This document shows positions 1 to 64,000 of a stretch of DNA of 64,000 nt, piece by piece; positions within the stretch are counted from its first letter, which is position 1, and every line of letters begins with the position of its first letter. A program made the position numbers and the translations under genes. The DNA is from Stegostoma tigrinum (lineage: Eukaryota): assembly GCF_030684315.1 (NCBI RefSeq), contig NC_081374.1:11830837-11894836 (forward strand), in the 5' to 3' direction. Under the pieces are notes generated by a model, which worked only from the letters and a program-made list of their open reading frames with translations, had not been told where the DNA came from and ran no database searches.

Positions 1-52
<52 letters not shown>
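1..52. repeat. (CA)n microsatellite
   Basis: Direct inspection. Confidence 0.98.
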
Positions 53-56
<4 letters not shown>

Positions 57-342
57 GCAGATGACAGAAGGGATAACTCCAGTCTGTTAGGCTGGAGCTG
101 AAAGAGCACTTAATGCTTGAATGAGCACTTAGGGGTCTCAACGGGCAGTGGACAATTGGAGTTGGACGTTGGACTTTCCTGCTGAGATCCAAATCCAAAC
201 AAGGGTGGGGAAGGCGCTGGCTTAGGGGCACCACCATCTTGTCTAATAAAGTTCACTTCCCATCTCCAGCCCTACTGCCTCTGGGCAGAGAAGACTGTAC
301 CTCTCGGTTTCAGAACACTCCTCCTTTGTCAGGTGCCTTCAC

Positions 343-372
343 CTGATGAAGGAGCAATGCTCTGAAAGCTTG
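343..372 (+). ncRNA. Hammerhead-like core in a different Penelope-derived fragment
   Basis: ctgatga-aggagcaatgctct-gaaagct. Confidence 0.4.
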
Positions 373-866
373 TGATTTGGAATAAACCAGTCCAGTCCAT
401 CACTAGAACCTGCCTATCATGACCCACGTGCCTGACAGTGGAGCCTCTTACCTCAGCAACTTTTGTGACAATTCTGATGGGAAAATGTACAGTTAATAAA
501 ATCCCACTGTGCCACAAACAATACCAGAAGGTTTAAATATTTCATATAGTCACCAAAATGGTTTAGGCGTTCCTATTTATTATAGTTATTATAAACAAAA
601 GAGACTTCCCCTTAATTTCTTCAACATACAAATAAATTGTTTATTAAAACAAATCTTTTCTTTTATCAGTTGCCAGAATAGCGAGCAACTAAACTACATC
701 CTCCTAAACTCAAACACAAATTCACACACAGAGAGCATAAGATACCACAGCTGAGCAGAGGTTTTTTGGATAGGATGAATCAGGACAATAGCATAGGCCT
801 GAGACAACAAAATGTGAGGCTGGATGAACACAGCAGGCCAAGCAGCATCTCAGGAGCACAAAAGCT

Positions 867-894
867 GACGTTTCGGGCCTAGACCCTTCATCAG
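867..894 (-). ncRNA. Minimal hammerhead ribozyme core in Penelope pLTR
   Basis: CUGAUGA-A-GGGUCUAGGCCC-GAAAC-GUC; stem I is weak (2 bp). Confidence 0.6.
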
Positions 895-2901
895 AGAGGG
901 GGATGGGGAGAGGGAACTGGAATAAATAGGGAGAGAGGGGGAGGCGGGCCGAAGATGGAGAGAAAAGAAGATGGGTGGAGAGAGCATAGGTGGGGAGGTA
1001 GGGAGGGGATAGGTCAGTCCAGGGAAGACGGACAGGTCAAGGAGGTGGGATGAGGTTAGTAGGTAGATGGGGGTGCGGCTTGGGGTGGGAGGAAGGGATG
1101 GTTGAGAGGAAGAACAGGTTAGGGAGGCAGAGACAGGTTGGACTGGTTTTGGGTGGAGGGGAAGAGCTGGGCTGGTTGTGTGGTGCAGTGGGGGAAGGGG
1201 ACGAACTGGGCTGGTTTAGGGATGCAGTAGGGGAAGGGGAGATTTTGAAACTGGTGAAGTCCACATTGATACGATTAGGCTGCAGGGTTCCCAGGCGGAA
1301 TATGAGTTGCTGTTCCTGCACCCTTCTGGTGGCATCATTGTGGCACTGCAGGAGGCCCATGATGGACATGTCATCTAAAGAATGGGAGGGGGAGTGGAAA
1401 TGGTTTGCGACTGGGAGGTGCAGTAGTTTGTTGCGAACTGAGCGGAGGTGTTCTGCAAAGCGGTCTCCAAGCCTCCGCTTGGTTTCCCCAATGTAGAGGA
1501 AGCCACACCGGGTACAGTGGATGCAGTATACCACATTGGCAGATGTGCAGGTGAACCTCTGCTTAATGTGGAATGTCATCTTGGGGCCTGGGATGGGGGT
1601 GAGGGAGGAGGTGTGGGGGCAAGTGTAGCATTTCCGGTGGTTGCAGGGGAAGGTGCCGGGTGTGGTGGGGTTGGAGGGCAGTGTGGAGCGAACAAGGGAG
1701 TCACGGAGAGAGTGGTCTCTCCGGAAAGCAGACAGGGGTGGGGATGGAAAAATGTCTTGGGTGGTGGAGTCGGATTGTAGATGGCGGAAGTGTCAGAGGA
1801 TGATGCGTTGTATCTGGAGGTTGGTGGGGTGGTGTGTGAGAACGAGGGGGATCCTCTTTGGGCGGTTGTGGCGGGGGCGGGGTGGAGGGATGTGTTGTGG
1901 GAAATGCGGGAGACGCGGTCAAGGGCATTCTAGACCACTGTGGGGGGAAAGTTGCGGTCCTGGAAGAACTTGGACATCTGGGATGTGCGGGAGCAGATGC
2001 GGCGGAGGCAGTGGAATTGGGAATAGGGGATGGAATTTTTGCAGGAGGGTGGGTGGGAGGAGGTGTATTCTAGGTAGCTGTGGGAGTCGGTGGGCTTGAA
2101 ATGGACATCAGTTGCAAGCTGGTTGCCTGAGATGGAGACTGAGAGGTCCAGGAAGGTGAGGAATGTGCTGGAGATGGCCCAAGTGAACTGAAGGTTGGGT
2201 GGAAGGTGTTGGTGAAGTGGATGAACTGTTCGAGCTCCTCCGGGGAGCATGAGGCGGCGCCGATACAGTCATCAATGTACCGGAGGAAGAGGTGGGGTTT
2301 GGGGCCTGTGTAGGTGCGGAAGAGGGACTGTTCCACGTAACCTACAAAGAGGCAGGCATAGCTGGGGCCGATGCGGGTGCCCATGGCAACCATTTCCCCT
2401 CCCCCTCCCATTCTTTAGATGACATGTCCATCATGGGCCTCCTGCAGTGCCACAATGATGCCACCAGAAGGTTGCAGGAACAGCAACTCATATTCCGCCT
2501 GGGAACCCTGCAGCCTAATGATATCAATGTGGACTTCACCAGTTTCAAAATCTCCCCTTCCCCAACTGCATCCCTAAACCAGCCCAGTTCGTCCCCTCCC
2601 CCCACTGCACCACACAACCAGCCCAGCTCTTCCCCTCCACCCAAAACCAGTCCAACCTGTCTCTGCCTCCCTAACCTGTTCTTCCTCTCACCCATCCCTT
2701 CCTCCCACCCCAAGCCGCACCCCCATCTACCTACTAACCTCATCCCACCTCCATGACCTGTCCGTCTTCCCTGGACTGACCTATCCCCTCCCTACCTCCC
2801 CACCTATACTCTCCTCTCCACCAATCTTCTTTTCTCTCCATCTTCGGTCCACCTCCCCCTCTCTCCCTATTTATTCCAGAACCCTCACCCCATCCCCCTC
2901 T

Positions 2902-2929
2902 CTGATGAAGGGTCTAGGCCCGAAACGTC
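2902..2929 (+). ncRNA. Minimal hammerhead ribozyme core (inverted arm)
   Basis: ctgatga agggtctaggccc gaaacgtc. Confidence 0.6.
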
Positions 2930-4183
2930 AGCTTTTGTGCTCCTGAGATGCTGCTTGGCCTGCTGTGTTCATCCAGCGTCACATTTTGTTGTCTTGGATT
3001 CTCCAGCATCTGCAGTTCCCATTATCTCTGATAGCATAGGCCTGAGGATTTCTCTTTAAGTTTGTTAAATCATTTAGGCCATAAGTACAATATTTTACCT
3101 CCCTTTAAGTTGTCTATTTCGCAAAATTATTAACTTTTCCAGTATACAGTAAAAAAAAGGTTTGCCTTGACTTTTCATATTTTTCAAGAAATCACTTCTA
3201 AGATCCCTCTTCACTCCAATAATGTCCAAACAGTTCAATTTCCCAATTCTCATAATCCTGTAATACTGTGGAATATTATCTTTAATGTCGGTGTGATGCC
3301 AAATGTATGGACTGTACATCCGAACATTTGGCTGATGATATCAGACAACACTGCAGGTCAGGAGTGAGACAATCACGTTAACTGGCCCATACTGTAATCC
3401 CAGACTGCCACATCCAACATTAGACATGATTCTGCTATTGAACAATGTTTACTGAAGAGTTCTGTTTGTGCTCAGAAACCAATGTCAGATGATCCATTGG
3501 GCTTGCAGGGTAATTCATTTGTGCATGCTAGAAGCCACACACATTCCCACACTGGGCCCCTTCTGCATTAAATGAATATATCCTGACATCTCAGAGAGAG
3601 GATCGTGCAAACTGCTATTCATTAATTAATTCACTTAATTAGTCAGAGCATGCTTGCCTGGTCTGAGTTTAATCAGCTAAATTGATGGTTAACAGTCCCT
3701 GCTGCATCTCCATGTCAGCCACGATCCAAACAAATTGGCACCCCCTTCTTGTGCTGTAAAAATTGATGTTCCCTTTTCAAGTTTGGTTTTTTTACACACG
3801 ATTATTAGTATCCAACCGAACCATGTTGGGTGTGAAGCTTGATTTTTGAACTGAGCTCTAGGAGCGGGGTTTGAACCTGGAATCTGTGATCAGAAGGTGG
3901 AGTTAGGGGAAAAGGGGAAATGGGGACTGATTGTGTTGCCAAACACCTTGGTATTCTACTCTTCCTAATTTATGCAAATGGCCTGGACTCAGGAACTGAA
4001 GGTAAATTGATTCCATTTGCTGAGGAAAACAAATTGGAAGGAGTATGGAATTGTACGGAGCAAATCTGCAGGAGCTGGACAAACTAAATTTGCGGGAAGC
4101 TGACAATAGATGAAATTTAAAATAACTGCATTGCAAAGTAAGAAGAAACAATGAGCAGTACAAACATCTCATCATGTTTTTTC

Positions 4184-4495
4184 CTAAATTCCAATATCAG
4201 CATAAACTACCGTTTCAGATCCCTGAGCAGGAATGAGTCGTGGGGCTTTCTTATTCCCCTTTAGTGGCTGGTTTGGTAAATTGAGGTCACTGTAGATGAC
4301 ACTGTTTGAGTTGTCAACTGTGTGCCTTGCCAGCCCACCTCTCACTGATGAAGATTTCTTTTGAAATTCCAATGCTGAATACATGATTTCATCATTTTTC
4401 AGATTGTCCCTTCTCTCTCTCTGTCTGTTTGCTGTGTTCGTTTGAATGTGGTTTATGTTTGCGTATACCATGTTCTTTTCCACTGATGCCAATTC
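4184..4495 (-). CDS. Gene A last exon, cytoplasmic tail with MVYANI, IMYSAL, VIYSDL, VVYADI
   Basis: Polypyrimidine-tag acceptor, phase 0, ORF to TAG; ITIM consensus (I/V/L/S)xYxx(L/V/I). Confidence 0.9.
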   Translation of the reverse strand, partial: ELASVEKNMVYANINHIQTNTANRQRERRDNLKNDEIMYSALEFQKKSSSVRGGLARHTVDNSNSVIYSDLNLPNQPLKGNKKAPRLIPAQGSETVVYADIGI

Positions 4496-7400
4496 CTAAA
4501 ATTGAAAAAAAAAACGTATTTTTGATTCACTTCAATCATGATTTGTGCTTTTACAAAGAGAAAGTGATTTCATGATTATTACTAATCTATATACAGTGTC
4601 AGAAGATAATAAAAATTATTTACAGTGCAAAATAGACAATTCAAACCTGTACTGTAGTAATTCTCCTACTGAGCCTCCTCCTCCCATTTTCATCCAATCT
4701 CATCAACAAATGGTATTCATTTCACACTCATGTGCTTATCCAGCTGCCCTTCTACATGGAATTATTCTATTTGCCTCATGGACCCCTCATGGCAATAGGT
4801 TCCACATTTTGACACTTTTCAGATAACAAGCTTTCTCCTGAATTCTCTGCTTCTTTCCAATGGAAGAGTTGAGTCAAGTTGTATTGTTTTATTTAAGAGA
4901 TAACTTAATAAACATGTAAAGAAGACTGGAGTTGGACGTTGATGAAGAGGAGTGGGAGAAGTCTTGCGTGGAGCATAAGAGCAACAGCTGGACTGAATTA
5001 CTAATTTCTGTGCTGTAAATCCCTTTTCTGCAACTTTCTAACCCGTATTCAGCAAGTTAATATTTATTATCCTTACCAGGTCATCATTAAAAGTCTTATC
5101 TCTTTGTTGATGCATGATGCAGAATATACCTGAAATATTAAAATACAATCATTCAAGCAAATTTAACAGGAATGTTTAATGTTTAAAATCTTTAAGCTGA
5201 ACATGTATTGCAGTGTGCATAAATATGTACTGGACTACATTCATCACCATTGCACCCATGATTCCCAACATGAGGGTGAGGGCTGTAAGGAGTCTTGGGA
5301 AGTTGTACTTGGGGCCACGTGCAGTAAGTCTGGGGTCAGCTGAATAGTTACTCAGAAGTTAGACCATGTTTTTATTCATCTCACTTTCACTGAATAACAA
5401 TTTTACTTAATTTCATTGGATACCTCTGAAATAAATGGATGGTCCCAAGTGTTGAGGAATTGTCTAGTGGGGAGGTGATGGCCTAGTGGTATGGCCACTG
5501 GACTGTTAACCTAGAGACCCACATAATATTCTGGGGTCCCAGGTTCTAATCCTGCCATGGCAGATGTGGAATTTGAATTCCCTAAATATCTGGAATTAAG
5601 AAGCTAATAATGACCATGACTCGATTGTCAGGAAAAACCCATCTAATTAACTCATGTCCTCTCGGGAATGAAACTGCTATCCTTTCCTGGTCTGGCCGAC
5701 ATGTGACTTCAGACCCACAGCAATGTGATTGACTCTTAACTGCCCTCTGGGCAATTAGGGATGGGCAATAAATGCTGTCTAGCCAGTGATGCCCTCATCC
5801 CGTGAATGAATAAAAATAAAAATTCAATTTTCCGGGGAATTTCTTCAGTATCTGCTACAATGGGGAATCTTCAGAGTCTCCACATGCTGCTCCTGACTGT
5901 ACTGGAATGTCAGCTGTCTAGCCATCAGAAGATCTAATTCTGATACACTATTTATATCCAATTGCAAGCTATTGGGATACAATGAAATGATTGAAGAGAA
6001 ATCAAAACTCACCCTTGTCCATTTGCCTCAGGTACAAAATTAGAGACACAGCAAAAACAACCAGAATGGCCCCCAGCACACCGAGTACAATGTAAATCAG
6101 ACTGTGATAGAGAGAATAGAAAAGTGTTTGTTCACAATTGATTCTTGGCCATTTGACGCAAAAAAATAAATTAAGAAAGATTTTCATCACCTCACGACAT
6201 CCAAAAGTACTGCAGGGAATGTAATCGTTATATTAAATGTTGCAATGGCAAACATGGTATTCAATTTGCTCACAACATGCTCCCAAAACAATAATTAGAT
6301 GTATGAAGATGTAATTTGGAATTGGTAAAGGGAACACATTGCCCAGGTCTCCACGGAGAATGGCCCTGCTCTTCTATGAATTTCGCCAAGAGATCTGCCA
6401 CATTCCCCTGAGAGGGGCAGCTGGGGCCTGGATTGATCACAGAGGGAAGGCAGTGCCACCACATTGTGGCACTCTCTCAGTACTGCTCTGGAGGCTCAGC
6501 ATTGATAACGTGCCCAAGTCTCTGAAGGAGAAGTGACCTCACAACCGTTGGTGTAGAAGGTAAATGTACCACCACTGAACCTTTTTAAAAATGTGGTAAA
6601 TTTCACTGAGTAAAAATGGAATAAAAGTGCACCAGCTAGCCACTGAAAATCGGCAACAACAGCTTCAAGAATGGATATTAGATTCAGATGATCTTCATTT
6701 ACATACATTTACGCTAGTGACATATAGATCATAGAATCACAGAATTTCTAGTGTTGAAACAGGCTATTCAGCCCATCAAGTCCCACAAACCGTCCAAAGA
6801 GCATCTCACCCAGATGCAATCCCCTTACCCTCTTTCCCATGGCTCATCCAAGTAGCCTACAAATCCCTGGACCCAATGGTCAGTTTGGCAAGGCCAATCC
6901 ACCGAACCTGCACATCTTTGGTCTGTGGGATTAAAACCAGAGCACACAGAGGAAAGCCACACAGACACGGGGAAAATATGGAAACTGCACACACACAATT
7001 ACCCGAGTGTGGAATTGAACCCAGGTCCCTGGCGCTGTGACTTACCAGGACACTGACAAATTATGGCCTAAAATAAAATTTGTAGACTTACAATGCTTTT
7101 TGTACCACAGAATATTATCTGGTTAAAAACAAATGGACTAAACATGCTCGAGACCGGAGTGAAAATCAGAAGTTATGAGAAAAATATGATCAGACAGGTT
7201 TGTTTAATTTCGGACGTGGTCTAGAATTGTGAAGAATTCTGCACTGATCTACTTCTGCACAAATGTGGACTGAATCACTGTGCGTTTCCGATATTCTCTG
7301 TTTGTCACTGGCGCTTATTTGACATTTTCTCTTCATCACCTTTGTAACTTCAAAGAATTATTTACTCTGTTTATATCACACTCACAGTTCCTGCTGCTTA

Positions 7401-10400
7401 TTTCCAACAGCTCTGGTGGATAAGTTGCTGCGAAAGGCTAACGCTGAAAGCTCCCTGTCACTGTGCAGATATATCACTTCAAATATTCCTTTTCACTAGC
7501 AGGAATGAAACTACCCTGAAATGTCACTCCAGAACACACAGCAGCAAGGTAGGTTTGGCAAGCACAGTGAATCACACTCCATGTGGTTTAATTGTGAAGT
7601 AATGAAGAAGAGCAATGCAGCCTGAAGGTCAGCAAAATAGAAACAATGTTCTCCAATTGTACTTTTCAAAAACAATTGGACCTTCAATGTGAAACTAACA
7701 CAGCAGCCTGATATAAACCCAGCACCATTTTCATTTCCAAAATAACAAATGACTTTCACTCGTTTGGCCAATGTTGTTAAACAACATTATTAATCTCGCA
7801 CAAGAATTCAAAACAAAGAATATCATACCTTTCAGAGTGTTTATCTTCTGAGGTTTGCTTTTGACTGAGAGAAGAACTTGTATTTGTATTTTGGGAATGT
7901 GTAGTAGTCAGTGATATTGTTGGAGAAATGTTACAAATATATCTTTGTTCTGTTGAAACAAGGAAATGATATTCAGATACACCTCATTTTCACTTGTAAT
8001 TATCTAAGAGGACATAATGAACAAATGGAGGTTCATTACTTATATAAAAGCCTGTGTGAAACATTATTTCCCCTTCTCTGATCACAGTAACACCTACAAG
8101 TGACCTCGTTCTACTGATAATTTTATAGAGTCATTGAGTCATACAGTGCAGGAACAGACCCTTCAGTTCAACAAGACCATGCTGACTCAGTTTTTCAAAT
8201 TAAACTCGTCCCACTAGTCTGCATTAGGCCCTTATCCCTTCAAACCTCTTCTATTCATCTACAAATTCAAATATCTTTAAATGTTGTAACTATGCCTTCA
8301 TTAACAATGTCCCCATCCACACATGAAGTAACCACTTTGTGAATAATTGCCCCTTTGGTCCCTTTTAAATCTTTTTTCTCTCACTTTAAAAATATTCCCT
8401 CTCATTTGAACTCTCCCACCCTCGGAAAAGACCATTGCTGTTCACCTTATCTACGCCCCTCATGATTGCATAAGCCTTTATAATTTTACAGCTCAACCTC
8501 CTAAGCTCCAAGGGAAAAAGTCCCAGCCTATCCAGGCCTTCCTTATAACACAAACCCACAATCCTGGCAACATCCTGGTAAATCTCTTCTGAAGCCTCTT
8601 CAGCACAATAATAAAGTTTCTGCTCTGTCTCCTGCTGTCAAGCCAATTTCGTATCCAATTGGCAAGATCACCCTCAATCCTATGTGATCTAACTTTACAA
8701 ATTTGGCTACCTTGAGGAGCCTTGTGACTGAAGTCTATGTCGACAAAGCCTACTGCTCTGTCCTCATCAATCTTTTTTGTTATATCCTCAAAAAGCTCAA
8801 AACAAGTTTGTAAGGCACAACTTTCCGCACACAAAGCCACGCTGATTAACCCTAAACAGTCCTCCACTCTCCAATTGCTTATGAATCCTATCTCTCAGAA
8901 TCTCCTCCAATAACTTATCCAACACTCATGTCAGGCTCACAGGCCTGTAGTCCCCAGGCTTCTCATCACAGTCTTGCTGAAATAAAGGCACAATATTAGC
9001 CAGCCTCCAGTCCGCAGGCACCTCAACCGTGACTGTGGATGATGCAAATATCTTTGCTCAGAGTCCCACAATTTCATCTCTAACATCCCACAATGTCCCA
9101 GGATATGTTTGATCAGATCCCAGTGATTTTCTTATCTCTGTGTTTTTTAAGACCTTCAGCACTTCCTCTTCTGTCACGTGGACTGTTATTTAGAGATAAT
9201 GGGAACTGCAGATGCTGGAGAATCCAAGATAATAAAGTGTGAAGCTCGATGAACACAGCAGGCCCAGCAGCATCTCAGGAGCACAAAAGCTGATGTTTAG
9301 GGCATAGACGCTTCATCAGAGAGGGGAATGGGGTGAGGGTTCTGGAATAAATAGGGAGAGAGGGGGAGGCGGACCGAAGATGGAGAGAAAAGAAGATAGG
9401 TGGAGAGGAGAGTATAGGTGGGGAGGTAGGGAGGGGATAGGTCAGTCCAGGGAAGATGGACAGGTCAAGGAGGTGGGATGAGGTTAGTGGGTAGGAAATG
9501 GAGGTGCGGCTTGAGGTGGGAGGAAGGGATGGGTAAGAGGAAGAACAGGTTAGGGAAGCAGAGACAGGCTGGGCTGGTTTTGGGATGCAGTGGGTGGAGG
9601 GGAAGAGCTGGGCTGGTTGTGTGATGCAGTGGGGGGAGGGGATGAACTGGGCTGGTTTTGGGATGCGGTGGGGGAAGGGGAGATTTTGAAGCTGGTGAAG
9701 TCCACATTGATACCATTGGGCTGCAGGGTTCCCAAGTGGAATATGAGTTGCAGTTCCTGCAACCTTCGGGTGGCATCATTGTGGCACTGCAGGAGGCCCA
9801 TGATGGACATGTCATCTAAAGAATGGGAGGGGGCGTTGAAATGGTTTGCGACTGGGAGGTGTAGTTGTTCCCTGGACTGACCTATCCCCTCCCTACCTCC
9901 CCATCTATACTCTCCTCTCCACCTATCTTCTTTTCTCTCCATCTTCGGTCCCCCTCCCCCTCTCCCTATTTATTCCAGAACCCTCACCCCATCCCCCTCT
10001 CTGATGAATGGTCTAGGCCCGAAACGTCAGCTTTTGTGCTCCTGAGATGCTGCTTGGCCTGCTGTGTTCATCCAGCTTCACACTTTATTATCTTGGACTG
10101 TTATTTATATCGCTGACATCCCCAGCATCTGTGTTTTTATCCACAGTAAAAACTGATGTGAAAGTTTGGTTTAGTATCTCTCCCACGTTCAGTGGTTCCA
10201 CCCACACAATTTTTTTACTATCTTTTCCAAATCTGAGATTTGATGTCTTTATATCTGGGTTCTGTTAAGGGCTTTGGGCTGGAAACGACAACACAGATAT
10301 CTCACTTTATAAAACCATGAGTTTCAAATGAAGCTGTTGCTTATTGATGTTGGCTGCGGTCAATTCCACCCTCTTGCGGTCAATTTTCCACGCTTTCAGG

Positions 10401-13400
10401 AATAATATGAAACCCCAGCCACAGACACATAACCTGCCAGTGATTTCCCATTGGCTGATCTGTGACAATCCATGAGACAGCCAAATGAGGTTCCACATCT
10501 CCATGGAGTTCACAGACAACATGGCTTGGGAGGGTTGCATTGTAACAACTACATTGGTAATTTTTTATTGTTTATTCTTTGTTGACCAGCTTTTGCTGCC
10601 CGTGCTGAATTATCTCTGTCTGATTGGCTCTATAGGCCTTTGAAGAGGGCATCTAAGAATCAAGCACATTGCCGGAGTCACATGTAGACTAGAGCTGGGA
10701 AAGGCTGCATGTTTCCTCCCCGAAAGGACATTAACGATCCAAATAGTGCCTTACAGGATCTTAGGAGACACTAAAATACCTCACATTCGATGAAGTGCTT
10801 AGTTGAAGGAAGCAAACAGTTGTAATGCAGCAAATATGTAGAAGTTAATTTGCATGCAGCGAACAAAATTGAAGTAATTCTGACAAAAATCTGACTTTTT
10901 TTATCTACATTGATTGAGGAATGAATGCTTGCTTTTAAGCAGGAAAACCTCCATTCTGCAAATAGTTTACAAATGATGCCATACCCAAAGGGTGAACACG
11001 TTCTCAGTTTATTACCTCATTGACACTGTCTCAGCTGCAAGAGCACAGCATTCCCTCTCTCTGCTGGGCAGTGATATCCAGCTGCATTTTAACCCCAAAG
11101 GGGAACTTGAACACACAGCATGTTTGTGATAAATGTTAGAGAGCAGCCACCTAAGCCGCTGCTGATAGTTACAAATACAGTTTATGTGTATCATCGCTAC
11201 TTGATGCTGAGCTGCTCCTTCTCTGACAGCTCAAACACGAGAGTATATCAGGAAATGCCTGCAGTCAATACTTTCATATATTTCATTTGTACAACTCACC
11301 TCCAATCCATATCCAACATCTGTCCAAAATCTGGACAGAACTGTCATGCACTGAGTTTGATAATTCCATCTGGTAGGAACATTTAAATTGTTCATCAATC
11401 TAAAACTATTTTAATTTTTGTGGATTATTGGAAATTGTACAATGTTTATCCATGCTGTGGGGAATATTTTATATACCTGCTCATTTTTGAAGTACAATGC
11501 TAACAGTTGGTTTTGTTCAGACTGGTAATGAAACAAATGGTGTGAGTTTTATCAATTGCCGTCTTACTGAGTGAGATAAAACACAGACAAGATAACAAAG
11601 TGTGAAGCTGAATGAACACAGCAGGCAAGGAGTGTGCTCCTGAGATGCTGCTTGGCCTGCTGTGTTCATCCAGCTTCACACTCTGTTATCTTGGATTTTC
11701 CAGCATCTGCAGTTCCCATTATCTCTGGTTTCAACAGACATTCAGTAAAAAATAAATCATCTTGTTTGCTTCACACTTACTGATGCTGTCGATGAGTATT
11801 ATATACCTGCTGCTCTTCTCTGCTAAATTGTTGACTGACACATGAACAATTTCACTGGATTTTGTTCCCTGAGTATTTGAGGCTGTGCAGTAATACTGAT
11901 GTTGCTGTGTGAAGGATTGACAACATAGATCCAGTTTATTGGTGTCAGAGATCTTTGAATCTTGAGATGGAGTCTTCTCAGACCACGTGTAGTGAATGGG
12001 GAGGGATCCACGGGCAGACTCACAGGAGATTGTCACTGAGCCCCCAAAACATGAGGAATTTGGTTGTGACAAAAATCGAAGTTCAGGAGCAGAGACATCT
12101 TCTGTGGGAAAGAAACAATTGTTGAGGAATTGACTGCCATCGAAAAATCAAATATCCTCCATCACTTTGTTATCTTGTTTCCTGGATAAAGCTTTGATCA
12201 GACATATCAGCAGAATTAAAAATTGAAATAATATCAGTGAGACATATGTACCTTCTGAGATGTGCAGCTGTACATAAAACATTGGGTCAAGTCCTGGAGC
12301 CTCAATCCCACAGCTGTACCATCCTGCATCTCCCCATTGAAGGTTCTTCATTGTAACAAGAAATATTCCATGTGCTTTGTTATCAGTGATTGATATTCTC
12401 CCATTTGCCCAGTTTGTTGCTGCTATAACATTACACTGACGAGACCATCCGTGACACCAATATTTAATGTGTGACTGGTACCGCTGTGCTTCGTAGCGGC
12501 AATGTATTGTGATCTCTCTTCCCAAAATTCCTGTCATGGATCTCTTTGCCCATAAAGCATCTGAAACTGAGGAGAAAATATTTCAGAGATTTGGAAATTT
12601 CTAAAGAAGTGCTTAACATTGCAGTCTATCTGGTTTATGATGAAGATAATAATTAATATAAACCCTTATCAAAATGTCAGGGTGTTCCACATTCACAGGG
12701 GATAATTTAAACAGTCGTACCCATTGCGCCAAGCTTAGAGGCAGCCTTGAAATTGGGTTTGTGCTGAATGATGTTGGCTCTAAGTCCACTGTGTGTGACA
12801 TCATTGCAGTGTAACTCCTGAAGAGCAACCTGAGTGACAGGCCTGGATTGGAGTCAGCTGGGGATTAGTGTGAAGGAGGCTACAGGGGCTGGAGGGTCCT
12901 TGTTCTGACCGGAGAAGGAGGGTTTCATCCAGGGAGGAGAGGGGAGTGTGTAGAATCATGGTGTGTTCAGGGGCTGAATTGCCAGGTTTTGAAAGGGCAG
13001 GTAGAATAAGTGACTCAGGAAGATTATGCGACCCCTCAAGGAGTTAAAGGAGGGATTTGAAGTTCAGCAAGGGACAGTTCACAAATGTGAAGCTAGATCA
13101 CAGATGTCACAGTGGCTCAGTGGTTTGCACTGATGCTTCATGGCACCAGGGACCCTGTTCCTTTTCCAATCTTGAGTGACCGTGTGTGAAGTTTGCATGT
13201 TCTTCCTGTGCCTGCATGGGTTTCCATTGGATGCTGCTGTTTCTGCCCACAGTTCAAAGCTGTGCAAATTCAGTGGATTGGCCATGCTAATTTGCCCATA
13301 ATGTTCAGGGATGAGTAGGTTAGATGCATTAACCTTGGGTAATGCAGGGCTACAGGGATAGGGGAGCGGAATGGGACTGGGATGCTGCTCAGACTGTTGT

Positions 13401-14935
13401 GTAGTTGTTTGACCGAATGGCAAGTTTCTGCACTGTGGGAATTCTGTGATCTATGGGCAATGTGCAGAAACCTGAGGGCAGTAAAGGCAGAATTATTTGT
13501 AATCAAACATTGTTGTCACTGTAAGGAGAGTAAAATAACAGAAGTAATCTACTGATTGTTCTGGAGAGACACTTCATCAGAAAATGTTTAGATTGCTGCC
13601 ACATTGTGTCCTGGTGTGGAAAAGGAGCAGCCTGTTTATGTCTGGGTAGATTTTACCTCAAGAGATGTGTGATTGTGAGGGAAACAATTCTCAACTGAAA
13701 TTATAGATAGGATTTTAAAATCCTATGAAGTGGTTGAGATGAAAGGAGAAAGGGAGAAAATGCATGAACAATTAAAGCTGATGGATGTCACAAATTAGAG
13801 TTCTTATTGTAAAAGGAAGTCTTGAAGGGGATTGCTGAACACAGAGGCACGCTTCGGTTTTTTGTCTGTAAAGTATTCTACATGAAATTGGTGAGCTTGA
13901 GCCACAACCTGTTGCAGAAAGTTTTCCTGTAACATTTCACTGAGCTGCAGCCCTGGGAACTTTAATATTTTGCATGTTCATCTTTGCTTCATTATAAACA
14001 AAGGGGAAGTGCCAATATTGAACTATAATTTTATTGCAGTGCTACAATTACAATTGTTATAATTGATGGACATGAAAACAAACTTCGTTCAAGTTAAAGA
14101 CAGAAAGGAAGAAGGCTTCTTAAGGTAAGAGAAATATAAACAAACCATCTTCCTTTCTGACAAAACCTTGCAAAACAATATTGAATGAATTATTCTACAA
14201 CAGCAAAAGAAATGAAAGCAAACCCAAGATATTTTGATTAGTAGCTAACTATCACACCAGTTTTCAGTGTATGTTGAACATTAAAAACTTTGGACTAGTT
14301 CAAATTATTATGCTATTTGAATCACTTTAAAAAACATTATACTGTCCTTTTTTAAGTTTATTCATAATTAATGATGCAGCAGTAAAGTATTTGGTATTGT
14401 CTTGTGATATTATTATATTTTCAGAAGAAGATATAACATTTCCTGATGCTGTTCATGTATTTTCACATTTTTTTTCATTTGAACCCCAGTCAAAGCACAT
14501 GGCACTTCTGTTTTCTGCAGTTTGTTCTTCCTGGAACAGTTCGTAGCATCAGACCAGTTTGTGTGATTTGAGGGGTATCACACTGCACTGGATAAAGCTG
14601 ACCTGGAATCTCATCCACTCTTGCTGCCTGCCATGAGCACATTGGAAGAATTTGCAGGCTGACGATGAACCTGTTCGGCTTTGTGAGAATGCACATTCCT
14701 TTGGAAAATGTGCTGGAGAATGACCCAAACTCTCAGCATTTATCAAAGCAATAAAGATGCGACCTGCTGTGTCAACATGCTGTTCCTTTGTGCGTTTATG
14801 TGTCTCCAAATATCTAAACATCTCTATACCGTATAAACCATGCGGTAGACTTTAATAAGTATTAATTATTGAAATAAACGTCTCAGATGGTCACTCACCA
14901 GGAATGGAACAAATGAGGAGAATCACAGTCCACAT
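4184..14935 (-). CDS. Gene A: intact CD300/pIgR/MDIR-like inhibitory Ig receptor (V + C2 + stalk + TM + ITIM tail), 415 aa; join(14899-14935,12252-12566,11781-12101,7829-7949,6013-6101,5077-5129,4184-4495)
   Basis: Seven exons, all with GT-AG borders and compatible phases (1,1,1,2,1,0). Total 1248 nt = 415 codons + stop, with no internal stop. Confidence 0.88.
5077..5129 (-). CDS. Gene A exon 6, short cytoplasmic exon (GIFCIMHQQRDKTFNDDL)
   Basis: tatttcag acceptor, gtaagg donor; phase 1-0 bridges TM and last exon. Confidence 0.75.
5468..5820 (+). mobile_element. tRNA-derived SINE (DeuSINE/SacSINE1-like) in gene A intron 5
   Basis: A-box-like tggcctagtggt, B-box-like ggttctaatcc, 3' tail catcccgtgaatgaataaaa shared with LINE end at ~37515-37540. 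Confidence 0.6.
6013..6101 (-). CDS. Gene A exon 5, uncharged transmembrane helix
   Basis: SLIYIVLGVLGAILVVFAVSLILYLRQMDK; 89 nt, phase 2-1, same size as the gene B TM exon. Confidence 0.9.
6728..7042 (-). mobile_element. HE1-like shark SINE
   Basis: Conserved cacatctttgg..gaggaaa..gaattgaacccaggtccctggcgctgtga; further copies at 13.1, 33.4, 55.7 and 58.3/62.3 kb. Confidence 0.7.
7829..7949 (-). CDS. Gene A exon 4, Cys + Ser/Thr-rich stalk (KQRYICNISPTISLTTTHSQNTNTSSSLSQKQTSEDKHSE)
   Basis: tttcaacag acceptor, AG|gtatga donor, open frame, phase 1-2; paralogous exon at 37614-37692. Confidence 0.8.
8125..9190 (-). mobile_element. Degenerate CR1 LINE fragments
   Basis: RT remnants (DFSHK.., LQKRFTRMLPG). 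Confidence 0.7.
9193..10094. mobile_element. Palindromic Penelope insertion in gene A intron 3
   Basis: Inverted pLTR arms; 13-bp TSD ggactgttattta; empty site in the paralogous region near 23690. Confidence 0.88.
11588..11727. mobile_element. Mini Penelope hairpin, ~55 nt from the C2 exon donor
   Basis: Inverted termini plus ~34-nt tail; absent from paralogous sites at 25.1 and 25.6 kb. Confidence 0.85.
11781..12101 (-). CDS. Gene A exon 3, C2-set (FcR-like/FCRL/PECAM-type) Ig domain
   Basis: VTISCESARGSLPIHYTW..YYCTASNTQGTKSSEIVHVSV; cccacag acceptor, A|gtaagt donor, 321 nt. Confidence 0.9.
12252..12566 (-). CDS. Gene A exon 2, CD300-type Ig V domain
   Basis: ITIHCRY..KYWCHGWSRQC..RISITDN..DAGWYSCG with the extra C-C' Cys pair typical of CD300/pIgR/TREM; 315 nt, phase 1-1. 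Confidence 0.93.
13100..13452 (+). mobile_element. HE1-like SINE
   Basis: gtggctcagtggtt..tgtgtgaagtttgcatgttct..ggattggccatgctaa. Confidence 0.7.
14899..14935 (-). CDS. Gene A exon 1, signal peptide MWTVILLICSIP
   Basis: ATG, hydrophobic 37-nt exon, G|gtgagt phase-1 donor; paralogous exons at 48.7 and 52.1 kb. Confidence 0.85.
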
Positions 14936-15027
14936 CGTTTTATTCACAAAGATCAGTTCTTGATGTCAGCCTCACAGCTCTTGTTTCTCACTGAAATAAG
15001 TGAGTAATACAATGTCTACAAGAATGT

Positions 15028-15088
15028 AAATGAGGAAGAGGATATAGAAAGCCAACTTTTGAAACTACTGTATATCAGATTATGCAAT
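15028..15088 (-). promoter_or_regulatory. Gene A proximal promoter: Ets/PU.1-type GAGGAA and C/EBP-like TTATGCAAT
   Basis: GAGGAA about 97 bp upstream of ATG, positionally conserved before all three leader exons. Confidence 0.45.
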
Positions 15089-16565
15089 TTAACCCTGAAG
15101 AAATTTTTGTCCTGTCAGCTATGCTTAACAGAAAAACTAAACTAATTTTCATCAACTGAATAAAAAATTCTGAAATCAAGACATTTCAAGAGTCAGGTGT
15201 GAGGATAGCAGTGACTGAAGCTCAGTGTTTAGACTGAATTCTCAGGTGAATGAAAACTGGGGCTTACTCTCCCATGGTAGAAATTCCAACAGTTTTTGAA
15301 ATCCAGATTTCTTTTGTAAAAATTCATCCTGCAGTTAAAAAATAGAATTGATTTGAATATTTAGTCTTTTTTTGCAAATTGTGCCTCCTGTTGTGAGTGC
15401 TGAATAATTATTGTGTCATGATCTGAGCTCCTGGATATGCAAGAGAAGGGCACTCTCTGCTCCACTTGTACAAGACCCAAGTAAACAAGTAATGAGGCTG
15501 ATTTCAGGCAGATAAAGGAACTCAACTGACAGAGAGACAGTTCTGGGAGAAGTGATCTGTGTTTCAATAACTGGGAGTGAGCTTCAATTCCAAGGTGAGG
15601 GTCCCTCTGGTGAACTGCCTAATATGGGGCTTTGTATTTCCCAGGACATGGTTGATGAAGACTGAGCCTGGTGAATCATGCTGGGTTTCACCTTTGAGAA
15701 GGTCAAAGGGGCTGACACCCTGCACCAACTCTGCTAACCCCCACCCACAATGCTGAAGGCAATGCTCCCACCTTAATGCTTAATATAGAAGGAGAGTCAC
15801 TGGAGTTGTTACCCAGAGACTGAACCAGTGAGGACCATCGCAATGTTCTGTCTGGGAAACAGAAACAGTACATCGGGTAATCTCCTGTAGAACAGTTGGA
15901 AACATTTGGGGGTTATTCCCTCAGCGTGGATGAAATCCCTCTGACATTAGGTCATCAGTGCCTGAGGGCCAGAAATAGAGAGCAGGGACCTCCCAGCCCC
16001 TTATGATATGGGCACCTTAGAATCAGTTGGAAAAATATGACAAGATTCAAAAATCAGACTCTGTGATGCAACAGTGAATGCAGCTCTTATTATCAAAGTG
16101 ACGAATATCCGATCAAATTGTCAGGAATCCTGTAAAGTGACTTGCTCAGTGTCAAAGCCACATCCTGTTGGACGGGCACTCAGCAGTTTGCAAGTGACTG
16201 TTCTGGCTTAAAACCATTTCACAACCTGAACGTGTGCAATTTTACATTGCTACAGTGTTACATTTCACAAACAAATATTAATCAAAGGCAATTATTCAAC
16301 TTGGTGGTGATAGTTACCATTTCAGTTTTTTGTTCTTTTCCCATTACATAAACCCAAAATCATTTTATGGCAAGATCTCTTTTCTCACACAGAAATGTCC
16401 AATGTGAGATAGAACATGAATATTCAAACAAGAAGCAAATTTTCAGCAAATGTCACAGGAGCTGGGAATCTGCACTTTCCCACTTTGGTCAAGCTGAGAG
16501 CATCAGATTCAATGAGGAACTGGAAAGAAACATCGGAAACACTTAAACAGAGTATAATGCCTTAT

Positions 16566-16800
16566 AGCAAGTTTTGAGAAGATTTGTAGCTCAGGTTGAG
16601 GTTCTGTATGTGAGTTTGCTCGCTGAACTGGAAGGTTAGTTTTCAGACGTTTCGTCACCATACTAGGTAACATCATCAGTGAGCCTCCGACGAAGGATCA
16701 CTGATGATGACTTTGTCGGAGGCTCACTGATGGTGTTACCTAGAATGGTGACGAAACATCTGAAAACTAACCTTCCAGCTCAGCGAGCAAACTCACATCC
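16566..16800. mobile_element. Palindromic mini-element of a second Penelope family with hammerhead core
   Basis: ~90-bp inverted arms, ~40-nt tail, 12-bp TSD ataatgccttat. Confidence 0.8.
16643..16682 (-). ncRNA. Minimal hammerhead ribozyme, intact core
   Basis: UCA-CUGAUGA-U-GUUACC uaguau GGUGAC-GAAAC-GUC-UGA. Confidence 0.65.
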
Positions 16801-17682
16801 ATAATGCCTTATTTTTCATGTTAATTTTGATTCGAATTGTGGATATGGCAGTTAAATGATGAAAGCTTGTGATGAACTTCTCCTTCCTCATCCCCCATTG
16901 CACATGTTCTGGAAAACTAATACATATCAATGCTGCTTGTACACATCGAAGACCATTGTATTACAGAGAGTTAATGTGTCCCTGTAGTTGTGCTGGTGAT
17001 CAGGTGACTGAGGAAATAGGTGAAGACATAAGACATTGGAACAAAACTGCGCCATTCAAACCATCGAGTCTGCTCTGCCATTCAACTGGATCATGGCTGA
17101 TCTCCTCACCCTCAATCCCACTTTCCTACCTTTTCCCGTAACTCTTGATTCACTGACTGATTAAAAACCTGTCTATCTCAGTCTTGAGTGCAATTAATGG
17201 CAGAGCCTCGTCAATCCTCTTTGGCAACTAATACTACAGGTTCACAGCATCTCAGAGATAAAAACAAATTCTCCTCGTCTCGAACTCAAATGTATGCATC
17301 GGCTGAGATGATGGCCTCTGATCCAAGTCTCACCCACAAGGGGGATCATGCGTTCTGCACTTTTCCCATCATGCCTTGCAAGTTTCAATAAGCTAACCTC
17401 TCAGTCTTCTCGATTCCAATGGATACACGGCCAGTCCTATTCAAAATCTTCTCACAAACCTGTTCCCATGTCCCTCTATATCTTTATTAGCTAGAAATGT
17501 ATTGACCTCTGTTTTGAGTATATTCAAAGCTGGAGCCCCCAGGGCTCTCTGGGGCACAGGATTCCAACAGATCATCGCCCTCTAAGCAATGAAATTCCTT
17601 CTCATCTCAGTCTCAAATGGTCAACCCATTCTTCTCAAACTTTGTCTTCTGCTTCGGAAAGATCTCCATCCAGTGGCATTTC

Positions 17683-18827
17683 ATGGATGGAGAACTTAGA
17701 GCACTCGGAATTATTCTTGTAAAGGCCATGACACCCACGTAATGTTTTCTCATGTACGTTGTGACCGAAACAGAACAAATCACCAGGACACTGAAGAGCA
17801 CCCAGCGTATCACATTCCAGACACTGAAACTGGGCTAACTCGACAAAAAGGTGGTCATTGTCAGTATTCCCATTAGCATTGATTCCAAGTAATAATATAT
17901 CATTTTGCATAAGAGTTTTCAATAATTTCCAATTTCAGGCTATAATTTATTAGAATGGAAATGGTGGCTGATTTTATACAATGCCATCCTGTTACCTTCC
18001 TGACAATGTTGCTGTTCATGAAATTGGAAATCTATAATAGAAAGTCACAATTTTCTGTTTGCCATCTCACTGATTCAAGTGCAGTTTTCAGCATTAAAGT
18101 TAAATGCTTTATCATTGATCTCTGCTCATGGTGGTGTAGTTTTCAAAGCAAAGAAATGGCAGTTTTTGAAAACTCGGGGTATTCTGCAGTAGCACTGACA
18201 GGGACATTACATTCTCTGTCAGCTTCTCTTCCTCAGATCTGTGGAGTTGCACCTTGTTCTCAAACTGAGATGGTGAAAGGCTATCTGTCTGGTTCCAGCT
18301 GGTTAAAACTTGCCTGTTAGAAAGTGCAAGGAGCACTGCGGGATGATGCTATTCTGAGTTTCTTACTCACTGACTAGGCCCTCGCTGTTGTAGTATTGTA
18401 CCAGAAATATCCGACTATTTAACATATAATGATCAAGTATCACGTTGTGATGTGCAATACAGGACAAGCTACTGAACCTCGTTTCAATTCACCTTTGTCT
18501 ATTGTTAATGTCATTCAGAAATTAAACAGTCGTTCAGTTTCCCCACTTATCTCTCTGAGCTGGGCAGCTTTACTCTGCCACAATAAACGAAGATTGTCCT
18601 GTAAACAGTGGATAAATGTTTGAAACATAAAGCAGACTTGTTTCCTACAAATGATTTTGTATTTTGTCGAGTTAGCCCAGTTTCAGTGTCTGGAATGTGA
18701 TACGCTGGGTGCTCTTCAGTGTCCTGGTGATTTGTTCTGTTTCGGTCACAACGTACATGAGAAAACATTACGTGGGTGTCATGGCCTTTACAAGAATAAT
18801 TCTGAGTGCTCTAAGTTCTCCATCCAT
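17683..18827. repeat. 166-bp inverted repeat (17683-17848 / 18662-18827), 813-bp spacer
   Basis: Arms are reverse complements with one mismatch seen. Confidence 0.92.
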
Positions 18828-18838
18828 CCAATGACTAC

Positions 18839-18934
18839 CTTTTACCAACAGACTTAGATCATAAAGATGTTTGTGTTATTGTTGGTCTCTTATTGTTGTT
18901 GCTGCTGAAGAGACTTCACAGATATAGTCACTTC
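18839..18934 (-). pseudogene. Pseudo-exon, stalk (SDYICEVSSAATTIRDQQ*)
   Basis: YIC motif, GGTAAAAG|gt end like gene B stalk; 96 nt length breaks phase; in-frame TAA. Confidence 0.65.
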
Positions 18935-19116
18935 CTATTGAGCGATCAGATAATATTCAGCTTCATCTGAGTCTCACTTGCAGAGAACCAAGAAAGCACT
19001 CCTCACAAATGGAACCTCAGGATTTTTCGTAAAGAATAGATTTTGTTGAATTCATTTGTTGACAACTCCTGCTTTCTGGAGAGATGTCGTAGAGACATAA
19101 CTTCAACATAATTTAA

Positions 19117-19522
19117 AGATAACACAGTGTGGAGCTGCAGGAACACAGCAGGTCAGGCAGCATCAGAAGAGCAGGAAAGTTGACGTATCGGGTTGCAACC
19201 CTTCTTCAGAAGTGGTTGGGGGTGGTGGGAAGGGAGCTGGGAAATAAATAGAGAGAGGAAGGGTGGGGCTGACAAAGGTAGGTGGGATGGTGATAGTTGA
19301 GTTCAGATAGAGCGGGGTGGGGATTGGTCGGTGATGTGGGAGGAGCTTTTAGGTGGGAGAGAAGATAGACTGGTTATGTCAGGACAAGGAGGTGGGGATG
19401 AGAAGGAGAATTGGTCATGAGATGAGGCTGAGGGTGGGGAGATTGGTAAAATCCATATTTAAGTCATTGGGTTGGAGGCTTCTGAGTTGGAATATGAGGG
19501 GCTGCTCCTCTAGTTTCCGAGT
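19117..19522 (-). mobile_element. Older diverged Penelope 3' fragment ending at a (TCTTGCA)n run
   Basis: Similarity to pLTR/GIY-YIG end. Confidence 0.7.
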
Positions 19523-19722
19523 TGCATCTTGCATCTTGCATCTTGCATCTTGCATCTATTTTCAAAAATGAATCATTGCTTTGTTCAAAATTGTTAAAAA
19601 ATGAAAGTAACATAATGTGATGAGGTGCAGTTAATTGTGTGACAAAAGAAGCTTAACAAATGAACAGTTTGAATAGCCATGAAATGCGTTCATCAACTCC
19701 AGGGTCTGTAAAAGAAACTTAC

Positions 19723-20046
19723 TGCTGCTACTGATTTATATCGTCTAACTGCAGCTTCTCTCTGCTCCCCTGGCAAATGTCACATGAACAATTTCACTGG
19801 ATTTTGTTCCCTGACTATTTAAGGCTGTGCAGTAATATTGATGATGTTGCTGTGTAAAGGATTGACAATGTAGATCCAGTTTGTTGGTGTCAGAGATCTT
19901 TGAATCGTGAGATGGGGCCTTCTCAGACCATGTGTAGTGAATGGGGAGGGATTCCCAGGCAGACTCACAGGAGATTGTCACTGAGCCCCCAGAACATGAG
20001 ATAATTGGTCGTGATTGAAATCAAAGATCAGGAACAGAGACATATT
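19723..20046 (-). pseudogene. Pseudo-exon, C2 Ig domain of a third receptor copy
   Basis: 324 nt, splice sites retained, but CGA>TGA near the start and TAG/TAA near the end. Confidence 0.85.
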
Positions 20047-20224
20047 CTTTGCGAAGAAGCAACTATTACAAAACTGACTGGAAGTGAAAAATTGAAAACC
20101 CAAATAAGATGACCTTCACTTTCACATCCAGCGTCACAAGGTCAGAGAGCACAGAAATAGATCCTTCTGTTTAATACATTCATGCTAAACAAATTCCTCA
20201 AAATAAACTAGCCCCAGCTACCAG

Positions 20225-22980
20225 TGTTGTGGCCACTACAGAAACTTGGGTAGCTCAGGGACAGGAATGGTTGTTGGAAGTTCCGGGATTTAGTTGCTTT
20301 AAAAGAAAGAGGGAGGATAGTAACTTAGGCAGCAGAGTGGCATTGCTAGTCAGGGCTAATGTAGCAGCTACTGAAAGGCAGTTCGAGAATGATATGTCTA
20401 CAGAGACAGTTTGGGTTGAGGTGAGGAACAAGAAAGGAGCAGTCACTTTGCTGGGGTTTTTTTATCAGACTCTCTAGTAGTTGCAGAGAAGTGGAGGAGC
20501 AGATTGGGAGGCTGATACTGGAAAGGTGCAGAAGTTGCAGCATTGTAGTCATGGGCGACTTCGACTTTACAAATATTGAATGGAAGCTTTTCAGTTGTAA
20601 TTGTTTTGATGGAGCAGATTTTGTCCAGTGCATTCAGGAAGAATTCCTGACACAGTATGTAGATAGACCAACATGAGGAGAGGCCACTTTGGATTTGATG
20701 CTTGGCAATGAACCGCGCCAAGCGTTAGACCTGTTGTTGGGAGCATTTTTGCGGTAATGATCATAACTCTGTTACTTTTACAATAGTCATGGAAAAGGAT
20801 AGGAACATACAGCAGGGTAAGGTTTATAACTGGGGTAAGGATAATTATAATTCTGTTGGGCAAGAACTGGGCAGCATAAATTGGAAACAGATGCTGGCAG
20901 GGAGAGCACTATAGAAATGTGCAGCTTGTTTGAGGAATGCATAATGCGTGTGATCGATATGCTTGTCCCTGACAGGCAGGGAAGATGCGGTCGGGTGAGG
21001 GAGGCTTGGTTCTCGAGAGATGTCAAACGACTAGTTAAGAGGAAGAAGGAGGCTTCTGTAAGGTTTAGGAATCAAGAAACGGTAAAAGCTCTAGAGGGAT
21101 ACAAGTTAGCCAAGAAGGAGCTGAAGAAGGGGCTTAGGAGAGGTATAGCATGAGAAAACCTTGGCAGATAGGATCAAGGAAAACTCCAAGGCTTTTTACA
21201 CATACGTGAGGAATAAGAGAATGACCAGAGAAAGGGTAGGGCTATTCAAAGGTTGTAAAGGGAGATTGTGCACAGAGCCTAAAGTGATAGGAGAGGTCCT
21301 TAATGAATACTTTTCTTCAGTATTCACAACTGAGAGGGACCTAGTTGTAAGGGAGGACAGTGTGAAACAAGCTGGTATGCTAGACGAGGTAGATGTTAGT
21401 AAGGAAGATATACTAGAAATTTTGAGGAAGTTGAAGATAGGTAAGTCCCCCGGTCCTGTTGGGATTTATCCAAGGATACCTTGGGAAGCGAGGGAAGAGA
21501 TCGCAGGGCCTTTGGCGATGATCTTTTCATCCTCACTGTCCTTGGGTCCAGTGCTGGAAGCTTGGAGAGAGGCAACCGTCATTCCCATTCCCGTCATTCA
21601 AAAAAGGGAATAGAGATAGCCCCAGAAATTGCAGGCCAGATATTCTTACTTCAGTGGTGGGCAAATTATTGGAAAGAGCTCTTGGACAGGGTCAGTTTGA
21701 TTCGTGATAGTCAGCATGGATTTGTAAGGGGTAACTCATGACCTCTAAACCTTATTGAAATTTTTGAAGAGGTGACCAAACATGTGGATGAGATAGAGCA
21801 GAGGATGTGATATACATGGATTTGTGTAAGGCATTTGATAAGGTTCTCCATGGTAGGCTCATGCAGAAAGTAAGGAAGCGTGGGACAGGGGAAATTTGGC
21901 AGATTGGATTTAGATTTGGCTGACCAAATGGTGGTAGTGGATGGAAAATATTCAGCATGGTGCTCAGTTACGAGTGATGTACCACAAGAATCTATTCTGT
22001 GTCCTCTCCTATTTGTGACTTTTGTAAATGATTTGAAAGCAAGAGTGGAAGGATGGATTAATGTGCTCGCAGACGATACGAAGGTAGGTTGAGCTGTGGA
22101 TGGTGTGGAGGGCTGTTCTCGGTTACAAAGGAACATTGATAGAATGCAGAGCTGGGCTGAGAAGTGGCAGATGGAGTTTAATCCTGAAAAGTGTGAGGTG
22201 ATTCATTTTGGAAGGACAAACTTGAAAGCAGGATATAGGGTTAATGGAAAGATTCTTGGCAGTGCGGAGGAGCAGAGGTATCTTGGGGTTCATGTCCACA
22301 GTTCCCTGAAAGCTGCCACCCAGGTGGATAGAGTTGTTAAGAAGGCGTATGGTGTGTTAGTTTTTATTAACAGAAGGATTGAGTTCAAGAGCTGTGAAAT
22401 TATCCTCCAGCTATACAAAACCCTGGTTCAGCCACATCTGGACTATTATGTCCAGCTCTGGTTGCCTCATTTCACGAAAGATGTGGATGCTTTGGAAAAG
22501 GTACAGAGGAGATTTGCCAGGATGTTGCCTGGAATTGAGGGGAGGTCGTACGAGGAAAGGTTGAGAGAGCGAGTTTTTTTCTCTTAAGAATGACAAATGA
22601 TGAGAGGTGACTTGATATAGGTATATAAAATGATCAAAGCTATAGATTGAATGGACAGCCAGAGAATTTTTCCTAAGGTGGGGGTAGCTATCACAAGTGG
22701 GCATAGTTTTAAAGTGAGTGGAGGTAGAGAGAGGGGAGACATCAGAGGTAGGTTCTTTACTCAGAGAGTGGTCGGGATGTGGAATGCATTGCCGGAGATG
22801 GTAGGGGAGTCAGCCTCATTAGGGGCATTTAAGCAGCTATTAGAAAGGCTTATTGATGACAGTATAAGTTAGGGGTGGAGGTTAGATAGATCTTAAGTTT
22901 AGGGTAAAAGATCAGCTCAACATCGTGGGCCAAAGGACCTGTCTGTGATGTACTGTTCTATGTTCTACATTCCATGTTCT
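20225..22980 (+). mobile_element. 5'-truncated CR1 LINE (APE + RT, many stops)
   Basis: VMGDFDF, KSPGPVGIYPRI, LADDTKVG; ttctatgttcta tail. Confidence 0.93.
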
Positions 22981-23279
22981 AAGATCCCGTCGTAATCTTA
23001 GGTAACCTTCTCCATTGTTGACCATGCCCTCAATTTTGGTGTCATCCATAAACTTACAAACCATTCCTCTTCGACTCTCGTCCAAGTCAATCATATCGAT
23101 TACCCCAATCACTGTGAAACGCCACTGGCCACTAGCCACAAGTCTGAAACACAACCCCCCAGCACCACCTTCTGCCTCCCACTGTCAGCCAAATTTTCAG
23201 CCAGTTGACAGGATCATCCTGAATCCCATGTATTCGAACTTTACTCATTTGTCTACATGGGGAAAATTGTCAATGTAGA

Positions 23280-25660
23280 CAATGATTATTGCTCTGTCCC
23301 CATCTATGTTTTGCTTACGTCCTCCAAAAAACACCAGCAAGTTTGTAAGGCACGATTTCCTATGTGCTATCCCTAAACCTTCCCTCTCCAAATGCACGTA
23401 AATTCTATCGCTCAGAATCTTCTCCAACAACTTACCCACCACTGATGCCAGACTCACAGGTCTATAGTTCCCAGTCTTCATACATCTTTTCTCAAATTAA
23501 GACACAACATTAGCCAGCCTCCAGTCCTGTAGCACCTCAGCTGTGGCTGACGATAACATGAATATCTCTGTTAGGGGTCTCACAATTTCTTCCTAAACTT
23601 CCCACAATGTCCCGAGAACTGATTAGTTCCCAGAGATTTATCTGCCTTTATGTTTTTCAACCTCCAGCACTTCCCCTTCTGCGATGTGAACCGTTTGCAA
23701 GACATCAATATTTGTTTTCTCGAGTTCCCTAACCTTCTTGTGTTTCTCCACAGTAAAAGTTAACACTAAATATACATTTAATATCTCTCCAATCTCGTGT
23801 GGGTCCACACATAGATGATCTCATTTACTTTATCTCCCGAATCTGAGAGTTGACGTGTTACATCCGGATTTTGTGAAAGATTTGGGCTGGTAACAACAAA
23901 CCAGATATCCCATGAGTTTCACATGTCAGTTTTCTGAGCTTTCAGGAATAATGTAAAACTCCCGACAGACATAACCTGCCAGTGATTTCCCATTGGCTGA
24001 GCTGTAAGGATCCACGAGGCAGACAAATGAGGTTCCCCATCTCCACAGAGTACACAGGCAACATGGCTTGGTTTTACGTGAACCATTTGTGCAATAATTA
24101 AACTGTTAATTCTTTGTTGTTTATTCTTTTTTAGCCAGTTTTTGTTGCCCATTATGAATTACCCCTGATTGATTGGCTTTCTAGATCTTTTGAAGAGAGC
24201 AGTTAAGAATCAAGCACATTGCTGGAGTCACATGTAGACCAGAGCTGGAAAGGGCTGCATGTTTCCTTCTCTAAAGGACATTAACGAACCAAATAGAGCT
24301 TTACAGGATCTTCGGAGACCTCAAAATACCCCACATCCGATGAAGTACTTAGCTGAAGGAAGCAAATAGTTGTAATGCGGCAATATATTGAAGTTAATTT
24401 GCATGCAGCCAACAGCATTGAAGTAATTCTGTCAGAAATCTGATTGTTCTTAGCAACATTGATTTAGGAACGAATGCTGGGACACCAGGAGAACCTCCAA
24501 TCTGAAAATCATTTACAAATGATGATGTATCCAAAGGACAAACAGGTTCTCAATTTATCACCTCATCGACACTGTCTCAGCTGTAAGAGTACGGCATTAT
24601 CCCTCTTTACTGGGTAGTGGGAACCAGTTGAATTTTAACCCTGAAGGGGAGCTTGAACACACTGCATGTTGGCATCAAATGTTAGAGAGCAGCCACATGA
24701 GGTGCTGCTGTGAGTTACAAATACAGTTTATGTGTATCATTGCTTTTCTTGGTGACTTGCTTCTTCTCTGACAACTCAAACAGGAGATTATATCAGGAAA
24801 TGCCTGCAGTCAATAGTTGTATGTTTCATTTGTACACTTCATCTCCAGTCTATACCCAATATCTGTTGAAGATCTATACACAGAATTCATGTACGGAAAT
24901 TGAAAATTATTTCTGTGAGAAAAGTTCAAATTGCACATCAATTAAACACTCTTTTTAAGTTCAGGGATAATTGAAGCGCATGCTGTGGGTAATATTTTAT
25001 GTGCCTTCTCATTTTTGAGGTACAATGCAAACTGTTGGCTTTGTTCAGAACTGGTGATGAAACAAATGAAATGTGTTTTATCAATTACAGTCTCACTGAG
25101 TGAGATCGAAAGCAACTAATTTGAATTGACATTCAGTAAAAATGAATCATATTGTTTGCTTCACACTTCCCGATGCTGTTGATTTGTATTGTATACCAGC
25201 AGTTTATGAGTTTATTGCTACTTGATGCTGAGCTGCTCCTTCTCTGACAGCTCAAACACGAGAGTATATCAGGAAATGCCTGCAGTCAATACTTTCATAT
25301 ATTTCATTTGTACAACTCATCTCCAATCCATACCCAACATCTGCCCAAAATCTGGACAGAACTGTCATGCACTGAGTTTGATAATTCCATCTGATAGAAA
25401 AATTCAAATTATTCATCAATCTAAAACTAATTTAATTTTTGTGAATTACTGGAAATTGTACAATGTTTATGCATGATGTGGGGAATATTTTATGTGCTGC
25501 TCATATTTGAAGTACAATGCTAACAGTTGGTTTTGTTCAGAACTGGCAATGAAACAAGTGGTGTGAGTTTTATCAATTGCAGTCTTACAGAGTGAGATAA
25601 AAAGCATCTAGTTTGAATGGACATTCAGCAAAAAAAATCGCATTGTTTGCTTCACACTTC
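23280..25660 (-). pseudogene. Relic of another gene copy: paralog of gene A intron 3 with ~35 bp of C2 exon end (donor gtaagt>ggaagt) and a ~460-bp tandem re-duplication
   Basis: Colinear similarity to ~8750-11810; 25200-25660 again matches 11170-11780. Confidence 0.75.
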
Positions 25661-26059
25661 GGTGTCTGAGCAAGACGGAAAAAAGACAACATAATTTGAA
25701 GGAAAGAGGTCTGCTTCATACTTCAAACTTTTACCCACTGTTTATACTTCGATCTGAGTAGATTGTAGCAAAGTGAAGTAGCACAGCTCAGGGAGTTCAG
25801 TGGCAAAACTGAACTAAAGTTTAATTTTTGATTGACAGCAATAGGTAAATGTCAGATGAAACAAGCTTCAATAGCATGTCCTGTAACACTCCGCATGTTG
25901 TTACAATTGCAGATTCCAAGTTTGATTGGTTGGACATTAGTGGGGGGCACTGCAGCCTGGTGCAATATTACAATGATGAGATGTCTCCTCAGTGAGTGAG
26001 GAACTCAGAACAGCATCATCACACACTGCTCCTTGCACCTTCTACCAAGCAAGTCTTCA

Positions 26060-27418
26060 AGACAACAAAGTGTGGAGCTGGATGAACACAGCAGGCCAAG
26101 CAGCATCTCAGGAGCACAAAAGCTGACGTTTCGGGCCTAGATCCTTCATCAGAGAGGGGAATGGGGAGAAGGAACTGGAATAAATAGGGAGAGAGGGGGA
26201 GGCGGACCGAAGATGGAGAGAAAAGAAGATAGGCGGAGAGGAGAGTATAGGTGAGGAGGTAGGGAGGGGATAGGTCAGTCCAGAGAAGACAGACAGGTCA
26301 AGGAGGCAGGATGAGGTGGTAAGTAGGAAATGGAGGTGCGGTTTGAGGTGGGAGGAAGGGATGGGTGAGAGGAAGAACAGGTTAGGGAAGCAGAGACAGG
26401 CTGGGCTGGTTTTGGGATGCAGTGTGGGGAGGGGACAAGCTGGGCTGGTTTTGTGATGCAGTGGGGGGAGGGGATGAACTGGGCTGGTTTTGGGATGCAG
26501 TGGGGGGAGGGGAGATTTTGAAGCTTGTGAAGTCCACAATGATACCATTGGGATGCAGGGTTCCCAAGTGGAATATGAGTTGCTGTTCCTGTAACCTTCG
26601 GGTAGCATCGTTGTGGCACTGCAGGAGGCCCAGGATGGACATGTCGCTTAAGGAATGGGAGGGGGAGTTGAAATGGATCGCGACCAGGAGGTGCAATTGT
26701 TCAGTGCGAACCGAGTGTAGGTTTTCTGCAAAGCGGTCCCCAAACCTCTGCTTGGTCTCCCTGACGTAGAGGAGGCAACAACAGGAATAGTGGATGCAGT
26801 ATAACACATTGGCAGATATACAGGTGAGCATCTGCTTGATATGGAAAGTCGTCTTGTGTCTTGGGATGTGGGTGAGTGGGGAGGTGTGGGGCAGGTGCAA
26901 CACTTCCTCCAGTTGCAGAAAAAAGTGCCGGGTGTGGTGGGGCTGGAGGCCAGTCTGGAGCGGACAAGGGAGTCCTGGGGAGAGTGGTCCCTCTGGAAAG
27001 CAGATAAGGGTGGGGAGGGAAAAATGTCTTTGGTGGTGGGTTCAGATTGCAGATGGCGGAAGGGTCGGAGGATGATATGTTGGATCCGGAGGTTTGTGGG
27101 GTGGTGCATGAGGATGAGGGGGATTCCGTTTTTGTTATTATTGCGGGGACTGTATGTGAGGGATGAGTTGCGGGAAATGCGGGAGACACGGTCGAGGGCA
27201 TTCTCGACCACTGCGGGTGGGGGATATAGCGGTCCTTGAAAAATGAGGACATCTGAGATGTTCGGGAGTGGAATGTCTCATCCTGGGAGCAGATGCGGTG
27301 GAGGCGAAGGAATTGGGAATAGGGGGTGGCATTTTTGCAGGAAGGTGGGTGAGAGGAGGTGCATTCTAGGTAGCTGTGGGAGTCAGTTGTCTTGAAATGG
27401 ATATCGGTTTCTAGGTGA
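26060..27418 (-). mobile_element. 5'-truncated Neptune-type Penelope element
   Basis: PYSQFLRLHRICS, Cys linker CNWRKCCTC, GIY-YIG remnant; hammerhead core at 26125-26152. Confidence 0.9.
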
Positions 27419-28942
27419 TTGCCAGGCAAGGGGACTCCCTGTCCGCTCCACAGTCCCCTCCAGCCACCAGCTGTAACAACACTCAGCATGTTTGACACCA
27501 TTAAGGACAAAGAAGCCTGTTTAATTGGCATCACATATCCAAGCATTTACTCCCTCCACCATCAATGCTCAGTACCAGTAATGTGTACTATATACAAGAT
27601 ACACTGCTGAAATTCACCTAAGACCCTGAGACAGCAACTTCCAAACATATAATCACTTCCATTTCAAAGAATAAGGGCTGTAGATACATAGGAACACCAA
27701 GACCTACAAGTTCACTTCCAAGCCACTCACCATCCTGACTTGGAAATATATTGCTGTTTCTTCAGTGTCACTGCATCAAAATCCTTCAGTTCTCTCCGCA
27801 AGGGCATTGTGGGTCTACAGCACATTGACTGCAGGATTCCTCAATATCGAGGGAAATACATGTTTCTTGATGTCATGTTGAGTGCACTGAATTCACTAAA
27901 GACTTGTATCTGTAATGTTGGGGACCCTTGTAGGAGGCTGAGATGGATCGTTTGCTTAACATTTCTGGCTGAAGATAGCTGCAAACTTTTCAGCTATATC
28001 TTTTACACTGATATGTTGGTCTCTACCATCATTGAAGATGGGTGTATTTGTGGAGTGTCCTTCTCCACTGTGTATATAATTGCCCACTGCCATTTATGAC
28101 TGGCTCTGGCAGAGCTTAAATCTGATCCATTGTTTGTGAGATTGCTAAGCTCTGTTTATCACATGTTGCTTGTGCTATTCGGTACAAATTCCTGCTTGGT
28201 AGCTTCATGAGGTGACACCGCATTTTTCGGTATGCCTGGTCTGCTCCTGGCATGCCCTCATGCTCTCTCCATTGAGCCAGGGTTGACCTCTGCCTTGATG
28301 GTAATGGTTAAGTGGAGGATATGGTGGGCCAAGAGGTTGCAGATTGTGCTGGAATACAATTCTGCGACCATTGATGGCCCACAGTGCCTGATGGATGACC
28401 AGCCTTGATTTGCTAGATCTGTTCAATGTCTGTCCTATTTAGCATGGTAATAGTGCCACCCATGATAGAGGTTATTCTTGAGGCAGGAAGGTGGGACTTT
28501 GCTGCACAAGGGAGTGCTGTGCTCACTCCTACTGAAGCTATCATGGATAAATGCATCTGCAGCCAGTAGGTTGGTAAGAAGGAAGGAAAGTATGTTATTT
28601 TGCTTCTTGCCAGTTCCCTCAGCATTTGCCCAGATCAAATCGAGCAGGCATGACTTTTAGGACCTGACCAACTCAATCAATAGTGTTGCGGCTGAGCGTC
28701 TCTCGGTGATGGAGATTGGAATTCCCCACCAAGAGTATAGTTTGCACCCTTGGCAAGCTCAGTGTTTCCTCCACTTGCTGTTCAACATGGAAGAGTACTG
28801 GTTCATCTGCCGAGGGAGGACGGTATGTGGCAATCAGCAGGAGCTGTCCTTTCCTATCTTTAATTTGAAGCCATGAGACTTCCTGGCATCCAGACTCAGT
28901 GTTGAGGACATTCAGGGCAACTCCCTCCTGACTGTACAACAA
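27419..28942. mobile_element. CR1/L2-group LINE pieces in opposite orientations (RT 3' end on +, APE on -)
   Basis: IATYRPPSA..LVGNSNLHH endonuclease motifs at 28673-28942; + part resembles 37180-37440. Confidence 0.65.
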
Positions 28943-30515
28943 GTTTTTAAATAGATTTTAATAGATTTTTAAATTCCAGCTTTATTTTATTAAATTCACA
29001 TTCCACCAAACCTGGGTCGCCAAAATATTTGCTGAATTTCTGGATTAATTATCAAGAAATAAATACTGCCTGGTCATTGCCTACTCTAATACCTGATACC
29101 ATCTTTTAGATTTTGGTGCTTTATTGTAATAGCGACTTAACACAGAATATCAGGCATTTGTGTGTAAATTTCAGAAAGTTTATTGTATTTATTAAGAAAC
29201 AGCAGTTGAGATATGACACATTGACTAATTGGATTTTTAAAAAAAGGATACAACACTTCACCAAGAAAATTGACAATGACTGGTCCATGCATTGTCCTGA
29301 CAAACTAATAAAATAACAGCTGTCACATCTTCTTTAAAGGAAAATAAGATGCAATGCACTTGCATTTTCTTTCTGTCAGCAAATAGGGCATTGTATATTT
29401 ATGTATGTCATTTCTCATCCACACAACTGCACCACACTGTGTGTGGAACTGAACAATTTAAAATTAGCTGTCAGAGAAATTCTTTGCACATTCAGATTTG
29501 TTCAGGAAATGTTGTGCAATTATGGAATCATATCTGATGTTGAATTTAGTTTTTGACGTTTATCCTTACTGGCACAGACTCCCACCCAGTATATTGCCTG
29601 TTGCAAACAGCTGAAGGAATACGCTGTTCATATGATCTGCCATATGTTCTACACACTTAGTAATGCACCAACATTGTACTTCATATTCCACATTACTTTT
29701 TGGTGTACAAACATTATTGAAGGAACATTTTTTCACTTGATGGTAGCGTCCTGCTGGTGATACTCGTCATGAAGTCAGCTCTTTGCTCTTGTGAGGAACC
29801 ATTCTCTTGTTGGGTGGCCTCATCAGCAAGTCCAACAATTTCCAAGGCCAGTGTAATTACAGAAGTTAGCTTCAAATGGTCTGAACAAAAATTCTGGATT
29901 TGTCTTCACAAGTAAAAAGATAAATTAATTCTCCTTTCAAAATGCCCCAGGTGCATTTTACTTTGGAAGTATCTGCCCTCAGAGGAAGGTATTAACCGAG
30001 TTGACAGTGAGAAGCGAAACCCACAAGTGAGTTTTAATGGAAAGAGGCTCATGTCATCAGAAACATGTAATCTACCTCATGTTACAATCATGCACACGTT
30101 GTGTTCGTAAAATAGACATAGTTACTAAGAGAGTGAGGAGACCTACCAAAGTCTTAATCCAACAAGATTTTAAGCTACTTTCCCTTTCCCACCACTGTTC
30201 ATACTTTTGAATATATTGAACATTTTGGAACTCAGACAGAGATCCGAGTTCACCTAAGAGGTGACATTCCCTCAGGGGAATTGAAATGCTAGCCTGAGTT
30301 ATTCGGAAAAGTCCTGAAGTAAATCCATAACATTCTATCTTAAGGGCTAGAGTTTGATAAAAAGCCAAAGCTGACTACTGAGAGCTGTTATATTATGGGG
30401 GGCTGTGTACATGGTATGATAGGTATATAACTGAACACGGTACCACAACTCTCAACGTTGGAACCACTTTGACACTTTCATATATCCAAAAAAAAGGAAT
30501 TCAGAAACGGATACA

Positions 30516-30521
30516 TTTATT
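30516..30521 (-). terminator. Candidate polyadenylation signal AATAAA of gene B
   Basis: About 155 nt downstream of the stop codon. Confidence 0.45.
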
Positions 30522-30674
30522 GATGACTGCCTGTTGAGAATAGGAGTGGAATTAGAGGTAACAACTGAGACGAAAGAAGAAATAGACAAAATTGGTTGTG
30601 GTTCATGGAGGATGGAAATAGATTCCAAAGTAAAATGAAATAATGGTCATCACAAATCCACATGGAAAGATTTC

Positions 30675-30971
30675 CTAGAGCTTAACTTCTGCATAAATTG
30701 GCATTTCAGATTCTGGCAAATTCTCTCCTTTTGGAGTTACGACCTTGTTCTCTGGGAGCTGGCTTTGAACCTTGGCATTGCCCCTGGTAACAGAGTAACT
30801 TGTCTCACCACTCCGTGCTGACGACTTCTTTTGAAACTGCGGTTCTGCATACATGACTCCATTTGCATTATTCTTAAAATGGGCAGTTCCTTCACTATGT
30901 ATTCCTCTTGACCTAGTTTCACTGTGCATTATAGTTGCATATACAATGTTCTCTTCAGCTCCTACCATTTG
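30675..30971 (-). CDS. Gene B last exon, tail with IVYATI, VMYAEP, PIYAEV
   Basis: Paralog of gene A tail (shared FQKKSS); phase-0 acceptor. Confidence 0.88.
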   Translation of the reverse strand, partial: QMVGAEENIVYATIMHSETRSRGIHSEGTAHFKNNANGVMYAEPQFQKKSSARSGETSYSVTRGNAKVQSQLPENKVVTPKGENLPESEMPIYAEVKL

Positions 30972-33900
30972 CTAAAACAAAAACACAAAGTTGAATTCAT
31001 TTTTAATTAATCTTAACAGTGATTTGATTTGCAAAGTTGGGAAATCTACTCTCAGATTGTCATTCATTAATTGACAAACTGTTGCAAAGTTTTGTATGTT
31101 ATCTCAGGCTGGAACAAGCAACTTGGTCTAACATCCACATGAACCAGTTCACATTGGTCTTCATTTAACCCCAACAATATATTCATCTAGTCCTTTCTAG
31201 CTCAGGTACTTACCAAACTTGCATGTGAAGTGGCAGTTCGGCGGGTATTGCAGTCAGTGTAGATGGCAGCATATATTTACAAAGGGATACATTGATAAAC
31301 TGAGTGATAGGGCATCATTGTGGCAAATGGAGTTCAATATAATCAAGTGTGAGGTTATCCATTTTGGGGTGTAAACGGATTGGTCAGGATACTTTCTGGA
31401 TGATGTGAAGTCAGAAATAGTGGATATCCAAAGAAACTTGAGACTTCAAATGCATAGATCTTTAAAATGTCAGGAACAGGGACAGAAAATAATCAAGGAA
31501 GCTAATGCAATGCTGACCTTTATCTCCAGAGGACTGGATGATAACGATGCAGAAGTTGTGCTGCAGTTTTACAAAACACTAGTTAGATCCTGCTGGGAAT
31601 ACAGTGAGCAGATCTGGCACGACACCTTAGGGAGGATATATTGGCTTTGGAGGGAGCTCAATGTAGGTTTACAGGAATGCTACCTGGGCCTCTGGGGTTA
31701 GATTCGGAGGATACACTCAACAAACTATGCCTGTTTCCTCTCGAATTTAAAAGGGTCAGGAGAGATCTGATTGAAATCTTCAGGATATTAAAAGAACAAA
31801 ACAGGGCAGATAAGGATTAATTGTTTCCACCAGTTGGGGATTTTTAAACTTGGGCCATTGTCTGAGAATTAGGGCCAGACCATTGAGGTGAGCGATTAGA
31901 AATCACTCTGTATACAAAGGGTGGGAGATATTTGGAACTCTGTGATTGACGAAGCCCGAGTGAAGGATGACAACATACAATTCATACAAAAGGTGTGCAC
32001 CCTAGTGGTGACCAGTGGAAATTCATTTTGAGGGACAGTAGGATTTGTGTTGATAGTCTTTTGTTATTTTTAATGTTTTTGCGTCAATACATTGAACTCT
32101 TCAGAAATGGATGGAAATGCAGGTTGGGAGGTGTCAGCAAAGCTGAAGTCACGATTAAACGCTGAACAAAGTCTCATTTTTAATTGTAAAGACAACTCAT
32201 CCGCTCTTTATACTGATCAATTAGAATATTCAGAGTTAGACCAAGCCAGAAGCGAGTTCAGTCTATCAGACATATTTAAGGAGAATCTCGAGAAACACAA
32301 GAGGACAAAAAAAAAGAAGCTTCTGTTGATCGGGTTAGTTAGAGAGGTCATGGGGGGAACCAGTTGTTGTGATTGGAATGTTTCTGTGCTATTCATTCAA
32401 TATGTAAATTTCTAATTATTATTCAATAAATTGCTATTTGATCTCCTTACCTGATTCTCAAAAGCATTATCTGTTCTATTACCTTCACCATCTTTACCTG
32501 AAAAATTACAACACTGCATTTGAAATACCTGTGATCAGAACGGAGGATGTTTTCTCAATGGCTAAATTGATCACATATTGCAGCCTTACATTGATTTGGT
32601 CTCTTGTTCTTGAATTCTGCACACGAAGGCAGGTCTGACCCACGGCATTATGGTTTGCACCCAATGTGTAGGGCAAGAGCAAACACTCTGAATGCGCCCT
32701 GAGCCAGGACAGGGATTGAACCCCATGTTGTTGGTACCAACCAGTGACAGGGATCAACTCAATCTGGTCCTGCCAACTGCTTCCCCGCCCCCTCCCTGTC
32801 CCATCCAGTGGGTCTCAGTTGCTGTGGCAACATAAACATTTACACGTATGCGGCAGCTGTGGGTCATGATGGTAGATGCTCCAATTTCTTTCCTTCACGT
32901 TACTCAATAGGAATCGCCCCCAGAGTTAGCACGTGTTGGAAATGTTGGAAGGGTTTACAAGCTGACACTTCACCTGTTTGGCTGCTGCATTATGAACACA
33001 CTTCCCTTCTATCAAGTCTTAGATTGAGACTTGAACCCAAGAATACTGGTACAGAGGCAGCAATGCTATTATTGCACTACATGTCCTCCAATTCACAGCC
33101 ACGTCAAGGCAAGTAATACTCTATATTTTGTTACAGAGTGATTAATGTAAAAATAAGGAAGTAGTGTTTACATAGAGGCAGTGCTGATTGTAGCATTGGT
33201 CTCCTCAAAGGACCCACTTGTTCTCGCATTCACTACACTGGATGGAAATTGTTTTACAAGGAGGGCTTGAGTAGAATAAGTGCGTATTCTCCAGAGTTTA
33301 GTTGATTGACGAGTAATGCCATGAAAATGTCTAAAATTCTGAAGGCACTTTGAATAATAGAATTCCTGCAGTGTGAAAGCAGGCCATTCAGTCTATTGAG
33401 ACCACACTGACCCTCTGAACATCACCCCACCCAGACCCACACACCCTACTGTATCGCTGTAACCCTGAATTTCCCATGGCTAACCCATTTAACCTGCACA
33501 TTCCTGGTCAATTTAGCATGGTCAGTTGAACATGTCCAACATCTTTGGACTGTAGGAGGAAACTGGAGCACCCGAAAAAAAAACCCATGCAGATGACCAG
33601 AACATGCAAATTCTACACAGTAACCCGAGAGTGGAATTGATCCTGGGTCCCTACTGCTGTGAGGGAGCTGTGCTAAAAACTGAGCCATTGTATCACACTT
33701 GACAGGAAACATGTCGGGAAAATGTTTTCTTCGGCTGGGGATTCTGGATCCAATGTCACAGAATCAGCAAAAAGGGTGGGCCAAATTGGGACTGAGATTG
33801 GAAGAAATGTGTTCACATAAAAGTCACTGAAATTTCAGAAGCTTCTACCCAGGCAGCCTTGAACACTAGATATATTGAAAGCGGAGACGAATAGATTTTT

Positions 33901-36900
33901 GGGAAGTCAGGGAATTTAGGCAGTCATAGAAAAGAGACCACTTGCTGAAAGATTTCCCCTTAAATAAACAAAAATAATAGATAAAGAATCAACTTGGTTT
34001 TAGCAGACATCTACCTTGCAGAAAACTAGACCTCATTAGATTTTAGAAAACGAAGAACTGTGAATGCTGGAGATCTGGAAAAAAAAAGATGTTACTGGAG
34101 AAACTCAGCAGGCCCGAGACACTGAGTTCAAAATGTAAACTCTGCTTTCTTCCCACGGATGTTTTAACCTGACAAGATCCTAAAGAGAATCTAGAACCAA
34201 ATTCGGCAGTCAGTCAGGATTTCAATATTGATCAACTGACTCTGAAGCTAAATCCCTAAAAGTGGAAGTACTGCTCCTGAATTTGACTGCAACTGATTAC
34301 CATTGGATCAACTGGAAGAAATTCAACTTACTAAGTCCTCAGTACTTGCAATTGCAATGTTCATTTGTTAAAAAATATGAAAAATAAAGATCTATCTAAA
34401 TGTCAGTATGACCTCAACCCTTCCCCCATTCACTTCTGACATTCTAAACCAACGTTGATTGCTACTTCCACCAGAATCCACCTGTAGTCAGCTCAAAGCA
34501 TTCTCCCCACTGCGCTCCAAAACCAGTCCAGCTCATCCCCGCCTCCCTAACCTGTTCTTCCTCTCACCCATCCCCTCCTCCCACCTCAAGCCACACCTCC
34601 ATTTCCTACCTACTAACCCCATCCCACCCCCTTCATCTGTCTGTCCTCCCCAGACTGACCTATCCCCTCCCTATCTCCCCATCTACACTCACCTTTACAG
34701 GCTCCATCCCCACCTCTTTAACTTGTCTGTCTCCTCTCCGCCTATCTTCTCCTCTATCCATCTTCAATCCGCCTCCCCCTCTCTCCCTATTCTTTTCAGA
34801 ACCCTCACCCTGTCCCCCTTTTCTGATGAAGTGTCTAGGTCCGAAACATCAGTTTTTGTGCTCCTAAGGTGCTGCTTGACCTGCTGTGTTCATCCAGCTC
34901 CATACTTTGTTATCTCGGATTCTCCAGCATCTGCAGTTCCCATTATCTCTGATACATTAGTATTATGTTTAATCCATGTGGATCAGAATATTCAACAAGT
35001 TATGATGGTTTGTTAACTAACATTTGGTAATTACAATGAACTGCAATCTCTTTTTAATCTGCAGCAAGCTATTGACAGACTATGAAATGATTGAGGAGAA
35101 ATTGAAACTCACCCTTGTTGACTTGCTTCAGGTACAAAAGCAGCAAAACAGCAAAAACAATGAGCATGGTCCCCAGTACAGCGACCACAATGTAAACTGG
35201 ACTGCGATATAGAGAATAGCAAAGGGTCAGTTCACTGTTCACTGTTGGCTCTTGGGCACTTGTTTAAAGGAAGGAAGTTTTAACATTTATATAGCGCCTC
35301 CCATGATCTTTGAGTGGCTCTAAGCACTTTACAGTCAAGAAAGTACTGTTGAATATTTGTCAGTGTCAGAAACAGGAAATTAAGCACCTGATTTCTGTGG
35401 AGAAAAATCTCAGAAGCAGCAATGAGACATGACCAAATAAATATTGGCCACACATCTGGGGGAGACCCTCGTCTGTTTTCTCCAAAAGTAAGGCCTGACT
35501 TGCTGTGTGCGTCCAACACTCTCTATTTCTCTTCTTATTCTAGTTTTGTTTGATATTTTGTTTCTTTTAACTCTGTTACCACCACTGTAAATTCACTGGT
35601 TCAATTCCAATGTTTATGTCAGACTACAATTTCTGAGGCTTATTGCCAGCAGCCTGGGCAATGAGCATGGAGATGGGGAGTGTAGTGTGCAAAATGAGCG
35701 TGTACATTGCAAATAAGATATCTTTCAAGAATTGACTTAACATGACACAATGTCCAGCTGTCATCAGATGAACACCCAGTTGTTCCACCACTGGCTGACT
35801 GAATATAGGACACACCATCTCAGGGGTATAACGTCACAGATAAAGTCATTGAGGTCTAGGGCACAGAAACAGATCCTTCAGTCAACAGATCTGGGCTGAC
35901 CAGACTTTTCAATCTGACCTAATTCCATTTGCCAGCATTTGGCCCATCTCGCTTTAAAATCTTCTTATTCATATATCTGTCCAGATACTTTTTAAATTTT
36001 GGAATTGTACCAGCCTCCATCAGTTCCTTATGCAGTTCATTCCACAAACACACCACCCTCTGCTCAAAAAGGTTGCCTCTTAAGCCCTTCTTAAATTTTC
36101 CCTCTCTCACCTTAAACCTTTGCCCTCTAGCTTTGGATTCACCCACTCAAGGAAATAGATCTCAGCTATTCAACCTGCCCATGCCCCACATAATTTTATA
36201 AACCTCTACAAGGTCACTCCTCAGCCTCTGACGCTGTAGGGAAAATAGCCCCAGCCTATTCAGCCTGTCCCTATAGCTCAAGCCCTCCAGTCCCAGCAAC
36301 ATCCTTGGAAATCTTTTCTGAACCGTCTCGCCTTTAACAACGCCCTGCCTGTAGACATACTATGACAACGTCAATACCTGGAGGATCTATGTAGAAAATC
36401 TTGACACCATTACTTCATAATTACCTAATGTCTTGCACCAGCCAAAACGACATAACAAATAACATTAAATGAACACACCTTCTCTCAACAATACACCATT
36501 CTGCATTGATAATATATTTTGACCTCTTTGGTGGAGGAGGGCACTATTACAACATTGAAAAGGCATTGGATAGGTAAAGAATAGGAAGGGAATATGGGCC
36601 AAATGCAGGCAAATGGAACTAGGTCAGATTGGGATGTTTTGTCCAAATTGGACAGAAATGTCTGTTTCTGTGTTGTGTGACTCTCTGACTCCATCTATGA
36701 TTCTACACTGCACTGTACCCAGTATTTAACATCACATTGGGACCAGCATTAAGAAGAAGGCCTCTTCTCTGCAAACTTAACCAAAGTCGCAAGATGTTCC
36801 TCCCAAGTGATTTTAAACTGAAACGATTTGTTAATGCAATTCTCTATTTTCACTCATAGAGAAACAACTTTTTCAATGGTGCCACGCCAGGACAGAAAAG

Positions 36901-39900
36901 TGCAAGGTAAATGTGACATTCACAAATGTCATGAAATGGGATGAATGTAGTTGTGAAGCAATTGTGATAGATAATGGATTTGAGGGCCAGCAAATTGAGA
37001 GTGTATTAACCCTTGTTCTTATTTCCATCTAACAAAAACAGCATATTTTGTTAAAACAGCTAATGTTACAACCTGATGTCAATCCAGCTCCATTTCCATT
37101 CCAAGAGCTATGTCATGATATAGTGAATGGTTTCTATCCTGAATTGATTCCACTTGATTGGCAATGTGTCCACGAGTATCCGCTCCCTCCACCACTGATG
37201 CTCAGTAGCAGCAGTGTGCACTATCTGCAAGATGCAATGCAGAAATTCCCCAAAGATCCTCAGACAGCACCTTCCAAACCCATATGGGAACACCACCACC
37301 TTCAAGTTCCCCTCCAAGCCACTCACCATCCTGACTTGGAAGTACATCACCGTTTCCCCACTCTCATTGGGTCCAAGTCCTGGAATTCTGTCCACAATGG
37401 AATTGTGCGTGAACTCACAGCAGGTGGGCTCCTTCAGCTCAAGAAAGCAGCTCACCACCACCTTCTCAATGGCAACTAAGGACGGGCAATAAATCTGGCC
37501 AGCCAGCAACACCCGCATCCCACAAAATGAATGAAAAAAAGTCAAAACATTGTTCAAGAGGATTTAATCCCTTGCATGGAAGCTGCCTAACACTAATGAT
37601 GAGATAATTGCACCTTATACCAAGTTGAGACTCATCTTTTGAACTTGAAGTTGTCACCGGTACTGTTGAAATTCCACAACAGTAATCAGCTCCTGTTGAA
37701 ACAAATAAATAACTTTCAGATTAACCTCATTTTGACTGTAGCTAACCATAAGAGGACCACTGTCAAATAGAACCTTTGGGGGAAAATATCTGGCTGAACA
37801 AATGGGTTTAGAAGGCATAATCTGTGTGAAATCCCCATGCCCCCACTAGCAGGGCAATCCCACTCCGAATTGTCAGTGACTAATCTTTCATGGTAGTTTC
37901 TAATTGTATTCCATATCTCACAGATGGTAGCACAGCATTACCAATTGATCTTGTTAATCGACTCCAATCCTTACATTCCTTTTGTGTCCTGTGCAAACAT
38001 ATAATTCTAGCCAGAGAACTGGCCCTACTCATCACTTGGGCAGGCAACGACCACGTGGCATTATCACTAGACTATTATTCTAGAGACCCAGCAACTGGGG
38101 GCCTGGGTTTGAAACCTGAAATGCAGATGGTGGAATTTGAATTCAATAAAAAATAAGAAACTGGAATTTAGCAGGTGAAAGGCAAGGAGGATAAGAATGA
38201 CAGCATTCCAATTAATCAAATCTAATGTTTTTAGATCATTTGTTTTGGTCTCAAAGTTCCAATTCTTTTAACAAAGTGTTAACTTGCCCTCCCATTGGAA
38301 ACCCCTTCATTGCAATCAGCCATCAGGATAATGGAACTGTGATAATGGGAACTGCAGATGCTGTAGAATCCAAGATAATAAAGTGTGAAGCTGGATGAAC
38401 ACAGCAGGCCAAGCAGCATCTCAGGAGCACAAAAGCTGACGTTTCGGGCCTAGACCCCGCCTCCCCCTCTCTCCCTATTTATTCCAGAACCCTCACCCCA
38501 TCCCCCTCTCTGATGAAGGGTCTAGGCCCGAAACGTCAGCTTTTGTGCTCCTGAGATGCTGCTTGGCCTGCTGTGTCCATCCAGCTTCACACTTTATTAT
38601 CTTGGATTCTCCAGCATCTATAGTTCCCATTATCACTGATACAATTTTAACCCCACTGCGAAGCCTCTTCGAGGGATAACCTGAAGAAGTTACCCTCCTT
38701 CCTCCGGACCAACCTCAGGGAATCTCTTCTTTTCTCTCCATCTTCGGTCCGCCTCCCCCTCTCTCCCTATTTATTCCAGAACCCTCACTCCATCCCCCTC
38801 TCTGATGAAGTGTCTAGGCCCGAAACGTCAGCTTTTGTGCTCCTGAGATGTTGCTTGGCCTGCTGTGTTCATCCAGCTTCACACTTTGTTATCTAGGATA
38901 ATGGAACTGTCATGTTCTCTCATGGATAAAACATCAATAAAACATCTTAAAAGAGAATAATTAATGATACCACTGAGGCATGTACCGTGAGATACTTGTA
39001 GCTCAATTTCAGTAGACACTGAAATGTGGCCAGATTGTTCAATACCACAGCTGTACCATCCTGCATCTTCTGAGTGAAGATCCTCCATTGTAACAGAAAA
39101 CATATTTTGTGTCTTGTTATCGATGATAGATATCCTTCCTCGCTGTCCATGATGGTCATTTGATTTTACTAAAACAGAGCACTGGCGACTCCAAAATTTC
39201 ACATATAATTGTGACCATTTGTCATAGTGACAATCGATTGTGATAGCTCTTCCCAAAACGCCTGTTACTTTATTTTTTGCTGGCACTACAGTTGAACCTG
39301 AAAAGACAATTAATTAATCAAACAGAAATGAACTTCTCAATATGATCAGATACATTTAATGTGAGTTGCCACTGAACACAGAGGAATCTGTCCATTGCAT
39401 CATACGGCTTGTGATGAAATCAACTTCTTGTCCATCTCATTTGAACAAGGAGACCAGCATTCCCTGAGACATGTAACGTTCAGTGTATACTCAGTTGAAG
39501 AGTAGCTTTGTGGTGACATTCCATTTGGGCCAACCACAGGATTTGTGTAAAATAGGCCCAAAGTGGGGCTTTTTGTAGGATTTTCACTTAGTACAGTTTT
39601 AGGGTCACTGAAGAGCATTTTCAAAGAATACAAATTGGGTACTGAAGATCACTGAATTTTGAAGGAGACAGAGACTAGACTCCTTCAAAGTACTGATGTT
39701 TAGTAATGCAGTAGTAAAGACAAAGTAACAGAGCTGCTTGTGTACTGCAGAGGGAGCTTTGAGTGAAGTTCGAGGGCAGTTAGATATGTTGGTGCAGCGT
39801 TGGATGTAGCCATCAGTGATCTGGAATCATTGTGAAGGACCCAAAGGGAGAGATCCTCATGGATAGCACATCCAGTGATGTCATCACTCAGCAGGTAAAG

Positions 39901-42900
39901 AGTGCACTCATGGAGAGGGAATGAGAGACTGAGAGAGAAAACTCTAGGCAGGGAGGACTGAAATATAGAAAGTTGTCTCCCTTTCTAATAGATTTTCTCT
40001 TTTTGGATACTGCTGTGGGGAGATGTGTTCTCAGGGGAATGCAGAGACAGCCAAATCCATGGCACCAGGAGTGGCTCAGCACCTGACTGTGGGGAGAGAG
40101 GGATTTAGACTCTGGAGGCATTGGGTACAATTCTATGAAGATGGAATCTGTACAAGCTGGACGGGTCACAAACCAGCAGACCCAGGACCAATGGCCTCTG
40201 ACAGGCTTTTGCAAGTTCCTTGATGAGAGGTTAAAGTGGCAGGGCACCATGACCATGAATCATAATCTCATGTCACCTATGGGCACATCAGATTTTACTT
40301 ACTATGTGTGTTTTTTGAAAGGGAATTGATCAAGCCAAAATTATCACAGATGTGAATTCAGTGGACATTTGGAGAGAGAGATTAGAATGTTGTACCTAGT
40401 GTTTGTTAAGGAAACTTCAACAGGTTGACCTAAAGGGAGAAATAAGCAATAAAGTGAAATGTGTTTGCCTTAGAAGTTATCTCAGACTATGATCATGACT
40501 CACAGAAATGATTTTTTTAAGGCTACCACTTTTGTTTATACATATAGATAGGAGTCAAAAGAGAACTTCACTCCCAATGTCTCTCCCTTCCATTATTAAT
40601 ATTTCTTGTGTTCAGTAAGTAACAAACTCACCTCTTGTTAGCTCAAGAAAGCTCCTTTAAATGGACTCCTTTGACAACATAAACACATTTGATCTGGCAA
40701 AAAGGGATCCACAAGGGAAAGGAGAAGTAGTAGTAAATTAATGCAGATATGAATGAAAAAAAAGCTGAGGTTCTTGAAGCTCCAAGTAATGCTTACCATG
40801 GCTCCCAATTTGTGCCAAATAACTGCAGTTGCTCTCTGATCTATGGATGACTGACACATTAACCATTTCACTGTATTTTTCTCCCTGAGTATTAGATGCT
40901 GTGCAGTAATATTGATGATGTTGCAGTTTGAATAATTGACAATGTAGATCCACTTTATTGTTCTCAGAAATCATTGAATCTTCAGAAGTGGTCTTTTCAT
41001 ACCATGTGTATCGAATGGGAAGGGATCCCTGGGCAGACTCACAGGAGATACAAACTGAGTGTTCAAAACATGAGATATTTGATGGTGATAAAAACCGAAT
41101 GACAGGAAGAGAAACGGGATCTGTGGGGAAAGAAGCAAATTATCAGACACTGACTGAGAATTCAAAAGCTAAATATTCTGCAAATTTTAGCATTTCTATC
41201 TTTCATCCAAGTCTTTTCATGTTGGAATCTCTACAGTTGCATTCCAGTTTCAGCTAAGTGTTGCATTAATTGAGTGATTAAGACACTTCCCCTCCCATGG
41301 GACTCCCTCACACACAGATTGTGATGTTGCAAAATACTTTCAGAATCTGTTTGAGGTGATCTCTTGAAATGCCAGACCATATAGGAAGATGGGTAAGGTG
41401 CTGGAACATGGGGCCATCATATTTAGATGCTTGTTGACCAGCATGGACATGATGGGACAAATGTCCTCTTCGCATGCGTAACACTATATTGCTCTAAAAT
41501 AGATGTTGGCAAGACTGGCTGGCTTCCAGAAATTCTGAGAACTGCTGTGTTGATCCCAAAACTTGTGACATTCTGCAGGCTACTGTGACCATATTGGTTT
41601 TGAAGATCAGCATGTTGAAGATCTGACTAGAGGATTTTGGATATACTGTAATGTAATGTAAAAGAGCTATTTAATGACCTTGTTGTAAAGAACTTTTAGG
41701 GATGAATGATCAGAATATGACTGAATTATACATTATGTCTGGGAATAAGGTATTTCCATCTGAAGCAAGATGGAATTGGGAAAATTATGAAGGAGAGAGG
41801 CACAAATTGGTTGAGCTGGATTGGGAAAATACATTGAAGGGCAGGTCAGTATATTACTCATGGAGAGTCTTTAAAGTCTATTTCATGGCTTGCAGCAACA
41901 ACATATTTTACTCAAAAACGATATAAATTAACCACAGCTGATAAAAGGATGTGAAGCACTTCCGGGATCAGAACACAAGGCTCATAAAGTGGCCAAAATT
42001 GATAGAAATCTGAGGACTGTTTTTTTTTAGTCATACAAGAAAGCAGGACCTTAAAACTGAAGAGACCAGAATAGAATACAAATGCAACCTAACAAAAAAA
42101 ATAAAATTTTAAGCTTCTTTAGGAATATATAAATAAATAACTTGACAATGACAAACATGGATCTGTGAAAAGCAGCATTGGGGGAATGTATATGAGGAAA
42201 TGGAGAAATAGCAATGGAGCTAAATGAGTAATTTGTGATGATTTTTGCTGAGGAAAATGCAAGAAAATAACTTAAAATAGAGATCCAAGTGTGAAGGGAG
42301 AATGAGGAATTGAAGCAAGTTAGCACTGAGAACATTGTGCTGGAGAAATTAATGGAAGGTGATAAATCCCCAAGACCTGACAGGCTGCACTCTAAAATGT
42401 CAACAAACTTGTCAATAGAGATAGATGGTGCATCAGTAATTATCGTCCAAATCTCCAGATAATCTGGAATTATTTCTGCAGAGGAGAAGCTTGCAAATGT
42501 CACCCCACTACTTATGGAAGGGGAAAGGAGGAAAATAGGGAACTATTGATCCATCAACCTTACTTCAGCAGGAAGGGAAATAGTAGACTTTATCATAAAA
42601 CATGTGACAAACAGTAATTTGAATAAAAAACAGTTTGATGGTGTACAGTCAGCATGGATTTGTGAATGGACAATTGTGTTTTACCAACTTGTTGGAGCTT
42701 CATCAGGTTATTACCATAAACTTGACAAAGGGAAGTTAATGGATGGAGTGCATTTGGATTTTGAGAAGGCTTTTAAAGATGATCCCAAAGGAGTTTGGTT
42801 TGCAAAGTTGAAGGACATGGTATCAGAAGTAATACAATGAAATGGATTGATGATTGGTGAGTAGTCAGAAAATAGAAATTATGAATAAATTGAGCATTCT

Positions 42901-45900
42901 CATACTCGCAGGTTGTGACTGATGGGGTACTATAAGGATCTGTATTTGAGTCCCAGCTTTTTTCAATATATATCAATGATTTTGACATGGAGACTAAATT
43001 TAACATTTCCTAACTTTCAGACAATGCAAACAAATGAGAATTATGTGTTATGAGGAAGGTGCTGAACATCTCCAGGAGAATTTCGACAGGTTTAATGATT
43101 GGGCAAGAGTTCGGTCAATGGAATATAATGTGGATAAATGTGAGGCTACCACTTTGTGGGAAGAACAAATGAGCAGAATAGTTTGTAAATGTTGAGATGT
43201 TGGAAAATGTAGATGTGCAAAAAGTTTTGGGTGTCCTTGTCAGTAAGATACTGAGGCAATCATGCAGGTGCATTAAGATGTTAGGAAGGCTAATGGAATA
43301 TTAACCTTTATTACAAGAGAATTTCAGTGCAGGAATTGAGAAACCTTGCTTTGCTTGTTGTGTTGGATCATGGATATACTGCACCTGGAGTATTTTCTGC
43401 AGTTTCAATAAACTTATCTCAGGAAAGTTATTATTACCATAGAAGAGTACATCAATGATTTACCAGACATTTTTTGGAAATTTAACGTGGAAGTTGATAA
43501 ATTTTTGATTATTAATTGTGTGAAGAGTTGAGAGGATAATTTGGTTTAACCAAATTGCAGTGTTTGATCAGCCATGATTCTATTAAATAATGAGGCATGT
43601 TCAATAAGTCGAATGGCCTCCTCCTGGTCCTATGTTTTTACAAATAAGCATTGCTGTAGCACCTTGGGATATTGGAGAATTCATGGTTTCTCTCAGGCAA
43701 AGCACCAATTGGTCACTTCATTAGAGATTAATAAAGGCAATCGATCAAAACTATACCGTAAAATACTTCGAGCTTCACAGCAGTTAATTCATCTCTAAGC
43801 CATCTACCAATACCACAGCTGTACCATCCTGCATCTTCCATGCGAAGACCCTCCATGGTAACAACAAATACTCCTTGTGTCTTGTTATCTTTGATTGACA
43901 TTCTTCCTTGCTGTCCACCAGGATCAGTCGTTCTCACCAAATATGAGCAGTGCATGGTCCTGCCTTGACACCAGTATTTCATGTTGTCCTTGAGCCTTGT
44001 GTTGTAGTTACAATCTATTGTGATTGATCTTCCCACAATTCCTGTTACTTTCTCCTTTGACCACACAGCTGGTAATGAAACGGGGGAGGTGATGTTTCAG
44101 AAATTGAATTAGAATTAGGTTCTTATTACAAATAAATACATCCTAATAAGTTTTACCCCTCTACACAGAGAAACTCTGCGCTGTATCTGTTACAAACTTA
44201 TGACCATATAAATTAGGAATTACAATCTGGAACAGTAAAGCAGCAGTGGGACATCCAGCCCTTGAAGCTATTTGCCATGCAGAAGTTCATGGTCGATCTG
44301 TTTGTGTTCCGAAATTCACATTCCCCATTTATACTGATAACCTTTGATTTTTGTCTCACAAATATCTACCACCCTGCACCACCATCCATGGCAGACTGTT
44401 CCCATTTCTTCCCATCTCTGTCTTTAAAAGATGACGCCTAGTTGTAAAATAGTGTCCCCTGAGGGACTTACCAGGAAATGGTTTTGAGATCTAACCTCCC
44501 CAATGTCCTGCAACGCTGAAGCACAATGTCCTCACTGTTATATTCAGTTCCTCTTATAATATAGGATAGCATTGTAATAGCTTTCTTCATCACATGTTGA
44601 TACTTGCATTCTAACTTCATGTGACTCATGCACTAGAACACCTCGATCCCTCTGCACCTCAGATTTCTGCATGTGTATAAACTTAAATAATACTCAGCTG
44701 CTCCAGGAGTTTGACTTGGTGACAGGAAAGGAACAATGATGTAGTTCCATGCCAGGACGCTATGTGATATGAACATCAGTTTTGGAGGTCAGAAATCAAA
44801 ACAGTCCCATGAAATTGACATCAGTTTTGGATTATTAATTTCAAAATAGTTATATATTCCTTTTGGATACTTCTGTGAAAGTTTGTCTTTAAAATAAAAT
44901 GAAAGTAGGAATCCCTGTGAAACTCTGACCTTACACTGGCCTTAGTTAGATAGCAAGTGCATTCAAACCCTAAGTTGTATGTCATTAGAAAAGTGTTTAT
45001 CCTGTGCTGCTTCATGACAGGTTTATAAACATTGACGATAATTAGCTGGCGACTAAAACAAAGCTGCTGGAAAAGCCCTGCAGGTCTGGCAGAATCTATG
45101 AAAGAAAGAAACAGAGTTAAAGTTTCAGGGTCCAGAAGGTTAACTCAGCTTTTTTTCTTTCATAGATGCTGCCAGGCCTGCTGAGCTTTTCCAGCAACTT
45201 TGTTTTTGTTCCTGATTTACAGCATCCACAGTTCCTTTGATAATTCACTTGCTTTCAGTTCAGATTAACGTTGATTTTAGTTTGCAAAACTCAGACTGAA
45301 AAGTCTTTGCTCAGTTCTGTGATGTCATTGCTGGGTTTAGATGCAAGTATATTTTCTCTCCTGGAACGTTATTTTTCAGAGCAGTCGCTAAACAATTTAC
45401 CTCAGCAGAATGGTAGATTGTAAACATTCCAAATTGCGAGAGACAGGCTAGAAAATTAGAAAAAAATTTAAGCTGTCAGCTTTGTGAATATTCATGTAAA
45501 ACTGTCAAACTGTTCACAGGAAAGAAAGAAGGAGTAATCATTGAAGAAAGATGAAAGAACATCAATATTTTATGCAAAGGGATAATTTCTCTGAATTTGA
45601 ATAATTGTAAATTGATATTGTTGGGAAACAGTTGGAAACTTTGTTTTGTTGTGTGTTTTAAAATTCTTCTAAACTGTTTACCTGTATAGATTGCCGTGTC
45701 TTTTAATTTCGTTCATGCAGTGTTTAGTCGTTGAAAGGTAGTCGCAGAAGGTTCAAAAAAACGAAATTAAAAAACACGGCAATCTATACAGGTAAACAGT
45801 TTAGAAGAATTTTAAAACACACAACAAAACAAAGTTTCCAACTGTTTCCCAACAATATCAATTTACAATTATTCAAATTCAGAGAAATTATCCCTTTGCA

Positions 45901-48736
45901 TAAAACATTGATGTTCTTTCATCTTTCTTCAATGATTACTCCTTCTTTCTTTCCTGTGAACAGTTTGACAGTTTTACATGAATATTCACAAAGCTGACAG
46001 CTTAAATTTTTTTCTAATTTTCTAGCCTGTCTCTCGCAGTTTGGAATCCGATTTCTTTCTGAGATTTGACTTTGCTGATAGTTTCAAAAGGTGAGCTCAG
46101 GGCACCAATGTAGTATTAACTCTGCAGTCTCACTCTGTAGAGGACCAATGCTCAATTTGTTTATCTTTTCCTTTCAAAATAGTTTTGGAAACTTTTGCTA
46201 TCTGTTTGTACCAGCTTGGTCTCATGTTTATTTATTTGTCCTGATTAATCTTTTTGTCATTCTTGATGTTCTTGGTATTCTGACAGGTCATCTGACTTGC
46301 CATTCAAGTTAATGTAACAATATTCTTTTTCCTTAAGGTCGATGCTTTGCTTAACTTCTTCAGTTAGCCATGGAACGTAGGTCTTGGAATTTTACAATTC
46401 CACTTGGAATTTTTTTGTAGTAGACATCTCCTTAAAATGAGTATTCTGAAAAATCCCTTACAGTGTCTACCACAGCTTCGTTACTGATTTACTTGCTAAC
46501 CTTATATCCCAGTTCACGTCAATTAGCTCAGCTATCATGTCTCCAAAGTTGCCCATATCTAAGTGTAAAATAACAACCTTAGAATAACACTTCTCCTTTT
46601 CAAACTGGATATAAAATCAGTCACTGCTATTCAGAGTTGCTGTAATTCTGAGGTCATTAATTAATCCTGTCACATTATACAATATCAAATACCTTCTCTC
46701 TGGTTATCACTGTAAGAAGCTAACTCAAAGATTAACCAAAAACCCCTCAACAAACAGATTAAAATTTCTCATGAGATAACTAAGTGTAGAGCTGCATGAA
46801 CACAGCAGGCCAAGCAGCATCTTAGGAGCACACTCCTAAGATGCTGCTTGGCCTGCTGTGTTCATCCAGCTCTACACTTTGTTACCTTGGATTCTCCAGC
46901 ATCTGCAGTTCCCATTATCCCTGATTAAAATTTCTCAAGGTTATTACAATCCCCTAAGTCACAAGGACTCAAAAATTTCTCCGTAAATATACCCTATAAC
47001 ATGATTACTGTTCAGGGATTTGTAAATCATTCCCATAAGTGACCTCTTCACCCAAATTATTCCATATCGCCAACCAGACTGATGCTACACCTTGATCTCC
47101 TGAACCAAAGTTATATCTACCTATTGCACCAATTGTTAAACAGTAGGAAATACATCACCTTAGGTCTGAAGCTAAAAGTGAGTCTAGATACTGCAAGAGA
47201 TTGGATAGATTTGATTTCTTTTATTGGTACAAAGTCAATTGAGAAGGGTCTTGACTGGGACATGATAATATTATGTGGGAATATTTCAGGAAGACAGGAA
47301 GAAACATTTCCCCTTGATAGAGGATTCATTGACCAGGGGCATAGTAATGTTGGGGTTGGAGGTTTAGAGGGGATAGGAGGAATTTTCTTTATTCGCTAGT
47401 GCAGAATTGAGGGACAGAATGTTCTTTTTTCTGTGCTGTGGATGTGTATGCCTCCATTATTCACTGATCAGTTCTATATTCACTGGGATTTAATGGAATG
47501 AGTGGTGATCCAGTTAGAAGATATAAAGAGCTCGAGGGACTTGTCAGGGCCAATGTTGGAAATATATTTCCCTGGCCCAGAGATTCTACAACACAGGATC
47601 ACATTCTCTAAAATAGGAATCAGGCGTTTAGAACAAGATGAGGAGAAAATTTATCACAAAAGTTGTGAATCTTTCAAGCTCTCTACCCAAGAGAGCTACA
47701 GGCAATCAAATATTCAGCATACGGGTGAATGAACCTTTTTGCATGATCAATACGGTGCTTGTGCATGCAAGTGGAGTTGTGGGGGGGTCAGCCATCACAT
47801 TGTTCAATGATTTAGCAAACTTGAAGCATCAGATAGCTGGCTCCTGCTATTTCTGAGGTGCTTCTATGAAAGGTATCCTTAAAAATTTGACTGAAACTAA
47901 AAACATACTATTAATTTGGAGTGGATGCAAAAACACCATTTACCACTTTGGAGCTGAGTAATGTTGTGAAAATGATTCCTTACTGATGGAGCACTGTGTA
48001 TAAAATGTGTGTCATTGAGGTGCAGTGACATTGACAGCCTCGATATTTCAACAGATGCACTTAAAGAACAGAAACAATTGCAAACTCAGGGCACGTTCTC
48101 CTAGATTTACCATTGCAGACTTGAGTTTCTACTGGACAACAAATTGCATGCAGAAGTTCACTTTTAATGGACTGAATATGTTACTTTTGTAATTCTTTTA
48201 CATTATTCATAACACTTGCAAAACAAAAATAGTAGTGTATATTTGATATTCACCACGAATAATGTGCTTAAATATATATTGGTAAATATTTTTGAAATAC
48301 TACTATACAGATAAAATAAGTATAGGACTTCACCCAAACATTTCTCCTGTGTATTCTGTGCCTGTATGTGTCTCTGGGTATTTAAACATCACGACTGAGT
48401 AGCAGGTACATGAAATATAACCCAAAACAGACTTTGCCAAATATCCAAGATAACAAAGTGTGGAGCTGGATGAACACAGCAGGCCAAGCAGCATCTCAGG
48501 AGCACAAAAGCTGACATTTCGTGCCGAGACCCTTCAATCAGAGATGAAGGTCTAGGCCTAAAACGTCAGCTTTTGTGCACTTGATTTGCTGCTTGGCCTG
48601 CTGTGTTCATCCAGCTCCACACTTTGTTATCTTGGATTCTCCAGCAGCTGCAGTTCCCATTATCACTTTGCCAAATATCCAGCTTGTGCTGTCACTCACT
48701 GAGCACTGAATAAATGAATAGAATCATGCTGCACAT
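30675..48736 (-). CDS. Gene B: CD300/MDIR-like receptor V-C2-V-stalk-TM-tail, 498 aa if all in-frame exons are used; join(48700-48736,43757-44068,40797-41120,38986-39297,37614-37692,35113-35201,32451-32497,30675-30971)
   Basis: GT-AG exons with compatible phases; 1497 nt open. First-exon choice and use of the V2 and 40632-40693 exons are uncertain. Confidence 0.72.
31220..31945 (+). mobile_element. Degenerate CR1 3' fragment in last intron of gene B
   Basis: LQFYKTLVRSCWEYSEQIW. Confidence 0.75.
32451..32497 (-). CDS. Gene B short cytoplasmic exon GKDGEGNRTDNAFENQ
   Basis: ttttcag acceptor, gtaagg donor, phase 1-0; similar to gene A exon 6. Confidence 0.72.
33355..33692 (-). mobile_element. 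HE1-like SINE
   Basis: Similarity to other copies. Confidence 0.7.
34500..34955 (+). mobile_element. Penelope pLTR fragment
   Basis: Pyrimidine-rich pLTR, ctgatgaa..gaaac, standard tail. Confidence 0.85.
35113..35201 (-). CDS. Gene B transmembrane exon SPVYIVVAVLGTMLIVFAVLLLLYLKQVNK
   Basis: 89 nt, clear nucleotide paralog of 6013-6101. Confidence 0.88.
35850..36352 (-). mobile_element. CR1 3' fragment
   Basis: FEQRVVCLWNEL. Confidence 0.75.
37614..37692 (-). CDS. Gene B stalk exon GADYCCGISTVPVTTSSSKDESQLGI
   Basis: gtttcaacag acceptor identical to gene A stalk acceptor; 79 nt, phase 1-2. Confidence 0.78.
38341..38894. mobile_element. Compound Penelope insertion (hairpin + tandem pLTR) just after V2 exon
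   Basis: 16-bp TSD aggataatggaactgt (38325-38340, 38895-38910). Confidence 0.88.
38986..39297 (-). CDS. Gene B Ig V domain 2 (lacks CHGW-equivalent segment)
   Basis: ITIDCHY..VKFWSRQC..DAGWYSCG; 312 nt, phase 1-1. Confidence 0.82.
40632..40693 (-). other. Linker-like mini-exon with in-frame stop (DQMCLCCQRSPFKGAFLS*)
   Basis: ttttgccag acceptor and G|gtgagt donor 103 nt after the C2 exon; DQMCLC aligns with stalk KQRYIC / GADYCC. Confidence 0.5.
40797..41120 (-). CDS. Gene B C2-set Ig domain
   Basis: DPVSLPVIRFLSPSNISCFEHSVCISCESAQGSLPIRYTW..YYCTASNTQGEKYSEMVNVSV..NCSY; 324 nt open. Confidence 0.88.
41600..43630 (+). mobile_element. Old degenerate CR1
   Basis: HLDFEKAF and KSPRPD remnants. 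Confidence 0.7.
43757..44068 (-). CDS. Gene B Ig V domain 1 (CD300-type, WLRD FG loop)
   Basis: ITIDCNY..KYWCQGRTMHC..DAGWYSCGIGRWLRDE; 312 nt, phase 1-1. Confidence 0.9.
45052..45240. mobile_element. Palindromic mini-element of a third Penelope-related family
   Basis: gctggaaaagc..gcttttccagc arms plus tail; related pieces near 34050-34170 and 57525-57625. Confidence 0.6.
45426..46047. repeat. 288-bp near-perfect inverted repeat, 46-bp loop
   Basis: 45426-45713 vs 45760-46047, about 3 mismatches. Confidence 0.95.
46772..46922. mobile_element. Mini Penelope hairpin
   Basis: 15-bp TSD gattaaaatttctca. Confidence 0.88.
48448..48664. mobile_element. Mini Penelope hairpin 35 nt into gene B intron 1
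   Basis: 17-bp TSD actttgccaaatatcca; both hammerhead cores degenerate. Confidence 0.88.
48700..48736 (-). CDS. Gene B leader exon MCSMILFIYSVL
   Basis: 37 nt, A|gtgagt phase-1 donor; downstream intron (~48340-48390) resembles gene A intron 1 (~14775-14822). Confidence 0.7.
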
Positions 48737-48825
48737 TTTCTTTTCCTTGCAATGTTCACATCGGCGCTTGTTATCTCTCAACCAGCTCTGAGTGATCTCA
48801 AGGAAAGGAGCTTCCAATAAAAGTC

Positions 48826-48841
48826 AAGTGAGGAATTCCCG
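48826..48841 (-). promoter_or_regulatory. Ets core GAGGAA overlapping NF-kB-like GGGAATTCCT
   Basis: About 94 bp upstream of the gene B ATG. Confidence 0.35.
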
Positions 48842-49399
48842 TGAGGTAGATGATGACAGCAAGCCAGACTTTTGAAAATTCCTCTCTTCAAATCCCTGCT
48901 GAAGAGGGGTCAGATCTGGCCATTTCTTCACTGGTTGTGCCAGTGCTCCTTGTTAGCTGCAGATATTCTTACAACAGAAAGCACAGCTCGACACCTTCCT
49001 GTTTGCTTTCTTGTGGAGAATTGCTACCAGGAGCATGTTCCAGGGTCTGCAGATGTGGTTATTGAGATTGTGCGAGGTGTTAGTCACACTGAAAGGTCTT
49101 ATTTCCTGTCCATTGCTAAAAGCATAAATGCCTAATATTGCTGAAAACATGAGTGTGTAAATAAGTAACAAATTAAGGCAGTCTCTGATGACACTGGAAA
49201 CGCAGAACAAATGTAAGTGCGTACTCATTCAGGAACATGCATGCACATCATTCTAGATCCTGTATCAGAGATAGTAGTATGAGGCGAATATCAGGATGAC
49301 TAACACGTCATATTCCACCTTGGGAGCTGACAACCCAATGGTCTCAATGTGGATTTTACTCACTTCAAAATCTCCCCACCCCTGGCCTCATCCCATGTA

Positions 49400-50200
49400 C
49401 CCCTAGATCTCTTTGTTCTAGATCTCAACACTCCCCAGGGCCTTACCATTGACTGTGTAAGTCCTGTCCTAGTTTGATCTACCAAAAACTTGTATTTCTC
49501 CAAATTAAACTATATTTACCATTCCTCAGCCCACTGGCCCAGTTGATCAAGATCTCACTGTATTCCCAAATAATCTTCTTCGATCTTGGTGTTGTCAGCA
49601 AACTTACTAACCATGCCTCCCACATTCTTATCCAAATCATTTATATAAATGGCAGTGGACACAGCTCTGACCCCTGTGGCACACCATTGGTTACAGGTCT
49701 CCAGTTTGAGAAATAACCCTGCAGTACTACCTTTCAAGGCAATTTTGTATCCAGTTGGCCAGCTCTCCCTGGATCCTTTGAGATTGAACTTACCGAATAA
49801 CCCACCATGCAGTACCTTGTCAAAGGCCTTGCTAATGCCCTTCAAAAAACTCAATCAAATTCATGAGGCACAGAGTCCTTGCCTCTCCAAATGCCTGTAG
49901 ATCCTGTCTCTCAGAATCCTCTGGAATAATTTACCCACTAAGGTGTTAGGGACTTGAGTCTGTATTTCCCAACCGTTTCCCTGGAGCCTTTTTTAAATAA
50001 TGGCTCAAGATTAGCCACACTCCAACCTTCAGGTACTTCATCTGTGGCTGCTGATGATACAAATATCTCCTGTAGGGGCCTGCGGTTTCCTCCATAGTCA
50101 GCAACAAAGACCAGGGGTGCACTTTTTAGGTCCCAGATTTACCTACCTTTAATGAATGACTTCAGGAATCTCTTCTTCTGTAATGTGGGCTCTGTTCAAG
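49400..50200 (-). mobile_element. Degenerate CR1 fragments
   Basis: SKAFDKVLHG, SKFADNTKI. Confidence 0.7.
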
Positions 50201-50244
50201 ACTGAGGGGATTTTGTGAATTTCATGGTGAAAACTACAAAGTAA

Positions 50245-51337
50245 TAAACAAAGAAACAAAGAAGCCTACAGCACAGGAACAGGCCCTTCGGCCCTCCAAG
50301 CCTGCGCCGATCAAGATCCTCTGTCTAACCAGTCATCTATTTTCTAACGGTCTGTGTCCATTTGCTCCCTGCCCATCCATGTACCTGTCCAAATATATCT
50401 TAAAAGACGCTAACGTGTCTGCGTCTACCACCTCCGCTGACAACGCATTCCAGGCACCTACGACCCTCTGTGTAAAGAACTTTCCAGTATATCTCCCTTA
50501 AACTTTCCTCCTCTCACTTTGAACTCATGACCCCTAGTAATTGAGTCCCCCACTCTGGGAAAAAGCTTTTTGCTATCCACCCTGTCTATACCCCTCATGA
50601 TTTTGTACACCTCAGTCAGGTCCCCCCTCAATCTCCGTCTTGCTAATGAAAATAATCCTAATCTACTCAACCTTTCTTCATAGCTAGCACCCTCCGTACC
50701 AGGCAACATCCTGGTGAATGTCCTCTGCATCCTCTCCAAAGCATCCACATCCTTTTGGTAATGTGGTGACCAGAACTGTACACAGTACTCTAAATGTAGC
50801 CGAACCAAAGTCCTATACAACTGCAACATGACCTGCCAACTCTTGTACTCAATACCCCGCCCAATGAGGGAAAGCGTGCCATATGCCTTCTTGACCACCC
50901 TATTGACCTGTGTTGTCACCTTCAGGGAACAATGGACCTGAACACCCAGATCTCTCTGTTCATCAATTTTCCATGGGACTTTTCCATTTACTGTATAGTT
51001 CGCCCTTGAATTTGATCTTCCAAAATGTATCACCTTGAATTTTCCCGGATTGAACTCCATCTGCCGTTTATCTGCCCAACTCTCCAGTCTGTCTATATTC
51101 TGCTGTAATCTCTGACAGTCTCCTTCACTATCAGCTACTCCACCAATCTTAGTGTCATTAGTAAACTTGCTACCTACACCTTCCTCCAGATCATTTACAT
51201 ATATCACAAACAACAGTGGTCCCAGCACAGATCCCTGTGGAACATCACTGATCACAGCTCTCCAATTAGAGAAACTCCCTTCTACTACTACCCTCTATCT
51301 CCTGTTGCCTAGCCAGTTTTTTTTCCATCTAGCTAGT
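50245..51337 (-). mobile_element. Young 5'-truncated CR1
   Basis: 265-aa RT C-terminal ORF (VPQGSVLGPLLF..). Confidence 0.92.
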
Positions 51338-52090
51338 TAATACTCTTCCTGTAGGACCTGTTATAAAATTTAATTACCCGAACATGACTGGAAGAATTAA
51401 AGTATGCAGGATAGAGGGTGGTAAGAGTGACTGAAGAGTGCCTGGCAAATTTCTGATGAGTATTCTGAGCCAGTAGATTGTGCCAACGATATAAAGTGTA
51501 ACGGATATACGCTTCAGTGAGTGAGCAACAAGGTAGAATTAAAGCCTAATGTGGGGGTGTATGAGGTCATAGGGTTAGAAAACTGAGACATGTTTTCAAA
51601 AGGCATGAAGCTTGAAAATGTCAACGTTTCGTGAGACCTGGGTGTGTTTGTGCAGGGAAGATAACTGATGAGAATGCTGGTATAACAAGCAAAGAGGAAA
51701 GCAAATGGTCTGTTAATCTTTCTTGAAAGGGGATAGATAGCAAGAATAACAAAGTCTTACCATATTTGTACAGGGTTATGTCGATTCCATACTTGCAATA
51801 CAATGTACAAGTTTGAGCCTGTATTTTGTGGAGCTTAGAGAAATGAGAGCTGATCTCATTGAGGAGAAATACAAACCAACCACCTAGTTTTGCCACAGAG
51901 TCTCACAAAACAAGATTTAATAAACTGTATGAAAAAAATAAAAGAAATAGTTGCAAACCGAAGATTTTGTCCCTGTGTCACAAAATCTTCCTTTGTGCCT
52001 CCAATTATTTAAACATCTCCACTGTACAAACCAGAGAGTGGACTTAAACAAACAAGGATTATCTGAATATACATCTCGATGGTCACTCAC

Positions 52091-52130
52091 CTGGAATGGA
52101 ACAAATAAGAACAATCAAAGTCCACATCAT
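52091..52130 (-). other. Orphan or alternative leader exon (M)MWTLIVLICSIP
   Basis: Close paralog of gene A exon 1 with intact gtgagt donor; no V exon seen between it and the 48.7-kb leader. Confidence 0.75.
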
Positions 52131-52225
52131 TTTATTCTTGAAGATCAGTTCAGTTCTTGACACAGTCTCTCAGTGTTTTATTCTGGCATTGAAATAAGTG
52201 TGCAATGCAATTTCTACACGAAATG

Positions 52226-52268
52226 AAATGAGGAAGAGGATTTAGGAAGGCAGCTTCTGAAACCACAG
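52226..52268 (-). promoter_or_regulatory. Paralogous promoter: Ets/PU.1 GAGGAA plus RUNX AACCACA
   Basis: aaatgaggaagagga identical to gene A promoter. Confidence 0.45.
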
Positions 52269-52904
52269 TAAGCCAGATGGTGAAAACTGACCCTGAAGGA
52301 ATCAGCTTCCTGTCAGTTATGATTAGCAGAAGAATGAAATTAACTTTCATTAAATTAATAGAATATTTGGAAATCAAAATGGTTAAAGATTCAGGTGCTA
52401 TGGCTAATGCTGACCCAAGCTCATTACTTATACTGAATTACCATTCAAATTCAGTCTTATTGTAACATACACTGAAATACAAAAGTACAGGAGTACAGTG
52501 AGACGTGTACAATGTCACCAAGGACAGTGTCACTTTTAGGTACAAAGTAGATTGTTACAAATCTTAGGTACTGAAATAGAAGAGTAACAAAAATAGAGAA
52601 GTAAAGAACAAAGCTATAAGTTCTACATTATAATTCTTCATCTCATTATTAAAGGAAATAGAGTTAAAAGATAAACATTACAGTCCTTCTACAGCCAGCA
52701 GTCACTCCATGCTGGGAGCATTCCACATGTCGTCTTGCTCTCCTCCACACTGGGCCAACACTAACTGGGTTTACAAGCTGCTGACCTCTGTGTGTGACAG
52801 GCTGACCACATCAGGTCCCAGCCTGCCCATCATTGTCAGTCCTGCTCTAGCCCCTCAGCCTGCTGACCGCTCCGATCTACTCCAGGCCAGCTCCACTTCA
52901 TGGC

Positions 52905-53700
52905 CTCAGCCACTGTCCACTGGCCGTTCTACTCCAACCCTGCCGGCCACTGGCTGTTCCATTCCGCTCCTGCTGTCCACTGGCTGCTCTGTTCTGCTCC
53001 GTTCCTGCTGACCACTGGCTGCTATATTCTGCTCTGTTCCTGCTGACCACTGGCTGCTCTGTTCTGCTCCGTTTCTGCTGATCCACTGGCTGCTCTGTTC
53101 CTCTCCGTTCCTGCTGACCACTGGCTGCTCTGTTTTGCTCCATTCCTGCTGATCACTGGCAGCTCTGTTATGTTCTGTTCCTGCTGACAACTGGCTGTTT
53201 CACTCTGCTTTGTCCCTGCTGACACTGGCTGCTCTGTTCTGCTTCATTCCTGCTGTCCACTGGCTGCTCTGTTCCGCTCCGTTCCAGCTGATCACTGGCT
53301 GCTCTGTTCCTCTCTGTTCCTGCTGGCCACTGGCTGCTCTGTTCCACTCCATTCCTGCTGTCCACTGGCTGCTCTGTTCCTCTCCATTCCTGCTGACCAC
53401 TGGCTGCTCTGCTCCGCTCCGTTCTTGCTGTCCACTGGCTGTTCCACTCCGTTCCTGCTGTCCACTGACTGCTCTGTTCTTCTCTGTTCCTGCTGACCAC
53501 TGGCTGCTCTGCTCCGCTCCGTTCCTGCTGCCCACTGGCTGTTCCACTCTGTTCCTGCTGACCACTGGCTGCTCTGTTCCATTCTGCTGACCACTGGCTG
53601 TTCGGCTGTATTCTTGCTGACCACTGGCTGCTCTGCTCCATCCCTGCTGCCCGCTGGCTGTTCTGTTCCGATCCTGCTGATCACTGGTGTAGCTCTGATC
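52905..53700. repeat. Minisatellite, ~26-36-bp units (ccactggctgctctgttcNNctccgttcctgctga)
   Basis: More than 20 recurrences of cactggctg. Confidence 0.92.
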
Positions 53701-56700
53701 TGCTCTGGGCCCTCAGCACTGTAACGCAGCAATGCCAAAAAGGCTGCGCTCTCCCAAAAATGATTTCTCAAAAACTGAAAAAAACTTTGAGAACAGAAGA
53801 TGAAGACAATAAAAATAAGCAAGAAGCAGAAGGAAAGGGTTGGCCCCAGGCTCTGTCTGGAATCTGCCAACTCTGTCGCCGCCGTCTTGTCTTTCTCAGG
53901 GGAATGGCAATTGGCCCATTCTCCAATGGTAGACAATGTCAACTAAATGTTATTGACAAAAATTGATTTCTCTTGTGAAAATTACTCCTGTAATTTACTG
54001 TTTGATATTCATTAGTATTTTGGTTACTTGTAAAATGATTCCTTTTGTTAGTGTTGAACAACTATTGTGTCAGGTTTTGAGCCCGTCCGCTCCATTTCCA
54101 AAAGACCCAAGTAAACAAGTAATGAGGCTGATTTCAGGCAGAAAAAAGAGCTCAACTGACAGAGAGACAATTCTGGGAGAAGTGAGCGGTGATTGAGTAA
54201 CTGGGAATGAGCTTCAATTCCAAGGTGAGGGTCCCTCTGGTGAACTGCCTGACATGGGGCTTTGTATTTCCCAGGACGTGGATGACGATGAGTGACCCTG
54301 GTGAATCATACTGGGTTTCTCCTTTGAGAAGGTCAAAGGGGCTGATACCTTTCATCAACCCTGCTCACCCCACCCACAATGCTTAAGGCATGAAACAATG
54401 AATGGAGGACTGATTAACAAAGTGAATAATATCTGATCAAATTGTCAGGGATCCTGGAAAGTGACTTGCTTAGTATCAAAGCCATGTCTAGGGAGATAGA
54501 CGCAGCAGTTTTCTTAAAAGATCATTCTTCTGAGACAAACAGTTGCAGGGCCTGGATATCCCATTTGCTCTGGAATGGTGCCAGCCCTTGAATGACATGG
54601 GCACTGTAGAATCAGCTGGAAAAATATGATGAGATTGAAAAAGTAGACTCTGTGATGAAACAGTGAATCCACCTCATAGTAAACAAATTGAAGAATATCT
54701 GATCAAATTGTCAGGGATCCTCTAAAGTGACTTGCTCATGGTCAAAGCCACGTTCTGGTCAATGAGCAATTTTTAAAGGGCCTTTCTTCTGAGACAAACC
54801 ATTGCATGAACTGGACCTGCAACAAGACCCCTCCCTCATCAGGATAGACGTCCCATTTGCCCTGGAATGGTGCAGTGATCCACCACAACGTGTACATGAG
54901 CCTGTCCCAGGAGACTACCATCCCATAGACGGTAATCAAGGGGCTCGCTCTGAAAACTCTCAGTACAGCCTTGAATGACACAGCGTGCCCACTCACAATA
55001 TCCTGTTTATTAACAGTGACGTGGTCTCTAAGTAAACTATCCCGTCCCTGTCTTTCCAGAATGTCTCTCCAGTGAACATTTCTGTCAGCTGCTGTGCCAA
55101 CTTGGCTGCAGTTATACGTAGTTTACTTGGGGCAAAGGGATCATTTAGGACTGACATATGTTATTTAGTTTGCTGAAGGCCTTTGGAAGAGTAGTGTAAT
55201 GTCCTGTTGTAACCCTTGGTGGAATATTCCTTGACTCGTGAGCTATATGTCACACAGTTCCTAGAGAATGTAGAAATGTTCCAAGCTGTAGGAACTCCAG
55301 CTCTAGTTTACTGCACAGTTTACTTGATAACTCGTCTTCTTGCCCTTTAGAATCTACCCTGTAAATTAGTCGATAAAGATTCTCTCATCCTTCCATTGTC
55401 AACTTTGTCATTCATAAACCACATAAAGCTCAGGCAGGACTCCTATACCTCTGTCAGCTGTTTCTTCTGTCTGCATCAAATGATGTCCTTTAAATGGGCC
55501 AGGAACCACGATGTCAGCCTCTAGCAAGTCCTGCACCAGGACAGCTCCTCTCCAATGTGCATAGCAAAGAAACTAACACTTAGGCTCATTGTACATTCAT
55601 GGGTTTCTATCACACAACCCCCTTGAGAATATTCACACATTTTCTTACAGTGTCAATCTATGACGAACATCAAAGCATTCAACAGACATTTAAACATTTT
55701 TTCACACTTCAACTTCTCAATAATGGTTGGCACAGAGGCTCAGTGCTTACACTGCTACCTACAAAGCTCCAGTAATCTGGGTTCAGTTCAAGTCTTGGGT
55801 AACACTGAGCAGTTTGCACATTGTCCTTGTGTCTGTGTGGTTTTTCACCCTGTGCTCCAATTTGCTCCCAGAGTCCAAAGATGTGCAAACTAGATGGATT
55901 GCGGATGCTAAATTGTAGCATGCTACAGGCAGAAATATATTTAGAAATAAAGTATCTTTGGAATCAAAATTATTTTACAAGATTTATATTTTAATTTGAT
56001 AAAACGTTGAAATTATTCAATTCAATTCAAATCAATTTGCATTGTAATTTCTGGGGCAAAAGTTCAATTTGTTTCAGAATGAAGCGTGGATTTACAGCTT
56101 TCTAAATACAGTGATCTGAGAAGCACATTCATTTCTTTCAAAACTTTGCCTGATCATTGTGTTTGTAAATAAGGCACGTTGCATTTCTATCGTACCTTTA
56201 AAGATGTAAAGCTGGAGCAGAGATTTGGATGAGATGAAGTTGATGTATGGTGGAAAGTTCAAGTCCGGCTGGGATGGTATGGGGATGGTTGAGTGTGGAG
56301 CTCACAACATGGTGGTTGAAGGTTCTGTTGAACAGGGAGATGGATGGAGACAGTGGCTAAGGAAACGTGATTGTGGTGAGATCAAAGACAATGGTTTCAA
56401 TCTTCAGAATTGTCAGCTTTAATTTTACTGACATTGTGAAAATGCACAGACAGGCACAAGCACAGCAGGTAGGTATGTCAGAGGCAGTCGTTAAACTGGA
56501 TCAAAGGATGGAGGAATCAACCAACACTATCAGTCCCAGTGTGTCTGACCATCCCCTTGGAGAGGTGGGCAGGTGTCACTCAGACTCAAGCCCAGCCCAC
56601 TCAGTGTCTGCTGGATATGAGCACAGACTGACACTCCATCGCTGTAGCCATTGGTGCTCAGTGTCACTGAGGAGGTGAGAGTGTGACGTGGCTATTGACA

Positions 56701-58490
56701 TCACTCCAGGTTCCCCTTTCTCTCATGGAAGCAGGATGGTGTCAGGAGGCACCTAAAAAAAAAGATAAAAGGAGCCTCACAGAAGATCCCTCTATGTTTC
56801 CGCTCAGGACACTCCAGTGATGCCTGATTCCTTCATGTCCCATCTGCCGAGTTACTACTTAAAATAAGTCACCAGCAAGAAAATTCAGGGCAACTGTTGT
56901 CAATGCCATAAGACCATGAGAATGTCTGAGGTGTGCAATCTCATCTATATTTACTCTGCAGCAGCACAGTGTTTGAGCTTCATTGGGGGTGTAGAATTCT
57001 GGCAGGGAGTCACGATGATAGATATGCTCACTCTTAAAGAAAAAGCTCCCTTGCACATTGCAGTCTATCTCCTCTCAGACCTACAATACGGTGTGTGAAT
57101 GTGGCAGCTGAGAATTGCTGTTTGTCGCTGATAGCTAAGCAGTTCTTTACAGAAATGCCAAACCCAAGTGGCACTTTAAAATGAACTTGTCTGATTCTGT
57201 TCACCTTGTTAAGAAGGCACTGAATGTGAACAATGTTGTGGTCAACGACTGCTTAGGCCAGAACATGAAATGTTTATTTCTGGGCAATGACTGACCTGCT
57301 GTTGGAGCGGAATTGGATGGCAGTGGTATGACTGAATCAGTGGACGCAGGGTGGATGCAATTGCCCCGACTGGGTTTCAAATGCATAGAATTTTTCTCTA
57401 ACCTGCTCCCAAAATATGAATAATTGACTTCACACCCACTCTGCAAGTGATGTCAGCTATTTTGTACAGATATTGCGCAGTGATTAGGTCAGAACTGATC
57501 GAGGGTCAACCAAATGCTTTGGTAACAAGAACAGAAATTGCTGGAGAAACTGAGCAGGTCTGGCAACGCCTGTGAAGAAAAAATGAAGTTAATGTTTGAA
57601 GTCCAGTGACCCTTCATCAGAACTATCAGTAGCTGGGAAAGGGTGGTCTATATGCTGCAGACACGGGGAGTAAGGTGTTTGTGTGAGTTACCAGCAGAGT
57701 CTACCTGTGATCCAGAATGATCCTTCCTCCTCTCTTTTTCTTCGCTGTCTGTCGCTATTATGTCCCTAATTTACTATCAGAGCACATGTGTTTGAGAACT
57801 TGCAGAGGCCTTATTGGCCCTGAACTGTCTCCATGGAGAAGCCAAAGTGATAATGATCCAGGAAAACCCCTACGTCCTGTTGCTCTCTTGCACTTCCTTT
57901 GTTTTGTAGAGCCCCAGAAAGCGTGACTTGATGCACTATTTCCTCTTTAGACCAGATGAGATCCAGGTTTCATTGTTTTAATATTTATTAATGAATGCAT
58001 GAGAAGCTGCACAGGTTAAAAAATACACATTGTTAGGACAGTAACAAAGGTTTTATGCTATTGTCCAGATAACAGTATTGTCAGAGTGACCTTGATGTGG
58101 TATAGTGCCATACAGGGAGATACTTTAAATCATTTAAAACAGTTTTCATTCAAATATTACTTGATTCCTGGATAGTTTCTGTCTGTAGCATGCAATGTGT
58201 CAATGGCTGATTCTAAATGGACACACATTCAGTTTGAGGCCATTCCAATAAATCCTCAATTTTCAATAATTGTCAATGAGGAACGTAAATGAGCATCATA
58301 GAAATTCTACAGTGCAGAACGGGACCATTTGCCCCCCAGGTCTGCATTATCTTTCTGAAGAGCAACCCACCCAGACCCAGAACCCCACCCTATTCTGATA
58401 ACCCCACATTTCCCATAACCCACATAGCCCGCACTTCCCTGGACGCTATGTGCAATTTAACATGACCAATCCCACTAACTTGCACATCTT

Positions 58491-61400
58491 ACATAACTTG
58501 TATTTCTGGTTGCAGCAGCAGCGCGAGCAGGAGCTTGGAGCAGGGTCCTGTCGGGAAGCCGGTGAGTCACTGTTTTTGAATCTATAAAAAGCTTACCTCG
58601 TGAATAGGCGGAGGTACGCTGAGCAGGAGCCGGCACAGGACTGGTGAGTGAGTGAGGTAATGTATTTGAGTGGTTACCAGGGGAAAGCAGTGGGGCACAG
58701 GTCTCTGGCACAGAGTCTGTCCCTGCTGGTCAGAAGGGAAGGGGGAAGAGGAACAGAGCACTAGTCATTGGGGACTCATAGTTAAGGGGACAGATAGGAG
58801 GTTCTGTGGGGGCGAGAGAGACTCACGGTTGGTGCGTTGCCTCCCAGGTGCCAGGGCTTGTGATGTCTCTGATCGTGTTTTTGGGATCCTTAAGGGGGAG
58901 GGGGAGCAGCCTCAACTCGCGGTCCACATTGGCACCAACGACATAGGTAGGAAGAGAGACGGGGATTTAAGGCAGAAATTCAGGGAGCTAGGATGGAAGC
59001 TGAGAGCTAGGACGAACAGAGTTGCTGTCTCTGGTTTGTTGCCCGTGCCACGTGCTAGTGAGGCGAGGAATAGGGAGTGAGAGGAGTTGAACACGTGGCT
59101 ATAGGGATGGTGCAGGAGGGAGGGTTTTGGATTCTTGGACAATTGGGGCTCTTTCTGGGGTAGGTGGGACCTCTACAAGCAAGATGGTCTTCACCTGAGC
59201 CAGAGGGGTACCAATATCCTGGGGGGGAAATTTGCTAAGGCTGTCCGGGTGGGTTTAAACTAATTCAGCAAGGGGATGGGCACCAAAATTGTAGTTCGAC
59301 TATAGGAAAGGTTGAGAGTAGGGTGGTCTGAAATAAAGTTTCAGGGAAGCAAGATGGCACCGGCAAGCAAGAAGTTGGATTGAAGTGTGTCTACTTCAAT
59401 GCCCAGAGCGTCCGGAATAAGGTGGGTGAACTTGCAGCATGGGTTAGTACCTGGGACTTCGATGTTATGGCCATTTCGGAGACATGGATAGAGCAGGGAC
59501 AGGAATGGTTGTTGCAGGTTCCGGGATTTAGATGTTTCAGTAAGAACAGAGAAGATGGTAAAAGTGCGGAGGTGTGGCATTGTTGGTCAAGGACAGTATT
59601 ACAGTTGCAGAAAGGATGTTTGGGGACTCGTCAACTGAGGTAGTATGGGCTGAGGTTAGAAACAGGAAAGGAGAGGTCACCCTGTTGGGAGTTTTCTATA
59701 GGCCTCGAATAGTTCCAGAGATGTAGAGGAAAGGATAGCAAAGATGATTCTCGATAGGAGTGAGAGAGACAGGGTAGTTGTCATGGGGGACTTCAACTTT
59801 CTAGATATTGACTGGGAACACTATAGTTCGAGTACTATAGATAGGTCAGTTTTTGTCCAGAGTGAGCAGGAGGGCTTCCTGACACAGTATGTAGATAGGC
59901 CAACAAGGGGCGAAGCCACATTAGATTTGGTACTGGGTAACGAGCCCGGCCAGGTGTTAGATTTGGAAGTAGGTGAGCACTTTGGTGATAGCGATCACAA
60001 TTCTGTTATGTTTACTTTAATGATGGAAAGGGATAGGTGTATACCACTGGGCAAGAGTTATAGCTGGGGGAAAGGCAATTACGATGAGATTAGGGAAGAT
60101 TTGGGAGCATAGAATGGGGAAGGAAACTGCAGGGGATGGGCACATTAGAAATGTGGAGCTTATTCAAGGAAAAGCTCCTGTGTGTCCGAGATAAATATGT
60201 ACCTGTCAGGTAGGGAGGAACCTGTAGAGTGCGGGAGCCGTGGTTTACAAAAGAGGTGGAATCTCTGGTCAAGAGGAAAAAGGAGGTTTATGTTAGGATG
60301 AGATGTGAAGGCTCAGTTAGGGCTCTTGAGGGCTACGAGGTAGCCCAGAAAGACCGAAAGAGAGAGCTCAGAAGAGCCAGGAGGAGACATGAGAAGTTGT
60401 TGGCAGATAGGATCAGGGTAAACCCTAAGGATTTCTATAGGTATTTAAGGAATAAAAGAATGACGGAAGTAAGATTAGGGCCAATCAAGGATAGTAGTGG
60501 GAAGTTGTGTGTGGAGTCAGGTGAGATAGGGGAAGCGCTAAATGAATATTTTTCAACAGTATTCACTCTAGAAAACGACAATGTTGTCAAGGAGAATGCT
60601 GAGATACAGGCTACTAGACTAGGTGAGATTGAGGTTCACACGGAAGAGGTATTAGAAATCCTTCAGAAGTTGAAGATAGATAAGTCCCCTGGGCCGGATG
60701 GGATTTATCCTAGGATCCTCTGGGAAGCCAGGGAGGAGATTGCCGAGCCTTTGGCATTGATCTTTAACTCATCATTGTATACAGGAATAGTGCCAGATGA
60801 TTGGAGGATAGCAAATGTGGTTCCCCTGTTCAAGAAGGGGAGTAGAGACAACCCTGGTAATTATAGACCAGTGAGCCTTACCTCAGTTGTTGGTAAAGTG
60901 TTGGAAAAGTTTATAAGGGATAGGATTTATAATCATTTAGAAAAGAATAAATTGATTAGGGATAGTCAGCACGGTTTTGTGAAGGGAAGGTCGTGCCTCA
61001 CAAACTTCATTGAGTTCTTTGAGAAGATGACCAAACAGGTAGATGAGAGTAAACCGGTTGATGTGGTGTATATGGATTTCAGCAAGGCGTTCGATAAGGT
61101 TCCCCACAATAGGCTATTGTACAAAATGCGGAGGAATGGGATTGTGGGAGATATAGCAGTTTGGATCGGAAATTGGCTTGCTGAAAGAAGACAGAGGGTG
61201 GTAGTTGATGGGAAATGTTCATCCTGGAGACCAGTTACTAGTAGTGTACTGCAAGGGTCGGTGTTGGGTCCACTGTTGTTTGTCATTTTTATAAATGACC
61301 TGGATGAGGGCATAGAAGGATGGGTTAGTAAATTTGCAGACGACACTAAGGTCGGTAGAGTTGTGGATAGTGATGAAGGATGCTATAGGTTGCAGAGAGA

Positions 61401-62226
61401 CATAGATAAGCTGCAGAGCTGGGCTGAGAGGTGGAAAATGGAGTTTAATGCAGACAAGTGTGAAGTGATGCACTTTGGTAGGAGTAACCGGAAGGCAAAG
61501 TACAGGGCTAATGGTAAGATTCTTAGTAGTGTAGATGAGCAGAGAGATCTCGGTGTCCATGTACACAGATCCTTGAAAGTTGCCACCCAGGTTGACAGGG
61601 CTGTTAAGAAGGCATACAGTGTTTTAGCTTTTATTAATAGAGGGATCAAGTCCTGGAACGAAGAGGTTATGGTGAAGCTCTACAAAACTCTGGTGCAGCC
61701 GCACTTGGAGTATTGTGTACAGTTCTGGTCACCGCATTATAAGGAGGATGTGGAAGCTTTGGAAAGGGTGCAGAGGAGATTTACTAGGATGTTGCCTGGT
61801 ATGGAGGGAAGGTCTTATGAGGAAAGGCTGAGTGACTTGAGGCTGTTTTCATTAGAGAGAAGAAGGTTGAGAGGTGACTTAATTGAAACATATAAAATAA
61901 TCAGAGGGTTAGATATGGTGGATAGGGAGAGCCTTTTTCCTAGGATGGTGATGGCGAGCATGAGGGGGCATAGCTTTAAATTGAGGGGTGAAAGATATAG
62001 GACAGATGTCAGAGGTAGTTTCTTTACTCAGAGTAGTAAGGGAATGGAATGCTTTGCCTGCAACGGTAGTAGATTCGCCAACTTTAGGTACATTTAAGTC
62101 ATCATTGGACAAGCATATGGACGTACATGGAATAGTGTAGGTTAGATGGGCTTGAGATTGGTATGACAGGTCGGCACAACATCAAGGGCTGAAGGGCCTG
62201 TACTGTGCTGTAATGCTCTATGTTCT
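58491..62226 (+). mobile_element. Near full-length CR1 LINE: 5'UTR, partial ORF1 with SGNH esterase, disrupted APE, 622-aa RT ORF; nested in an HE1-like SINE
   Basis: VHIGTND esterase motif; KFADDTK RT; ttctat tail; SINE halves at ~58295-58490 and 62227-62380; possible 5-bp TSD atctt. Confidence 0.93.
60229..62097 (+). CDS. CR1 ORF2 reverse-transcriptase portion (disabled element)
   Basis: NYRPVSLTS, DFSKAFD, QGSVLGP, FADD. Confidence 0.8.
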   Translation: MREPWFTKEVESLVKRKKEVYVRMRCEGSVRALEGYEVAQKDRKRELRRARRRHEKLLADRIRVNPKDFYRYLRNKRMTEVRLGPIKDSSGKLCVESGEIGEALNEYFSTVFTLENDNVVKENAEIQATRLGEIEVHTEEVLEILQKLKIDKSPGPDGIYPRILWEAREEIAEPLALIFNSSLYTGIVPDDWRIANVVPLFKKGSRDNPGNYRPVSLTSVVGKVLEKFIRDRIYNHLEKNKLIRDSQHGFVKGRSCLTNFIEFFEKMTKQVDESKPVDVVYMDFSKAFDKVPHNRLLYKMRRNGIVGDIAVWIGNWLAERRQRVVVDGKCSSWRPVTSSVLQGSVLGPLLFVIFINDLDEGIEGWVSKFADDTKVGRVVDSDEGCYRLQRDIDKLQSWAERWKMEFNADKCEVMHFGRSNRKAKYRANGKILSSVDEQRDLGVHVHRSLKVATQVDRAVKKAYSVLAFINRGIKSWNEEVMVKLYKTLVQPHLEYCVQFWSPHYKEDVEALERVQRRFTRMLPGMEGRSYEERLSDLRLFSLERRRLRGDLIETYKIIRGLDMVDRESLFPRMVMASMRGHSFKLRGERYRTDVRGSFFTQSSKGMECFACNGSRFANFRYI

Positions 62227-63354
62227 ATCTTTGGGTTGTGGGAGGAAACTGGAGCACCTGGCACAAACCCACGCAGAAACAGGCAGAATGTGCAAAATCC
62301 ACACAGACTGTAACCGGAGGTTTGAATTGAACCCAGGTCACTGCGATTGTGAGGCAGCAGTGCTAACCACTGACTCATGGTGTCGTCCATTTTTGAGAAG
62401 TTGAGATGTGATGCTGCTTGGCCTGCTGTGTTCATCCAGCCTCACATTTTATTACCATGTTTACACACTTGTTGCATGCTTTTCATTGTTCATCGTGGTT
62501 TGATAAAATGACAAAAATGTGTAAATATTCTCAAGGGTGATGTATATCAGAAACCCGCTGATGTACAAAGAAGCTACGTGCTACCTGCTTTTGGTTGCAC
62601 ATTGGAGAAGAGCTGCCCTGGTGCAGGGCCTGCTGGAGGTGAATATTATGGGTCCATGTCAATGTGAATGACATCATTTGATGCAGCGGGAAGAAACTGT
62701 GAATAGATATATCGAGGTCTTGCCGGAGCTTCATGTGGTTTATCAGCCACAGAGAGTATAATTGAAAGGTGAGAGAATCTTTATCAATTCATCAACAGGG
62801 TAGATTCCAAAGGACCTGAAAAAGAGTTATCAATTAAACTGAGCTGTATGCTGGAGCTAAAGTTCCTACAGCTCAGAACATTCATACACTGACCAGCAAC
62901 TGTGTGACAAATAGTGCAGGAGTCAAGGGATGAGCCACCAAGTGTTACAGCAGGGACATTGCACTCCTCTTCCAAAAGCCTTCAAAGAGCTAAATAACAA
63001 ATGCCAATCCAAAATGATCCATTTAGCCCAAATGAACTAGATTCTCCTTGTCAACAATCCAATTCCTTGCAATCAATCACTTTCTGTGGCAAATAATTGC
63101 ATCAGCACATCACTCTCTGGGTCAGTGTTAACTCGAAGGGCTGAATAGCCTGCTTCACTGAACTGACAGCAAATCCACCAGCTTTACCCTGGGCCTGCTA
63201 GACATTTGGGATTGGCTTCCTCTATCACTGGTAAAAGCCCCGAGCCTGTGGAGAAAGCCCATTGGGAAACCACAAACCATACCTACAGGCATTGTAACGC
63301 TGTGCGGGCAGCCATTGCCTACAGCTCATTAAAGAGATAGAACTGGGTCACCTG

Positions 63355-63802
63355 CAGCAATATGTCTGCAGCTACTGACAGAAATGTTCAGTGGAGACAC
63401 ATTCTGGAAAGACAGGGACGGGACAGTTTTCTTAGAGCCCACATCACTGTTAATAAACTGGACATTGTGGGTAGGGCACTATGTGTCATTCAAGGCTGTA
63501 CTGAGAGTTTTCAGAGCGAGCCCTTTGATTACCGTCTCTGTGAAGGTACCCTCCTGGGACAGGCTCAGATACACGTTGTGGTGGATCACTGCACCATCCT
63601 AGAGCAAATGAGACGTCAATTCTACTGAGAGAGGGGTTTTTGTTTGTCTGAGAAGCATGGTCTTTTAAAAATGGCTGAGTGCCTGCCCACCAGGATATGG
63701 CTTTGACGCTGAAATAGTCACCTTACAGGGTCCCTGACAATTTGATCAAATACTCCTCACTTTGTGACGAAGTGCTGCATTCACCGTTTCCTCACAGAAT
63801 CA
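63355..63802. repeat. Inverted paralog of 54650-55095
   Basis: Reverse-complement similarity (e.g. ORFs 54742-54996(-) and 63384-63602(+) share VSFKAVLRVFRASPLITV). Confidence 0.85.
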
Positions 63803-64000
63803 AATTGACACACACAGCCCTCTCAGGGGAATGAGTGTTTCTACCTCTGGCTCCATGTTTAAAGCCCAGAAGTGTAACAGGTCAATCACTGCCAGCCAAG
63901 AATAGCCCTTCGCAGCACACGGGCTGGGGCTGGGAAAGAAGAAAGAAGCGTTTCTGAGTGCACATTGTTGGTGCACTGTGAACCTTCAGTGAGAATCCAA

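Follow-up and report, generated by a model that had tools for sequence, protein, structure and literature searches.

Two probable MDIR family genes in a paired receptor cluster of the zebra shark, Stegostoma tigrinum

Two minus-strand genes of the zebra shark (Stegostoma tigrinum), here called A and B, are predicted from sequence to be intact members of the modular domain immune-type receptor (MDIR) family and likely inhibitory immune-cell receptors in a cluster of paired activating and inhibitory genes; we place the probability of this reading at about 0.8. The family is said to have been described from the clearnose skate by Cannon et al. in 2006; genes A and B add members to it and are not new as such. 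Coordinates given without a contig are positions in the window, the whole 64,000-nt stretch of DNA analysed (NC_081374.1:11,830,837-11,894,836).

Gene models in the window

Gene A encodes 499 aa (leader-V-C2-V-stalk-TM-tail) and gene B 415 aa (leader-V-C2-stalk-TM-tail); neither contains an internal stop, in agreement with the initial annotation, which had listed two intact minus-strand genes, one pseudogene, intron relics and an orphan leader. All 15 exons are open and all 13 introns are GT-AG. Splicing was predicted from the splice signals, the open frames and the automated gene model of RefSeq, in which A and B are wrongly joined; RefSeq holds the two genes only as this 'uncharacterized' model (XP_059509192; 939 aa, two TMs), and a corrected map of the site is an added value of the present analysis. 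The four read runs examined cover introns and repeats, as genomic DNA would. The features were assigned as follows.

52091..52130, minus strand: gene A leader exon, phase 1 donor
48700..48736, minus strand: additional leader-like exon, diverged, inside the first intron of gene A, open, with GT donor
43757..44068, minus strand: gene A V1 exon, CD300/pIgR-type V, four cysteines, phase 1-1
40797..41120, minus strand: gene A C2 exon, extra cysteines, C-terminal extension, phase 1-1
38986..39297, minus strand: gene A V2 exon, 4-residue deletion
37614..37692, minus strand: gene A stalk exon, phase 1-2
35113..35201, minus strand: gene A TM exon, uncharged, phase 2-1
32451..32497, minus strand: gene A first tail exon, phase 1-0
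30675..30971, minus strand: gene A last exon, four tyrosines, of which one in a strict ITIM (IVYATI)
23709..25660, minus strand: remains of a gene duplicate, with copies of the gene B C2-stalk intron
20225-22967: LINE copy just upstream of the pseudogene C C2 exon
19718..20047, minus strand: pseudogene C, C2 exon, three stops
18842..18955, minus strand: pseudogene C stalk exon, one stop
18662..18833, plus strand: 172-nt inverted copy of the TM region of pseudogene C (98%)
17742..17831, minus strand: pseudogene C TM exon, activating-type, Arg in W-x-V-I-R-W as in skate MDIR5
14899..14935, minus strand: gene B leader exon, own ATG
12252..12566, minus strand: gene B V exon, four cysteines, phase 1-1
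11781..12101, minus strand: gene B C2 exon, phase 1-1
7829..7949, minus strand: gene B stalk exon, phase 1-2
6013..6101, minus strand: gene B TM exon, uncharged, phase 2-1
5077..5129, minus strand: gene B first tail exon, phase 1-0
4184..4495, minus strand: gene B last exon, four tyrosines, of which three in strict ITIMs (IMYSAL, VIYSDL, VVYADI)

The four motifs on which the domains had originally been recognised (KYWC..C, DAGWYSCG, CESxxGSLPIxYTW and YYCTASNxxG) occur two, three, two and two times in the window and in none of 20 shuffles. Pfam assigned the V-set domains with E values of 1.6e-13, 2.3e-13 and 2.8e-8, and C2-type Ig domains were also found. V is joined to C2 in genes A and B, as V-C2-V in the former, but not in pseudogene C, which has no V in 20070-30600; likewise, the uncharged TM attributed to every gene is present in A and B, together with the tail tyrosines, but the TM of pseudogene C bears Arg. 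In both genes the exon phases are 1-1 for V and C2, 1-2 for the stalk, 2-1 for the TM and 1-0 for the first tail exon. Interchange of V and C2 is supported by their 1-1 phases, the varied architectures in relatives and the patchy identity between paralogues; the earlier idea of interchangeable phase-1 modules extends to these exons but not to the stalk, TM and first tail exons.

The deletion in gene A V2, which is common to whale shark and bamboo/epaulette shark relatives, takes out one of the two extra cysteines and leaves three, and V2 lacks KYWC. The gene A orthologue is open in whale shark (V1 and V2 95%, C2 92%). As for the supposed orphan leader, an extra leader-like exon does exist, but it is not clearly an orphan; its place inside gene A intron 1, its open reading frame and its GT donor make it a candidate alternative first exon of gene A. 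A mirror copy is present at C25:11,900,427.

Pseudogene C was confirmed by the stops in its C2 exon (20023, 19747 and 19738). No V exon for it was found in 20070-30600 (best E 0.45), and a search for its tail exon returned none. Its stops and the inverted TM repeat were seen in two of the four read runs, which may come from the assembly's own sample. The intron relics could also be verified: 23709-25660 is 75-94% like the gene B C2-stalk intron and includes a short remnant of the end of a C2 exon (25152-25204).

Family assignment, domain structure and ligand

The family definition used here was taken from the deposited MDIR2/3/5 sequences and from PMC3031540, in which MDIRs are a multigene family with a CD300/TREM/pIgR-like V domain and activating and inhibitory forms. 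The V domains of the window are of this type by Pfam V-set, PDB matches and phylogeny: in the V tree, one clade (97/97) unites 45 rows from V-C2 genes, among them MDIR2/3/5, the window genes and chimaera, and all three window V domains are inside it. The C2 module is 66% identical to that of MDIR5 (ABC86800.1) and has common cysteines, gene B lacking one. The number of modules varies in the window (V-C2-V in A, V-C2 in B), in relatives (automated models reach nine V-C2 repeats) and in skate (MDIR2, V-C2-uncharged TM; MDIR3, V-V-C2-V-C2; MDIR5, V-C2-V-C2-Arg TM). Gene B matches skate MDIR2 end to end (174/431 identical, 40%, E 1e-98), and residues 1-227 of gene A are 48% identical to MDIR2. Both activating and inhibitory forms are represented, with 13 Arg-type and 7 uncharged-type TM matches in 1.064 Mb. 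Skate MDIRs, originally regarded merely as the nearest described family, are the same family by identity, layout and V clade.

Genes A and B have a type I membrane layout with a CD300-type V, an MDIR-type C2, an uncharged TM and ITIM-consensus tyrosines. Following established CD300/ITIM biology, on which the ligand and signalling steps are modelled, the ligand would be bound by the outer V domain and would most probably be a lipid of microbes or dying cells, such as phosphatidylserine or phosphatidylethanolamine; the tail tyrosines would be phosphorylated by Src kinases, and docking of SHP-1/SHP-2 would then damp activation. Partners with an Arg-bearing TM would signal through an FcR-gamma-type ITAM adaptor. 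That gene A has just one strict ITIM counts against the inhibitory reading. The FG loop of gene A V1 contains WLRD, which we take to be the lipid-binding motif of CD300a; being present in 1 of 314 V domains and missing in the whale shark and bamboo shark orthologues, it is likely a chance occurrence, and our literature search found no printed mention of WLRD as a lipid-binding motif.

The best-surviving alternative is that the receptors bind IgM, IgW or IgNAR, as the shark counterpart of pIgR/FCMR/FCAMR or of FCRL, and act in B-cell or myeloid feedback inhibition; we consider it improbable. Among solved structures, the C2 core is matched best by FCRL5 D4 (43.7 bits; D5, 35.9; D3, 28.0), a point for this alternative; a lungfish Siglec-like domain is tied with FCRL5 (42.8 bits), and the unrooted C2 tree resolved three groups, with FCRL in a separate clade and the sister group left undecided by topology. 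On these scores and this tree, the proposed linkage of CD300 and FcR-like lineages stays a hypothesis. FCRL ectodomains consist of C2 only, whereas V domains are present here. In favour of the alternative, too, IL10-, C1orf116/SARG- and PFKFB-like genes, whose human counterparts (IL10, C1orf116/SARG, PFKFB2) flank PIGR, lie on the same contig as the cluster (C25, 17.9-18.7 Mb), and two genome-wide V searches gave 19 matches each, every one of them in the receptor cluster, without turning up a separate pIgR-like locus. However, these markers are 5.7-6.5 Mb from the cluster, the adjoining genes of which are GNAI3-, AHCYL1- and AMPD2-like. The V fold is also nearer CD300LF than pIgR D1: in the modelled bamboo shark orthologue of gene B, V was superposed on CD300LF with Z 18.7 (rmsd 1.4 A, 104 residues) and on pIgR D1 with Z 15.8 (rmsd 3.0). 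Moreover, pIgR/FCAMR/FCMR have all-V ectodomains in which the D1 CDR1 binds Ig, whereas C2 is present here and the window V domains do not share the CDR1 sequence. An ATP5PB-like gene was observed at C25 18.1 Mb.

Synteny with the mammalian CD300 locus, which the initial annotation had suggested checking, was not detected: the human locus is at 17q25 beside NHERF1 and TTYH2, and the EBP50_C (NHERF-like), Tweety (TTYH-like) and best C17orf99 matches are on C26/C27, not on C25. With TMIGD3, located at human 1p13.2, considered as a relative, a search with a V-only gene returned nine proteins, none named TMIGD3.

In the same bamboo shark model, two strands after the C2 core set Cys214 opposite Cys229; the C2 extension probably folds with the stalk as a disulphide-closed hairpin, with C2 as a spacer. 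A C2-only structure model (pLDDT 54) was left unused, and V matches took up the two-domain fold searches, whose outcome bears on V alone. A CTX family (CAR, VSIG4) origin of V-C2 is unlikely, as C2 scored just 20-22 bits, well under FCRL5, and V is CD300-type.

Turnover in the wider cluster

The receptor cluster spans about 600 kb (C25, 11.7-12.3 Mb), and 13 full-length C2 exons and 12 family V exons, several of them broken, were counted in C25 11.69-12.07 Mb, in keeping with the birth-and-death immune receptor family first proposed. It had been described as inhibitory; genes A and B are inhibitory-type, but the cluster is paired, since nearby activating-type genes combine the same ectodomains with a short tail and an Arg-bearing TM. 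The V exons of an activating gene at 12.00 Mb and an inhibitory gene at 12.05 Mb are identical in 315/315 nucleotides, and their TMs in 45/81. This identity may be the outcome of a recent 13-kb duplication (97.9%), the two genes lying in a near-identical 12-kb repeat array at 11.95-12.06 Mb, known from the assembly alone. Such a pair with one V exon is ready for testing.

The gene B V was probably homogenised recently with paralogues about 200 kb off. Between gene B and the 12.05 Mb gene, synonymous differences are 2/65 in V, 13/71 in C2 and 0/68 in the last exon (Fisher p 0.005 and 0.0001 for the contrasts), and the upstream intron is 76% identical. Exon-scale gene conversion is likely in the cluster, judging from these patterns, and would keep the V domains similar in on and off receptors; its other changes would come from tandem and inverted duplication and from V and C2 exons of phase 1-1 being gained or lost.

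In such a fast-turnover cluster, genes A and B might be silent or decaying copies whose frames are open by chance, which we regard as very unlikely. Many neighbours are broken; close V paralogues have pN ~ pS (0.032 vs 0.031 for gene B and the 12.05 Mb gene); and the gene B C2 has lost its extension cysteine, invariant in 13/13 aligned relatives, and gained a new one beside the conserved middle cysteine, a loss that may be a sign of early decay. Against decay, 15/15 exons are open with canonical splice sites, orthologues are open in whale shark and bamboo sharks, and pN is below pS between subfamilies (V, ~0.33 vs 0.55; C2, ~0.2 vs 0.33). That A and B form one read-through gene is hardly credible: the automated model XP_059509192 exists and resembles fused models in other sharks, but gene A has a stop in its last exon 9 nt past the model's splice point, gene B carries its own ATG leader, GT is missing from the frame boundary at the model junction (15269), and a two-TM chain would place the second V-C2 intracellularly.

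Age of the V-C2 design and comparison with known systems

Proteins with V and a six-cysteine C2 were found in Pleurodeles (XP_069094812), Rhinatrema (XP_029428703), Latimeria (XP_014347698), Polyodon (XP_041091868), Arapaima, Umbra and Dallia, and clades of shark and bony-vertebrate sequences were supported at 98/96 (C2 core) and 89/96 (V). Because it is also present in amphibians, coelacanth and ray-finned fish, the design is very probably ancient, common to bony vertebrates and older than the shark/bony split. No amniote member was seen among 20 named representatives (best 150 of 911 matches listed), and no report of the sharing was found in literature outside the key MDIR papers. A wider reading, which we hold only as tentative and rather doubtful, is that of an ancestral jawed-vertebrate V-C2 receptor whose C2 is a true FCRL sister, a relic of the ancestor that CD300/pIgR-type and FcR-like receptors would have in common. 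In amphibians, the coelacanth and several ray-finned fish the receptor would persist as an activating Arg-TM form, and in cartilaginous fish it would have expanded to paired MDIR clusters, with the cluster as the sole CD300/pIgR-type locus seen in zebra shark, on a chromosome bearing pIgR-flank and human 1p13 markers. Being shared with bony vertebrates and outside the CD300 neighbourhood, V-C2 bears on the origin of CD300, pIgR and FcR-like receptors.

With skate MDIRs, the window genes share the varying V/C2 module number, the cysteine pattern and the combination of an uncharged TM with a tyrosine tail or of an Arg TM, and the gene B layout is that of MDIR2. They are not 1:1 orthologues, however: skate MDIRs group with rays/skates (96/93 for V, 95/92 for C2) and the window genes with carpet sharks, and the V-C2-V layout of gene A, with its three-cysteine second V, is not among MDIR2/3/5. 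The bony-vertebrate proteins have the same C2 with all six cysteines, and five of the seven (Pleurodeles, Latimeria, Polyodon, Arapaima and Umbra) have an Arg-Trp TM as in pseudogene C, but identity is about 30% and none of the seven combines an uncharged TM with an ITIM tail. FCRL5/FCRL4 resemble the window genes in the C2 core match and ITIM tails, whereas FCRLs lack V, the extra cysteines and the hairpin extension. pIgR/FCAMR/FCMR share the V-domain superfamily, and their flanking markers are on the same shark chromosome; pIgR has no C2, and its D1 CDR1 sequence is not in the window V. Mammalian CD300s (CD300LF, CD300A, CD300C) have a paired on/off design and share the four-cysteine V (31-35% identity, rmsd 1.2-2.1 A), the cysteines of the second V disulphide being present in gene A V1 and gene B V, with three cysteines in gene A V2; CD300s have one V and no C2, whereas the ectodomains here are V-C2 and V-C2-V.

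Gene models in the window

Scanning the window in six frames located, on the minus strand, three exons each for V and C2, two for an uncharged transmembrane (TM) segment and two tyrosine-rich last exons. The four protein motifs quoted in the initial annotation were present 2, 3, 2 and 2 times in the window and in none of 20 shuffles. The 939-aa RefSeq model XP_059509192 (Stegostoma tigrinum) was a 100% match to the C2 of gene B in a protein search, and the small exons of the two receptor genes, A and B, were placed by mapping this model back onto the window. Gene A (499 aa) consists of leader, V1, C2, V2, stalk, TM and two tail exons; gene B (415 aa) consists of leader, V, C2, stalk, TM and two tail exons.

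Features of genes A and B (window positions)
52130-52091, minus strand, gene A leader
44068-43757, minus strand, gene A V1
41120-40797, minus strand, gene A C2
39297-38986, minus strand, gene A V2
14935-14899, minus strand, gene B leader
4184, minus strand, gene B end (second tail exon)

Both genes were intact as proposed (13/13 introns GT-AG, no stop in either frame). The proposed phase-1 modules apply to the V and C2 exons (1-1) but not to the stalk (1-2), TM (2-1) or first tail exon (1-0); similarly, one V and one C2 per gene is correct for gene B, whereas gene A is V-C2-V. XP_059509192 bypasses the stop of gene A and continues into the leader of gene B, and this fusion looks like a prediction error. 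In V2 of gene A four residues are missing, one extra cysteine among them; the same deletion in P0078, P0015, P0039 and P0040, from whale shark, bamboo shark and epaulette shark, shows that it is old and not fresh decay. Since bamboo and epaulette shark relatives are V-C2-V-C2, the second C2 was probably lost from gene A. An extra leader (48736-48700) has an open frame and a donor site.

The FG loop of gene A V1 carries WLRD (43790-43801), which we take to be the lipid-binding motif of CD300a; it was found in 1/314 V domains and is absent from orthologues. Intron 1 of gene A contains a near-perfect inverted repeat (45426-46047; 288-nt arms, 99%, 46-nt loop), and a 35-nt minisatellite (52897-53707) lies about 0.8 kb upstream of its leader. 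The upstream regions of B (14799-16167) and A (51994-54757) match at 74-84% in several blocks and may represent a shared promoter region.

Pseudogene C, the broken copy between the two genes, has three stops in C2 and one in the stalk. In a correction to the initial annotation, no V was found within 20070-30600, and the pseudogene C TM contains arginine, in an Arg-Trp pair the same as that of the MDIR5 TM. This TM is doubled by a 172-nt inverted duplication. These features were also seen in public DNA contigs, which may be from the same animal. LINE-type reverse transcriptase copies (typed by eye) were located at 60214-62097 (+), 20225-22967 (+) and 50458-51294 (-), one with a 627-aa open frame and one directly upstream of the pseudogene C2. 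Another repeat, very abundant (read depth in millions) and Penelope-like as judged by eye, has a GIY-YIG-like frame; its copies lie at 800-3033, 9192-10132, 26050-27546, 34500-34950 and 38341-38933, several of them forming inverted pairs.

Relationship to MDIRs and bony-vertebrate receptors

Protein searches with the window domains matched, among others, MDIR5, MDIR3 and MDIR2, the modular domain immune-type receptors of skate, and the alignment of gene B and MDIR2 runs from the leader to the last tyrosine (174/431 identical). In the V tree (68 rows), V-C2 genes of species ranging from chimaera to ray contribute 45 rows, which formed a single clade (97/97); a 46th row carrying this label comes from a chimeric whale shark model and is a V-only domain. 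In separate V and C2 trees, the skate MDIRs joined the rays and the window genes joined the carpet sharks, so the latter are family members and not 1:1 orthologues. The RefSeq model of Rhinoraja P0109 (C2-V-C2-Arg TM joined to a TRIM protein) is probably another fused prediction.

For the bamboo shark protein orthologous to gene B (P0067), AlphaFold (40-row alignment) predicted a confident V with pLDDT of about 90, a C2 core of about 85, two more strands of about 65 across the C2/stalk junction with Cys214 opposite Cys229, a single TM helix and a disordered tail. The closest fold of its V was CD300LF (Z 18.7, rmsd 1.4 A, 104 residues), followed by pIgR and TREM2.

As to the FcR-like link proposed for C2, FCRL5 D4 was the best solved-structure match of the C2 profile (43.7 bits; other families at most 24.5), but when 1.84 billion representatives were scanned (best 150 of 911 hits examined), FCRL5 (42.7 bits) was tied, as best single domain outside the family among matches listed, with a Siglec-like protein of lungfish (42.8), and the C2 tree, having three groups and no root, does not single out FCRL as the sister. 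Among matches listed, at least eight proteins reached 67-76 bits across the full module; they come from Pleurodeles, Rhinatrema, Latimeria, Polyodon, Arapaima, Umbra, Dallia and an unnamed record. All six cysteines of the C2 region are retained in these proteins, and the Arg-Trp TM is present in five. They grouped with shark MDIRs in the tree of the Ig core only (98/96), as did their three complete V domains with shark MDIR V (89/96, not starred); on this sequence evidence, therefore, the V-C2 hybrid is older than the shark/bony split.

The wider cluster and its synteny

The window occupies C25:11830837-11894836. Profile searches over 1.064 Mb around it yielded 13 full-length C2 exons, 12 V exons of the family and 13 leaders, several exons being broken. 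The term inhibitory probably suits genes A and B, with uncharged TM and strict ITIMs (three in B; one in A, with three other tyrosines), but not the cluster as a whole, in which 13 Arg-type and 7 uncharged-type TM hits were found. To the right of the V-C2 part, at C25:12098187-12282095, the cluster continues with V-only, CD300-like genes that have nine V exons between them. Some V-only genes have Arg TM and some tyrosine tails; they fall outside the V-C2 clade.

Strands switch at about 11.89 Mb, minus-strand genes to the left and plus-strand genes to the right, with mirrored blocks of 90-97% identity. The activating gene at 12.00 Mb and the inhibitory gene at 12.05 Mb share a V exon (315/315 identical) inside a 13-kb duplication ending before the TM. 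Synonymous differences of gene B from the 12.05 Mb gene numbered 2/65 sites in V, 13/71 in C2 and 0/68 in the last exon (Fisher p 0.005 and 0.0001 for the contrasts); the intron before V was 76% identical and the last intron 98%. Such patchy identity suggests that gene conversion may have acted across the inversion. Tandem 12.3-kb units of about 99% identity (C25:11985434-12057248), two with a leader but without V or C2, either were duplicated very recently or are an artefact of the assembly. A mirror pair of C2-stalk-Arg TM genes lies at C25:11742015-11751889 and 11906064-11908575; in the left copy a leader and an open C2 are present, but no V was found.

The cluster is flanked on the left by a CCDC48-like gene and two G-alpha genes (one with G-alpha i3 as best match), and on the right by an AHCYL1-like gene and an AMP deaminase (AMPD2 as best human match), whose human counterparts (G-alpha i3, AHCYL1, AMPD2) are at 1p13.3. 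Synteny with the mammalian CD300 locus was not found, as sequences similar to NHERF, Tweety and C17orf99 map to C26/C27, apart from a single weak C17orf99 match on C1. Sequences similar to IL10, ATP5PB, SARG and PFKFB do occur on C25, at 17.9-18.7 Mb. Two genome-wide V searches (36 candidates scored) gave at least 19 matches each, all at the cluster locus.

Proposed function

The receptor layout, the motifs and the pairing of both TM types in the cluster are seen in the sequence. By analogy with CD300 and ITIM biology, from which the signalling steps are taken, the V domain would bind a ligand, the tyrosine tail would recruit SHP phosphatases and the Arg-TM partners would use an ITAM adaptor. 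Our best guess for the V ligand is a lipid, at about even odds; the main rival is that the receptors bind Ig instead. The locus gains interest from its relatives in bony vertebrates, from its synteny and from the on/off pair with identical V. Genes A and B are real and are new members of a known family, the MDIRs, which are described as multigene, activating/inhibitory and similar to CD300, TREM and pIgR (PMC3031540).

What the first reader, a model, noticed from the sequence alone, without database searches (positions are those of the whole stretch)
43791..43802. WLRD motif in the FG loop of gene B V1: predicted metal-dependent phosphatidylserine/PE pocket
Seen: YSCGIGR-WLRD-ELTAVKLEV. Recalled knowledge: human CD300a has WLRD in its FG loop, needed for PS/PE binding, and TIM proteins have WFND at the same distance from the G-strand end. 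Inference: a shark inhibitory sensor of apoptotic-cell lipids, by ancestry or convergence.
Basis: partly seen in the sequence, partly recalled or inferred. Interest (0 to 1): 0.8.

Follow-up and report, generated by a model that had tools for sequence, protein, structure and literature searches.

The report
Shark CD300-like V domain, WLRD loop

Summary
Observation confirmed. Window 43791-43802 (minus strand) encodes W89-L90-R91-D92 of an intact phase 1-1 V-set exon (44068-43757).

A confident AF2 model (pLDDT 95) puts GRWLRD in the FG loop. The best structural match is mouse CD300lf (Z 19.6, rmsd 1.2 A over 102 residues), then human CD300f, teleost pIgR and human CD300a. No TIM entry is among the 50 shown.

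By alignment register, D92 is CD300lf Asp98, the Ca2+-chelating residue of its phosphocholine pocket. C33-C40 is its Cys36-Cys44 disulfide and Y31 its Tyr34. This Asp is a family feature (39 of 48 aligned relatives).

W, L and R are not conserved:
- Whale shark, the closest relative and collinear: RIKD.
- Bamboo and epaulette sharks: QVID or QDSD.
- None of 171 retrieved relatives (about 530 V domains) has WLRD.

Differences among these sharks concentrate in the BC, CC' and FG loops.

A cation-assisted head-group pocket of CD300lf type is therefore plausible by ancestry. The identity with the recalled CD300a motif is best read as a recent, lineage-specific loop variant. Lipid binding is untested. 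CD300a's own motif and its role could not be verified with the tools.

This is a new member of a known kind. Interest is low to moderate.

The parts
43791..43802 (-). Codons W89 L90 R91 D92 (TGG CTT AGA GAT). FG-loop tip. D92 (43791-43793) is the family-conserved Asp.
   Evidence: D92 = CD300lf Asp98 by register.
43757..44068 (-). V1 exon, 312 nt, phase 1-1. CD300/pIgR-type V-set domain.
   Evidence: Pfam V-set 2e-13. Splice sites read. AF2 pLDDT 95.1. VIA Z 19.6 to mouse CD300lf. A spliced contig of a related organism fits V1 joined to the C2 exon.
43947..43970 (-). C33...C40 (WCQGRTMHC): the CD300/pIgR/TREM-type second disulfide and the CC' loop. Corresponds to CD300lf Cys36-Cys44 and is one residue shorter.
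   Evidence: (C33 and C40 at least 90% conserved in A1)
43815..44012 (-). Canonical B-F disulfide pair C19 (44010-44012) and C84 (43815-43817).
   Evidence: Invariant columns C19 and C84 in alignment A1.
40797..41120 (-). C2-type Ig exon following V1. Acceptor ccccacag|AT completes G|AT = Asp.
   Evidence: (92% to whale shark P0154 aa 121-229). Splice joint to V2 seen in runs X1 and X3.
38986..39297 (-). V2 exon, 312 nt. Second V domain, lacking the first CC' Cys and the FG Asp.
   Evidence: Joint 39295/7 to 40795/7 with GT..AG on the minus strand.
35018..35260 (-). Candidate stalk/TM exon (SPVYIVVAVLGTMLIVFAVLLLLYLKQ), with no charged TM residue.
   Evidence: tblastn with P0143, translation. 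Its link to V1 is inferred, not shown.
30678..30971 (-). Candidate cytoplasmic exon with Tyr motifs IVYATI (canonical ITIM), VMYAEP and PIYAEV.
   Evidence: Its link to V1 is inferred, not shown.
52091..52130 (-). Candidate leader exon MMWTLIVLICSIP with donor CAG|GTGAGT in phase 1.
   Evidence: Pattern scan. Resembles the whale shark leader MWSFILLIYSVP. Not confirmed by RNA.

Best explanation
V1 is the membrane-distal V-set domain of a multi-domain (V-C2-V-...-TM-ITIM tail) CD300/pIgR-like receptor gene of an orectolobiform-like shark. It keeps the architecture of the CD300lf-type ligand cleft: a CC' loop stapled by the second disulfide on one side and, on the other, an FG loop of the same length as CD300lf's that ends in the conserved Asp.

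By homology (inferred), that Asp together with FG-loop backbone carbonyls holds a divalent cation that bridges a phosphate or other polar head group lying in the cleft.

The W-L-R residues before the Asp are a lineage-specific state of a fast-evolving loop tip, so their identity with the recalled human CD300a motif is coincidence or at most convergence. A Trp-Leu tip flanked by Arg could raise membrane affinity, by analogy with the Trp-Phe of TIM, but this is speculation.
For: Family and fold: Pfam V-set. PDB sequence hits to pIgR, CLM-1/CD300lf, CD300c and CD300a. AF2 pLDDT 95.1 with GRWLRD as the FG loop. Foldseek TM 0.90 and VIA Z 19.6, rmsd 1.2 A over 102 of 103 residues, both to mouse CD300lf.

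Register: V1 aa 55-94 align ungapped to 6c74_A 61-100, and model 1..103 matches entry residues 4..109. This makes D92=Asp98, L94=Met100, R88=Lys94, L90=Gly96, Y31=Tyr34 and C33-C40=Cys36-Cys44. The roles of these CD300lf residues are taken from PMC6166816.

Conservation: D in 39 of 48 rows, family consensus CGIxxxGxDxxxxVxLxV.

Non-conservation of W, L and R: whale shark NRRIKD, bamboo and epaulette sharks DRQVID or DKQDSD. No WLRD in 171 proteins.

Loop-focused divergence: 11 of the 15 differences between the window and whale shark lie in the BC, CC' or FG/G-start regions.

Gene context and splicing.
Against: No binding data exist. I could not inspect the model's coordinates, so the orientation of W89 and D92 toward the cleft is inferred from the 1.2 A superposition, not measured.

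This orectolobiform subgroup lacks the family's conserved Gly at Cys+6 (CD300lf Gly96, a carbonyl ligand of the metal), having L, I, V or D instead. It lacks Trp at Cys-1 (CD300lf Trp89). It has no Arg in register with CD300lf Arg42. The pocket may therefore be remodelled or not bind a cation at all.

Hypervariable cleft loops fit a changing protein or pathogen ligand better than an invariant lipid head group.

The link from V1 to the ITIM tail is not shown by RNA of this species.
Confidence: 0.6

Rival explanations
1. One reading: WLRD is a functional four-residue PS/PE-binding motif shared with human CD300a (by descent or selected convergence), making gene B an inhibitory sensor of apoptotic-cell aminophospholipids.
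For: The motif is on the FG loop. The Asp is in register with the Ca2+ ligand of CD300lf. In TIM proteins the Trp-Phe of WFND stabilises the lipid tails, and less hydrophobic tips lower PS affinity (PMC4624681). WxxD at exactly these columns recurs in CD300/pIgR-like V domains of catfish, Prochilodus, bowfin, bichir and a newt, the last with WFND. There is an ITIM-bearing tail candidate.
Against: W, L and R are absent from all closest relatives, and WLRD from 171 relatives, so descent of the tetrapeptide is excluded. Selection for it is undemonstrated. The CD300a claim could not be verified here. The best structural relative is CD300lf, whose printed ligand is phosphocholine, so PS/PE specificity is not implied.
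Confidence: 0.15
2. V1 recognises a protein or glycan ligand (immunoglobulin as in pIgR, or a host or pathogen surface molecule). Its BC, CC' and FG loops act like CDRs under diversifying selection, and the Asp is structural or incidental.
For: The highest summed sequence scores are to pIgR domains. NCBI names the relatives 'polymeric immunoglobulin receptor-like' or 'Fc receptor-like 5'. Differences among close relatives are concentrated in the three distal loops, while the C'-E framework is almost invariant. V1 is 83% identical to whale shark against 92% for C2 and V2. The CD300lf cleft itself is used by a viral protein ligand (PMC6166816).
Against: Single-domain sequence and structure matches favour CD300lf over pIgR D1. 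The Asp and the disulfide-stapled CC' loop are kept, as in the lipid binders. No ligand candidate is known.
Confidence: 0.2
3. The exon is a decaying or unexpressed copy in a large tandem family, so the loop sequence has no function.
For: No RNA run of this organism was found. The gene is interrupted by long introns carrying retroelement ORFs. No protein of the window's own species appeared in the protein searches.
Against: The reading frame is open, all four structural Cys are kept, and splice sites are good for V1, C2 and V2. The collinear gene of a related organism is transcribed and spliced V1-C2-V2. AF2 confidence is very high.
Confidence: 0.05

Closest known systems
Mouse CD300lf / CLM-1 IgV domain (PDB 5ffl, 1zox, 6c6q, 6c74)
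   Same: Best structural match: Z 19.6, rmsd 1.2 A over 102 of 103 residues, 40% identity. The FG-loop length is the same. The Asp is in register with Asp98. The second disulfide is in register with Cys36-Cys44, Tyr with Tyr34, and a hydrophobic residue with Met100.
   Different: Gly96 is replaced by Leu, Trp89 by Ser, and the CC' loop is one residue shorter with no Arg in register with Arg42. The gene architecture is V-C2-V rather than a single V on a stalk.
Human CD300a / IRp60 (PDB 2q87) and CD300c (9z0m)
   Same: Same V-domain subfamily: E 6e-15, TM 0.85, Z 16.8. Inhibitory ITIM receptor logic.
   Different: It ranks below CD300lf, human CD300f and teleost pIgR. HMMER pairs 39 V1 residues with 40 CD300a residues across this region, so one extra residue lies somewhere between aa 55 and 93. 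The motif and its role in CD300a were not verifiable with the tools. The shark's nearest relatives lack W, L and R, so there is no descent of the tetrapeptide.
TIM-1/-3/-4 IgV domains with the WFND metal-dependent PS site
   Same: The pocket lies between the CC' and FG loops. A hydrophobic tip is followed by an Asp (PMC4624681). CD300lf's ligand orientation and metal use are described as very similar to TIM-4's (PMC6166816).
   Different: TIM-1 is only a weak sequence hit (E 2.7e-4) and no TIM entry is in the top 50 structural matches. V1 has 4 Cys, not 6, Arg-Asp instead of Asn-Asp, and a C2 domain rather than a mucin domain after it.
Shark 'polymeric immunoglobulin receptor-like' / 'Fc receptor-like 5' gene models (Rhincodon typus P0154; Hemiscyllium P0009, P0157, P0159; Chiloscyllium P0151, P0152), and the skate MDIR family
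   Same: P0154 is collinear with gene B: V1 83%, C2 92%, V2 92%. The V-C2-V architecture is the same, as are the DEL-x-AVK-x-EV G strand and the Asp. MDIRs are described as CD300/TREM/pIgR-like modular receptors of skate (PMC3031540).
   Different: Their FG tips are RRIK, RQVI or KQDS instead of RWLR. MDIR sequences were not retrieved, so that relation is by description only.

Membership tests
CD300/pIgR/TREM-type V-set domain | V-set Ig fold with the canonical B-F disulfide | tested here: met
   Pfam PF07686 E 2e-13. AF2 pLDDT 95.1. C19 and C84 invariant. Z 19.6 to CD300lf.
CD300/pIgR/TREM-type V-set domain | Second disulfide joining strands C and C' (CD300lf Cys36-Cys44) | tested here: met
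   C33 and C40 are present and at least 90% conserved in A1. The bond itself is inferred.
CD300lf-type cation-dependent head-group pocket | FG-loop Asp whose side chain chelates Ca2+/Mg2+ (Asp98) | tested here: met
   D92 aligns with residue 98 (ungapped HMMER range; VIA ranges; role from PMC6166816). Conserved in 39 of 48 relatives.
CD300lf-type cation-dependent head-group pocket | Pocket-lining residues Tyr34, Trp89, Gln41, Arg42, Met100, and Gly96 in the metal loop | tested here: inconclusive
   Y31 and L94 fit. S83 replaces Trp89 and L90 replaces Gly96. Nothing matches Gln41/Arg42 in register, because the CC' loop is one residue shorter. The CD300lf sequence itself was never printed, so this mapping rests on residue numbers.
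CD300lf-type cation-dependent head-group pocket | Cation-dependent binding of phospholipid head groups | not testable with these tools
   Needs recombinant V1 and liposome, ELISA or SPR assays with and without EDTA.
Mammalian CD300 gene family (orthology) | Single V domain on a stalk, in the CD300 gene cluster | tested here: not met
   Gene B is V-C2-V-.... Synteny was not tested.
TIM family (MILIBS / WFND) | Six-cysteine IgV, and an FG motif with an Asn-Asp pair after two hydrophobic residues | tested here: not met
   Four Cys in V1. The motif is W-L-R-D with Arg, not Asn. TIM-1 E 2.7e-4 only and absent from the top 50 structural matches. Motif definition from PMC4624681.
pIgR proper | Ectodomain made only of tandem V-type domains (5 in mammals, 2 in teleosts) that bind polymeric Ig | tested here: not met
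   C2-type exons alternate with the V exons. Ig binding is not testable here.
ITIM-bearing inhibitory receptor | Uncharged TM and cytoplasmic (S/I/V/L)xYxx(I/V/L) | tested here: inconclusive
   The TM candidate has no charged residue and the tail exon has IVYATI. That V1 is spliced to them in this species is not shown.

The most novel reading that the evidence does not exclude
The Trp-Leu tip arose recently in this shark lineage. R to W, I to L and K to R each need at least one base change from the whale-shark state. It would be an adaptive gain that turns an ancestral, low-affinity CD300lf-type cation pocket into a membrane-inserting PS/PE sensor. That would be convergent with the WFND of TIM proteins, the WLRD recalled for CD300a, and the WxxD loops of several bony-fish and newt CD300/pIgR-like domains. 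Possibly it is coupled to the loss of the family's CC'-loop Trp (W36 in whale shark, R36 here).
Probability: 0.1. Interest if true: 0.55.

Novelty: new member of a known kind. Interest (0 to 1): 0.25.

Why it matters
If V1 binds phospholipid through the conserved Asp, the CD300lf/TIM-style cation-assisted lipid pocket would date to before the split of cartilaginous and bony vertebrates. The natural loop variants (WLRD, RIKD, QVID, QDSD) would form a ready-made series for asking how loop-tip hydrophobicity tunes membrane recognition. As it stands, the finding mainly shows that a four-letter match to a mammalian motif can arise inside a hypervariable loop. The informative feature is the family-wide Asp and disulfide, not WLRD.

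Tried and rejected
1. AF2 on the single sequence gave pLDDT 35.7 and was discarded. The alignment-based model replaced it.

2. The word-index search with the V1 exon alone was blank, because relatives are much longer multi-domain proteins. The full HMMER library search and two region-restricted searches with P0009 and P0154 were used instead.

3. I tried three times to see the residue-level PDB alignment to CD300a, CD300c and CD300lf. Multi-domain pIgR chains fill the five printed alignments, and a 24-aa query found nothing useful. Registers were therefore inferred from alignment ranges.

4. Literature check of 'WLRD in CD300a': no held paper has the motif together with CD300. Simhadri 2012, Choi 2011, Carnec 2016 and Borrego 2013 are not held. 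The reviews I read give no residue detail.

5. No RNA run of the window's own organism was found. The only spliced contigs come from a related organism, and they stop aligning at 43808, so they say nothing about that organism's FG-loop letters.

8. TIM membership and pIgR membership were considered and rejected (see the membership test).

Full report
**Observation.** The minus strand of window 43791-43802 reads TGG CTT AGA GAT, which is W-L-R-D. These are residues 89-92 of the open frame 43728-44066.
- The exon runs from 44068 (acceptor ttaccag|CT) to 43757 (donor TAC G|gtatag). It is 312 nt and phase 1-1, like the two other V exons of the window.
- The window has no N.
- Genomic contigs of the same organism (run X5, piece 43119-43838) match with 0 differences. 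They may come from the sample that was assembled, so they are not independent support.

**What the domain is.**
- Pfam calls it V-set (E 2e-13).
- Against PDB sequences it hits pIgR domains, mouse CLM-1/CD300lf (6.5e-18), CD300c, CD300a (6e-15), NKp44, TLT-1 and TREM2. TIM-1 is only a weak hit (2.7e-4).
- A single-sequence AF2 run failed (pLDDT 35.7). With a 48-row alignment of relatives (A1) the model reached pLDDT 95.1. It shows strand C at 30-34, C' at 41-45, F at 80-86 and G at 93-102, so GRWLRD (87-92) is the FG loop.
- Foldseek ranks mouse CD300lf first (TM 0.90, 40% identity) and human CD300a eighth (TM 0.85).
- VIA-align gives CD300lf Z 19.6 at rmsd 1.2 A over 102 of 103 residues. Then come human CD300f 18.6, teleost pIgR 17.3, CD300a 16.8 and TREM2 about 15. 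No TIM entry is among the 50 shown.

**Register with the solved lipid pocket.** PMC6166816 describes mouse CD300lf with phosphocholine.
- The head group lies in a cleft between the CDR3 (FG) and CC' loops.
- A Ca2+ is held by the carbonyls of Lys94 and Gly96 and by the side chain of Asp98.
- The floor of the cleft is the Cys36-Cys44 disulfide with Met100, Tyr34, Trp89, Gln41 and Arg42.

HMMER aligns V1 residues 55-94 without gaps to positions 61-100 of chain 6c74_A. The structural alignment pairs model 1..103 with entry residues 4..109. Both give an offset of +6 in the C-terminal half and +3 at the N-terminus. The resulting correspondences are:

| V1 | CD300lf | Note |
|---|---|---|
| D92 | Asp98 | same residue |
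| L94 | Met100 | hydrophobic in both |
| R88 | Lys94 | basic in both |
| L90 | Gly96 | different |
| S83 | Trp89 | different |
| Y31 | Tyr34 | same residue |
| C33-C40 | Cys36-Cys44 | CC' loop one residue shorter |

The family consensus CGIxxxGxDxxxxVxLxV, and the most common Met at Cys+10, reproduce the G96/D98/M100 spacing, which cross-checks the register. The CD300lf sequence itself was never printed, so this mapping rests on numbers, not on letters I saw.

**Conservation.** The full HMMER search found 2687 relatives.
- None of the best 150, and none of 21 further named shark proteins, contains WLRD.
- The Asp column holds D in 39 of 48 rows of A1.
- The closest relative is a whale-shark model (P0154, 'polymeric immunoglobulin receptor-like'). 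It is collinear with the window: V1 83%, C2 92%, V2 92%. Its loop is CGINRRIKDELYAV.
- Chiloscyllium and Hemiscyllium relatives have CGIDRQVIDELRAV or CGIDKQDSDEL/DQL.
- Sharks of other orders have the canonical xPGxD or SGIDPRF loops.

So D92 and the following E-L...AVK.EV strand are conserved in this subgroup, while W89, L90 and R91 are unique to the window. Given D at Cys+8, the empirical frequencies of W, L and R at the three columns multiply to 3.5e-4. That is rare for one domain. It is not negligible across a genome with many such V domains (earlier notes list at least ten such loci) and several candidate motifs.

**Where the relatives differ.** In an ungapped alignment of the seven subgroup members, variable positions cluster in the BC loop (18-27), the CC' loop (34-39) and the FG loop (87-91, 95). 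Residues 40-75 are almost invariant. Of the 15 differences between the window and whale shark, 11 lie in these loops. V1 is also more diverged than C2 and V2 (83% against 92%). This looks like a fast-evolving ligand surface around a fixed Asp. It fits a tunable or changing ligand better than a strictly conserved PS/PE motif.

**Recurrence elsewhere.** W-x-x-D at exactly Cys+5..+8 occurs in CD300/pIgR-like V domains of several other vertebrates:

| Species | Motif |
|---|---|
| Silurus | WLSD |
| Prochilodus | WGSD |
| Amia | WGKD |
| Erpetoichthys | WGYD |
| Lissotriton (newt) | WFND |

In TIM proteins the Trp-Phe of WFND is thought to stabilise the fatty-acid part of PS, and the less hydrophobic tips of TIM-3 lower PS affinity (PMC4624681). 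A Trp-Leu tip could therefore matter for membrane binding, but nothing here shows it.

**Gene context.** All features are on the minus strand.

| Feature | Coordinates | Evidence |
|---|---|---|
| Candidate leader | 52130-52091 | |
| V1 | 44068-43757 | |
| C2 | 41120-40797 | |
| V2 | 39297-38986 | |
| Candidate uncharged TM exon | about 35260-35018 | |
| Tail exon with IVYATI, VMYAEP, PIYAEV | 30971-30678 | |

- No RNA run of this organism was found.
- Contigs of a related organism (about 89% identical) are spliced. A joint 39295/7 to 40795/7 with GT..AG on the minus strand joins C2 to V2.
- One contig carries 40949-41112, then 59 unaligned letters, then 43808-43951. That equals 8 nt up to the C2 acceptor at 41120 plus the last 51 nt of V1, so it fits V1 spliced to C2.
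- Both contigs of that organism that reach this end of V1 stop aligning at 43808, so its FG-loop letters were not seen.

**Verdict on the interpretation.**
- The motif is on the FG/CC' cleft, so the first refutation criterion is not met.
- The tetrapeptide is not conserved in other chondrichthyans, so the second criterion is met for W, L and R but not for D.
- Ca2+-dependent lipid binding is untested.
- That human CD300a carries WLRD and needs it is recalled knowledge, which I share from memory. I could not verify it: no held paper has the motif together with CD300, the key papers are not held, and the PDB alignment to 2q87 was never printed. HMMER pairs 39 V1 residues with 40 CD300a residues over this stretch, so at least one indel separates them somewhere between aa 55 and 93.

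I conclude that the Asp and the disulfide-stapled cleft are ancestral CD300lf-type features, and that W-L-R is a recent lineage-specific state.

- Read laying was given exactly 6000 letters.
- Nothing in this work called for a referred step.

Noticed in passing
window 43959-43961 (R36) and 43800-43802 (W89), compared with P0154 residues W53 and R106: The window and whale-shark V1 look like a Trp/Arg swap across the cleft. The family's common CC'-loop Trp (HGWT) is Arg here, while the FG-loop Arg of whale shark is Trp here. Of the seven subgroup members, three have W36, one has W89 and three have neither, so there is no strict coupling.
   Followed up: partly
window 38986-39297 (-): V2 lacks the first Cys of the CC' pair (KFW----SRQC) and has no Asp at Cys+8 (CGIEQSGHISVSTEIELQV). 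Whale-shark, Hemiscyllium and Chiloscyllium relatives share both features, so V2 is a conserved non-pocket V domain.
   Followed up: partly
window 38894-38985 (-) and P0154 aa 338-363: The whale-shark gene model P0154 reads through the V2 donor into sequence homologous to the window's intron (GTFLSGIVDYSLLRCFIDV...). It then continues to a third V domain and a TM without ITIM that have no close counterpart in gene B. This is either intron retention or a mis-joined annotation.
   Followed up: no
   Followed up: partly
window 38800-38900: This stretch is an extremely high-copy repeat. Summed contig depth there runs to millions, with thousands of loose ends and back-joints in all four runs.
   Followed up: no
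window 19757-20062 (-): An orphan C2-type Ig exon, 79% identical in protein to gene A's C2 exon (11734-12072), lies about 7 kb upstream of gene A's V exon. No V exon next to it was detected.
   Followed up: no
window 12259-12555 (-): Gene A's V domain has the FG loop CGIEAPGLDPMF. Its G, D and M fall exactly on CD300lf Gly96, Asp98 and Met100 by the same register. This is a more canonical CD300lf-like pocket than V1's.
   Followed up: partly
P0085 residues about 686-714 (Lissotriton helveticus): A newt CD300/pIgR-like V domain carries the exact TIM motif WFND in its FG loop (CGTEIWFNDNMYQV), at the same columns as the shark WLRD.
   Followed up: no
window 60229-62097 (+), 50458-51255 (-), 1037-1579 (-), 26382-26903 (-): There are long retroelement-like ORFs: a 622-aa reverse-transcriptase-like frame, shorter RT pieces inside gene B's first intron, and repeated frames with a CIHC...GFLYIGET... 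motif followed by Pro/Ser-rich tails. These were judged by eye from the ORF list only.
   Followed up: no
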